This document shows, piece by piece, positions 1 through 64,000 of a stretch of DNA of 64,000 bases. How positions within the stretch are numbered: position 1 is the first letter of the stretch; every line of letters begins with the position of its first letter. A program made the translations under genes and the position numbers. Where the stretch lies: positions 62,001-126,000 of the forward strand of contig NIVC01000013.1 of the NCBI GenBank assembly GCA_002269645.1, in the 5' to 3' direction. The DNA is from Macrostomum lignano. Its lineage: Eukaryota. Below the pieces are notes generated by a model. That model did not search any database and was not told the origin of the DNA. It worked only from the letters and a program-made list of their open reading frames with translations.

Positions 1-190
1 TCCTCTGACATTCGATCTTCAGTAATTCCCCTTGGACACTCAACAATGAGACTTGGAGGTCCGCCAATATAATTACCTCTGGACACCTGCCACTAATATA
101 CTCGTAGATACATGTACGCTTGAACTGTACTGCACTAATACAAGTGTATTTCCTTAGCCATGCAAACAATTTTTATTTACTGTATTCCAG

Positions 191-450
191 CGCTCAAAGG
201 CCCGAGTCACTACGCAGACGGCGCCAACTCGAGGCGACTCCAGCAGCCCACCTATCAGACAGTCTTGCCGGCAGCCAATCAGCAAGCCGCAGCAGCTGAG
301 GTCCAAAATGCCTACATGACTTTCCGTTACCCTGGCGACGGTGGCGGCAACAGCGGGCAGAAAATGATGATCGACTCAAAACGGCGTCCCTCGCAACCGT
401 CATCTTCAGGTGAAGGGAAATCCTCGTATTTCACAGTCAGCTTCGTCTGA
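191..450 (+). CDS. Probable terminal coding exon of an unidentified + strand gene (upstream exons outside the window)
   Basis: Acceptor TATTCCAG at 183-190, then an open frame to TGA at 448-450. Low-complexity Q/A/S/G protein ending SYFTVSFV. No family recognised. Confidence 0.5.
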
Positions 451-666
451 CGGATTGACTTACGTGTACCATAATTATTCATATATTGTACGACCAGCTC
501 GCTTCTTCATTATGTAACAGCGCATCAAAATGGCATTTTATCATGGTTGGGCATGGCAAAAATAGAAAATTATAAGGGGAAGCCCCAGTAACTATGCAAA
601 ATCTTAGGTATATAAATATATGAGTAAATAGGTTATCTATGCAACTATTAAAACTCAATTTTTTAT

Positions 667-1350
667 GGAAAATCCATAGCAACCATGGGAAAGCCCTAGC
701 GACTATAGGAAATCCCTAGCAACCATGGGAAAGCCCTAGCGTCTATAGGAAATCCCTAGCAACCATGGGAAAGCCCTAGCGACTATAGGAAATCCCTAGC
801 AACCATAGGAAATTCCTAGTATTTATAGGAAATTCCTAGCAACCGTGGAAAATCCCTAGTGTCAATAGGAAATCCCTAGCAACCATGGGAAATTCCTAGT
901 ATCTATAGGAAATTCCTAGCAGCCGTGGAAAATCCCTAGTGTCAATAGGAAATCCCTAGCAACCATGGGAAATTCCTAGTATCTATAGGAAATTCCTAGC
1001 AGCCGTGGAAAATCCCTAGCGTCTATAGGAAATCCCTAGCAACCATAGGAAATTCCTAGCAACCATAGGAAATTCCTAGCAACCATAGGAAATCCCTAGC
1101 AACCATAGGAAATTCCTAGTATCTATAGGAAATTCCTAGCAACCATGAAAAATCCCTAGCGTCTATAGGAAATCCCTAGCAACCATAGGAAAAATCCCTA
1201 GTATCTATAGGAAATCCCTAGCAACCATAGGAAATCCCTAGCAACCATAGGAAAAATCCCTAGTATCTATAGGAAATCCCTAGCAACCATAGGAAAAATC
1301 CCTAGTATCTATAGGAAATCCCTAGGAACCGTGGAAAATCCCTAGCAACT
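667..1350. repeat. Minisatellite, 20-bp units in alternating 40-bp pairs (AACCATGGGAAAGCCCTAGC / GACTATAGGAAATCCCTAGC)
   Basis: Tandem repeats read directly. Confidence 0.95.
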
Positions 1351-2033
1351 AGGAATTCTGTATCTGTAGTTGTCTAAGTTGCCACAGCAAAAGGTTTAAG
1401 CAGATTAACATATATCAAGAATGCTTGGTAACCGTAATTCACACTCGCAACCAATCAATTATGTATAATTAAAACTTCAATAATATCCCAATCTCATTCC
1501 CATCGCCGCATTGTTAATAACACGAGCTATCATGCTTTTCCTCTTGATTTATGTCAATGCAGACTTGTTATTCGTCTTTCTACTCATAAATGCGTATTAC
1601 TTCTTGCTGTAAGTTTTTAATAGCACCGATTAATCTCTCTCTTCAATTAATACTTATTGCTGATTGCTTGCTGTTAATAAAATAATTATAGTGAATTAAA
1701 AATAATAAAATTGCACAATAATTTTTGTTTGAAGTTTCTTTAATGTCTGAATATTGTGAACAGGTAATAAACCAACTTGACTTTATGCATATTTTATATA
1801 TATTTGGCAACACAAAATTACACAGGCATGAGCTATAAGCTGTACAGATTAGCTGGGAACATACCAAGCAGGTGCACGTTTTGTTACCTTATAAATTTGC
1901 TAAATAAAAGGCAGACAGGTACTTAACTACAAGAATTGTTAATTTTTTACTTGAAGACAAACTTTAGTTTTTTAAGTTAAAAAAGCAGAGTTGATAGCAG
2001 CAGAAACTCTGGTTCAATATCTGGAAATGAAAT

Positions 2034-5000
2034 TTAATTGCTGCTTAGCTTGTAGAAGCGGTTTTTCCTGGCCCAGCAACTGAGGATCTGGGAGGCTGGC
2101 CCAGCAACTGGGGATCTGGGAGGCTGGCCCAGCAACTGGGGATCTGGGAGGCTGGCCCAGGAACTGAGGATCTGGGAGGCTGGCCCAGCAACTGAGGATC
2201 TGGGAGGCTGGCCCAGCAACTGGGGATCTGGGAGGCTGTCAGCGCAGCAACTGGGGATCTGGGAGGCTGGCCCAGCAACTGGGGATCTGGGAGGCTGGCC
2301 CAGCAACTGGGGATCTTGGAGACTGGCCCAGCAACTGGGGATCTTGGAGGCTCGCCCAGCAACTGGGGATCTGGGAGACTGGCCCAGCAACTGAGGATCT
2401 GGGAGGCTGGCCCAGCAACTGGGGATCTGGGAGGCTAGCCCAGCATTGGGATCTGAGAGGCTCGCCCAGCAACTGTGGATCTGGGAGGCTGGCACAGCAA
2501 CTGGGGATCTGGGACACAGACCCGCACGCCAATTACCTGCCAGCTCCGCCCTGTCGGAGCTGCCAGCGCCCGCCGCCGCCGCCGCGCTGCCTGTGGCCGA
2601 TGAGATGCGGCACCTCCGCATCGGCAATCGCAGCTGCCGCTGCTGCCTCATCCGCAGCTTCGTCTCGCCGCATCTGCGCCTCCGTGATGCTCAGTGTGGC
2701 TCGTTTAACAGCCTCTCGCTCTCTGGCGTCGGCTTCAACGGCGGCCAGGTAACGCCTGGCCAGGTGGCTGTCGGCCGGCAGCCGCACCACAGGCTGGTTG
2801 CGCGAGTTGCCGCCACGGCGGGCCATGACGGTGAAGGCCACGGTGCCAGCAGCCGGAGCGTCAGCGGCTGGAGAATTGGAGGCACAGGCGACGGAATTCG
2901 GATCGCCGGAAGCGGACAGAAACCCGGGCGGGCCACCGACGCCGCCGCCGACGCCGCTGCCCACACCACCGCCGCCTTCCACAGCCAGAGTTCGTTCGAA
3001 AGCTCGAATGAATTCCTCGTCCTCCGGGCAGGCCATCAGCTCCGGCCTGGGCGACTGCCGCCGCTGGGGAGTCGCCGAGTTCGATGATGCTCTGTCGGCG
3101 TCGTCTTCGCCTTCCGGATTGTCACCGTCGGTGCCAGCGTCATCCCGACGATGATTCCGTCCACCGGAGCGTCGCTTCCCGCCGCCTCTCTCGTCATCTC
3201 CGTCCTCTTCATCATCATCATCGTCCTCATCGTCTTCGTCTTCAGTCGCTGACGTGCCCGAAGCTGTCGAGGTGGCACCTGCGGCGCCGGAGGCTTCTAC
3301 TATCGTGGTCAGCTGACCGCGAGCTGCTGTGTCGCTTTGCTGTTGAAGCTTGGCGGCCACGCGTTCTGCGAATCATTTGGGTTACCACTTGGGATTAATC
3401 AAGAGGGCAAGAGTTGCGGGCTCGTTCTCGTGCACGAGCCGCAAACTTAGAGCCAAGAGTCACGAGATCTGGGATCTGGGATTAGGGATTAAAAATATGG
3501 ATATATGATTAGGGACCTGGAATATGGGATTTAGGGATCTGGAATATGGGATTAGGGATCTGGAATATGGGACTTAGGGATCTGGAATATGGGATTAGGG
3601 ATCTGGAATATGGGATTAGGGATCTGGAATATGGGATTTAGGGATCTGGAATATGGGACTTAGGGATCTGGAATATGGGATTAGGGATCAATATGGGATT
3701 TAGGGATCTGGAATATGGGATTAGGGATCTGGAATATGGGATTTAGGGATCTGGAATATGGGACTTAGGGATCTGGACTATGGGATTAGGGATCTGGAAT
3801 ATGGGATTAGGTATCTTGAATATGGGATTTAGGGATCTGGAATATGGGATTAGGGTGCTGGAATATGGGATTAGGGATCTGGAATATGGGATTTAGGGAT
3901 CTGGAATATGGGATTTAGGGATCTGGACTATGGGATTAGGGATCTGGAATATGGGATTATGTATCTTGAATATGGGATTTAGGGATCTGGAATATGGGAT
4001 TAGGGTGCTGGATTATGGGATTAGAGATCTGGAATATGGGATTAGGGATTTGGAATATGGGATTAGGGATTTGGAATATGGGATTAGGGATTTGGAATAT
4101 GGGATTAGGGATCTGGAATATGGGATTAGGGATCTGCGATATGAGATAAGGGATTTGGAGATTTTCTTTTAGTGCCCCGGCAACTCCTCCAATTGATAAA
4201 AAACTTACCAAGCTTAGCAAGAAATGCTTTCTCCTGCTTGTCAACAAACAATCTAGCCTCTTGAAAATTATTTGCGTGCTTAAATTTCGGCCTCAAAGAG
4301 TCCACAGTCTCTGTGTAGAGATATTCGATATCTAAAGGAAACGGTCGATCCTCGCTAGACCAAACTAATTGTCGCCGTTTAGACCAATAATACTGCTGCA
4401 AGTAGAGCAGGTAGGCGTCCAGGCGCTTCTTATTAGAGCCTGTGTCGAAGTACTGCCCGCAAGTCTGCAACAGAACACACGACAGACGAATCCTGAGTAG
4501 ATGCTCGGGAGGATCAAGCGAAATGTAATCGGCTGCCGGAGGTGGAGAAGACTGCTCAGGAGCGGTAGGATCGGACAGGTCTACACCAAAGGATATAAAA
4601 GAATGCAAAGTATTAAATATCAGACCGCTCTCAACTAGGCAGTAGTTGTATAGCTCGCCCAGGTATCTGGAGCAAGCTATTCTGCGTTGATTCAATCGAG
4701 TCTCGTTAATCTCCATGCCGAGGCGAATGTCTTCGAGCACGTTGTCAACTACGGCTATGGCAACTGACGGTTGGTAGGGCGCTAGACCGGCCAGGACTGA
4801 GGCCAGACAGTGCACAGAGCTGTAGGGGATGCACCAGACGCTGGTGAAGCAGCGGACAGCAAATTGGGAGATTTCTGGATCAGTCCAGGGCAGCCGGAGG
4901 CACAGGTTCAGCACCTGGGGGTTTAAGGTGTTAGCATTTGTCTATCCTGTCTGTTTGGAATAATTCTTTCTCGATAAATAATTCCCCCTGAAAAAGATTC

Positions 5001-7327
5001 TCCATGCTAAATAATTCCCTATTGATTAATAATTCTCCATGCTGAATAATTCCCTATTGATTAATAATTCCCCATGCTGAATAATTCCCTGTTGATTAAT
5101 AATTCTCAATGCTGAATAATTCCCTATTGATTAATAATTCCCCATGCTGAATAATTCCCTGTTGATTAATAATTCTCCATGCTGAATAATTCCCTGTTGA
5201 TTAATAATTCTCCATGCGGAATAATTCCCTGTTGATTAATAATTCTCCATGCGGAATAATTCCCTGTTAATAAATAATTCTCCATGCGGAATAATTCCCT
5301 GTTGATAAATAATTCTCCATGCTGAATAATTCCCTGTTGATTAATAATTCTCCATGCGGAATAATTCCCTGTTGATTAATAATTCTCCATGCGAAATAAT
5401 TCCCTGTTGATAAATAATTCTCCATGCTGAATAATTCCCTATTGATTAATAATTCTCAATGCTGAATAATTCCCTGTTGATTAATAATTCTCCATGCGGA
5501 ATAATTCCCTGTTGATTAATAATTCTCCATGCGGAATAATTCCCTGTTGATTAATAATTCTCCATGCTGAATAATTCCCTGTTGATTAATAATTTTTCAT
5601 GCTGAATAATTCCCCTTGATAATTCTCCAAGTGAATAATTCCCTGTTGATTAATAATTCTCCATGCGGAATAATTTCCTGTTGATTAATAATTCTCCAAG
5701 CTGAATAATTCCCTGTTGATTAATAATTCTCCATGCTAAATTAATTCCCTGTTGATTAATAATTCTCCAAGCTGAATAATTCCCTGTTGATTAATAATTC
5801 TCCATGCTAAATTAATTCCCTGTTGATTAATAATTTTTCATGCTGAATAATTCCCCTTGATAATTCTCCAAGTGAATAATTCCCCTTACAAAATTACACA
5901 CACTATAAACAATGGTCCTCATCAAAGAATTCCCCAAATCCTTGTAAAACTCCAGCATTTCCACTAGCCGGGAGGTCCCGCCAGCACACAACGGGTGTGT
6001 CACCTTTTCAACGGTAGAATTGCACAGGTCCTTGAACAGCAGCCGTTGCAGGAACTGCATCATTGGCGGCAACAGGACTACTTTAGCTAATCGACGAGAG
6101 TTGGCGTCGGGCGGCGCCACAGAATAATAGGCATTTTCAATCATTGCTGATAGGCGTTCGTCTGTCACCATCTTGGTCTTCTTGTTCCACAGATTGCGCA
6201 GGTACACCTGAATTGTTGCCATGAAGCAGGGAAGAACAAGAGGCTCAGTCAGTCACTGACCAATCAGAGAGCACCGCAGGGTATTCAGTCAGTCACTGAC
6301 CAATCAGAGAGCACCGCAGGGTATTCAGTCAGTCACTGACCAATCAGAGAGCACCGCAGGGTATTCAGTCAGTCACTGACCAATCAGAGAGCACCGCAGC
6401 GTATTCAGTCAGTCACTGACCAATCAGAGAGCACCGCAGGGTATTCAGTCAGTCACTGACCAATCAGAGAGCACCGCAGGGTATTCAGTCAGTCACTGAC
6501 CAATCAGAGAGCACCGCAGGGTATTCAGTCAGTCACTGACCAATCAGAGAGCACCGCAGGGTATTCAGTCAGTCACTGACCAATCAGAGAGCACCACAGG
6601 GTATTCAGTCAGTCACTGACCAATCAGAGAGCACCGCAGGGTATTCAGTCAGTCACTGACCAATCAGAGAGCACCGCAGGGTATTCAGTCAGTCACTGAC
6701 CAATCAGAGAGCACCGCAGCGTATTCAGTCAGTCACTGACCAATCAGAGAGCACCGCAGCGTATTCAGTCAGTCACTGACCAATCAGAGAGCACCGCAGG
6801 GTATTCAGTCAGTCACTGACCAATCAGAGAGCACCGCAGGGTATTCAGTCAGTCACTGACCAATCAGAGAGCACCGCAGGATATTCAGTCAGTCACTGAC
6901 CAATCAGAGAGCACCGCAGGATATTCAGTCAGTCACTGACCAATCAAAGAGCACCACAGGCCGCTCAGTCAGTCACTGACCGATCAGAGAGCATCACAGG
7001 CCATTCCGTAATAAAACAAAGCAATTACGCACCTTAATTCGCAGGTGAGTCTCAGGTGTAGCATACAGATACCGACCACAGCTTTCCAATAGGGTGCAAG
7101 CCAATTCAATGCTGTGATGACTGAAATTAATTATTAACAATTTCAAATCAGCGGCCGCATCAGCCAAAGGAAACAGGCCGAATTTGACCAGCTCTCCGAT
7201 GAATCTGACAGTCTGTGGGGAGCGAGTGAATTTTGTTATCAATATTGTTTATTAGGCAATAAAATGATAGGAATTACAAAGTCTAAGACAGAATTACAGA
7301 CAGGCAGACAGCCAAACGGAAAGACAC

Positions 7328-7366
<39 letters not shown>

Positions 7367-7368
7367 GC

Positions 7369-7399
<31 letters not shown>

Positions 7400-7440
7400 C
7401 CAGCCAGACGGACAGACAGATAGACAGACAGACAGACAGC

Positions 7441-7473
<33 letters not shown>

Positions 7474-10400
7474 AGCCAGACGGACAGACAGACAGACAGA
7501 CAGCCAGACGGACAGACAGATAGACAGACAGACAGACACAGACAGGCAGACAGACAGAGCAAGCGGCACCAACCTTCAGCTTGGACTCCAGGTTAGTGTG
7601 GTCTTTCTTATGAAAAGCGTGCCGAAAGTCGGCCTGCAGCCGCTGCCGCAGCTCCTGGGCCACCTCGGGCGCCACGGGCTGCAGCACGGCTGCCAGACGG
7701 GCGTAGAACGGCAGCAGGTCGGACCTGCTGCGGTGCACAGTGAGCATGGCGTGACTCAGGCGCCTCCTGGCGGATTTGGAATTCAATCCGGTGGCAAATT
7801 CCACAGCCGCTTTATCGATCATGTCGCGATTGACAAGAGTTGGCAGCGCGGTCAGGAACTGCTCTAGCTGAGCCTGGCGCTGAGTCTGAGTCTGAGCAGG
7901 AGCAGCAGGTTGGCTAGTTAATACAGCAGATTCTTCATCGTCATCTTGCTGAGCCGTGGCCGAGGTCGAAGTAGCGTCGGTAGTTTCGACACTGTCGGGC
8001 TCCGCAGGCGCTGCCGCCGCAGCCGCTTGCTGCTCTTCCTCTTCGAGCAGTTCTCGTTCTAAAGCGGCTTCATCGTCTTCCGCTGCTTCCGTGTCTGCTT
8101 CTGCAGATTCTGATTTCTGTTCGGCTTTGCTTTGATCTTCTTGACGCTCGGTTTCTTCTTCTTTTAGCGCGATTGAATCTTCCGTTTTCTTCAGGTTTAT
8201 TTAATGAAGAGTCAATAAAGTAGTTTTGTTATATGTTGCTACTATTAGTCGCATTGCTATATTGCTACTATTAGTACTTTTGCTATATTGCTATTATTAG
8301 TAGCCTTGCTATATTGCTACTATTAGTAGCCTTGCTATATTGATACTATTAGTACTTTTGCTATATTGCTACTATTAGTAGCCTTGCTATATTGATACTA
8401 TTAGTACTTTTGCTATATTGCTACTATTAGTAGCCTTGTATGTTGCTACTATTAGTAGCCTTGCTATATTGATACTATTAGTACTTTTGCTATATTGCTA
8501 CTATTAGTAGCCTTGTATGTTGCTACTATTAGTAGCATTGCTATATTGCTACTATTAGTAGCCTTGCTATATTGCTACTATTAGTAGCCTTGTATGTTGC
8601 TACTATTAGTGGCATTGCTATATTGTTACTATTAGTAGCCTTGCTATATTGCTACTATTAGTAGCTGTGCTATATTGCTACTATTAGTAGCTGTGCTATA
8701 TTGCTACTATTAGTAGCTGTGCTATATTGCTACTATTAGTAGCCTTGCCATATTGCTACTATTAGTAGCCTTGCTATACTGCTACTATTAGTAGCATTGC
8801 TATATTGCTACTATTAGTAGCATTGCTATACTGCTACTATTAGTAGCTTTGCTATATTGCTACTATTAGTGGCATTGCTATACTGCTACTATTAGTAGCT
8901 TTGCTATATTGCTACTATTAGTAGCATTGCTATACTGCTACTATTAGTAGCTTTGCTATATTGCTACTATTAGTGGCATTGCTATACTGCTACTATTAGT
9001 AGCATTGCTATATTGCTACTATTAGTAGCATTGCTATATTACTACTATTAGTAGCATTGCTATATTGCTACTATTAGTAGCATTGCTATGTTGCTACTAT
9101 TAGTAGCTTTGCTATATTGCTACTATTAGTAGCATTGCTATATTGCTACTATTAGTAGCATTGCTATATTGCTACTATTAGTAGCATTGCTATATTGCTA
9201 CTATTAGTAGCTTTGCTATATTGCTACTATTAGTAGCATTGCTATATTGCTACTATTAGTAGCCTTGCTATATTGCTACTGGCCTATACCTGCTTAGTAG
9301 CAGCAGCAGCCGCAGCAGCAGTCTCCATTCGCTCTTTGGCCTCTCTAACCAGCACTTCCGGCAGCATTGGCCTCAAATCTGGCAGAGTTTCGTAGAAAGC
9401 TCTCGCGTCCTCGTCTTCAAAGCGGCCTAAAACGCCCGAAGCTTCGTCCAGGCCTGGAAGGCGACCCGCACCGGCCGGGGCAGACAGAGAGTCGGCCACG
9501 GCTCGCTCCTCTTCGTCCAGATCGTCCGATTCGATTGGCGGCAGTTCGGGAGCTGGCTCGCCGAGTAAGTTGCACAGCTGGTTGGCCAGGCCTGGCAGTT
9601 TTAATAGGGATTTCTACCGTTTTATATGGGGATTTCTACCGCTTTATATGGGGATTTCTAGCGTTTTATACTCGTATGGGGATTTCTACCGTTTTATATG
9701 GGGATTTCTACCGCTTTATATGGGGATTTCTAGCGTTTTATATGGGGATTTCTACCGATTTATGAGGATTTCTACCGACTTATATGAGGATTTCTACCGA
9801 TTTATGAGAATCTCTACCGATTTATATGGGGATTTCTACCGTTTTATATGAGGATTTCTACCGATTTATATGGGGATTTCTACCGTTTTATATGGGGATT
9901 TCTACCGATTTATGAGGATTTCTACCGACTTATATGAGGATTTCTACCGATTTATGAGGATTTTTACTGATTTATGAGGATTTCTACCGATTTATGAGGA
10001 TTTCTACCGACTTGTGTTGAGTGAATCAAGAAAAACAAAATTTATTGCAATTGTCACCCACCAAGCAATCTATCAACTTCTTTTTTGCACGTCTCAAAAG
10101 CGTCGCGCCTGTCCTGACTGAGCTCGCCTTTACTATTCAAAATTCGCCGATTCTGCCGGTCCATCCGACTCAACTCGCCAGCCCGGTCGGTCAGTGAGCT
10201 GGTCAACCTTTTGCCGTATTCGGTTAACAATCGATAGAACGGACGCTTGGTCTCGGCTTCTAAATAGTGAGTACCGCGAGGCAACTCAACTGCTGGGCTG
10301 CACCGGTTGGCCAGTGCGAGTTTTCTAGTTGGCAGCTGGCCAATAAGCGAGTCGCCAGAGTGGCTCAACAGGTGACAGACTAAACCGCAGTGAGAGAAAT

Positions 10401-11940
10401 CCGCGTCATTCAATGTCAGAGCTTGCAAGCATTGGCCAAGCAGCTTCAAAGCTGGCATTGTTGGTAGAACTTTTGCGAATATTAAATCCGAATATAGACG
10501 GAGATCGACACGTAGTTTAGCCAGATTCCACTGGTTCTGCTGGGACTCTTTCGGTTGTTGCTGCTTTGGCAGCAGAACCTTTCGCCAAGCATCCAGCGCC
10601 AATTCAGCGTATTCGGCATAGTTTCTAGCTAGTAAGCAATTAATTAGCAAGATGCTTGATAGATCGCTAGATTTCAACTTGGCTTCTAACAGTGCATTGG
10701 CAACTTCTTCAAGGTATTTAGACAGGTTTAGGGCTGGCAGTTCTCGCATGATGGCGTCTCGCTGAGATTCCGTGTAGTTTTTCTGCGGGATTTGAGCAAT
10801 TGATGGAGTTTGCTAATACCGCTAATTAACATGGAATTGCTTGTTAGTCTTTTAGGGGTCTGTTGGGCATCTCCACAAATCAGAGGCGACAGAGACAAGT
10901 TGCTGAGCTGCCAAGACTCAAATGGGGGGAGTTGCTGAGCTGCCGAGACTCAAATGGGGGGGAGTTGCTGAGCTGCCAAGACTCAAATGGGAGGAGTTGC
11001 TGAGTTGCCAAGACTCAAATGGGGGGGGGAGTTGCTGAGTTGCCAAGACTCAAATGGGGGGAGTTGCTGAGTTGCCAAGACTCAAATGGGGGGGGGGAGT
11101 TGCTGAGTTGCCAAGACTCAAATGGGAGGAGTTGCTGAGTTGCCAAGACTCAAATGGGGGGAGTTGCTGAGTTGCCAAGACTCAAATGGGGGGAGTTGCT
11201 GAGTTGCCAAGACTCAAATGGGGGGAGTTGCTGAGTTGCCAAGACTCAAATGGGGGGAGTTGCTGAGTTGCCAAGACTCAAATGGGGGGGGAGTTGCTGA
11301 GTTACCAAGACTCAAATGGGGGGGGGAGTTGCTGAGCTGCCAAGACTCAAATGGGGGGGTTGCTGAGCTGCCAAGACTCAAATGGGGGGGGGAGTTGCTG
11401 AGCTGCCAAGACTCAAATAGGGTGCCGATATCTTAGGCTATAAAACATGATATCACGCATAGTTTATGCCTCCTGAACACGAACTCACCAGCTTCTTCAC
11501 AAAGGCGGTATTCCGTTTCAGACTGGAGTCATTCTTGGCGAATGGTGGAAAATCTGCGCACTCGCTAGGATTCTCGTTGCCTAGCAACAGAGCGTCCAAC
11601 TGGCCGTAACGAGTGGACAATTCAACGCGATATGCTTCCGATTCGGCCTTAAATAATTGCGTTAAAAACTTGTTAAAACCTTGTTTTTTTCTTACAATAC
11701 TACTAAATCGAGAAAAAAGTAAGTAGTAAGAAATGCTAATTTTTACAAACCATTTCTTCCTCGGATAAAGGATTACTTCCCGCCAGATCTGTTGCCGGCT
11801 TCTCCTTATCCGTTGCTTCATCTAGAAATTGAATTTATTAATTAACAAAATTAATGTACAATTTATTAATTTTAACCAATATTCATCAATAGCTTACTAC
11901 TGCTCTGCATTTGGTCAGCATTATCAACTTCTGTAGCCAT
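2034..11940 (-). CDS. UPF2: Regulator of nonsense transcripts 2 (three MIF4G domains plus C-terminal UPF1-binding region), about 1287 aa, 11 exons
   Basis: Exons 11898-11940, 11751-11821, 11489-11647, 10062-10782, 9290-9591, 7574-8188, 7033-7212, 6004-6207, 4209-4914, 2537-3365, 2034-2067. All GT-AG with consistent phases, 3864 nt total. Motifs [61 protein letters not shown] and FTVMARRG match UPF2. Confidence 0.97.
2068..2515. repeat. 28-bp minisatellite GGGGATCTGGGAGGCTGGCCCAGCAACT in last UPF2 intron
   Basis: About 16 tandem copies; the last unit supplies the acceptor CCAG. Confidence 0.95.
3470..4160. repeat. 21/22-bp minisatellite GGATCTGGAATATGGGATTAG in UPF2 intron
   Basis: Tandem repeats read directly. 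Confidence 0.95.
4975..5885. repeat. 35-bp minisatellite AATTCTCCATGCTGAATAATTCCCTGTTGATTAAT in UPF2 intron
   Basis: Tandem repeats read directly. Confidence 0.95.
6246..6995. repeat. 40-bp highly homogeneous minisatellite TCAGTCAGTCACTGACCAATCAGAGAGCACCGCAGGGTAT in UPF2 intron
   Basis: About 18 near-identical copies. Confidence 0.97.
7300..7560. repeat. (GACA)n microsatellite in UPF2 intron
   Basis: Read directly. Confidence 0.95.
8232..9280. repeat. 26-bp minisatellite with internal palindrome TGCTACTA-T-TAGTAGCA in UPF2 intron
   Basis: Tandem repeats read directly. Confidence 0.95.
9606..10012. repeat. 20/22-bp minisatellite GGGATTTCTACCGTTTTATATG in UPF2 intron
   Basis: Tandem repeats read directly. 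Confidence 0.95.
10899..11418. repeat. About 32-bp minisatellite GAGTTGCTGAGTTGCCAAGACTCAAATG(G)n with variable poly-G, in UPF2 intron
   Basis: Tandem repeats read directly. Confidence 0.95.
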
Positions 11941-12499
11941 GGAAATTTAGCTCATTGGAGTAGCTGGTTGCAGTATTGTTTTATTGTATATAATGTTAGT
12001 GCGGCGCTTTCCTGCTGAAAAGTACATAGAAACAGATACACACATCGCAGTTTTAGTATAGTGGACTAGCACTCTTAGCCCCCCTTTGGGTTGGTGTAAT
12101 ACAAAACTTAGCTTAAATAAATAAGGCTACCCCCAAAAAATGTCAATACTACTAAGCAGTAGTTGGCAGTAGTATCGCTGAATAAATTATAGAGATTTTA
12201 TTATTATTGCATCACCAAAGAAGTTTGCGCATTTTAAAATTCGCGGAATACATAAAATTTTAGTTTAACAAAAACCGTATATACCACGATACGCAAAAGT
12301 TAGAAGAAAGACAAAATAAATACAATAGGTCGGCTTATTTATTGACCGAATTTCTGTTTTTTAGGGGGTTCGCACCGCAAGACACAGCTGGATAAACTGT
12401 TTATAAGACAGAAAAGCATTTTATTACGGCAAATAGTTTATAAAGCCGGTTTGGCCTGGATATTTTAATAAAAAATCGATTAAAAATAGAGTTTCAGAT

Positions 12500-13738
12500 G
12501 TAATTCTGAAGGTTCAGAGGCGATTCTGGAGGTTCAGAGGCGATTCTGGAGGTTCAGAGGCGATTCTGGAGGTTCAGAGGCGATTCTGGAGGTTCAGAGG
12601 CGATTCTGAAGGTTCAGAGGCGATTCTGAAGGTTCAGAGGCGATTCTGAAGGTGGTTTAGAGGCGATTCTGAAGGTGGTTTAGAGGCGATTCTGGAGGTT
12701 CAGAGGCGATTCTGGAGGTTCAGAGGTGATTCTGAAGGTTCAGAGGCGATTCTGAAGGTGGTTTAGAGGCGATTCTGGAGGTTCAGAGGCGATTCTGGAG
12801 GTTCAGAGGCGATTCTGAAGGTTCAGAGGCGATTCTGAAGGTGGTTCAGAGGCGATTCTGGAGGTTCAGAGGCGATTCTGGAGGTGGTTCAGAGGCGATT
12901 CTGGAGGTGGTTCAGAGGCGATTCTGGAGGTTCAGAGGCGATTCTGGAGGTTCAGAGGCGATTCTGGAGGTTCAGAGGCGATTCTGAAGGTTCAGAGGCG
13001 ATTCTGAAGGTGGTTTAGAGGCGATTCTGAAGGTGGTTTAGAGGCGATTCTGGAGGTTCAGAGGCGATTCTGGAGGTTCAGAGGCGATTCTGAAGGTTCA
13101 GAGGCGATTCTGAAGGTGGTTTAGAGGCGATTCTGGAGGTTCAGAGGCGATTCTGGAGGTTCAGAGGCGATTCTGAAGGTTCAGAGGCGATTCTGAAGGT
13201 GGTTCAGAGGCGATTCTGGAGGTTCAGAGGCGATTCTGGAGGTGGTTCAGAGGCGATTCTGGAGGTGGTTCAGAGGCGATTCTGGAGGTGGTTCAGAGGC
13301 GATTCTGGAGGTGGTTTAGAGGCGATTCTGAAGGTGGTTTAGAGGCGATTCTGAAGGTGGTTCAGAGGCGATTCTGGAGGTTCAGAGGCGATTCTGGAGG
13401 TGGTTCAGAGGCGATTCTGGAGGTGGTTCAGAGGCGATTCTGGAGGTGGTTTAGAGGCGATTCTGAAGGTGGTTTAGAGGCGATTCTGAAGGTGGTTCAG
13501 AGGCGATTCTAAAGGTGGTTTAGAGGCGATTCTGAAGGTGGTTTAGAGGCGATTCTGAAGGTGGTTCAGAGGCGATTCTGAAGGTGGTTTAGAGGCGATT
13601 CTGAAGGTGGTTCAGAGGCGATTTTAAAGGTTCAGAGGCGATTCTGAAGGTGGTTCAGAGGCGATTCTGAAGGTGGTTTAGAGGCGATTTTGAAGGTTCA
13701 GAGGCGATTCTGAAGGTGGTTTAGAGGCGATTCTGAAG
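12500..13738. repeat. 20/23-bp minisatellite GAGGCGATTCTGRAGG(TGG)TTYA, with a 360-bp higher-order duplication, between NUB1 and UPF2
   Basis: Blocks 12541-12900 and 12901-13260 are near-identical. Confidence 0.95.
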
Positions 13739-13827
13739 ACGAAACCCTTACGGCCCCAGCTGCTTAAATTTTCATGACGACGTTCGCCCAGATATATTGA
13801 AATTAGTTACAGAGCATTATCCCAAAA

Positions 13828-16800
13828 TCAATTGTCAAGCATTGCCAATAGACGGTCTAGCTGCCGTCTCTCCTCTTGCAGGTCGGAATCCAAATAGGCC
13901 TCTTCGTCTTGATCGCCAACCTCGTCGCGCAGTTTGTCCAACGCTTTGCGCTGACGTTGAGACGCTTCGCGCAATGCCGCAGCGTCAGGCGAGGCGGCTT
14001 CGGCCGCTTCTTTTTCCTGTTCAACTCGACGAATTTTTGCAGCCAGAGCTGTAGCGGCCTCGCCTTCGTCTGAATCCGTTGTTGTCCAAGACGCCAGCGA
14101 TGAAGGGACAGAGGAACTGGCGGCAGCAGAAGACGGAGAAGCATCCGAAGCTTCGCTAGTCTGCTTTTGCTGCTGTTCGTCTTCTAGCAGTTCATCGATG
14201 CAGCCAATTAGCAGCTGTTGCGCTTTCAGACTATGATTGCCAGTCGGGTCGCGCTGCTGTCGGCGGCTCAAGGCTTCAAGCTTGGCCCCGATCAAACGGT
14301 ACAACTTGCTAGATAGGCGCTGAGCATCGGCTGAGGCGATTCCGGATGAGGTGGCAGTGTCCAGTACCAGCTGCAGGCGCGAGTTGTAGCGCTGATCTGC
14401 CAGGGTCTGCGCGGAAAGGAAGATTAATAATGATGTTAAGTAGAGAATTGTAAATTTTCTAAATTCTAGAATCCAAAATAAGCATAGAATTGAAAATCCC
14501 CGAACTCACGAAATGAAAAAATCCCTAAAGTCCCGAAACGATAAAATTCCCAAAAAGCCCGAAACGATAAAGTCCTCAAGAATCCTAAAATGGTAAAACC
14601 CCCAAAAAATCCCGAAACGATAAAATTCCCAAAAAGCCCGAAACGATAAAGTCCTCAAGAATCCTAAAATGGTAAAACCCCCAAAAAATCCCGAAATGAT
14701 AAAATTCCCTAAAATCCCGAAACGATAAAGTCCTCAAGAATCCTGAAATGGTAAAACCCCCAAAAAATCCCGAAATGATAAAATTCCCTAAAATCCCGAA
14801 ACGATAAAGTCCTCAAGAATCCTAAAATGGTAAAACCCCCAAAAAATCCCGAAATGAAAAAATCCCTAAAATCACGAAATGATAAAATTCCCTAAAATCC
14901 CGAAACGATAAAATCCTCAAGAATCCTAAAATGGTAAAACCCCCAAAAGATCCCGAAATGAAAAAATCCCTTAAATCACGAAATGAAAAAATCCCCAAAA
15001 TCCCGTAAAGATAAAATTTCCCCAAATCCCGAAACGATAAAATTCCCTAAAATCCCGAAACGATAAAATTCCCTAAAATCCCGAAACGATAAAGTCCTCA
15101 AGAATCCTGAAATGGTAAAATCCCCCCCAAAAAATCCCGAAATGAGAAAATCTCCCAAATCACAAGATGAAGGAATTTTCAAAATCCCCCATATTTCGGG
15201 AATGATGAAATCCCCAAGTGAAAAATCCCTAAATACCGAAATGATAAGATCCTAAATCCTAAATGATGAAACCCCCCAGATCCAAAAACAATAATAAAAC
15301 CCCTAAAATCCCCAAACCGATAGAATCCCCAAAATCACCTGCAGCCTATCCTGGTCATCCTGTAGCAGAGTCAGAGCTGCGTCAATGCTATTCCTAGTAA
15401 GCACCAGAGCCTCGTGCGCGTGGGACTCCAAATAGCCCATCTCAGTGAGTCGCAGACAACTAGCAGCCGATACTCGAGTCTCGCCGTCGTCAAGGTAACC
15501 TAAACGACGCTGCAATTTACGCTCGGCAGCTTGAGTTCGCTGCCGTTCGCGCCTAGCAACAATCCAATTGATAGCCGCTTGAGTATCGTTGGCGCAGTGG
15601 CGCAGAGCTAGCCGGGATTCGAGCAGGCTGAATCCCATTCCCATGAGGCTGCTCAGCCCGGCGTCATCCACCGCCAGTTTGTCCAGCTCGGCCGAAGCGA
15701 GCCGGGCTTCTGTAGCCGCCTCTTCCAGCCGATTGCTGTAGAAGCAGCACATTGCTTTGAGCAGGTGCAGTCTGAGTAGATGGATTCGCTCACCGCCTGC
15801 TGATGTGCCTGAAAATTCAGAGCATTAAGCTTTGGGATTGATTGGCTTCGAAGATTGGGATTCTGAGATGGGATGTGAAATTTGGGATTTGTGTGTCCTA
15901 AGCCACCTGGTTCTGAGATGGGATTTGAAATTGGCATTTGAGAGTACCCTAAGTCACCTGGTTCTGAGATGGGACTTGAAATTGGGATTTGAGAGTACCC
16001 TAAGTCACCTGGTTCGAAGATGGAATTTGAAATTGGGATTTGAGTTTCATAAGCCACCTGGTTCTAAGATGGGATTTGAGAGTACCCCAAGTCATCTGGT
16101 TCTGAGATGGGATTTGAGAGTACCCCAAGTCATCTGGTTCTGAGATGGGACTTGAAATTGGGATTTGAGAGTATCCGAAGTCACCAGGTTTTGAGATGGG
16201 ACTTGAAATTGGGATTTGAGAGTTTCATAAGCCACCTGGTTCTGAGATGGGATTTGAGAGTATCCTAGCTAATAAAGATAGCCATCTACCTAATAAGTAC
16301 TCGTAGTACTTAATCAGGTATTATAAAAAAGTAATAAAAAAGCAGACCAGCGAACCTTTCACAGCCTCCACGCGTTCCAATTGCTCTCCGTAGGCCTTCA
16401 CCAGCGCCCTCTCAGCCAGGCCCAGTCTGTCCCAGGCGTCGCCCAGTTCGTCCAGCCGACCCAGGCACAGGTAGCACCAGACCGTGTCCAGCTGCAGCAG
16501 TGCGTGGTTGTCCACTCTGTCCAGCAGGCTCCGGTCTACCCGATTGAAGGCTTCATCGGCTGCTAGGAGCAGAACAAGTGCTCGACCGTGCTGGTTCGAT
16601 CGGAGAGCCGCCTTGCCCTGCGTGTGCGTGGGAGGATGCGGCAAGACTAATTGATATATTGGGGAGATTACTAAGGGGAATATTGGGGAGATTATTAAGA
16701 GGAATATTTGGGAGATTTTTAATGGAAATATTAGGGAGATTACTAAGGAAAATATTAGGGAGATTACTATGGAAAATACTGGGGAGATAACTAAGGGGAA

Positions 16801-18381
16801 TATTGGGGAGATTACTAAGGGGAATATTGGGGAGGGGAAATATTAGCGAGATTATTGCTAGGAGTATTGGAGATAAGTAAGGGGAATATTAGGGAGATTA
16901 CTATGCGGAATGTTGGGGAAATTAAGGGGAATATTTGGGAGGGGAAATATTGGGGAGATTATAGCTAGGAGTATTGGGGAGATAAGTAAGGGGAACAATA
17001 GGGATATTACTAAGGGGAATATTGGGAAGATTATTAGAAGGAAAACTTGATGGTACACTGAAAAGGTAGATAAATAAGTACGAACCTTCTCTCCCAGAAT
17101 CATGGCATAGTAAAGAGCTTTCCGATGCTCTCTAGGCAAGTTAATCTTCTCTCCTCGCTGATTAGTAACGTGTAGAGCGGCAGAGCCGCCGCCTGCAGAG
17201 CCCAATCCGTCGTCCTCCTCCCCAGCCAGCAGGCCAGCCTCGGTCTCGGCCTCGCGCAATGCGTCGGCATCGTCGGCTGATGCGCGCAAATTCTGCACAT
17301 CGTCTGTGGTAGCGCGCACCAGCAGCATCAGGCTGTTGTTGTGCTGCACACCTTGGTTGCCTGTATGGGAATTGTTACTCAATTGTAATTTATATTGCTG
17401 ATTTGCTCCTCACGTGTTTTTAATCAAAATAATTTATTTAATCAAAATTTTAATTAAATCAAATTAAATCAAATTCAAATTTATTACCGCATCTATAAAC
17501 TGCATAATTATCCAACCAAAAATTATATAAATTTCTAAAAAAACTTTGTAATAACCCTGTCCCTTATTATAAATTTCATAATTTCCTAATCATAAATTTT
17601 ATAATTTCCCGATCATAAATCGCATAATTAGACGATGATAAATCGCATAATTCCCGATCATAAATCGAATAATTCCCCGATCATAAATCGCATTATTCCC
17701 CAATAATCAATCGAATAACTCCCCGATCATAAATCCCATAATTCCCCGATCATAAATCGCATTATTCCCCAATAATCAATCGCATAATTATGGCCATCAT
17801 AAATCGCATAATTCCCCAAATCATAATTCGTATAATTCCTCAAATCATAAATCGCATAATTCCCCAAATCATGAATTGCATAAATCCCCAATTCATAAAT
17901 CACAATTCCCCCATCCCCCCAACCTACCAAGGGACAGAGCGTCTTCAAGCACTCGACCATTGCAGATGAGGCTAACCCCGGCCATAGACAGCTGAGGTGC
18001 CCTGGCAACAATTAAGGATTTAAACTGATAGCCGGTCGATTGCAGACTGCATCGAATCCTCAGCAACTGGGGATTCTGTCCACGCGGCAGGCGAACCTTC
18101 AGCGTAGCCTCTTGAGTAGCCCTGAAATGCGCCAACGATTCTGCATTATCTAGCGTCTGTTGACGCAGATTCTCTAGCGCCGCTGCGCAAGCCGACGGAC
18201 AAAGACGCAGATTCTGCGACAAAGATTCCGCGAGAGATTGCATGCTGGCTGCGTCAAGCGCAGAACCTGAGTCTGGCGAGGTGTACGGCGGCTCCCATAG
18301 TTTTATAGCGCGGCTGCGCAATGCTTGGCGCAGTTTATGCAACAGTTCCTGCTCCTCCTGAAGTGAAGAATAATCGGTCAT
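13828..18381 (-). CDS. NUB1: NEDD8 ultimate buster 1 (UBL plus UBA domains), about 672-680 aa, 5 exons
   Basis: Exons 17928-18357 (or from ATG 18381), 17086-17360, 16356-16617, 15339-15808, 13828-14406, phases consistent. Motifs IKLWEPPY, QGVQHN, DNHALLQLDTVWCYL, LMGMGFS, LTEMGY, DQDEEAYLDSDL match NUB1. Start codon uncertain. Confidence 0.93.
14490..15335. repeat. About 26-bp subunits (AAAATTCCCTAAAATCCCGAAACGAT) in an about 79-bp higher-order repeat, NUB1 intron
   Basis: Tandem repeats read directly. Confidence 0.9.
15832..16262. repeat. Minisatellite (GAGATGGGATTTGAAATTGGGATTTGAGAGTACCCTAAGTCACCTGGTTCT-type) in NUB1 intron
   Basis: Tandem repeats read directly. Confidence 0.9.
16655..17040. 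repeat. Degenerate purine-rich minisatellite GGGGAATATTGGGGAGATTACTAA in NUB1 intron
   Basis: Tandem repeats read directly. Confidence 0.85.
17570..17915. repeat. About 22-bp minisatellite ATTCCCCGATCATAAATCGCATA in NUB1 intron
   Basis: Tandem repeats read directly. Confidence 0.88.
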
Positions 18382-19318
18382 AGGGTACAGCCTACAGAAT
18401 AATTGGTCATAGGGTGTAGCCTACAGAATAATTGGTCATAGGGTGTAGCCTACATAATAATTGGTCATAGGGTGTAGCCTACAGAATAATTGGTCATAGG
18501 GTGTAGCCTACAGAATAATTGGTCATAGGGTATAGCCCACAGAATAATCGGTCATAGGGTATAGCCTACAGAATAATCGGTCATAGGGTACAGCCTACAG
18601 AATAATCGGTCATAGGGTACAGCCTACAGAATAATCGGTCATAGGGTATAGCCTACAGACTAATCGGTCATAGGGTATAGCGCACAGAATAAATCGGTCA
18701 TAGGGTATAGCCCACAGACTAATCGGTCATAGGGTATAGCCCACAAAATAATCGGTCATAGGGTATAGCCCACAGAATAATCGGTCATAGGGTAGAGCCT
18801 ACAGAATAATCGGTCATAGGGTAGAGCCTACAGAATAATCGGTCATAGGGTATAGCCTACAGAATAATCGGTCATAGGGTACAGCCTACAGAATAATCGG
18901 TTGTAGGGTACAGCCTACAGAATAATCGGTCATAGGGTATAGCCTACAGAATAATCGGTCATAGGGTACAGCCTACAGAATAATCGGTTGTAGGGTATAG
19001 CCCATAGAATAATCGGTCATAGGGTATAGCCTACAGAATAATCGGTCATAGGGTACAGCCTACAGAATAATCGGTTGTAGGGTACAGCCTACAGAATAAT
19101 CGGTCATCGGGTACAGCCTACAGAATAATCGGTCATCGGGTACAGCCTACAGAATAATCGGTCATAGGGTATAGCCTACAGAATAATCGGTCATAGGGTA
19201 CAGCCTACAGAATAATCGGTCATAGGGTACAGCCTACAGAATAATCGGTTGTAGGGTACAGCCTACAGAATAATCGGTCATAGGGTATAGCCTACAGAAT
19301 AATCGGTCATAGGGTATA
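18368..19318. repeat. 29-bp minisatellite GTCATAGGGTATAGCCTACAGAATAATCG abutting the NUB1 start
   Basis: About 33 tandem copies. Confidence 0.95.
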
Positions 19319-19562
19319 GGCTGACTGCAGACAAATCGGCCTAATTCCTACTGTTAATCAATAGTATATTAAAATAAAAAATCGAATTACTTTAACGTAA
19401 TTTTTAACACGTATTCCCAAAGAAAGTACAAAGCAACATAATGAAACACTTAAGCTTATAAGCTTATAATGAAGAGTACAATTACTAATATACAGGTAAC
19501 AACAGTTGCAAATAATAAATTGTCAATGATTAAATTATTGTTACAAGAAAAGGCAAGCATCA

Positions 19563-20057
19563 CTACTCGTCAGTCCTAGGTGGATGCGGCGGAGTTGGAT
19601 CGGCCCTGAGACTTCTATACCTGCTCATATCCTGCTCAAAAGCCTGAGACAGTTCGGCCAATAGCAGAGTACGAAACCGATTAACATTCTCAATTTTGCC
19701 TTTAACCTCTTCGTTTCTTTGTAGAGCAGTTTCTAAACAATGCCTAGTGTACAGCTGAGGATTGCGACCTTCGTCAATGTACTTTAACACGGCTAGTGGG
19801 ACTTGAACATCGGCAACTTGAGCTTTGGCCCGGTCTAAAGAGTTCAAACGATTCACTAGGAAGTCCATCTTGTGCTGAAGATTGACGTGAGGCTGATAGT
19901 TGCACACCATTATGCCGGCTTCCCAGCAGTTTTCTATTAGGGCGCACAGTTCGTCTTGTAATTGTTGGAATCTGTCTTGCTGCTGTTGTTGCTGCTGTTG
20001 CTGGTCGCTTGACGATGGGGTAGCCATGGCAACTGCAGGGCTTGGCGATTCACGCAT
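19563..20057 (-). CDS. MED10: Mediator subunit 10, single coding exon (likely start MATP at 20027)
   Basis: VPLAVLKYIDEGRNPQLYTRHCLE...NEEVKGKI matches MED10. Kozak GCCATGG at 20027. Confidence 0.96.
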   Translation of the reverse strand: MRESPSPAVAMATPSSSDQQQQQQQQQDRFQQLQDELCALIENCWEAGIMVCNYQPHVNLQHKMDFLVNRLNSLDRAKAQVADVQVPLAVLKYIDEGRNPQLYTRHCLETALQRNEEVKGKIENVNRFRTLLLAELSQAFEQDMSRYRSLRADPTPPHPPRTDE

Positions 20058-20064
20058 GCATATA

Positions 20065-21418
20065 GTGAATGTTTAGGGCCATTCTTAGCAGGGGTTTAAG
20101 GGGGTTCTAAGAGGGGTTTGAAGGCGATTCTTAGAGGGGGTTTAAGGGGGTTTCTTAGAAGGGATTTAAGAGCGATTCTTAGAATGGGTTTAAGGGCCAT
20201 TCTTCTGGGGGGGGGGCGTAGCCTAGTAGTCTGACGCGGCGCTCTGATTCCAAGTGCAGTCCCATTAATTTGGGGGGGGGGGGCTAAATTGGAATTTCTC
20301 GGCTTGGCTCTGCTCGTGCAATTAACGCCCGTGAGGGCCAACCCCCAAGGCACAGTTAAGTGTACATGCCTAACGATAAATAAAGTGTGTGTTCCTATTC
20401 GTATGACTGCGTACTTGTTTGCCTGCTCAGGTGAGTCGGTGGAATGGACAGCAATGCCTCTTGCCGGTGTGTGACAATGTCGCTTAAAGTGCTTCAGGGC
20501 GCACGCAGCCCCCTGCCTTTAACTTAAAAAACTAACTAAAGTGGAATTCTTAAAGGGGGTTTAAGGGCCATTTTTTGAGGCGGTTTAAAGGGCGATTCTT
20601 AGAAAGGGGCTTAAGGGGGATTCTTGAAAGGGATTTAAGGGGGATTCTTAGAATAGGTTTCTAAGGGCGATTCTTGGAGGGGGTTTAAGGGGTATTCTTA
20701 GAATAGGTTTCTAAGGGCGATTCTTGGAGGGGGTTTAAGGGCGATTCTTGGGGGGGGGGGGTTTAAGGGCGATTCTTGGAAGGGGTTTAAGGGCGATTCT
20801 TGGAAGGGGTTTAAGGGCGATTCTTGGAAGGGGTTTAAGGGCCATTTTTAAAGGGGTTTAAGGGCCATTTTTAGAGGGGTTTACAGGGCGATTCTTGGAA
20901 GGGGTTTAAGGGCGATTCTTGGAAGGGGTATAAGGGCGATTCTTGGAGGGGGTTTAAGGGCGATTCTTGGAAGTGGTTTAAGGGCGATTCTTGGAAGGGG
21001 TTTAAGGGCGATTCTTGGAGGGGGTTTAAGGGCGATTCTTGGGAGGGGTTTAAGGGCCATTTTTAAAGGGGTTTAAGGGCCATTTTTTTAAGGGGTTTAA
21101 GGGCCATTTTTAAAGGGGTTTAAGGGCCATTTTTAAAGGGGTTTAAGGGCCATTTTTAAAGGGGTTTAAGGGCCATTTTTAGAGGGGTTTACAGGGCGAT
21201 TCTTGGAAGGGGTTTAAGGGCGATTCTTGGAGGGGGTTTAAGGGCGATTCTTGGAAGGGGGTTAAGGGCCATTTTAGAGGGTTTTAAGGGCCATTTTTAG
21301 AGGGGTTTACAGGGCGATTCTTAGAAGGGCTTAAGGGGGATTGTTAGAAGGGGCTTAAGGGGGATTCTTAGAATGGGTTTCTAAGGGCGATTCTTGGAAG
21401 GGGTTTAAGGGCGATTCT
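20065..21418. repeat. 24-bp minisatellite AAGGGCGATTCTTGGAAGGGGTTT, interrupted by a SINE
   Basis: Tandem repeats read directly. Confidence 0.93.
20207..20540 (+). mobile_element. tRNA-derived SINE, copy 1 (B box deleted)
   Basis: Aligns along its length to 44614-44945 through shared blocks GGGGGCGTAGCC, ATTAATTTGGGGGG, CTCGGCTTGGCTCTGCTCGTGCAATTAACG, GTGTGACAATGTCGCTTAAAGTG, TGCCTTTAA. Confidence 0.8.
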
Positions 21419-21914
21419 CAAAACTACACAGTTTGTCTCACAAAAATGACGAAAATAATTTTAAAAGGAACGAAACACGCAGTCAGCTATTTAATTACGC
21501 TTCCAAGTTGAAAGCGCTTAAAATCTTGATCCATATTGGCCACTTTGGATGCATGATTATTTTGCGAATGAATCAATTGAATAAAACGACTGCATATATA
21601 AAAATTCTATAACTCAATTTAAAAATTTACTTTTGTATGTACAACATAGATATGGGAAATGTCACAGACAATTAATTGAACAAACAAATCAATTTGTTAA
21701 ATTATTAAAAATGTAAATACATAAACAATTGCAAATAACACTACATACAGATACACGTGTGCACTAAAAGTACACAAAGTGTCAGGTACAACACCCAGGG
21801 CAAATTTAAACAGTTAGGCTATAAGTAGAAATAATTGTCTCGATTTACTATCTCGACGATAATAAAGATGATCAATTAGGTCTCTAAAGTTACTGATAAT
21901 CAAACAGGTCTATA

Positions 21915-22253
21915 TACTAATCGGTCATAGGGTACAGATTGATCTATAGGCTAATCAGTCAGAGGGTACAGACTGTCTATAGACTAATCAGTCATAGAGT
22001 GTAGATTGTCTATAGACTAATCGGTCATAGAGTGTAGATTGTCTATAGACTAATCGGTCATAGAGTGTAGATTTTCTATAGACTAATCGGTCATAGAGTG
22101 TAGATTGTCTATAGACTAATCGCTCATAGCGTACATGTGATTTATAGACTAATCGGTCATAGGGTGCAGACTGTCTATAGACTAATCGGTCATAGGGTGT
22201 AGATTGTCTATAGACTAATCGGTCATAGGATTGTGGACTGTCTATAGACTAAC
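21915..22253. repeat. 32-bp minisatellite CTAATCGGTCATAGAGTGTAGATTGTCTATAG
   Basis: Tandem repeats; shares the TAATCGGTCATAG core with 18368-19318. Confidence 0.92.
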
Positions 22254-22348
22254 TTGTCAGGCAATAACTAATAGAGCAGTTAAGCACAATAATATTTTAT
22301 AGCTAAGCTAAGCTACATGTTAAAATCTACAACCAGTCATAAGCAGCA

Positions 22349-23497
22349 TCACAACAGTCGAACAATATGCCGAATACTCGATGGTACACCAGTTACTGGA
22401 CACTTTCCAGCGCTTCCATTCCCAGCCAGATGACTGTGAATACACGCGAAACAGAACACGTGACCGGAAGTGGTTAAAGCGCAAGGATTACGCCTCGGTC
22501 GTTTGCACATGGGGCACAATCGAGGATCGACATGGTTGGATGCCGGATGCCGCCTCGGCGGCGGAGGAGGAATCGACACGGCGCCAAGATAAGGTGACGG
22601 TGCAGCAGCTGTTGCCGAAGCACTGGACGAATGGCCATCGCTATCAACTCTGGACTGGTAAAACTGCAAGAAGAACATGCCCAATGTTACTCCATGACTT
22701 AACGCTTGACTAGCCCAGTAACGCAAGCCGACTCTTCCATTAGCTTCTTCATCAATTGGATGATCAATTTGACAGCAGAGCCTAACGCCGGCTAGAACGT
22801 GTTCTAATCTATGCCGATCGACTTGTTCAGTTAGGTAGCCGAATAATAAAGCCGCGTTGCTAAGCAACAATACAGCTCTAGCTCGAGGATAAACTTTGAC
22901 GAGACAAGTTAAAAATTGTTTTCTTATAGTCGAACCCAAAGTATCAGAGTCTGATTCTTCAACGATAGACCGTTCGGCCCATTCTTCGTACAGCTCGGAC
23001 AGCCATCTAGTTACCATGGGAACGAATGTGGATGTAAACAGCGACATAACAACTAGCCTAGCAGTTAATGCGACTCCTCCATCAGCAACTCGACGCCTAC
23101 GAAGTGAATAGAAATTCTCAGCAAATGTGGCGCCTCTGCGTCTTAGACAGTAGATTTCGACGCAAATCGACAACAAAGCGAATGCGACGCGTCGATGCCG
23201 AACCAACCAATCAGCCAGACGGTGAAGAATTAATATTCTACGTCTACTACTAGCGTCAGTAGGCTGGTCCTCATTGTCATTATTAACAGTAGTAAGCCAA
23301 CTGGCTAGTGATGTTAACAGATGATCGAATGCCGGCTGTAATAAACTCGACAGCTGATCGGCTGCTAATAAATCAAACACGCTGGGCCGGACTGCCGTGG
23401 AGGCGGCGGCAACGTCGGGCTGGTTGGCGATTGCGTCATCAGCCTGGAATGCATTTTTATTTGTATGTTTCCTTACCGTTAGGTACATGGTTTCCAT
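22349..23497 (-). CDS. PEX12: Peroxin 12 (Pex2/Pex12 N-terminal domain plus C-terminal RING-like finger)
   Basis: RPSVFDLLAADQL, ATFAENFYSLRR, FFLQFY and CPMC...TSGHVFCFAC...CPVTG match PEX12. N-terminus uncertain: ATG 23497/23488 or an acceptor at 23444. Confidence 0.93.
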   Translation of the reverse strand: METMYLTVRKHTNKNAFQADDAIANQPDVAAASTAVRPSVFDLLAADQLSSLLQPAFDHLLTSLASWLTTVNNDNEDQPTDASSRRRILILHRLADWLVRHRRVAFALLSICVEIYCLRRRGATFAENFYSLRRRRVADGGVALTARLVVMSLFTSTFVPMVTRWLSELYEEWAERSIVEESDSDTLGSTIRKQFLTCLVKVYPRARAVLLLSNAALLFGYLTEQVDRHRLEHVLAGVRLCCQIDHPIDEEANGRVGLRYWASQALSHGVTLGMFFLQFYQSRVDSDGHSSSASATAAAPSPYLGAVSIPPPPPRRHPASNHVDPRLCPMCKRPRRNPCALTTSGHVFCFACIHSHLAGNGSAGKCPVTGVPSSIRHIVRLL

Positions 23498-23544
23498 GGG
23501 GATGAGGGGTAGATTTGGACTGTGTGTGGGGTATGTGGGGTAGA

Positions 23545-23942
23545 TATGTGGATAGATAGATAGATGTTAGACAGATAGGTAGATAACTAGATATGTGAGG
23601 TAGATAGTTTCCATGGGGATGTGGGTAGATATGGTTTCCATGGGGATGTGGAGTAGATATGGTTTCCATGGGGATGTGGGTAGATATGGTTTCCATGGGG
23701 ATGTGGGTAGATATGGTTTCCATGGGGATGTGGGGTAGATATGGTTTCCATGGGGATGTGGGTAGATATGGTTTCCATGGGGATGTGGGGTAGATATGGT
23801 TTCCATGGGGATGTGGGTAGATATGGTTTCCATGGGGATGTGGGGTAGATATGGTTTCCATGGGGATGTGGGTAGATATGGTTTCCATGGGGATGTGGGT
23901 AGATATGGTTTCCATGGGGATGTGGGCTAGATGGTTTCCATA
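23545..23942. repeat. 27/28-bp minisatellite GTAGATATGGTTTCCATGGGGATGTGG
   Basis: Tandem repeats read directly. Confidence 0.93.
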
Positions 23943-24724
23943 GCAATTGGGAGGTACAATTTGGGATAAAATAACATGCTATTGGATTAACTAATCTATA
24001 TTAAAACTTCTACAAAAAGATAGACAAATTAAAAATATAGTTTTTTAAGACAAATATTTATTATCCCTCATATTTGATCGACGTTAGATGAAGGCTTATA
24101 ATATATTTGGAGTCGTCCTATTGTTTACTTAACATAATAGAAACAGCACTTCAACACTTACAGAAACTGCCAGTTAATAGAAATACAAATATTATTTTGT
24201 AAAACGCAACACAGATTAACAAAATTCAAACAAGCAGGAGTGACAGATTTCGAAATAAGACAGACATTACTGTACTTTCTGATTATTCACTATGCATATT
24301 AGCATGCATTTGTTTTGTTGAATTAAATTATTCATCTTAGCTTACTAATTATATTCAATTATAATTAGAGCACAACATTATAATAAGTAGAACCATGCGC
24401 TACGGTACAACTAACAATAGCGAATTAATTAAAAAAGAATGATAATGTGCACAACAATTATTTGTTAATAGAAATGTTTGCAATAAAATAATTATTATTA
24501 ATGCGGTTACACTGCGTATTACAGAAACATTACTTCTAAGAACAGTCCACTAGTACAATACAAGAATATTTTTAAAAGCATTTTTATCATACAATGCACT
24601 TTGTGTTAAACTTAACTAGATTAGTAGCTATGAATGATGAATAATTGAAATTGCTGATTAATTATAGCAATTTTTAACATAAACTTGAAGCCGTAATTTA
24701 TTTCATAAGCATTTCTTAACGTTG

Positions 24725-25108
24725 AAAATGGCATTTCTTAACTTCGGGAAATGGCATCTCTCAACTTCGGGAAATGGCATCTCTCAACTTTGGGAAATGG
24801 CATCTCTCAACTTCGGGAAATGGCATCTCTCAACTTTGGGAAATGGCATCTCTCAACTTCGGGAAATGGCATCTCTCAACTTTGGGAAATGGCATCTCTC
24901 AACTTCGGGAAATGGCATCTCTCATTTTCGGGAAATGGCATCTCTCAAATTTGGGAAATGGCATCTCTCAACTTCGGGAAATGGCATCTCTCAACTTCGG
25001 GAAATGGCATCTCTCAACTTCGGGAAATGGCATTTCTCATTTTCGGGAAATGGCATCTCTCAAATTTGGGAAATGGCATCTCTCAAATTTGGGAAATGGC
25101 ATTTTGAA
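24725..25108. repeat. 23-bp minisatellite GGGAAATGGCATCTCTCAACTTC
   Basis: Tandem repeats read directly. Confidence 0.95.
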
Positions 25109-25317
25109 AATTCGAAAAAGATTTCAGAATATTTAGAGTAAGGACTTACGGAATAACAAAATTTAGTTTTTTACCAAAAATTTTTTATTCGCTAAGTTCA
25201 AATAAACAAAAAAGCACATTCATTCACACACAACACACAGAGAATGTCTCTATACAAACTGAATATGTAATACGCCCCCTCAACTGTACCGGCAATCAAT
25301 TATTTATGTTTCATGAT

Positions 25318-26961
25318 CTACGAAGTGTCCATGGAGGAATCGTTAGCAGACTCCGTAGCTTCTACCTTCGCTTCCGCCTGCGGCTCTTGCTGCTGCTGGG
25401 CCTCGGTTTTCTCCTCGCTAGCTTCGTTCTTAGCCTCTTCAGCTGCTTCCGCAACTGTCTCTTTCTGCTGTTCAGCGTTACTAGCTTCAGTTTTATTATC
25501 ATTGCTGGCTTCTTCTTTAGCGCTATCCTCGGTTTTGACTTCGCCTGTTGGTCCGCGACTGCAACTGTTGCTGCGGCTCCTGCTGCGGCTGCTGTTACGA
25601 CTGCCGCCGCCTCCGTCACCGGCGCTGCCTCTCGTGTCTTCGTCAGCTGTTGCGCCGCCTGCCGCGACTCCGCCGGCGTTAGACGACGATTCTTCAACTT
25701 GATCGCCGTCTTTGCCTCGGTCCCGCTTGCGATCCCGATCCCGGTTCCGGTCCCGATCCCTATCGCGGTCCCGGCTACGATGACGATGCCGACGCTTGCC
25801 ACCGCGGCTCCGACTGCGACTGCGCGATTTCGTCGTGCGGCCAGCCTCGCCCTCGCCGTCGCCGCGATCCCGATCCCGGTCCTTGTCCTTGTCCTTATCC
25901 CGATGCCTGTCTCGGCTGCGGCTGCGCTTCCGCTTGCGCGAGTCCCTGTCGCGGTCCCGGTCCCGGTCCCTGTCGCGGTCCCTGTCGCGGTCCCGGTCTC
26001 GATCCCTATCGCGGCTGCGTCTGCGACTACTGCGCTTGCGGTCCCGGTCCCGATCCCGGTCCCGGTCGCGCGATGATCGACGGGAACGCGAACGAGAGCG
26101 CGACGAGCGGCGCCTGTGACTATGGCGCGAGCGCGAACGACGACGCTCTGAGTGGCGCGAGCGTCTGGAGGACCTGGGTTTAAGGATTAGCAGCAGGCTT
26201 TTTTGAATTCTTGGGGTAAAATTTCGATTATAGAAGTTTGATTTTGATTTTGATTTCCCAAATTTAAAAACCTTGACAATAAAATTTTAAACCTTAACAA
26301 CCATATTTCAGTCCTTGACAACCAAACTTGAGCCCTTGACAACCATATTTCAGTCCTTGACAACCAAATTTGAGACCTTGACAACCATATTTCAGGCCTT
26401 GACAACCATATTTCAGGCCTTGACAACCAAACTTGAGACCTTGACAACCATATTTCAGGCCTTGACAACCATATTTCAGGCCTTGACATCCAATTTGAGG
26501 CCTTGACAACCTAAGCTGAGACCTTGACAACCTAAGCTGAGACCTTGACAACAAAATATGAGTCCTCAACACCCTGATACCCAGGTTAAAGTCCCTGACA
26601 TTCAGACAATACGCGCACAAACACAAACAAACCAACCTAGATCGACTGCGTCTAGACGAAGATCTGCCAGCTTGCCGGCTGCCAGGAGCACTCTCGGTGA
26701 AAAAGCTGGTCTTCGGATCCACTCCGTACATTGTGGCCGGCTTGATGATGGCGCAGGTGGCGTGCTGCACTACAGCCGGACCGTCGTTGATCACCCCGCC
26801 AGACATGGCCAGCGCCTTGGCTATGCTGGTCTGGCACGAGAATTCCACAAAGCAGCCGATTCGACCGCCGTCGCCGGTGGCCATGCGAGCGAATTTCACT
26901 TCCAGATCGGGCTCGAAGTAGGAGATCACCTGGATGGGGGGCAGGGACTCAGGGTGAGAAT

Positions 26962-27001
<40 letters not shown>

Positions 27002-27061
27002 CAGACAGACAGACAGACAGACATGCAGAAACACAGACAGACAGACAGACAGACAGACACT

Positions 27062-27107
<46 letters not shown>

Positions 27108-27144
27108 TACAGACACAGACAGACAGACATACAGACAGACATAC

Positions 27145-27185
<41 letters not shown>

Positions 27186-27222
27186 TACAGACAGACATAC
27201 AGACACAGACAGACAGACATGC

Positions 27223-27267
<45 letters not shown>

Positions 27268-27410
27268 GGCAGACAGACAGACAGACATACAGACAGACAT
27301 ACAGACACAGACAGACAGACATGCAGACAGACAGACATGCAGACAGACAGACAGACAGACAGGCAGACAGACATACAGACAGACATACAGACACAGACAG
27401 ACAGACATGC

Positions 27411-27451
<41 letters not shown>

Positions 27452-27526
27452 TGCAGACAGACAGACAGACAGACATGCAGACAGACAGACAGACAGACAT
27501 GCAGACAGACAGACAGACAGACATGC

Positions 27527-27557
<31 letters not shown>

Positions 27558-28181
27558 ATGCATACACCAGGCGCTCACCTGTTGCGGAGTGGTGTTAGAC
27601 TCCAGTCCGGTAACCAGCACAGTCCGCCGGATCTCCTCAATCCTATTAGGATCGGTAGTAGGCGGCAAAGGCGGGTAGGCGTGCTCAGACGACAGTTTGG
27701 GATCAACAGTGATAATCTGCTGCTCCCCCATTTTGCCAACAACCATACTGATCACGTCCAACGGCCAGTCGGCAGTTTTAGGAAACACGCCTGCGGACGT
27801 GTGCTCTGGGCACATCACCTTCATAGCGTAGGCTTCGTCCGGTATTTTATTGGATAGCACAGGCAATACAATCAGTGCCCTGTCTAACAGAACAGTATTG
27901 TTCAAATGCAGGCTCAGCAGAGCATTCTCGCGTTCGTTATAACGAATATAAGCTACCAGGCTGGACGGCGGCGGGTCAGTATTAATATTATTCGGATAGA
28001 TCACTAGCTCGTCTATATGGCCGAGATAGCCCATCAGCGATTTAATCTGATCCCTAGTAGCCTGCGGCGATATATTAGTAACCTGGACAACATTGCACCG
28101 TTTGGCCAGGTGTTCATTGTTAGCCGCTAGACTCTCCGGTGTGTCCTGATTACTATTGCCGTGATTGGTTGAATTGGTCAT
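25318..28181 (-). CDS. SREK1: SR-related splicing regulator of the SREK1/SRSF11 (Srp54) family: two RRMs, RS/RD domain, acidic tail; about 583 aa, 3 coding exons
   Basis: Exons 27579-28181, 26637-26929, 25318-26173, phases consistent. Motifs [47 protein letters not shown], then long RS/RD repeats. SREK1 versus SRSF11 not resolvable by eye. Confidence 0.88.
26270..26552. repeat. 21-bp minisatellite CCTTGACAACCATATTTCAGG in SREK1 intron
   Basis: Tandem repeats read directly. Confidence 0.92.
26964..27556. repeat. (GACA)n microsatellite with CATA/CATG variants in SREK1 intron
   Basis: Read directly. Confidence 0.95.
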
Positions 28182-28271
28182 GTCATGCAATTGATTGTTC
28201 GTGTTTGTTAGAATTAGTTGCCATGGCAACCATATTTGTAGTAGCAATCGCCACAATTCAAAGACATACAG

Positions 28272-28965
28272 ATACCTAAATCACCTAAATAGCCTAAATA
28301 CCTAACCTAAATCACCTAAATAGCCTAAATACCTAACCTAAATCACCTAAATAGCCAAAATACCTAAGCTAAATCACCTAAATAGCCAAAATACCTAAGC
28401 TAAATCACCTAAATAGCCTAAATACCTAAGCTAAATCACCTAAATAGCCTAAATACCTAAGCTAAATCACCACGCCTTACGGACACTACAGCTACAGACC
28501 CTAAACACCTAATCTAAAACATCGAGATTCACGGACACTGCAGACCCTAAACACGTAACCTAAAACACAAAGATTCACGGACACTACAGACCCTAAACAC
28601 GTAACCTAAAACACAAAGATTCACGGACACTACAGACCCTAAACACCTAACCTAAAACACAAAGATTCACGGACACTACAGACCCTAAACACGTAACCTA
28701 AAACACAAAGATTCACGGACACTACAGACCCTAAACACCTAACCTAAAACACAAAGATTCACGGACACTACAGACCCTAAACACCTAACCTAAAACACAA
28801 AGATTCACGGACACTACAGACCCTAAACACCTAACCTAAAACACAAAGATTCACGGACACTACAGACCCTAAACACCTAACCTAAAACACAAAGATTCAC
28901 GGACACTACAGACCCTAAACACCTAACCTAAAACATCACGATTCACGGACACTACAGCCCCTAAA
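28272..28965. repeat. Two abutting minisatellites: 31-bp (ACCTAAATCACCTAAATAGCCTAAAT-type, 28272-28470) and 46-bp (CCTAAAACACAAAGATTCACGGACACTACAGACCCTAAACAC-type, 28472-28965)
   Basis: Tandem repeats read directly. Confidence 0.92.
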
Positions 28966-29215
28966 CAGCAAATACTAACTCTTAACACTTATCAATCTAA
29001 AAACTTTAAATGCCTTGGCTTACGGACAATAGATTCTAGCTAAAAAGTCCAAAGAAAACATAAAACAAGAAAACGTAAAAGTTTTTTTACTCCAAACCGT
29101 TAAGCAACAAGCACGTATTCCAATTATATTTTCACTTTTTCATCCAACTACTGCAACTCATTGACAGTCAAACGTCATCAGATATTATGTAAGTGAAACT
29201 ATCCATCAATCAACT

Positions 29216-29533
29216 TTAGAACTGGATCATCTGTCCCTTCTTCTTCTTATCGCCGCCCAATTCGAAGTGCTTGCACCGTTTAATAGCCAATTGTTTCCTG
29301 TGCTTGCACTCGGAGCATTCCATTCTCAGCACAATCTTCTTAGTGGTCTTGGCCTTCTTACGAAAGATTGGCTTAGTTTGACCGCCGTAGCCGCTCTGTT
29401 TTCTATCGTAGCGGCGCTTGCCCTGGGCGTATAGGGAGGCTTTGCCAGACTTGTACTGGGTCACCTTGTGCAGCGTGTGCTTCTTGCAGGTGAACTTGCA
29501 AAATGTCCGACGAGTTTTGGGCACGTTGACCAT
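29216..29533 (-). CDS. RPL36A: 60S ribosomal protein eL42 (L36a/L44), intronless CDS
   Basis: [12 protein letters not shown]...[26 protein letters not shown] is unmistakable. Confidence 0.99.
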
Positions 29534-29614
29534 GGCTGGTCTCTATTAAGGGCTGGAATGTTTTTAGTGAGTTTTTTTATTGATAGATACCTAGACTAGA
29601 TATGATATTATCAG

Positions 29615-30500
29615 TGTCAGTCTTAGTTTCTGTCTTAGTGTCAGTCTAAAGTGTCTGTCTAAGTGTTTGACTTAGTGTCAGGCTAAAGTGTCAGTTTAAG
29701 TGTCAGTCCAAAGTGTTTGACTTAGTGTCAGTCTAAGTGTTTGACTTAGTGTCAGGCTAAAGTGTCGGTTTAAGTGTCAGTCTAAGTGTTTGACTTAGTG
29801 TCAGGCTAAAGTGTCAGTCCAAAGTGTTTGACTTAGTGTCAGGCTAAAGTGTCAGTTTAAGTGTCAGTCTAAGTGTTTGACTTAGTGTCAGGCTAAAGTG
29901 TCAGTTTAAGTGTCAGTCCAAAGTGTTTGACTTAGTGTCAGTCTAAGTGTTTGACTTAGTGTCAGGCTAAAGTGTCGGTTTAAGTGTCAGTCTAAGTGTT
30001 TGACTTAGTGTCAGGCTAAAGTGTCAGTCCAAAGTGTTTGACTTAGTGTCAGGCTAAAGTGTCGGTTTAAGTGTCAGTCTAAGTGTTTGACTTAGTGTCA
30101 GGCTAAAGTGTCAGTCCAAAGTGTTTGACTTAGTGTCAGGCTAAAGTGTCAGTTTAAGTGTCAGTCTAAGTGTTTGACTTAGTGTCAGGCTAAAGTGTCA
30201 GTTTAAGTGTCAGTCTAAAGTGTTTGACTTAGTGTCTGTCTAAGTGTCGGTTTAAGTGCCAGTCTAAGTGTCTGTCTTAGTGTTTGACTAAGTGTCAGTC
30301 TAAGTGTTTGACTAAGTGTCAGTCTTAGTGTTTGACTTAGTGTCAGTCTAAGTGTCAGTTTAAGTGTCTGTCTTGTGTATGTCTTAGTGTCAGTCCAGGT
30401 GTCAGTATTAGTGTCAGTCTAAGTATCTGCCTTAGTGTCAGTCTAAAATGTCTGTTCAAGTGGCTGTCTTAGTGTCTAAGAGTCAGTCTGTCCGTCTTAC
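29615..30500. repeat. Complex minisatellite of 11-13-bp subunits (TTAGTGTCAGTCTAAGTGTTTGAC) with an about 210-bp higher-order duplication
   Basis: Read directly. Confidence 0.92.
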
Positions 30501-30753
30501 TTCAATTGTCTTGTCAGTCTGTCAGCCTGGCTGTGTATTCTGTGCTAAAAATATAGAAATAAAGCAAATACAGCCGGCAGAACCAAGTACTCCATTCACG
30601 ACAAACGACACACAACCAAGAAGGCAAATTGCCAGCTCAGCTGAGGACGGCAACTCAAATTGATTACTTCTTGTCAATCTGTCACAGTCAATTCAACTAT
30701 CATTATTAGAAACCAGCTCCAGTCCAATAGCAGCTCTCTACAAATCATTACAA

Positions 30754-31032
30754 TTAACCCTCGGTAAGCTCGCGCAGACGCCTAATGGCGGCCCTGGTGG
30801 TCACCGCAGCGGTCGTAGAGCACACATAGGCGCCACCGGCCAGAGTTTTCCGACAGCCGCGACAGTGCCAGATGCCAACAGCCTGGCGACGGAGAGCGTC
30901 TTTGCCGCAGAATGAACAGGTGTACTTTGAATGCTGCTGGATTTCAATCTTTTTCACCGTTTTACGCAGCGAAGCGCCGTAACGGGTGGCGTATTTGCCA
31001 ACAATGCCAACCTTTTTGGTGCGTTTGGCCAT
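30754..31032 (-). CDS. RPL37A: 60S ribosomal protein eL43 (L37a), intronless CDS
   Basis: [24 protein letters not shown]...YTCSFCGK...GIWHC matches eL43. Confidence 0.99.
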
Positions 31033-31526
31033 CTCTTAAGCTTAAGCAAACATGCAATCAAATATGGTATTCGAGCGTATCATTAAAATATCGAATATTA
31101 TCTATTATAAATCATATAAATAGTATTTATTTGATGTAAAAAAATGAAACACTAATTTACATAATGATCGACGCAAAACGTTTATAATTTATTTCGTAAA
31201 AATGAAACTGTGTATTAACTAACAAGTTAACAAGCTGTAAAGCTCCTAGGTACGTAATTTGTAATTTGACATATGCAGGATGAGAAATGCAAACTTAAGT
31301 ATCAAGTACTCATTGTAATCATTTGGTAGACATTTAAATAACAACAATAATCGACTATATATAGGCAATTATACAAGCATGAGCTATTTATTGGTTAAAT
31401 TGTTTTGAACTGGCTAAAAATGGTAGCTATCTCCTTAAAAAGTTTACGCCATTATCTAATAACGAGAAGCCTCATCTACTTGCACATATTATTTCATTTT
31501 TTTACATATCAAGACCTCTAGGGATT

Positions 31527-31745
31527 ATGATGCCATTTTTGAAGATACAGTGCCACTTATTGGAGAATGTGATGCCATTTTTGAAGATACAGTGCCACTT
31601 ATTGGAGAATGTGATGCCATTTTTGAAGATACAGTGCCACTTATTGGAGAATGTGATGCCATTTTTGAAGATACAGTGCCACGTATTGGAGAATGTGATG
31701 CCATTTTAGAGGATACAGTGCCACTTATTGGATATGATGCCATTT
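31527..31745. repeat. 42-bp minisatellite TGATGCCATTTTTGAAGATACAGTGCCACTTATTGGAGAATG (degenerate copies to about 31950)
   Basis: About 5 copies read directly. Confidence 0.9.
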
Positions 31746-32112
31746 TTGTAGATAGTCTTATTTTCTGATTTTTTCACACGAAGTGACCCATTTTATGACG
31801 GTACGGTATCATTTTCGAAGACGTGTGACACAATATCACATATATGGTGTTGTTTTTAAGATTTAGAGTAACTTTCTGAGGATACGGTGCCATTTTTAAA
31901 GATGATGCCCGCTTCTGTTTGATATAGTGCTATCGCATTGAGGATATTGTGCCATCTGCTGTAGTGATAGTAGCATTTTTACGGCACCAATTATTTCTAT
32001 ACAAAAAATGCTTTAATTAAAAAAGTAAGGTCAGTCAGCAAGACGATAAATTAATTCAACTCTTTTTGGCAACAAGAGTAAGACAGAAGTCAGACAAAGC
32101 ACTACAATATGA

Positions 32113-33755
32113 CTACAGCAGATCCAGTTGATCTTTGTAAGCATCGTACAGTGGTTCGCCTTCCTTAACTGGGAAAGTTAGCGTCGCTTTCTGATAATAA
32201 TCCGGCATTAGTCGGATATTGTTGATAATTTCGGTTACTAGGTGGGCTCGCTCGGCCTGCTGACCCGGCCAGTCGGCCGAGACGTGAGTGAAATGAGCGT
32301 GCAAATGGTAGAAACTCGGCTGGTAGTGCAGAAACACTCGCTGCTGACTTAGCGGCACTCCGTACCTGCAGGTTTGGTAGGGGACTGACTGACTGACTGA
32401 CTGCCTGACTGACTGCCTGCCTGCCTGACTGACTGACTGACTGACTGCCTGACTGACTGCCTGCCTGCCTGACTGACTGACTGACTGACTGCCTCCCTGA
32501 CTGACTGACTGACTGACTGCCTGACTGACTGACTGACTGACTGACTGACTGACTGACTGACTGCCTGCCTGCCTGCCTGACTGACTGACTGACTGACTGA
32601 CTGCCTGCCTGCCTGCCTGCCTGACTGACTGACTGACTGACTGCCTGACTGACTGACTGACTGACTGACTGACTGACTAAGTAGCTAACTAACTGAACAG
32701 CTAGCTAGCAAACTAATTAACTGACAAACAAACAAACAAACAAGCTAACAAGCTAATTTACTAACCGACTAACAGACAAACCACCCAACTAACTAGCTAT
32801 ATGACCGACTACGTAACCAACCATTTAAAAACCGAATTAAAATAAATAACTAGCTAGTTTTTTTTTTAACAAATGATTGCAGCAGCCTAATCAAAAGAGG
32901 AATTTAAACAAACCTATCTCTAAGGGCCTTCCGTCCCTTATCCATCAAGTTCTCCAACAGCGGCAGATGCTGCGCACCCAATTGCCTCAAGCTATGCAGA
33001 CCATCCACTCGACACACAGCTAAACAATACAAGTCATCAATTCGTCGACCGTCCCATTTTAAATCGGCGTGTAAAACAAATCCAACAGCTGGATCGGGAT
33101 CGTCAAACACAAGGCGATCTGCCTCGGCGCTGCCGTCTAACAGGTTGCCAACCCAGGCTAGGCTATGCTTAGCTCCGGCAGATTTAAGCGCCGGTTCCGT
33201 ACGTTTGCGATAATCTTCGGGCGATTCAACAACCAGATGACAAGGACGCCGGCGATATTTGGCCGCTAATCTATCGGTAGCCGGGTGTACAAGAGTGGCT
33301 TTGGCTAGGCAAAAACTAGATTCTAAGGGCAGTCTGTACTTGTGCCAGATATCATTGTGCATCACTGTTTCAACAGTTTGGCGGTGGTCGAACAACGACA
33401 AGCCAAGCTGGCTCTGCTGTAACTGTTCAACTGGAAACGCTTCCTTCTCCAATAGTAATATAGCCGACGTCGAACTGGATTTGGAATCTTCGCCATTTTT
33501 GCCATCCTGACTACTACTACTACTACTACTACTAATTCCATCAGTAGTATCAAATTTCCCTAACAGAGCGACGTATTTTGCTCGCTGCGAATTGTCAAGA
33601 ATTTCTACTAAACGGAATTTTTTAAAATCGTGTTGTTGCATAGCAGTCGACTCTTGAGACGCTGTCGGCTGATCAAGGCGAGGCTGTTTAGCTGGCGTAG
33701 GCTCGTCACTAACTTCGGAGCTCTTGTTGCCAGCTGCCTCTTGAGTAGATGCCAT
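32113..33755 (-). CDS. DCPS: m7GpppX scavenger decapping enzyme, about 364 aa, 2 exons
   Basis: Exons 32914-33755 and 32113-32365. Motifs AILLLEK, DLKWDG, LYCLA, SLRQL and the intact HIT-like triad HYQPSFYHLHAHF. Confidence 0.97.
32383..32680. repeat. (GACT)n/(GCCT)n microsatellite in DCPS intron
   Basis: Read directly. Confidence 0.95.
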
Positions 33756-33894
33756 AGGATTTATTCCCGTTTTTCTTTGGAATTAACTTCAATCAACATG
33801 AAAAAACATGGTCTTGAGATATTTACAAAGATAATAATTTAACTTTGTCACTGTTACTTCCACAAACATAAAAATACTAAACAGGGAGCCACAT

Positions 33895-34925
33895 TATCTG
33901 CTAAATGGCGCCACACTATCTACTGCATGGCGCAACACTATCTAATAGATAGCGCCTCCTTATCTAATAGATGGCGCCACACTACCTACTTGATGGCGCC
34001 ACACTATCTACTAGATGGCGCCACACTATCTACTAGATGGCGCCACACTATCTACTTGATGACGCCACACTATCTACTTGATGGCGCCACATGATTTACT
34101 AGATGGCGCCACACTACCTACTTGATGGCGCCACACTATCTACTAGATGGCGACACGCTATCTACTTGATGACGCCACACTATCTACTAGATGGCGCCAC
34201 ACTATCTACTTGATGGCGCCACATGATTTACTAGATGGCGCCACACTACCTACTTGATGGCGCCACACTATCTACTAGATGGCGACACGCTATCTACTTG
34301 ATGACGCCACACTATCTACTAGATGGCGCCACACTATGTACTTGATGAGGCCACACTATCTACTTGATGGCGACACGCTATCTACTTGATGACGCCACAC
34401 TATCTACTAGATGGCGCCACACTATCTACTTGATGACGCCACACTATCTACTTGATGGCGCCACATAATTTACTAGATGGCGCCACACTACCTACTTGAT
34501 GGCGCCACACTATCTACTAGATGGTGACACGCTATCTACTAGATGGCGACACGCTATTTACATGTACTAGATGGCGCCACATGATTTACTAGATCATCAC
34601 ACTACCTACTTGAAAGCGCCACACTATCTACTAGATGGCGACACGCTATCTACTAGATGGCGCCACATGATTTACTAGATGGCGCCACATGATTTACTAG
34701 ATGGCGCTACACTACCTACTTGATGGCGCCACACTATCTACTAGATGGCGACACGCTATCTACTAGATGGCGCCACACTATCTACTAAATTGGCGCCACA
34801 CTATCGACTAGATGGCGCCACACTATCTACTTGATGGCGACACGCTATCTACTTGATGACGCCACACTATCTACTAAATTGGCGCCACACTATCTACTAA
34901 ATTGGCGCCACACAATCTAAGTTTG
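33895..34925. repeat. 22-bp minisatellite GATGGCGCCACACTATCTACTA
   Basis: Tandem repeats read directly. Confidence 0.95.
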
Positions 34926-35451
34926 CGCTATACTACATAAGCTGACATAGGAGAAAAATTTGAGACAAAAACACAAATAGAATAATAAGTACAAATTAGA
35001 GTACAGACGCAGCAGATGCAATTTATTATTGAATGCTAATGTTTTTCGATTCTTGCTACGCTTAAGCAATGTCATTCATGGAAATTTGGGCGTGGGAGGA
35101 AACAAACTCTGCAAGAATGAAAAAATCAATACTATAGGACGTTACAGAGAACTTTTATAAGCTAGCACAATCTCTAGCTACAATATATCAGATTTCGCAT
35201 TGTTTCACGCGCGACATGTTCAATATAATGTCGCATAGAAACACGAACAATGAACAGGAATTTCAATGTCTTAATACTCTGAAGCTTTAACACTGCTAAA
35301 GAAAAATGCACGTTTGCACAGCTGATCAAGCCTTCCAAAGACAATGCTTTCTACCATATTTATATATTCCCTGCTATTCAAACTGTAGAACGTAACTAAA
35401 TGAAAGCACTGTTTATTACACAAAAGCTATGCTGAAATTTCAAGAAAAATT

Positions 35452-36318
35452 CTCAGCATCTAGATTGGGATTCTATAGCATGTAGATTGAGACCCTATAT
35501 AGCATCTAGATTGGGATTCTCAGCATCTAGATTGGGATTCTCAGCATCTAGATTGGGACTCTCAGCATCTAGATTAGGATTCTCAGCATCTAGATTGGGA
35601 TTCTCAGCATCTAGATTGGGATTCTCAGCATCTAGATTGGGATTCTCAGCATCTAGATTGGGATTATATGGCATCTAGATTGGGTTTCTCAGCATCTAGA
35701 TTGGGATTCTATAGCATCTAGATTGGGATTCTCAGCATCTAGATTGGGATTCTATAGCATCTAGATTGGGATTCTATAGCATCTAGATTGGGATTCTATA
35801 GCATCTAGATTGGGATTCTATAGCATCTAGATTGGGATTCTATAGCATCTAGATTGGGATTCTATAGCATCTAGATTGGGATTCTATAGCATCTAGATTG
35901 GGATTCTATAGCATCTAGATTGGGATTCTATAGCATCTAGATTGGGATTCTATAGCATCTAGATTGGGATTCTATAGCATCTAGATTGGGATTATATAGC
36001 ATATAGATTGGGATTCTATAGCATCTAGATTGGGATTCTATAGCATCTAGATTGGGATTATATAGCATATAGATTGGGATTATATAGCATCTAGATTAGA
36101 ACTATTTGCATCTAGATTGGAACTCTTTGCATCTAGATTGGGATTCTATAGCATCTAGATTGGGATTATATAGCATCTAGATTAGAACTATTTGCATCTA
36201 GATTGGAATTCTTTGCATCTAGATTGGGATTCTATAGCATCTAGATTGGGATTATATAGCATCTAGATTAGAACTATTTGCATCTAGATTGGAATTCTTT
36301 GCATCTAGATTGGGATTA
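35452..36318. repeat. 22-bp minisatellite TAGCATCTAGATTGGGATTCTA
   Basis: Tandem repeats read directly. Confidence 0.95.
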
Positions 36319-36411
36319 TTACCTAGTAGTTTGGGGATTCTTTTAAAATTTTAGATTCCAATTTTTATTGTATGTTTTTAAGCCCTTTAAACCGCAATGC
36401 TTGGGTATTGG

Positions 36412-37626
36412 TTAAAACTGCGGTCTCAAAGGCATGCTAGGCCAATAAACTGGCCTATTAGCTCCGGAATCGCAGGCTTGATCGAATCGCATCTGCATAG
36501 CAGTCTCCATGCCTTGAATAATGGCAGCGTGACGGCCGTACAGCCGGCGCATATCAATAGTCCGCTCTAAGCCTGGCTGCACTGTTGGCGGCAAACTATT
36601 GGCTAGCAACCCGGAGCTCGATGCAACAGTCTCCGTCGGTCCGTCATCGTTGCCATTCGGTTGGCGAGCTCCGCCACTTGCAGCATCTCGTCGATGTCTG
36701 TGAGCTTCTGACTGTCTGAGAAACTCTGCGTAGCCTTCGTCTAAGTGCAACAAATCTTCTTCTTCTTCTTCAGCAGCTGGCTTTTCTTTTTCTTCGACAT
36801 CAATTTGACCATAAACATCAAGGCCATCTACATTGCCAGAACCAATCTGATCAGCACTACGCCGCTCGGCAAGTAAACGAGCATACTCAACTAACACCGG
36901 AGAGTCTAAACCAGCTTTTCTTTCAGAGCAAACTGTCAACAATCTTAAACGGGTTTCGTATAGAGCGGCAATTCGTTCTGTTAGACGATTAATTGATATT
37001 TGATGCTCGTTATAGCGGTTCTCTGCGTCTATTAAACTGCGTCTTAAATCCGCTTGTTGTTGACTAATATGAGAATCTGTAGCATTCAGCCTACTATTAG
37101 TAGCGCTTGCATTTGAGGCGTCTCTCAGTAGCGTAGCGGGGCGGCTGTTACGCCAAACGGTACAATAGTTTGACCAGAAATTGTTAAAACGAGTACAAGA
37201 TTGCGGATGCCATGAAGTCGCCATAGTTGTTCTGAAAAATGGAAATAGAGTAGAAATATTGTAGCACGCAGTCAAAATTGTAACTTTAATCAGCCTACTG
37301 CAAGTAGAAATACAAACATTTTACGCATAAAAAATGAAAAATAAGAAGAGAGCACGTGAGGCAAAATCATTAGTAAAATGCGAGAAGAATTTACTGTTTG
37401 AAAGCTAATTTATTCAACTTGAGTAGATAATTTTTTGCTTGCGTACAGTGCAGCTACAAAACTTTGAGTTATAGTGAACTCGTACGGAACTCTTAACACA
37501 GTCTAAATTCTTCACTGACCTTTGAGCCCTCTTGCCTCGATCTTCACCCCGGCCTAAGTAGAAAGATAAGAAATTCAGAAATTTTATATTAAGAAATCAC
37601 AAGAGGTTGAGAATCAACCTACCGGG
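36412..37626 (-). CDS. GEMIN8: Gemin8-like SMN complex subunit; main exon 36412-37231, candidate upstream exons 37520-37553 and 37623-37626
   Basis: N-terminal W...FWSNY and C-terminal MRRLYGRHAAIIQGMETAMQMRFDQACD...PVYWPSMPL match Gemin8. First genomic in-frame ATG after the acceptor is 37224. Confidence 0.82.
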
Positions 37627-37839
37627 CTTGAATAAACAAATAGACAGGAGAGAAAAACTGAACACAGTGCATATGAATACCAAAAGTCACCAAGGGTTCA
37701 ATGGTCATAGAATCGGGTTATAGGTGAACAAAAAACACATGGCATTGCTCGGTTTGAACCGAACGCATTCAGTACAACTGACCCACATGACTCAGCGCTT
37801 TTTTATGCCTGGCTTAGTACAACTGATTTATTGAGCAAA

Positions 37840-39423
37840 TTACTTAGAAGCGGCAGTCTGATTGAAGCCAGACTCGATAGAATCAGAACCAGCCTGATGA
37901 TCAGATGCCTGAGGCCGGATCTCGTAATTAGCTAACACCACCTTAGACCTGAACGGCTCAATAAAGTCGCCTCGTAAACCAATATAGTGTACGCGACTTG
38001 TCTCGCCGCCTGCGTTGCTTGATATGTGAATTGACAGATGGCTGACCTGCAATATACAGGTGGGATTAGAAGATTAACACTGTATTATAATGTCTATAAT
38101 AATAACATTTTAGGTAGGTCCGTGAAAATGCTACATCTACATAAATTACTTTCAAAATCTACCCTATCCTACTCAGGCTACCACCAAAATCTACCCTAAC
38201 CTACTCAGGCTACCACCCAAATCTACCCTAACCTACTCAGGCTACCACCCAAATCTACCCTATCCTACTCAGGCTACCACCAAAATCTACCCTATCCTAC
38301 TCAGGCTACCACCAAAATCTACCCTAACCTACTCAGGCTACCACCCAAATCTACCCTATCCTACTCAGGCTACCACCCAAATCTACCCTAACCTACTTAA
38401 GGTACCACCAAAATCTACCCTAACCTACTCAGACTACCACCAAAATCTACCCTAACCTACTAAGGTACCACCAAAATCTACCCTAACCTACTCAGTCTAC
38501 CATCAAAATCTACCCTAACCTACTTAAGGTACCACCAAAATCTACCCTAACCTACTCAGACTACCACTAAAATCAACCCTGCCTAATCAGACTATACCGA
38601 AACCTACCCTAACCTAATCAGACTACCACTAAAATCAACCCTGCCTAATCAGACTATACCGAAACCTACCCTAACCTAATCAGACTACCACTAAAATCTA
38701 CCCTAACCTACTCAGACTACCACCAAAATCTACCCTAACCTACTAAGGTACCACCAAAATCTACCCTAACCTACTCAGGCTACCATCAAAATCTACCCTA
38801 ACCTACTTAAGGTACCACCAAAATCTACCCTAACCTACTCAGACTACCACTAAAATCAACCCTGCCTAATCAGACTATACCGAAACCTACCCTAACCTAA
38901 TCAGACTACCAGTAAAATCTACCCTAACATACTCAGGCTACCAAAATCTAGTCATGCCTCTAAAAATAAACGCAGTACTAACCGAACCAAACTTAGTGGG
39001 CTTCAAGCTATACTCGATAAGTCCATTAGGATCGGGACACAGTTCAATCTCTTGGTCAGCCTCGGCTCCAGCCTGGTCGAATGTCATAAATTCGCGATTA
39101 CGAAACAGACGAATTTTAGTAGGCCTCGATTCGGCTTCGCCGCCAATCAGCACAATACCTTTGACGCGTACAACCCCCGTGAAGGGCACATTAAACAACA
39201 ATTCTTCGTCGCAGTCGGATTCAACAAAACTATCCGAACTCAACCGCTCTGACCAAGGTCTGAACACCAGTTTACAAGATCCGGGCGTTGATTCGTTCAG
39301 GCATTGTAAATTTTCTGTGTCAATCATCTGATGCAGACAATATCTTGACGATTGATCGGTGCTGGCGTCAACATGAGAGTGACCATCGCAACAGCCGCCG
39401 CCGCCGTCTCCGCCGCAGGACAT
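37840..39423 (-). CDS. PITHD1: PITH domain-containing protein 1, about 215 aa, 2 exons
   Basis: Exons 38983-39423 and 37840-38046. Motifs LQCLNES, FVESDCDEELLFNVPFTG, HLSIHIS, YIGLRG. Confidence 0.96.
38155..38950. repeat. About 32-bp minisatellite CTACCCTAACCTACTCAGGCTACCACCAAAAT in PITHD1 intron
   Basis: Tandem repeats read directly. Confidence 0.93.
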
Positions 39424-39529
39424 GATTGATTCTTGCAATTCACCGTTTAGAAAACAATAATTACCTTCTGCTTTCTCTGAAAGATTATAAAACTGCGATT
39501 AGAACAGATCGTCATAACACACCCTACCC

Positions 39530-39905
39530 GATACTGTCAACCTTCAACCTACCTGACACTCTCAACCTGACACTGTCAACCTACCTGACACTCTTAACCT
39601 GACACTCTTAACCTACCTGACACTCAACCTACCTGACACTCAACCTACCTGACACTGTCAACCTACCTGACACTGTCAACCTACCTGACACTGTCAACCT
39701 ACCTGACAATTTCAACCTACCTGACACTCTTAACCTGACACTCTCAACCTACTTGACACTGTCAACCTACCTGATTCTCCCAACCTACCTGACACTCAAC
39801 CTACCTGATTCTCCCAACCTACCTGACACTCTCAATCTACCTGATTCTCCGAACCTACCTGACACTCTTAATCTACCTGATTCTCCCAACCTACCTGACA
39901 CTCTT
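39530..39905. repeat. Minisatellite CAACCTACCTGACACT(CT/GT)-type upstream of PITHD1
   Basis: Tandem repeats read directly. Confidence 0.9.
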
Positions 39906-40439
39906 ACCCTGCTGACAATTTCAATAATCTACCTCTACACTCCTATGTTAAATAATAACAAGTCTCACCTAGAAAATGTCCCACTTCCGATTCCAGATTG
40001 ATGCATATAACTGATAATTTCTCACCAAACAAGCCAAAAAGAAACAAAATTAAAAGCATTGTCAAAAAGCAAAGACTTTAAATTTATTTTAAAACTCAAA
40101 TTATATCATCGCCCTCGTGACAACAAAATTACGAGACAGTCAGTCATCTTAATAAAACGAAAAGCGAGCAAGCACATGCATAAATTCAAAATTGAATGGT
40201 GTCAATATGCCAGAGACACTACAACGAATTCTACGGACACTTTGCATCCGAGTGAAATAGCTGTCACCTAAATTTGACCTTCAAATCTCTCATTTATTAA
40301 ACTTTTTTTAAATAAATAATATGGCAAAGTTTCAGCAAAAGCAAGAAGCCGCTAAATTTTGGAACGAACGCAAAACAACACAAGACAGAAAGACTGACAC
40401 TAAGATAGACAATCACTGAGAGAGAGGGAGAGAGAGAGT

Positions 40440-40464
40440 GTGTGTGTGTGAGAGACAGACAGAC

Positions 40465-40513
<49 letters not shown>

Positions 40514-40526
40514 AAGGCAGAGAAAA

Positions 40527-40591
<65 letters not shown>

Positions 40592-40650
40592 AAGGTAGAG
40601 ACAGAAAGGTAGAGACAGAAAGGTAGAGACAAACAGACAGACAGACAGAA

Positions 40651-40709
<59 letters not shown>

Positions 40710-40770
40710 AAGGTAGAGACAAACAGACAGACAGACAGAAAGGTAGAGACAAACAGACAGACAGACAGAA

Positions 40771-40833
<63 letters not shown>

Positions 40834-40870
40834 AAGGTAGAGACAAACAGACAGACAGACAGAAAGGTAG

Positions 40871-40950
<80 letters not shown>
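40440..40950. repeat. (GACA)n microsatellite with GAAAGGTAGAGACA interruptions
   Basis: Read directly. Confidence 0.95.
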
Positions 40951-40953
<3 letters not shown>

Positions 40954-41772
40954 TGAAGAAGTTCCAGGAAGTCTATATAATCAAAAATCAACTTTAATGT
41001 AAACAATAATTTTCCAACAAAAAAGCAAAAGTACAGAAAAATGACTAATGAAATGATAGTGCAAAAAACGATCGCTTACTTAATACAACAGGAGTTGCTA
41101 TTACTGTATAGGTAAATAATTTCAGTAACTATTTTCACTAGATCACTGAATTTTCAACATATTGCGGCACACTGCAATTATCGACAAGTCGCATTGCTAC
41201 TAAAAAAATGAAACAAAAACTTTGCGAGGGAAATTTAAAATTGACGGAAGTCCAAACGATACAGAGTTGATAAAAATGACAAATAAGCTTTTTTACTTAT
41301 TTTAAATAATTAAATCACATTTTCCTGCCAAATGTCACCAACATGTACCGACATTTGCGCACACGTATTAAATACTGCAACTTATTGACTGACCTATCAT
41401 CTACTTATAGTAGCATAAACTCAATAAAATGACTAATGAAGAGACTTGTCTATGCTCAAAAGGAATTAAAATTGATGACATCAGCTAACTAAGTCAAATA
41501 TTACCTATGATAGACAAACTAAAGTATTTAGAAACAATGCCAAACAATATGATGTGCAAGCGGAACCTCTAGTCTAAGGTGTAGTCTAAATTTTAATACC
41601 ACACTGTGCCCTTCACCAATTCTATTACCATAAATCATACAGACTCGATTGTGCGACACGTTTGTACCACGGGTGCAACAGATGAGGATATTATTACATT
41701 ATAAAATATATCCTCTATAAACCTTCAACTAAGGAAGCATGTTTTTAACTAACATTTTTGAAATCGGAAAAT

Positions 41773-42290
41773 TAAGATCCCGAATCCCAACAACTAAGAT
41801 CCCGAATCCCAACAACTAAGATCCCGAATCCCAACAACTAAGATCCTGAATCCCAACAACTAAGATCCCGAATCCCAACAACTAAGATCCCGAATCCCAA
41901 CAACTAAGATCCCGAATCCCAACAACTAAGATCCCGAATCCCAACAACTAAGATCCCGAATCCCAACAACTAAGATCCCGAATCCCAACAACTAAGATCC
42001 TGAATCCCAACAACTAAGATCCCGAATCCCAACAACTAAGATCCCGAATCCCAACAACTAAGATCCTGAATCCCAACAACTAAGATACCGAATCCCAACA
42101 ACTAAGATCCCGAATCCCAACAACTAAGATCCCGAATCCCAACAACTAAGATACCGAATCCCAAAAACTTAAATCCCGAATCCCAACAACTAAGATACCG
42201 AATCCCAAAAACTTAGATCCCGAATTCCAACAACTAAGATACCGAATCCCAAAAACTAAGAGCTGGAATCCCAAAAACAGCCTAAATCCC
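41773..42290. repeat. 22-bp minisatellite AAGATCCCGAATCCCAACAACT
   Basis: Tandem repeats read directly. Confidence 0.95.
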
Positions 42291-42540
42291 AAAAACGAAG
42301 ATTCTACGGGAAGCTTAAAATTTAGAAATTAAAAATGATAAACGTTAGATATTTTATTCTAAAGTACCAAGGTATTGTTAATGTTAAATTTAAGATAAGA
42401 ACTCCCCGATCCCTAAAGATTAAAGTTTAAGTCTGAGCGAACAAAGAGTCACACGCGGTGATGTCAAGATGCATAGAAATGAAAACCACACACACACAAA
42501 AACGACCCCATCAAAGGTAAATTATGCACGCAGAGAATCT

Positions 42541-45500
42541 TTAAGCATTATTGGATCCGCTGCTACCGGAGCTGCTGCTGCCGCTGCCTCCCCCGCCAGT
42601 CTGCTGGTGCCGGTGCTGCACCGCGGCAGCCGCCCGCAGCTTCGGGAACAAAGTGTCCCAATCCTCCGTCTCCTCTTCGTCGTCCTCGTCTGAGAAAGCT
42701 GCACCGACCGACGCTCCGCTGGGTAGCAACGGTCTGCCTCGCTTAGCAACCGGAGACGAGGCTGAGGATGAAGATAGCGAAGGCTGCTGCTGCTGCGGAC
42801 CCTGCTGAAGCTGTACGAACTCCGGACTGATAGCCCTGGCAAAGGCCAGCCGTTTATCCCGAACCCAATGACTAATCCGGCCGTCGTGACCAAATACGGA
42901 AACAAATCCGGACACAAATCTGTTCGATTGCTGCTCCCATTTGCCAATTAGTTCGCGTCTGGTCTGCCCGATCCTGTCGCGCATTGTGCTGAATGTCTCC
43001 TAGGAGAGAGAGAGAGAGAGAGAGAGCGGAGGAAGTAGAAAGAAATCTTCTTACCAGAAAACCGGCAAAGTCATTATCTGTATTAAAGAATTAAAGAAAA
43101 ATTAATAAACTAGAAGTAGAAAATATCGTCTTGTAGAAAAAAATCTTGAAAAAAAGATCGATTTGCTACCATATATTAGCCAAGGCTTAGCGAACTAAGA
43201 GAAAACAACAGCTCAAAATAGATTAGCCATATCAGTCAAAGAGGCTTAGCGGCCTGGCTTTTAACAACCGAGCATTGATAATAAGTATCGCTAAATTGCA
43301 TAACGATATTTAATTATCTAATGAGCCAAGCTATACCTAATTCATAATACACTATCGCTAATTATCCAATTAGACTATCGCTAATTATCTAATAGACTAA
43401 TCACTGATTATCTAATAGACTAATCGCTGATTATCTAATAGACTATCGCTAATTATCTAATTAGACTATCGCTAATTATCTAATTAGACTATCGCTGATT
43501 ATCTAATAGACTATCGCTAATTATCTAATTAGACTATCGCTGATTATCTAATAGACTATCGCTAATTATCTAATTAGACTATCGCTGATTATCTAATAGA
43601 CTATCGCTAATTATCTAATTAGACTATCGCTGATTATCTAATAGACTATCGCTAATTATCTAATTAGACTATCGCTGATTATCTAATAGACTATCGCTAA
43701 TTATCTAATTAGACTATCGCTGATTATCTAATAGACTATCGCTAATTATCTAATTAGACTATCGCTGATTATCTAATAGACTATCGCTAATTATCTAATT
43801 AGACTATCGCTGATTATCTAATAGACTATCGCTAATTATCTAATTAGACTATCGCTAATTATCTAATTAGACTATCGCTGATTATCTAATAGACTATCGC
43901 TAATTATCTAATTAGACTATCGCTGATTATCTAATAGACTATCGCTAATTATCTAATTAGACTATCGCTGATTATCTAATAGACTATCGCTAATTATCTA
44001 ATTAGACTATCGCTAATTATCTAATAGACTATCGCTAATTATCATGAATCCAATACTCATTAAAAATAAAACAGCAACAATTCAGAACAACCCCAAGTTA
44101 CTCACCTTAACCTGCAGCTCCTTCTCCTTCATGTAGGATATGCCCAGCTCTTTCCTAGACAAGCCGCGCTTCAAATTCCTACGCAAATAGACGTCATAGT
44201 CCAGAATGATCCGAGCAATGACGTCAGTAGTAGAGATGCCTTCGGTTCGCTCTGTGGCAAGAAACATGCCCCGATCTTTAATCCATTTGTACACATCCTC
44301 GGTGTTGCCAGCTCCGTACGGTAGGTCGTCATGGGCGACAAAATCGATTTTATGCTTCGACAAGAAATCATAATCGTATGACCAGGGCGCGTCGCGTAGG
44401 ACTTCGTCGACGTAGCGACAATGTCGGACAGCTTCGTAGCGTTCAGATTCGCGCATAACAGTGTTGCCTTTCATTCTGCGTCAATAGGAGGGGGTAAACA
44501 TTAAATTTGTACAAAAATTATTTATACCACATAAAAACTTCGCCTTAACTATGGGTGTAACACCTCTTGTGCAATCCTAGCCATATTGTAATTTATTCTA
44601 CTGTGTATCTACAGGAGGGGGGCGTAGCCCAGTGGTCGACCGTTGCGCTCTGATGTGCCAAGCGGTCCAGGCTCGATTCCCTGTGCAGTCACATTAATTT
44701 GGGGGGCTAAATTGGAATCTCGGCTTGGCTCTGCTCGTGCAATTAACGTCATTGAGGGCCGACTTAGGATTGGGGCCGTTGTACACTCCTATGTGAATGT
44801 GTGCCTGTGCGTATGACTGCGTACGTATCCGCGCGCTTGTGTGCCTGCTCAGGGGAGTTGCCGGAATGGGCAGTAATGCCTCTCGCCGGTTGTGTGACAA
44901 TGTCGCTTAAAGTGCGACAGGGTGAACATAGCCTCCTGCCTTTAATCTACTGTCTGTCTACTGATATTTTCTTGAACTAAAACTACTAACAGTAGCGTAA
45001 AAGCAAAACTGCTAAACTGCAAATTTTCAGTTTGTTTTGTACCAATTAAAGTGGAAAAATCTATCCAGTTATGCTTGAGATATTAGTCACTGTCTATTTA
45101 GACATCTCTTAAGTCCTCACCTATGGGTATCCACATCGTTGCACACACCAACAATAAGATAGGCATTGGGGAAGGCCATCTTAGCTTGCATGAGTTGCCG
45201 GGCGTGACCAGAATGAAACATGTCGTAGATTCCGTCAGCGTAAACTCGCACTGGCCGGGCAGAGCGGCCAGCTTTAGCGTCTTCTAGCGACACTTTCACG
45301 CTGTAGTCAGTGGCTTGCAGGATTGCCTGAGCGTCTGGATCGTCGCTGAACGGAGCCGGACGAACATGATTGCAAGCCAGGGTTGCAGGCTGAAGTCGAT
45401 TCGGTGACTCCGTGCTGGCAGGCGTCACATTGGTTGGCAATTTTGCCGATTCAACAGATCGCACAGATCCTTCGCTGTCTCTATTATTAGCGTTGCTGTT

Positions 45501-45563
45501 TTTGTCGCTGCCGCTTAGTTGACGCTGTTCTACTAGTGGCGACGCGTGCTTTCGTTTTGGCAT
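42541..45563 (-). CDS. PCYT1: Choline-phosphate cytidylyltransferase (CCT), about 423 aa, 3 exons
   Basis: Exons 45121-45563, 44106-44475, 42541-42999. Motifs [57 protein letters not shown], amphipathic M domain. A/B paralog not assignable. Confidence 0.97.
43350..44040. repeat. 21/22-bp alternating minisatellite (AGACTATCGCTAATTATCTAATT / AGACTATCGCTGATTATCTAAT) in PCYT1 intron 2
   Basis: Tandem repeats read directly. Confidence 0.95.
44614..44945 (+). mobile_element. tRNA-derived SINE, copy 2 (intact head), in PCYT1 intron 1
   Basis: A-box-like TAGCCCAGTGG and B-box-like GGCTCGATTCC. Homologous to 20207-20540. Possible diverged 16-bp TSD at 44597-44612 / 44946-44961 (14/16 identical). Confidence 0.82.
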
Positions 45564-45672
45564 ATTTTCTTGGCTTTCTTTTAGTAGCAGAGAAATTTGA
45601 CAAGATATGAAATGAATTTTTTGCGGGAGAATAGCCAGTGAGCCAGTTCGTAAAGAGATTTTGTGAGCTAGA

Positions 45673-45682
45673 TTTATATATA
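45673..45682 (-). promoter_or_regulatory. TATA-like box (TATATATAAA) about 110 nt upstream of the PCYT1 ATG; candidate promoter of the cluster
   Basis: Minus-strand GGACTATATATAAATC in a short CpG-containing segment next to the CpG-depleted block. Confidence 0.55.
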
Positions 45683-46937
45683 GTCCCTGCGTGTCTCCGT
45701 GTGGGCGTCACCAAGCAAACCCACCCACATTTGATAAATAAAATACAGTAGCTCTCACATTATACTACTGATTTGGTTAGAAATCAGTAGCAATGAAAGC
45801 AAAAGAATACAAAAATCTGATGTAACATCATATAGTCTAGGTGAAAACTCACGATAAAAAATTGAAAACCAGGATGCCAGATGGCATTTAAAAAATTCAA
45901 AACCAAATAAAATGCCAACATTTGCCCCTTCCCTACCCTTTATTTTCCTAAGCCTCTCAGACATACAGAAGTCTGCTGACTCTATGTAAGAGTTGGCAGG
46001 GGCACCATCATCAAAAGGGTCGCTATCATTGCCAGCCACAACACAAGGCCCCCCTTAAATCTGTCCCACTTTTATATTTAGCAATAGCTATTAAAACTTC
46101 TAATCTTTATATAACTAAACCTGAATATAATGTTGAAACTATAGCTATAGTTTAAATTAATAATTTCTACATTTTTGTCTTCATTGGGAGACTTGCTATA
46201 ACATAAATTATATAGTTAAAATATAATAGGGCTTAGTCATTATCAAAATCATTATTAAAAATTCGTTTTTTACTCTTTAGTCATTTTCATGACCAATTCA
46301 TATGATTTAATTGATCTAAACATATTTCACACCTGCTAGACAACTTTGCCAATCTAACTGACATTAAGTTGTAGAAGATGGAAGCCAATGATAAGCCACA
46401 AAATTTAGAATTTTTAATATTCTTTGGCTTTTGGCTTTAATTTTAAGTAATTGTAAAACTTGGCTGCATGGTTAAGGTAACTCTACAAGCTAAACATACA
46501 TAAGAATCTAAATGCAGACAGATTCTTTGTGAACTTTATTAATAAATATTTTTTGCAATTGCTATATTGACTTTTCCAGTGCTTTGAACATGGCCAATAA
46601 AGAAACATGGTCTTTCTAATACTTTAATAACTGTATTGTTATCAAAACCAAAAAGTTCTTATCCCTAATGCTGCCTGTCTTAAAGTTAAAATTAAAAATG
46701 GATAGCAAACATTTCAATTTTAATTTTTTTGTTTCAAGACTACAATGAAAACCTTTTAAAAGCAAAAATGTTATTTTTGTTCTTAAAAAACATTAATTGC
46801 AACATAATAAAAATAAGGCTTAGCATATTGTAATGATAGTCTTGTTTATGCTAGAACTTATTACTTTTTTTTAGTTTTAAAAATACAAAATGCACATATT
46901 CTTTGTAAGTGCCATAGTTTCTTTAAAAAGCCATGTT

Positions 46938-47721
46938 GGCTCATTCCATATAAGATGGACATATTTGGAAAATAGAAAAAAGTCAATATTTTTGCTTGCC
47001 ATTGCCTAATTAGCCTATTTTTTTACCAAATGTTTATATTGTGCAATATATAACCTAAGAATAAAGGAATGGTAAAATGTTGGATTAGTATGTTATCAAT
47101 TGGCAAAAAGTCATTTTTGTAAAAATTTGGACATTTTTTGAAGCAAAAGACATCATTAAGATTTTGTACCTTTTAAAAACAAATAGAAAGCTTTTGAAGA
47201 TTGAAACAAACTATAGATAAAAGTATAGCACTTGCATCATCAGATAAAAGCATTGGTGACCAAATAATCTATTATATTTTTAATGTATTAGTACCTCAAA
47301 GTTACTGAATTGACAGAAAAAAATATGTTACGACCATAATGTTACGACCATAAGGCTGCCTTTTCTTTTGTATCTTTGTTGCCTTTTGAGTTTATATATT
47401 CTAATAAAAGAGTATGATTTCTAAAGATGTTCTTAGTCAAATTTTAAAAATGTATTGCAAAATATCAAAAATGAAAAATGTTATAAGACTTTTACCTTTT
47501 AGTTTCTATATGTCAAAAATCCTGTCGTTACGACCATAAGTGTCATTTAAGGTTTAATAGCATCTATACTAATGATGATATCTATACGAAACTCTATAAA
47601 TATATTCTAGACAAAATAATCTTTCATTTAAAATATTGGTTTAGTATATTCTATTATTAGATTTCATTTTACAAGTAAAAATAACCTGTCATGTTACGAC
47701 CATGCTTATATGGAATGAGCC
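46938..47721. mobile_element. Non-autonomous DNA transposon (784 bp), 17-bp perfect TIR GGCTCATTCCATATAAG, 4-bp TSD TGTT; Sola-like
   Basis: TIRs at 46938-46954 and 47705-47721, TGTT on both flanks, internal GTTACGACCAT motif four times. Superfamily inferred only from the 4-bp TSD and G-rich termini. Confidence 0.75.
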
Positions 47722-47852
47722 TGTTTATGAAAAAAAGATAATTTAATTTCTACTTATCCTGATGAAGGAAGGGTAGATATCTATTAAAAAACAGCTTTTC
47801 TCATTTTTTTGTTTTTTAGCTTATATTAGCTTTTTATTTTGTAATTATATTA

Positions 47853-48166
47853 AAAAGTTATTAATTTGCAAAAACTACTTTAAATTTAAAATTACTTTTA
47901 TAAGGCCTATGTATATTGCCTTGGCAAGACGTAGGAACTTTACTAGTCTTTAATACTTATTAATTAAAAATATATAAATTAAAATTTAGTTTAGTTTTAA
48001 AACTAAAATGTAAATTCAATTATTAAATTATTAATAATTAATAAAATTAATATTTAAGGTAAATTAAAACATTAAAGCAAAATTAAAGCAAAGTTAATAA
48101 TAATTATTAAAGCAAAATTAAAGGTAATTTTGAATTTAAAGTACTTTTTGCAAATTAATAACCTTT
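47853..48166. mobile_element. AT-rich MITE-like inverted repeat (arms about 45 bp)
   Basis: ATTAATTTGCAAAAACTACTTTAAATTTAAAATTACTTTTA and its near reverse complement at 48119-48160. Confidence 0.55.
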
Positions 48167-50368
48167 ATTAATTAGACTTAACGTAGACAAACTTGGCAAA
48201 AACATATTTAGCAACAGTCTAGAATTTGGTGACCATGAAGGAAAAACAATTGTATATAATCTTATTAATTCTTTTAATATAATGATTCTAATCAATGCAT
48301 ACATTACTTTCTCTTTTAATTGAGTTTCTTTTATCCATTATTTATCTTTGCATTCTAAATATGCTATTCAAGAAATGTTTATTAATGTTTTAAGATGCAT
48401 AATTTCTATTAAAGGCCTATCTTGATCAAATACTTTTTTATCGAAGGTCATCAGCTTTGATATAAAATCATTTATCACTGCACTTATTTGGCAACAAAAA
48501 ATAAATACTATGCATTGAAAACAAAATAAAATTCTAGAAGTTAAACTTAAATAACAGCTAACAATTAAATGCTATGCCCTATATAAAAGACTTGTTACCA
48601 AATTTGCTTTTTGCTAAATTTGTCTATTTAAAATCTTAGTTTATGATACCTAAATAATAAAATGCAATCTAATAACAATATCTAGGCACCTTTGGTCACC
48701 ATATCCTAGAGCTTGTTTCCACTCTTGCAGCCTATATCCATGCCTTTTCTAGGGAGCAAGGGATCTGGGTGCACATCATTTGCTGACTTGGGACTATAGT
48801 CTAAGATAGAAATGCCCAAACCATTGTTGCCACATATGCCAACACCAATATGGGTCATCTGTTAGATGCCTATTGAGTTTTAATTCCAATGCAGTTTTTA
48901 TACCCCATATTTAGTCTAATAATTGCAAAATATTATTAAAGTATTAGTTTTTATTTTATTTTATTTAAATAAAAACATACTAAATGTTTTACAAAACCAA
49001 TTTTCCTAACGAAAGCAGAATCAAATTTATAAAATTAACAATTTCTTTAATTTTGAAAAATCTCTAATTTAATTTACTCTTTCTTCCTAATCATATATAC
49101 AAGGTTGCACTTAACATGCATATTAAGAGGCCTTAGTTAGATAAAGATGAAATCTATCAACAATGATATATATAGTTTTGATCAAAATTATGAAATATGG
49201 AAATTCTATTTCAGTATTGATTTTTGATTCACACGTTCATGTTTGATTTTTTGAAGAATTGAGACAAAAATTTTAATTAAATAAGACTTCACAATTAAAA
49301 TAGCAGGTCAGCCTAACAAAGTAAGCAATAACTTAGTTATTTAAATTAAAGAAGTACTGCAAAGCAAACATTTAAATTAACTTTGAGCTCACTTTCTAGT
49401 TTTTAATTTTGTGTCTAGTTTTAATTTATATAATTTAGACATCAAAAAGCAAACTGGGTTACTAAAACCAAAAAAGCATAGGCATTGTAAGCACTGGAAT
49501 TGTGCTTACATCAAAGCAAAAAGACAATGGCCTCCTCTTGTCTTGACTGGTGCTATCTAGCCAGACCAGCTCTACACTAAAGAGCAGATAATAAAGCTGA
49601 GGTTTGAAGGCCAAGCCAACAGCCTACAAATGTGTGACACAGTAGACTCACAGCAATGCTTCAAGGGGGTGATATGGTTGTCTAACAACAGGATAGAAAA
49701 AACTGCTTAACCAATAACCTTGCCCTGCTCTAACTATGCATTGCTATTCATTTGGTCAACTAAACCAATTTGCTTGCTTCATTATACAATACACTGCTTT
49801 GAATAATTTGCGGCATAGAGAGATTTGGAAACGTGAGCCTCACACTTATAACAGGGCCCTTGGAGGCCAGTGTGGTAGAAATTCTTTGTGGCTTATGAGC
49901 AAAAGATAGCAGGAATAAAAACTGTTATAGGCGTTAAAAAGTATGGATACTATAATAACTAGGTCTTTATCATACATAAAAGCAAAGCAACCATAAAGAT
50001 TTTAAGTATAAATACTTTCATATTATTTTTTATTTCTACTAATAAAAAACTATTATTTATTTATTATAGAATAAGTGAAAGTTTGAAGAATATATAGCCT
50101 ATAAATACCAAAAATATAGGCTTATTATTAAATTAACTAATTAAATTAAGTAAGTTAATTATTAATTATTAAATTATTAATTAATTTCATAAGTTACCAA
50201 ATCTTAGCCATAATAGTTCTAAACCTTGTTGAAATACTTATAAAATATCTAGGCCTAGTCTACAAAACTTTAAATAAATCTTTGAAAAAAACTTAGTAGG
50301 TCTAATACCTAATACACCTATAAGGATACACTGCTAAGACCAAGTTTTGAACTAGGCATTAGCATATA

Positions 50369-50526
50369 TGCATAACCTTGGGAACCACTTAGCCATTTCT
50401 ATTGGCAACACACACATATAAGTTGCTATTGGCTGAGAGCAGTCACATGACTACTATTCTATCTAATAGCAACTCATATGTGTGTGTTGCCAATAGAAAC
50501 AGCTAGGTGAATCCCTAGGTTGTGCA
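50369..50526. mobile_element. Long palindromic (hairpin) element, probably a MITE core
   Basis: Inner arms 50396-50430 and 50465-50499 are 34/35 complementary; weaker pairing extends outward. Confidence 0.65.
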
Positions 50527-50886
50527 CAAGCATGGGCATTAGCCTATCTAATACTAATTATAGGCATATATTATAAGGCTTAATATACAATACCTATTCA
50601 ATATAAATATCAAAAAGAAAGTTTTTTAATATAAAAGGTATACCAAAGCCAAAAGGGAAGCAGTCCATTAGTTTTCCTTTTTACTAAATACTAGAGACCT
50701 AAAGAATGAAAAAAAGACCAAGCATATTTTGCCAAAATATAGACGCAACCTCTATTCCCATCCCTTATTTGGGTATTTACTCTTTAGAATTTGCCCTATA
50801 ATAAATTTTAACTATGCTATTTATATTAGTTTTAAAAGCATTTAGTTCATTTATATATTAATGGTTTGTCTATTAAGTAAATAAAA

Positions 50887-52826
50887 GGGCAATTCCACGA
50901 ATGGGTCACCACTAGGACAAAAATTAAAAAATTGTTGAATAATGACAACTTTATGTTTATAATATAGTTAAACATGTATATTTTTGTCCTTTTTTTTTAA
51001 TCTGCTGCCTTTTTTATTTGATTTTTTGCTCCCAATGTGCATACCCTTCACCCGGACCTAAATATAATGCTTTTCTTATAACAAATATAATTTCATTCCC
51101 TGGCTGTTTGGTATTTCATTGAGCCATACTTTTTTTTCTATACGTTAAGTGTGTCTTTTGCAGCTTATTGCAATCTTTCTTTTTAATGTAAAGTTCATAG
51201 GACAATGAATATTGGACTTCAAAGTTTAAAAACTGTAGTACAGCTACGACCATCACAAAAAAATCTAAAAAGTTTTTTCTTGGCTTTCCTGTAAGACCTA
51301 CTATTGTAAAAATGCACAAAAAATTAGTCTTTCATGTGTACTTTTATTTGGTAAAATTTGGTTCACATAAGTCTTAAGGGCTAGTAGAAAAAAGTCTGCA
51401 AAGTTAGCTACAACCATCATAGGAATTTTGTATCTAATGACACTATGGTATACCAGCTAGTATACTTTCATATCATCTTCTTTTATGAATTGAAATCAAG
51501 TTAAAGGCATTATTAAACTTTCAATGTACCATATATTCAGTTTTACAGCATCTTCAGCCCCCCACGCCCAAGAACAATCGTGGGCACTTTGAGTTCCCCA
51601 TCCTATTTTGAGTTTGACTATAATTTGTATCCCGACTGGGTGGCTATATGTCTGCAGCTGTCTGATTAAATAACTGTTCACTATTGGTGTGTATCTGCCC
51701 CTGACTATGCGTGACTAAATGCCCTTGACTTTGTTCACCTGGGCTAATGATTGTTCACCCCAACTACTGTTCATTTTGCTGTCAGCGTTTTGCTGTTCTC
51801 CCAGTTGCTCATAGCAGTTACTTTCCTAGTAGTCAATTTACCATTTTCTAATTCAAATGCATTTTCTAACTCATTTTATAGTTAAATTGCACACATGTTT
51901 TAACGTTGGATTAGTACCATTAACTAGATGGATGCCAGGGGTCGCTTGATGGGATAGCCAACTGGGGTCATTGTCCAGCAGCCTTCCATCAGAAGCTCCA
52001 ACGATGACCCCCATAATAATGATTTTAGTCACTTATAATTACTGTTGAAATATGTAATTTGAATTACAATTTGAATTGACCTTCAGTAGTCTTTTTTTGT
52101 TTGTGTTACATGCAGTTTTTAATTTTTCCAAGTTGGTTAGAGTGGGTAAATTGAAGGCTACGACCGTCATGCTACGACCGTCACAACAAAAAAAATCATA
52201 AAAATTAATAAAAAAGAGTACTACGCCTAGCTTTGTCTCTTTTTTTCAAGGTGCTAGTGTTTTTTATCAGAAACTGTATTGGATTTGGAGTGCCTGCGTA
52301 CCGACCCTCTGCTATGTGTAGCGTCGCCAATGTACACTTGGCGGTCCCCGTCTCAGAGTGTGTTGGGGTGGGGTTGATGTGCGTGAGGCGTTGTTGAGTC
52401 AGAGAGTTGGAGAGAGAGAACATCGATTTAATTTAATATATAAGCAATAATTTAGCCACAGGGCTCATTTACCTGTTTTTTTTTGTTAAAGTCTAACCCT
52501 CAGATTTATTAGACTTGATTATTTCTTTAACAGAAACAGACCAATTTAGATACCTAAGCAGTTGTAATTCTCAGGATTAAAAATTCTTTTTTTCCAACTG
52601 CACCTGTGCTCAATTCTGTGGCTACAACCGTCACGCCCACTAAAGTGACTAAATCGTGTCCCATTTGTTTAAAATAAATTTCTGTGTGCAGAAATGTTTG
52701 TTTTCCCTAGACTGCATTACAGAATTGTTGTTTTGAGACAAAAAACTCTAGTATAAGTATTTTTTTCGTGTCAGAATTAAAGTTCAAAGTCATCAAGCTA
52801 CAACTGTCATACTCATGGAATTGGCC
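50887..52826. mobile_element. Non-autonomous DNA transposon (1940 bp), TIR GGGCAATTCCACGA / TCATGGAATTGGCC (12/14), 4-bp TSD AAAA; same Sola-like group as 46938-47721
   Basis: TIRs and TSD read directly; GCTACGACCGTCA-type motif six times; no transposase ORF recognised. Confidence 0.68.
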
Positions 52827-53154
52827 AAAAAGTTTTTTTCTAAAACTATTTGTTTGCTAGGAAATAGACTAAGAAAGATCCATGCAAATTCACAAAAAAA
52901 CAAATTTGGCAATGGAAATTTCACATAGACAAATTTGGCAAAAGCAAATATGGCAACAATTTAGCCAAATTTGGTGGCAATCTAAGGAAATCTGGTGACA
53001 AGTTTTTATAGCTAAAATAAGTTAAAGTGAGTTATATATGTAATAACACTTTTTTATAATGCTTGTAAAAGTTTTAAAGTAGAAAATAATGACTGAAAAT
53101 GTGTTTTGTTAAATTGAACATCCTACGTTTTCAAGAATATAGTAGTAGAGCGAT

Positions 53155-53452
53155 CATACATGCGCAACAGTCGGCCGAGTCGGCCGATCCGGCTGACCGA
53201 TTTGGCGGCCAACCAAGGAAGTCGCAAAAATGCCCACCCGAAGAAACACCCAAGTAGTAGTACTAAGTAGCTGATGAGGCATTTTGGGTTAATAATACAG
53301 TTATAGTTACTCCTGCCGTTTACCCAAAATTGCGTTAATTTTGCTTTAGGGTTTTTTTACATGTAAGTCGCAATTTTGGCCAAAAACTACGTCGCATTTT
53401 TGTTAAAACTAAGTCGCACGGCCGACCGAATTTTGGAGGTTGCGCATGTATG
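53155..53452. mobile_element. hAT-type MITE (298 bp), 14-bp TIR CATACATGCGCAAC, perfect 8-bp TSD AGAGCGAT
   Basis: TIRs 53155-53168 and 53439-53452; TSD 53147-53154 and 53453-53460. CA...TG ends plus an 8-bp TSD are hAT hallmarks. Confidence 0.88.
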
Positions 53453-53811
53453 AGAGCGATAATAACAATTTTTTTTTATTTTTTGTTTTTATGACATTAT
53501 TGCATATCCCAGCTTTTTGCAGACATTATAGCCACCGGAAAGACCTTAATAAACATACCAAAACTCTTTTTTTTCTTAAGTACCAAAGGTTTTTGCTTTT
53601 GAGGCTGCCTTGACCCTAAATTAATAAACAAAATGTCTTGGAAAGTGCAATAAAAAGGCAGAAAGATAAATGATATATAAAACAAACTCAATTAAAATAG
53701 AAAGCTGAGTATTTAAATATACTAAATCTCCACGGTTAGTGTGAATGTCAATAATGCTCTAGAGACTACAATTCTTAACCAATTTTTATTTCGATTTAGC
53801 CATGCGCAATA

Positions 53812-53976
53812 TAGACATGCGCAATAGTCGGCCAAGTTGGCTAATCCAACTGACCAATTTGGCAGGCAACCAAGGTACCAAGGTAAGTTGCAATAATGCC
53901 CATCCAAAAACTACATTGCATTTTTGTTAAAACTAAATTGCACAGCTGACTGAATTTTGGAAGTTGCGCATATATG
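53812..53976. mobile_element. Older, internally deleted, CpG-decayed copy of the 53155-53452 MITE
   Basis: Hand alignment over about 150 nt at both ends. Confidence 0.85.
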
Positions 53977-55790
53977 ACTATATATAATTAATTGTTTTTC
54001 CTTTACTAATTATCAGCAAATTTGCCTAAATTGTTACTAAATTTGCTTTCATTGAATTTGTCTATTTTGAATCTCTGTTACCAAATTTGTTTATCACCAA
54101 ATTGGTCAGCACCTGGCTATTGATAAAGATAGGAATGGCAGTGGGGTTGGGTGAGAATGGGATAAGGAGCCACTTAATTACAATGTTTATAAATATTAAT
54201 AAATATAATACATTCCATAATTTTAACAGGCCTAGACTATTTTATACATGTAACATCTACAAAAAGAATAATAAGCTTCATTAGAAACCAATGGAACCAA
54301 AGCTATTGAAAATTAAAAAAAATGAATAAATATCAACAAATTTTATTTCTTATTTAACAATTCTTGAATGCAAAACATTTGCCTTACTTCAAATCTAGAA
54401 TTGTTGCATACCATGTCTCCCTTTCTAAACCCTTCTCTATAGGCCTAGCCTAGGCCTAATATCTATAAACTAGTATAGCTTGTCATATTTGAAAAGACCA
54501 ACCTCTGCAACATTTTAACAATATCAACGAGCTTGTTGTACAGTACAGTCTTAATCTCACTTTGCATTCTTATCCCATACATGCCGAACTTCAAAATTTT
54601 AGCCATCCAATGCAATTTAATTTTGTCTAGACTTTATATTTGCGACTTAGTTCCCTTGATGGTGACTTAGTTCCTTTGATTGCAACTTAATAATTAATAT
54701 TCACTTTGTATATGACTTTTCTTGCTTTTTTTCTTTCTCTCTTTCTTTCTCCTCTTTTCCCTCTTTTTTCCCTTCTTTCTTGTCCCTTTTCTTCTTCTTC
54801 TTTTTTCCCCTTAATTTTTCGTTTCATTTTTGATTTTGCAACTTAGCCCCTACCTTGGCTGGTGGCCATTTCACCTGACTTGTCCAGTTCAGACAGGTTA
54901 GACAGGTGTTGGGCATGTATGTCCCATCCTACTCTTATTCTCATTTCCTAGCAGATGAACAGTTTTAAAAAGAGAAAACTTTTTGTCTGCTTATTTAGCA
55001 GGTGAACTGTCAGCAGACGAAACAACTAGCACCCATTTTTAGGTATGAATATAAAGTCAAGTATTACTAGGCCCTAGTACTTTTGATGGTATCAAACAAG
55101 TATACTAAGCAATGATCGTCGAACTTGATAAAAATACTAGGCCTACATGGGTAAACTTTGTATATATTCAACTAAATTTACTTTTGTGAACTGTAGTGTT
55201 GATAATGATATTTCAGGCCTAATCTAAAAAGTCAGTGACATTGACATATTATTTTATTAATAGAATCGGCCTATATTTATTGTATTGTCAATATAGGCCC
55301 CTATATCAAAATAAAAAAAAGAGATTGATGTTGCAAGTCATTATTCTCCATTTTCCAATGCTCCTAATTTTCAATGGAAAGCCATGCTCACAATGACAAA
55401 ATCATTCACAAATCTTTAACATCTTATTATGTTATGTGAATGCGTGCCACGCAAGTTGCACGTAAATTTGTTCAGTACAGCGAGGTTTCAAAAATATTAC
55501 AGCTTTTAACAAAACTTTAAAACACTTTTCTTAAATGAGGTTTTAAAAAGTTGCTTCGTTTTCCTAATATACTTTAAAACAACAAGAAAAAGTGATTTTT
55601 GGCCTCTTTCAATGCAATATGATTTGCTGTTAGCGCAGTTTCACATTTCGCACCGCTTTAACTTTATGTTCAGCATTTGACTTATTAGAATTAATACTGT
55701 ATCTTACTTCTGTTGTTCTGTATGGTCAAATCCGTCAATAATAGTAATTATTCAACATGTAACTGCGAAAACTATCACAAATCCGACTAA

Positions 55791-56634
55791 ATGAATAGCT
55801 GGTGCTTTCTAATGTTAATATTTCTGTGGCGGGTCATTAATCCGTCAGTGACAACAATTACGGATGAAGACAAAAAACGCTGTGAGTAAAGTTTGTATCA
55901 GCTTAATCACTCATATTTTCTGAAATACTCATAAAAATACTAGTTTAATAAGGATTTAATTAAAGTTAACCAAGTATTTGTCTGTTTCCTAAACATTCGA
56001 AATTACATTCTATATTACATATGCGTGTACAAAGTATATGTACATGTACATGTAGCCCTGTAAACGCTACTTTTGTCAGTATCCTTGTAGTGTGTATGGT
56101 GTTGAAAATAGTTTAATTTAATGTGTATGACTCTACGCGTAGTATTACGAATCAAGACTGAGTAATTCATTAGTTAGCAGTTAAATTGTCCTGCATCCTG
56201 TTTAGTTTAAGAAGTGTAGTGTGAAGATATAATACATTTTGAGATTGAGTCAAAATAATGTCATGAATTTCAGTCTATCTGACTCGCGACTGCATTTATC
56301 GCGATGATATAATTGGACGCAAAGGAGTGATGCAGGTGCCCGTTCGAGCGGCTGAGATTCATTCGCATCGATTTGGCCTAGAACCTTATCCAGCAAATTT
56401 CTCCTGCGAGGTACACCTTCTAGCTGAGAGTTCTCAGCGCATCTTAATATGGTTTAACCAGCTAAACATACCGGATGTGGACCCGCTGTGCGAAAACGTG
56501 CTGCACTGCTTTAATACCAACACGCCATATAGCGAAGGCATGGCTGAAGCCGGAGGTCAAACGGGACTATGTAAGAAGACTTATCCTAGACAGCCGCTAG
56601 TCTCTTCTCAGCACTACTTTACATTCACGTTCCG
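55791..56634 (+). CDS. Secreted or membrane CUB-domain protein, first two coding exons (partial; later exons not found)
   Basis: Exon 55791-55881 encodes the signal-like MNSWCFLMLIFLWRVINPSVTT and ends at GTGAGT (phase 1). Exon 56274-56634 (TTTCAG acceptor, GTGAGC donor) encodes DCIYRDDIIGRKG...YPANFSCEVHLLAESSQRILIWFNQLNI...C...LC...PLVSSQHYFTFTFR, a CUB-domain pattern. Confidence 0.8.
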
Positions 56635-57648
56635 GTGAGCAATCTAAATCCATTTTGCAATGAAATTCATTTGTTCGGATTCAAAGCTAACATTAATTTT
56701 CTTTTTCAACACAAGCAAAACATATTTTGAACTATAAATAAAAGCGAATCACTGAGACGCCGTTAGATTGACAGTGACGCAAGATCATGCATGTCCTGCG
56801 CCTGTTGGATCTTTCAATCAGCCACTGCACAGACGGCAGACATTCGTCAGGGCGGAGAGGTCACTGCATAGGGGGGCACAGAGGACCACCGCTAGGAAAA
56901 ACAAGAATTAACAACACACCAAACGCTTCCCAGTCAAAAACTTCGGATAGAAACGACCCCAAAAAGGCTCTGACTAACGAAACAGCAGACTTGCTGCTTG
57001 CTGCTTTCAAGAAATCATTCGACTTCACACCTTGACTCGCCCTGCCCCTGTCCGTCTCTGCTGCCTCCGCTGGCCGCCTCTTTCAGCGCAGCGCCCGCCA
57101 ACCCGCCTCTCCCCCGTTTACCTTTGCAATTAAAACGGGCAAAGAGGACCGAGGCACATGCCTAGGGGGCTCCACGCGTGTTTGCGGGTTAGAAAAGAAT
57201 TGTTTTGGAAGCTAAAAAACTGATAAGATGAAAAACATCGATTCCCATTGGGAGAAACGCGCCGCAATTGCTTTGGCCCCAGCTCTCTGCCCTCACTCTC
57301 TCTCTCTCTCTCTCTCAGGAAAGGGGATCGGTTCCCAGACTGTCGCTATCCCGTCACAGCCGATCACGACTAAAGGCGATGAAGCCGCCGAGCCAAAATG
57401 GCCGAAAATTTCACATGAGGGCCGCGTTGAAGACCGCTGCAGTTGCTGTCTGCAAGGGAGACGCACGAAAAACGACAAAAAAGTATTTCTTCTGCTTCAA
57501 AGTGGAGCATTATAAGTCATTGCAATGCGCGTCTGCCTGCCGGGTCTTGTAGATTCAGCTGTTAAAAACAGTCAGGGGAGAGTCCGGAAATTACTGCTGA
57601 GGGCTGCCAGGAAGTTAAAAAGTGAAAGTTAAGCTGGTACTGACGTAG

Positions 57649-58040
<392 letters not shown>

Positions 58041-58602
58041 CAGGTAGTCAGGTGGACGAACAAAAAAGTTTCGGGATGCCTAAATATACAAGATGAAATC
58101 AATTTTAATTTTAAAGCAAATCATTTTTTTCACATCATATTGTTCCCTTGAGCCAACAAAATTGCCTCATTGGTACAGATATAGGGTTGTTACTGCCAAA
58201 TTGTAGCTCAATTAGTGATAGCTATATTCGTTGTTGATTCTTTTGCATGGCAACTAAGTATAGTGTTCTAGTACTCCGCGGGTTATTGATATGGGGATAT
58301 TGACAGAGTGGGGAGAGTGAGGTTGGTGGGCCATTGGCTGATGGGACGGAACATCCGCCTTGCCGCTGCTGTCAGTCAAAGCTGAGGCCTGCACATCAGC
58401 ACAGACTGAAAATGCGCTCTAAAAGTTTGGCAAGGAATTTTATCGATAATGATTTGACCCTATTTGACCGGAAATTAGCCAAAAAAACTCTATGATATTT
58501 TAGTGTCATCAGATGCACATTTTTATCACCGAATCATTTTTGTCTTTAATTTTTATTCCTAAGTTAAACAAATTTATCTATGAATAGGATAAATAGATAA
58601 GC

Positions 58603-60196
58603 CACCTGACGCTCGTTTTGCCACCATGTCACGTGACAACTTCGTTTTTATCGGGTATCGCACCACCAAGTCACGTGACGCTCCGTTTTTATCGGGCATA
58701 GTCGCCACCAACTCACGTGACACTTTGTTTTTATCGGGCATCGTCGCCACCAAGTCACGTGACGCTCAGTTTTTTATCGGGCATCATCGCCAGCAGGTCA
58801 CGTGACGTTACTATCTCTCTGACTTTGCCATGAACATCACGTAATTATCATTTTAGCGCCATTGAGATGCCAGTTTTTTTCTTTGTTTTTTTCTCTTTTT
58901 TCTAGATTTCCAAATTGTCGCTAGCAGTCGTACTACCGATCTTATTTGTCCAGTTTAACCATTACTCATAAATAAATAAATGATCTGATTTTCTATAAAG
59001 GGAATATTGTGTCAACAGGGGTTTGCTGCACAAATCAAGTTCAAAAGCACAAAATTCATCCAAAGTTTCTAATTTGCGTAAAAAGCGTAAAACTTTACTG
59101 GTGAATCATAAAAAAATAGAAATGTAGCTAAAATCCTAGCGAATCTGAAATAAAATTGATTGGGCTGCAATCTTCGGCTTTTTTCATCTACTATACAGCA
59201 TTGCTCTCTGATTTTTTAAAGACGCAAATGTCTCTGCTGCAGAAATAAAATTGAGGTTTGCTTGGGTCATTTTTTTGTACGAGCTAATTATGGGTTGCAC
59301 CTGAATTGGTAGAACTTGAATCAGTCTGTTTGTTTCTACGTTGAAAAAGTTAAACGACAAAAAGTTTACTGAGCTTTTATTGGCCAAAAAACAGTTAGTG
59401 AGGCAATGTACATTGTAAAATATGATTTATTATAGGCACGTGACTTTGTGGCGACGATTCCCGAGAAACCTGAGCATCACGTGTCTTGATAGTGGCGATG
59501 CCCGATATAAACGGAACATCACGTGATTTGATAGTGGCGATGCCCGATATAAACGGAGCATCACATGACTTGATAGTGGCGATGCCCGATATAAACGGAA
59601 CATCACGTGATTTGATAGTGGCGATGCCCGATATAAACGGAGCATCACATGACTTGATAGTGGCGATGCCCGATATAAACGGAACATCACGTGATTTGAT
59701 AGTGGCGATGCCCGATATAAACGGAGCATCACGTGACTTGGTGCCGACGATTCTTGAGAAATCGGAGCATTACGTGACTTGGTGTTGACAATACCCGAAA
59801 AGTTGGAGCATCACGTGACTTGGTGTTGACAATACCCGAAAAGTTGGAGCATCACGTGACTTTGGGGGCTATGATGCCCGAGAAGTTGGAGCATCCCCTG
59901 ACTTTAGTAGTGACGATGCCCGATAGAAACGGAGCATCCCCTGACTTTAGTAGTGACGATGCCCGATAGAAACGGAGCATCACGTGACTTGGTGGTGACG
60001 ATGCCCGATAGAAACGGAGCATCACGTCACTTGGTGGCTATGATGCCCGAGAAGTTGGAGTATCACGTCACTTGGTGGCTATGATGCCTGAGAAGTTGGA
60101 GTATCACGTCACTTGGTGGCTATAATGCCCGAGAAGTTGGAGCATCACGTCACTTGGTGGCTATGATGCCCGAGAAACCTGAGCGTCACGTGACTT
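58603..60196. mobile_element. Foldback-like element: inverted arms of about 41-42-bp tandem units containing TCACGTGA, around an about 630-bp AT-rich loop
   Basis: Left arm 58603-58806 (CAAGTCACGTGACGCTCCGTTTTTATCGGGCAT...) is the reverse complement of right-arm units 59436-60196 (ATGCCCGATATAAACGGAGCATCACGTGACTTG). TSD not identified. Confidence 0.7.
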
Positions 60197-60774
60197 TGCA
60201 TAAATTTCATTTTGCACTTCCCTATCGATCGTACATTTCAACGCAGACTAACTACTTACTATCTATCGCCTATTGTGTAAAGTCAAAAGCAAAATCGATA
60301 CAGTGGGCTTAACATGCCAGAATCTTGACCAAAGAAATGGTGACAAGGAAAATGGCGAATTGATAGCCCAAAAGTAACAACTGATTTATACGTGCGCATC
60401 ATATTGGTTGCGAGAGAGAAACCGCACTAGACTAAGAAATCCATATCAGATGCATTTGCGCTGCTAAGTAAAAGCAGCCGGTGACTGGCAAACCGAAGCG
60501 ATGATTGACACTTACTTAAATAGCCATTTGGGTTTTCTAAGCGGCGAGCTGCATTCCCAGCGCTACTGGTTCGGTAGGGAGTAGGCAAACATTTTTTGGC
60601 AACACATTTAGGTTTACACTAATTAAGTTAGTTGAATCTGTTGCCGACAGGGGCTCAGGCTAAAGCTTATAGGCTGATGATTTCAAGTGGAGCTGCGACG
60701 AGAGGGATGAGGCAATTGGAGATAGTGTGCGCATTGCTGGAAGATAAGGTGGGGAATTTAAGGAAATAGGGACA

Positions 60775-61190
60775 GGTAGGAAGAGATAAGGGGAGGTAGA
60801 GAGTGGTAGGATAGAAAGACGTAGAGAAAGTGAGAGAGAGATAGAGAGAGGTGGAGAGAGGTGGAGAGAGGTAGATAAAGGTGAAGAGAGGTAGAGAGAG
60901 ATAGAGAGAGGTGAAGAGAAGTAGACAAAGGTAGAGAGAGACAGAGAGAAGTAGAGAGAGACAGAGAGAGGTAGAGAGAGATAGAGACAAGTAGAGAGAG
61001 ACAGAGAGAGGTAGAGAGAGACAGAGAGAGGTAGATAGAGGTGGAGAGAGGTAGAGAGAGATAGATAAAGGTAGAGAGAGGTTAAGAGAAGTAGAGGGAG
61101 GTAGAGAGAGACAGAGAGAAGTAGAGAAATAGAGAGAGGTAGAGAGGTAGAGACAGTTAGGTAAGGAGAAGTAGGTAGAGTTAGAGAGAG
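60775..61190. repeat. GA-rich 10/20-bp simple repeat (GTAGAGAGAG/ACAGAGAGAG)
   Basis: Read directly. Confidence 0.9.
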
Positions 61191-61494
61191 GCTGAATTGT
61201 GCTCGAATGTCTGACACATTTCGCAGACTGAATCTCCAATGTGACAATCAGCTTAAAATAATCACCGCCTTATTGCGGAACACGAAATCTAAAGATTACG
61301 CTTTGCTTTTTGCTACGGTGCACAAGACTGAGAAGATTATGCTATTTCTTGGAAAACACAATTTCCTATTTAAAGGAAATACATGTAGATTTTTGCTGCG
61401 GATATTAACTCATGAAGATACCTTAGCGCTAAGAGGATTTGTTGGTTTAGCACGCTCGTGCCTGCAAGCTAGTGGTAGATTTTTCTATCGCTTG

Positions 61495-61504
61495 ATCTAT
61501 CTAC

Positions 61505-61601
<97 letters not shown>

Positions 61602-61615
61602 AATCTATCGATCTG

Positions 61616-61657
<42 letters not shown>

Positions 61658-61658
61658 C

Positions 61659-61729
<71 letters not shown>

Positions 61730-61763
61730 CATCTATCTATCTATCTATCTATCTATCGATCTG

Positions 61764-61798
<35 letters not shown>

Positions 61799-61799
61799 G

Positions 61800-61873
<74 letters not shown>

Positions 61874-61874
61874 C

Positions 61875-61909
<35 letters not shown>

Positions 61910-61943
61910 CATCTATCTATCTATCTATCTATTTATCTGTCTG

Positions 61944-62002
<59 letters not shown>

Positions 62003-62005
62003 ATC
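61495..62005. repeat. (CTAT)n microsatellite
   Basis: Read directly. Confidence 0.97.
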
Positions 62006-62959
62006 TATTGTCCTCATATTCACACTCTCTCGGATAATCTGCATTTGTTAGCCTCCGGGTGCGGAGAGAACACTGGGAGCTGTCCCTCAGCCCCGCACAT
62101 CAAGGCGATCAGTCTAATCCCTCAAAGCCACCAGTCGATGCCGCACTCACCAGCCCGAGAAGACACTCGGGGAGTATCCTGTTTCTCATGCATACGAACG
62201 TACAGAGATCTGCGTTAGTAATCTACTGAGGCTAAGTCCTACTACCCTAATCTGTGGGCGGATTTCTAAAATGCATAATAATAAAAAACAACGACGACAA
62301 AAAGCCTTCAGGGGTGATAGACTAGGCTAACATTATCCACAATCCCTAGTTATTAAAATCCTTAATACTTCATGCCGTCACACATGCAATAAATCTATAC
62401 CTTAATGCCTATACTACAAACTAAACATTGAAGGCGCAAAATAGGCATTGGGGTAGAGATAGATACAGGGATAGGCTACATGTAGGCCAAGTAAACATGA
62501 GAGTTACTACTGGTGCTGTTACGTAATAACCAGAGAAGCCGTGTGTACAGCATAGCCCCGTGTCAGGGCGTGGCGACATGCCAGATGACGTCCAGCGCCT
62601 CTTTTGTTTCCCGCTCTCCTAGTTCCCTCTCTTTTCTCTCGCTTTTTAAAAAAATCCTGCAACACTCTCTGTCTCTTCTAAAAGCACTCAACAAGAAGCT
62701 ACGAGATCTATGCGCACAATAGCAGTCAGTATCTCATTAATTGTTGTGCCTGGCATGCACAGACAACAGCAATTACCTTGCTAATCTGTCTGGTTATCGA
62801 TTTTTATGTCAGCTACTTTTATGGAGTTCTCTTGCTGTAAAGTGTAAAAAATAAAAAAAAAGATTTTACATGGGAATACTCTGTTAGATTTAATGGGGAT
62901 GCGTCAGATTATGAGAATAAGATCAGTAAGAACTGATCTGGAATTTTTCGCGGTAGTTT

Positions 62960-63705
62960 TCTACATGGGTGTGGGATCATCTAGCTTGGTGTGGGATCAT
63001 CTAGCTTGGTGTGGGATCATCTAGCTTGGTGTGGGATCATCTACATGGGTGTGGGATCATCTAGCTTGGTGTGGGATCATCTAGCTTGGGGTGGGATCAT
63101 CTAGCTTGGTGTGGGATCATCTAGCTTGGTGTGGGATCATCTAGCTTGGTGTGGGATCATCTACATGGGTGTTGGATCATCTAGTTTGGTGTGGGATCAT
63201 CTACATGGGTGTGGGATCATCTAGCTTGGTGTGGGATCATCTAGCTTGGTGTGGGATCATCTACATGGGTGTTGGATCATCTAGTTTGGTGTGGGATCAT
63301 CTACATGGGTGTGGGATCATCTAGTTTGGTGTGGGATCATCTAGCTTGGTGTGGGAGCATCTACATGGGTGTGGGACCATCTACATGGGTGTGGGATCAT
63401 CTAGCTTGGTGTGGGATCATCTAGCTTGGTGTGGGATCATCTACATGGGTGTTGGATCATCTAGTTTGGTGTGGGATCATCTACATGGGTGTGGGATCAT
63501 CTAGTTTGGTGTGGGATCATCTAGCTTGGTGTGAGACCATCTACATGGGTGTGGGACCATCTACATGGGTGTGGGACCATCTACATGGGTGTGGGATCAT
63601 CTATCTTAGTGTGTGATCATCTAGCTTGGTGTGTGATCATCTGCATGGGTGTGGGATCATCTAAATGGGTGTGGGATCATCTAGCTTGGTGTGGGATCAT
63701 CTAAG
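62960..63705. repeat. 20-bp minisatellite ATCTAGCTTGGTGTGGGATC / ATCTACATGGGTGTGGGATC
   Basis: Tandem repeats read directly. Confidence 0.95.
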
Positions 63706-64000
63706 CTATTTTTAAAAAAAATCTTAGTTGAAAAAATCTTGTGCAGCAAAATTCAAGTATTTTCTTAAAAAAATTAGTGCGTTTATTTTATTTGAAACAC
63801 ATTTCCCGCGAATACTCGTAGTATAAGTAAAATACTTTATAAACAGTTTAAAGTCAATTCGCCTTGTGCAAAAGGTTCCGCAAGATGTTATTAATCTTCC
63901 CATAACCTCTTCCCACTTTCGAAGAATTCGCACAGTCAGAATCTGAGGGTCAGTATTGGCGAAAGAACAACAAGGCAACTGAAAGAGAGGCCAAGCAAGC

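Follow-up and report, generated by a model that had tools for sequence, protein, structure and literature searches.

SL-trans-spliced operons and a repeat-aware operon caller were published for Macrostomum lignano in 2017 and 2021 (PMC5730564, PMC8629364); 30% of the genes of this flatworm undergo SL trans-splicing and ~15% lie in operons, which contain nine genes at most. In this species repeats inflate the operon spacers, precursor units carry several trans-splice sites and the acceptor motif is [T/C]TNCAG (PMC5730564, PMC8629364). The candidate operons of parasitic flatworms (Schistosoma, Echinococcus and others; PMC12582326) also reach a maximum of nine genes; most comprise two genes with spacers of ≤300 bp, and spacers extend to several kb in chimeric models. 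C. elegans operons hold 2–8 genes separated by ~100 bp and employ a specialised spliced leader, SL2, for their downstream genes, while kinetoplastid polycistronic units run to tens to hundreds of essentially intronless genes, every one of them trans-spliced and none with a Pol II promoter of its own.

We analysed a stretch of 64,000 nucleotides (the window) from contig NIVC01000013.1 of the M. lignano assembly Mlig_3_7. Eleven conserved genes lie head to tail between positions 45573 and 2533, all on the minus strand, to which all features described below belong. Their 5'-to-3' order, as given in the initial annotation, is PCYT1, PITHD1, GEMIN8, DCPS, RPL37A, RPL36A, an SREK1-like gene, PEX12, MED10, an NUB1-like gene and UPF2, and it is borne out by minus-strand Pfam matches in the same order: CTP_transf_like, PITH, GEMIN8, DcpS/DcpS_C, Ribosomal_L37ae and Ribosomal_L44 for the first six genes, and RRM_1 with an RS tail, Pex2_Pex12 with RING, Med10, UBA, and MIF4G with Upf2 for the last five. 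PEX12 is 97% identical to a M. lignano protein of GCA_002269645.1. The outer limits originally proposed need correction, because 2034 falls within a 28-bp minisatellite past the UPF2 stop codon at 2533 and 45682 belongs to a promoter-like box upstream of the first gene.

Gene order and orientation are identical in three paralogous copies of the locus, namely the window and two further contigs (A and B). No further Pfam-bearing ORF was found between the eleven genes in the window, and no called gene interrupts them in any of the three paralogous contigs, as had been claimed. On one contig PCYT1, PITHD1 and GEMIN8 carry the NCBI accessions PAA70547–70549 and PEX12 and MED10 carry PAA70554–70555; on the other, PCYT1 and a PITHD1-GEMIN8 fusion are PAA84281–84282 and PEX12 and MED10 are PAA84287–84288. 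The accession numbers skipped equal the count of called genes in between, so the accessions retrieved are consistent with an uninterrupted series. Judged on Pfam-bearing ORFs and called genes, adjacent same-strand genes follow one another with no opposite-strand interruption. The chance of roughly 1 in 1000 attached to this co-orientation is correct as arithmetic (2^-10), but with ~72,846 annotated genes some 36 runs of at least eleven co-oriented genes are expected under random orientation, and co-orientation by itself is therefore not significant genome-wide.

The cluster shares with the published M. lignano operons (PMC5730564, PMC8629364) the species and assembly, one 35-nt SL with a terminal AUG, the [T/C]TNCAG motif, housekeeping content and repeat-inflated spacers. 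It differs in that eleven genes in one unit would exceed the published maximum of nine, and in having two spacers at or above 1 kb when tandem repeats (TRF) are the only sequence masked; the searchable text of neither paper refers to the locus. C. elegans SL2-type operons likewise consist of co-oriented housekeeping genes, ribosomal protein genes among them, and link SL trans-splicing to 3' end formation of the upstream cistron. The cluster would work alike and yet belong to another subtype, since M. lignano has one SL for all genes and the raw spacers measure 608–3064 nt (0.6–3.1 kb, or 0.25–1.7 kb without tandem repeats). Long co-oriented runs of functionally unrelated genes and SL trans-splicing recall kinetoplastid units; a unit of that type was rejected given cis-introns in six genes (PCYT1, PITHD1, DCPS, SREK1, NUB1 and UPF2), a run of eleven genes and a trans-spliced fraction of ~30%. 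Parasitic flatworms resemble M. lignano in having an SL with a 3'-terminal AUG and chimeric gene models as a sign of polycistrons (PMC12582326). The synteny comparison with related flatworms suggested at the outset revealed no shared synteny: trematode PCYT1 lies downstream of Robl_LC7, and no PITH gene occurs within 10 kb of it.

A [T/C]TNCAG motif precedes the coding start of all ten downstream genes by 0–74 nt in one or more of the three copies, which upholds and sharpens the earlier observation of pyrimidine-rich acceptors at most of them. For PITHD1 (37840..39476; two exons; PAA94163.1, Mlig001873.g3) the acceptor is TTTCAG at 39482–39477 with the ATG at 39423, and the annotated partial CDS begins 2 nt past the CAG in all three copies. 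The single-exon GEMIN8 gene (36412..37231) has TTTCAG at 37237–37232 and its ATG at 37224; here the window and copy B read CAG and copy A reads CTG, with the partial CDS of copy A beginning 1 nt past the acceptor. UPF2 (2533..12014; multi-exon; ATG 11940) has TTTCAG at 12020–12015, 74 nt upstream of the ATG and conserved in all three copies, and its trans-splicing is suggested by this motif, with no footprint of the kind described next.

Comparison of the copies revealed SL footprints at six 5' ends, those of DCPS, RPL37A, RPL36A, SREK1, PEX12 and MED10. At such sites one copy retains YYCAG while another spells the 3' end of the SL (ATG, CATG, GCATG or TTGCATG), with at least two bases substituted and a length corresponding to the last 3–7 nt of the leader (..TTGCATG). 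For the two-exon DCPS gene (32113..33796) the window reads TTTCATG at 33803–33797, containing the footprint CATG (33800–33797), whereas copy B has TTTTCAG and copy A TTTTATG. The single-exon ribosomal protein genes behave similarly: RPL37A (30754..31050) is preceded by TTGCATG at 31057–31051 in the window, by ATTCCAG in copy B and by ATGCATG in copy A, and RPL36A (L44e; 29216..29552) retains an intact TTCCAG at 29558–29553 in the window, with ATGCATG in copy A. The SREK1-like gene (25318..28183), encoding an RRM and an Arg/Ser-rich tail and harbouring a (GACA)n array inside an intron, shows TTGCATG at 28190–28184 in the window and TTTGCAG in copies A and B. Its putative assignment combines an RRM_1 match (E=1.8e-4) with what we take to be a likeness to the human SREK1 sequence. 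MED10 (19563..20054; single exon) has GCATG at 20059–20055 in the window; copy B reads ATTCCAG/CGT there, and the annotated CDS begins exactly at CGT.

Two genes appear to take their start codon from the leader. In PEX12 (22349..23443; single exon), behind an intact TTCCAG at 23449–23444, no genomic ATG is present at the conserved N-terminus, which indicates that the start (M-ADDAIANQ) is supplied by the terminal AUG of the SL. In the multi-exon NUB1-like gene (13828..18357; ubiquitin-like region and UBA domains, Pfam UBA and UBA_7), whose acceptor is CTTCAG at 18363–18358, the AUG of the SL reads in frame (M-EEQELLHK) and the partial CDS of copy B begins directly after the CAG. The deposited NCBI partial CDSs of PITHD1, GEMIN8, PEX12, MED10 and NUB1 all begin 0–2 nt past the acceptor.

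The footprints are explained by the way the assembly was made: its methods describe Pilon polishing with STAR-mapped RNA-seq, so that SL-like bases at acceptors record SL trans-splicing. They might instead be true germline sequence, arising by polymorphism or by partial retro-copying of trans-spliced mRNAs, and be uninformative on trans-splicing. Single A-to-T differences at position -2 are indeed common on both strands as ordinary SNPs; the CAG-to-CTG changes at GEMIN8 and NUB1 are indistinguishable from these, similar single-base changes being as frequent on the antisense strand. The footprints are of another kind: at six independent sites 2–4 bases are substituted, always to a suffix of the SL and exactly at acceptors before start codons, in flanks otherwise 97–100% identical between copies. 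A scan of the sense strand returned eight sites, the six gene 5' ends and two others, and the antisense strand returned none. Only 3–7 nt are changed in situ and introns are retained, unlike in retro-copies. In view of the polishing procedure and this pattern, we regard a germline origin as highly improbable. Polishing footprints, or annotated 5' ends adjoining an acceptor, thus provide evidence that at least nine of the ten downstream genes are probably SL-trans-spliced.

Ten intercistronic spacers separate the genes within 12015..42540. From the first gene on they occupy 39477–42540, 37232–37839, 33797–36411, 31051–32112, 29553–30753, 28184–29215, 23444–25317, 20055–22348, 18358–19562 and 12015–13827, and by TRF and interval arithmetic they add up to 16,768 nt, tandem repeat making up 9,303 nt (55%; 0 to 79% per spacer). 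The gaps had been described as 1–3 kb and mostly repeat-filled introns; tandem repeats do inflate them, but they are intercistronic spacers. Measured from a stop codon to the acceptor that follows, with TRF-only masking and the 3' UTR included, the repeat-adjusted distance is 252–952 nt in eight of the ten spacers. Of the remaining two, SREK1 to PEX12 measures 1148 nt (about 1.0–1.15 kb) and PCYT1 to PITHD1 1698 nt (~1.5 kb less a roughly 200-nt 3' UTR), at or above and above, respectively, the published 1 kb repeat-adjusted cut-off, for which RepeatMasker hits are also subtracted and distances are taken between transcript ends. These two largest gaps leave room for internal promoters. The suggestion that distance-based callers would miss such a locus is contradicted by published work: Ustyantsev & Berezikov 2021 (PMC8629364) subtract repeats from the intergenic distances of this genome, and Wudarski et al. 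2017 (PMC5730564) annotate multi-gene transcriptional units of up to 51.6 kb.

Co-transcription is a separate matter from trans-splicing, because ~60% of trans-spliced M. lignano genes lie outside operons and trans-splicing alone is no proof of it. The eleven genes could each have a promoter in the non-repeat part of the spacer (250–1700 nt per spacer, room for compact promoters) and produce monocistronic outron-bearing pre-mRNAs that are SL-trans-spliced, their co-orientation being due to chance, as the number of runs expected genome-wide allows, or to inherited synteny; the M. lignano authors report that ≤2 kb of upstream sequence was enough for the genes they tested to be expressed correctly. 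Evidence of another kind comes from the PITHD1 stop codon, which overlaps a cryptic 5' splice site (TCTAA/GTAA, 37840..37848). Cis-splicing from this site to the GEMIN8 acceptor creates an in-frame chimera, for which there is one unique GT-AG solution of 503 aa, found verbatim in the deposited model PAA84282.1; the splice context is also present in the window sequence. Such a chimeric mRNA model requires a precursor holding both genes. On the window's own contig, moreover, PCYT1 (Mlig001873.g2) and PITHD1 (Mlig001873.g3) have a common transcriptional-unit prefix. PITHD1 and GEMIN8 have the prefix Mlig011471 in common. PEX12 is g5 and g8 of Mlig029688, a prefix holding at least eight gene models over the three copies, and MED10 is g1 and g4 of Mlig020247. 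Taking a name prefix as a shared unit is our own reading of the published methods text, not a documented rule. Three spacers, in addition, span only ~250–340 nt from stop codon to acceptor after repeat removal, 3' UTR included, and conserved genes such as these are the class enriched in M. lignano operons. Eleven independent genes are thus an unlikely arrangement. Direct support for co-transcription, from the chimera model and the shared unit names, is at the level of annotation and limited to PCYT1-PITHD1-GEMIN8; for the remaining neighbours co-transcription is presumed, as is the number of promoters.

The first gene, PCYT1 (choline-phosphate cytidylyltransferase; 42541..45573), has three coding exons with splice sites read from the sequence, an ATG at 45563 and a stop codon at 42541, and its product is 100% identical to PAA94164.1 (Mlig001873.g2). 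Its annotated 5' end adjoins AG/CCAAG, which is not a YTNCAG acceptor. About 105 nt further upstream, at 45672..45682, lies the box TATATATAAAT, which does not differ between the three copies and is a candidate promoter element; in each copy the 10 kb upstream of PCYT1 are free of called genes. The claim that the first gene alone has a TATA-like box holds within ~150 nt of 5' ends; farther out, TATAWAW is also present upstream of GEMIN8 and RPL37A, at a distance of 313–357 nt, and upstream of DCPS and MED10 at greater distances.

The initial annotation proposed a giant SL-trans-spliced operon, and much of this proposal stands: the flatworm uses SL trans-splicing and operons, the downstream genes show the acceptor evidence given above and PCYT1, PITHD1 and GEMIN8 appear from annotation to share a precursor. 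A single promoter near 45.6 kb serving all eleven genes, by contrast, goes beyond the present evidence. One ~43 kb precursor starting upstream of PCYT1 and carrying all eleven cistrons would accord with the unbroken co-oriented run, the consensus acceptors, the 10-kb upstream region free of called genes, the conserved TATA box found only at PCYT1 and the prefix Mlig001873, which spans the largest gap in the window's contig. The length of annotated units would permit it, and the authors report a tendency of units to be interrupted at operon spacers rich in repeats. Against it, the annotation divides the cluster into several name groups (at least four prefixes) and not one, the gene number exceeds the published maximum, two spacers reach the cut-off, and missing TATA boxes say little since housekeeping promoters are usually TATA-less. 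We consider this single unit possible though somewhat doubtful. A chain of two to four polycistronic units is somewhat likelier, with roughly even chances of being correct. The broader reading, an operon-type cluster of SL-trans-spliced housekeeping genes with a layout already described for M. lignano, is one we hold with good confidence.

Under this operon-type reading, RNA polymerase II would initiate upstream of PCYT1, with the conserved TATA-containing region at ~45.68 kb, below the 10-kb stretch that has no called genes, as candidate promoter, and would read through into at least PITHD1 and GEMIN8; the other downstream genes would likewise be made as multi-gene precursors. Formation of a 3' end on the upstream mRNA and SL trans-splicing would together free each downstream cistron, the single 35-nt SL being joined to its acceptor just before the coding start and, for PEX12 and NUB1, contributing the start codon. 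The kilobase spacers may be mostly neutral minisatellite expansions in once-short intercistronic regions. The cluster is an ordinary, if long, instance of the published M. lignano operon organisation; it speaks against one promoter for all its genes that widely differing post-transcriptional yields would then be required of ribosomal protein genes and of low-abundance genes such as PEX12.

Six-frame open reading frames (ORFs) scanned against Pfam bear out the gene list, gene order and minus-strand orientation proposed by the initial annotation. The cluster begins with PCYT1 (CTP_transf_like; exons 45120-45707 and 44085-44480, with a C-terminal exon at 42544-42999) and continues through PITHD1 (PITH; 38941-39498 and 37843-38073), GEMIN8 (GEMIN8; 36415-37320), DCPS (DcpS and DcpS_C; 32907-33782 and 32116-32676), RPL37A (Ribosomal_L37ae; 30757-31035), RPL36A (Ribosomal_L44; 29219-29542), an SREK1-like gene (RRM_1 and an Arg/Ser-rich tail; 26952-28280 and 25321-26286), PEX12 (Pex2_Pex12 and RING; 22352-23566), MED10 (Med10; 19566-20072), a NUB1-like gene (UBA; 13831-18420) and UPF2 (MIF4G and Upf2; 2536-12014). 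The same scan found no domain-bearing ORF on the plus strand within the cluster. The PCYT1 reconstruction is 100% identical to PAA94164.1, which is encoded on NIVC01000013.1 (GCA_002269645.1, assembly Mlig_3_7; the retrieved contig runs in reverse orientation relative to the window), and a Macrostomum lignano protein matches PEX12 at 97% identity; exact database look-up of the PEX12 and GEMIN8 ORFs from the window returned no record. Two paralogous contigs, NIVC01001228.1 (copy A) and NIVC01000382.1 (copy B), match the window in gene order and strand, with 97-100% identity over non-repeat DNA and tandem arrays at matching places. The NCBI accessions retrieved for these copies are consistent with an unbroken series, and there appears to be no extra annotated protein-coding gene inside the cluster. 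Both copies have a GEMIN8 protein model; none is on record for the window's own contig (L004 17733-21818), where the gene (36412-37231) is an intact 270-codon ORF with an acceptor.

The spliced leader (SL) of M. lignano is 35 nt long (CGGTCTCTTACTGCGAAGACTCAATTTATTGCATG) and its trans-acceptor motif is [T/C]TNCAG (Ustyantsev & Berezikov 2021, PMC8629364). This motif is present in at least one copy for all ten genes downstream of PCYT1, whose first exon nucleotides in the window are, in cluster order, 39476, 37231, 33796, 31050, 29552, 28183, 23443, 20054, 18357 and 12014, with 5' UTRs of 2-74 nt. When the 5' ends of each gene were aligned across the three copies, six genes were found to keep YYCAG at the predicted acceptor in one copy and to display the 3' end of the SL, which we call a footprint, in another. 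The window, copy A and copy B read, respectively, TTTCATG, TTTTATG and TTTTCAG at DCPS; TTGCATG, ATGCATG and ATTCCAG at RPL37A; ATTCCAG, ATGCATG and ATTCCAG at RPL36A; TTGCATG, TTTGCAG and TTTGCAG at SREK1; ATTCCAG, ATTCATG and ATGCATG at PEX12; and ATGCATG, ATGCATG and ATTCCAG at MED10. Footprints in the window lie on the minus strand at 20055-20059, 28184-28190, 31051-31057 and 33797-33800, and others stand at the PEX12, RPL36A, RPL37A and DCPS 5' ends in the retrieved loci L002, L003 and L001. Every AG site in the three copies was also scanned blind for changes of two or more bases, each agreeing with the SL suffix. Eight sense-strand sites qualified, of which six are the gene 5' ends just listed; the antisense strand gave none. 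Single-base CAG-to-CTG (A-to-T) changes were not counted as partial footprints, the antisense strand being equally rich in them, and the TTGCATG k-mer is uninformative alone (8 observed, 11.5 expected).

Mlig_3_7 was polished using Pilon with Illumina DNA reads and STAR-mapped RNA-seq reads, and the replacement of true YYCAG acceptors by the last 3-7 nt of the SL almost certainly arose when SL-bearing RNA-seq reads were used in this step. The overwriting deletes the acceptor AG from the reference sequence and introduces spurious genomic ATGs, such as that at 20057, which opens a 164-aa MED10 ORF in the window, and those at PEX12 in copies A and B. Users of Mlig_3_7 should be aware of these lost acceptors; conversely, comparison of footprints between paralogous copies makes trans-splice sites readable from the assembly alone. 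Independently of the footprints, partial NCBI coding sequences open 0-2 nt past the acceptor in five genes: PITHD1 in all three copies, GEMIN8 in copy A, and PEX12 ('ADDAIAN...'), MED10 ('RESPSP...') and NUB1 ('EEQELL...') in copy B. UPF2 has the acceptor motif without further support, and the annotated 5' end of PCYT1 is preceded by a non-consensus AAAG. Together, the six footprinted 5' ends and the coding sequences abutting acceptors argue, at the level of sequence, for the trans-splicing that had been proposed. The window contains no SL RNA gene. One further two-base change to the SL suffix occurs at an AG site in the SREK1-PEX12 spacer (24333-24335, minus strand; TAAGATG in the window, TAAGTAG in copies A and B). 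No obvious ORF follows it; the site may reflect additional trans-splicing, of a non-coding or alternative transcript, or the match may be chance.

After trans-splicing, the terminal AUG of the SL is in frame with the coding sequence of PEX12 (23443), the NUB1-like gene (18357) and MED10 (20054). For PEX12 no other start is plausible (M-ADDAIANQ), and NUB1 probably starts there as well (M-EEQELLHK). The MED10 protein would gain ten N-terminal codons (M-RESPSPAVA) before the genomic AUG. PEX12 and, probably, NUB1 are clear examples of genes in which the SL AUG is needed for translation to start.

Evidence for co-transcription comes from a 503-aa gene model in copy B that contains both PITH and GEMIN8 domains. 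An exhaustive search of GT-AG combinations gave a single solution, in which a cryptic donor (TCTAA/GTAATT) overlapping the last codon and stop of PITHD1 is joined in frame to the GEMIN8 trans-splice acceptor (CCCTTTTTCAG/AACAACTATGG), and the protein predicted from it is PAA84282.1 verbatim. The window has this donor and acceptor too (37840-37848 and 37232-37237), as does locus L003 (2090-2100 and 2703-2710). Because the annotation is transcript-based, this model implies a precursor containing both genes, from which cis-splicing skips the PITHD1 stop; the fusion may be a functional isoform or splicing noise.

Gene names provide a second line of evidence, since the annotation grouped transcriptional units by clustering at 95% identity and gave each cluster one prefix. 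PCYT1 is Mlig001873.g2 in the window's contig and Mlig001873.g1 in copy A; PITHD1 is Mlig001873.g3 in the window's contig and Mlig011471.g2 in copy A, where GEMIN8 is Mlig011471.g3; and the PITHD1-GEMIN8 model of copy B is Mlig001873.g5. PCYT1-only and PITHD1-GEMIN8 units would fall into one name cluster only by way of a longer unit holding both, and the naming points to a unit that spans the largest spacer, PCYT1-PITHD1, within the window. For PEX12 (Mlig029688.g5 and.g8) and MED10 (Mlig020247.g1 and.g4), high gene numbers similarly suggest multi-gene units, again as an inference from naming. We rejected the reading of 'gN' as a position within a unit: copy-specific numbers show that it counts genes across clustered units, and hence only common prefixes are used as evidence. 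The chimeric PITHD1-GEMIN8 mRNA and the common unit names support a polycistronic organisation and oppose the alternative that the genes are independent throughout, which we regard as improbable. Chimeric gene models have been taken as signs of polycistronic precursors in parasitic flatworms. Two such models in UniProt from the earlier ML2 assembly, P0002 (SREK1 tail, PEX12 and MED10) and P0003 (PEX12, MED10 and NUB1), are compatible with read-through but not clean enough to serve as evidence; they resemble frameshifted ab initio merges of neighbours and were given little weight.

Each spacer was taken to run from a stop codon up to the following acceptor, 3' UTRs included, and tandem repeats were called with Tandem Repeats Finder. 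Repeats make up 44% of the cluster (43 kb) and 55% of its ten spacers taken together, in line with the repeat-filled gaps described by the initial annotation. Total lengths, with the length remaining without tandem repeats in brackets, are 3064 nt (1698) for PCYT1-PITHD1, 608 (608) for PITHD1-GEMIN8, 2615 (720) for GEMIN8-DCPS, 1062 (835) for DCPS-RPL37A, 1201 (336) for RPL37A-RPL36A, 1032 (331) for RPL36A-SREK1, 1874 (1148) for SREK1-PEX12, 2294 (952) for PEX12-MED10, 1205 (252) for MED10-NUB1 and 1813 (599, or 585 with the corrected UPF2 site at 12014) for NUB1-UPF2. The published M. lignano operon caller deducts repeats and applies a 1 kb cut-off (Ustyantsev & Berezikov 2021, PMC8629364); with tandem-repeat masking only and 3' UTRs included, eight or nine of the ten junctions would pass this rule. 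PCYT1-PITHD1 would fail on distance alone, yet is bridged by the common name prefix. Canonical AATAAA/ATTAAA signals follow only five stop codons, 7-182 nt downstream, and a search for poly(A) polishing footprints that would place 3' ends found none.

Varied 20-46-bp minisatellites occupy nearly every spacer and intron, and long (GACA)n/(ACAG)n microsatellites lie at 7296-7558, 26962-27557, 40453-40951 and 57651-58043, in UPF2 and SREK1 introns, in the PCYT1-PITHD1 spacer and outside the cluster. Arrays of the same families occupy the same positions in the paralogous copies and are therefore older than the duplication. Directly upstream of NUB1, a 29-bp array of 33 copies (18367-19319) repeats the ATGACC(A/G)ATTATTCTGTAG segment of the NUB1 5' end, setting dozens of ATGs and acceptor-like TTCTGTAG sites closely ahead of the genuine CTTCAG acceptor.

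A single promoter at PCYT1 had been argued from its TATA-like box. The box (TATATATAAAT, about 105 nt above the annotated 5' end) is indeed conserved, but the lack of TATA boxes close to the other genes says little for housekeeping genes, and with TATAWAW present in four spacers, motif counts are uninformative alone. Phylogenetic footprinting of the three copies was uninformative about internal promoters because the copies are nearly identical (97-100% over non-repeat DNA, with the spacers and the 10 kb above PCYT1 included). In none of the three copies was a gene called in these 10 kb. The adjoining 46000-56000 block is AT-rich (26-35% GC), without called genes, and colinear at 90-100% identity in the three copies; GC jumps to 40-58% where the cluster starts. 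Beyond this block, a plus-strand ORF (56267-56635) weakly resembles a CUB domain (E=0.029, below the Pfam cut-off). It may belong, as an exon, to a gene divergent from PCYT1, and would then mark the upstream end of the co-oriented run. Within the 2.5 kb left beyond UPF2, another plus-strand ORF (139-447, no domain hit) hints at a convergent gene. Synteny in the trematodes Schistosoma japonicum and Clonorchis sinensis (L008, L009, L010) was uninformative, with only Robl_LC7 nearby: in both species PCYT1 extends over 35-38 kb and this roadblock/LC7 gene precedes it on the same strand, an adjacency unseen in M. lignano.

Among the assembled transcripts of M. lignano, about 7% are reported to be precursors that carry several trans-splice sites; these 'transcriptional units' reach 51.6 kb, and peaks of SL and poly(A) reads served to split them into genes (Wudarski et al. 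2017, PMC5730564). Moreover, 30% of genes are trans-spliced and 15% lie in operons, the largest holding nine genes, and repeats are explicitly stated to lengthen the spacers between trans-spliced genes (Ustyantsev & Berezikov 2021, PMC8629364). The maximum across 24 parasitic flatworms is likewise nine genes. With trans-splicing, operons and a repeat-subtracting caller already published, the concept put forward for this locus, 'hidden by repeats' included, was already established for the M. lignano genome, and the locus behaves like this known operon class and appears to share most of its defining features. The argument that such a co-oriented run has a chance probability of 1 in 1000 is weak, as about 36 such runs would be expected by chance among 72,846 genes. 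A single SL-resolved operon of about 43 kb, with the PCYT1 promoter driving all eleven genes as its cistrons, is conceivable but less likely than not. We give somewhat more weight to a chain of two to four units, or to a hybrid operon whose longer non-repeat gaps contain internal promoters.

Alone, the locus changes little, operon-type loci being common and already described in M. lignano. Should it prove to be one unit, it would exceed every operon so far reported from flatworms, for which published maxima are nine genes, and Pol II read-through and trans-splice resolution would have to tolerate kilobase-scale, minisatellite-filled spacers 10-30 times the canonical length of about 100 bp. It would then offer, in a model capable of transgenesis, a test locus for the limits of spacer length and repetitiveness, and for how ribosomal protein and low-abundance genes share one promoter.
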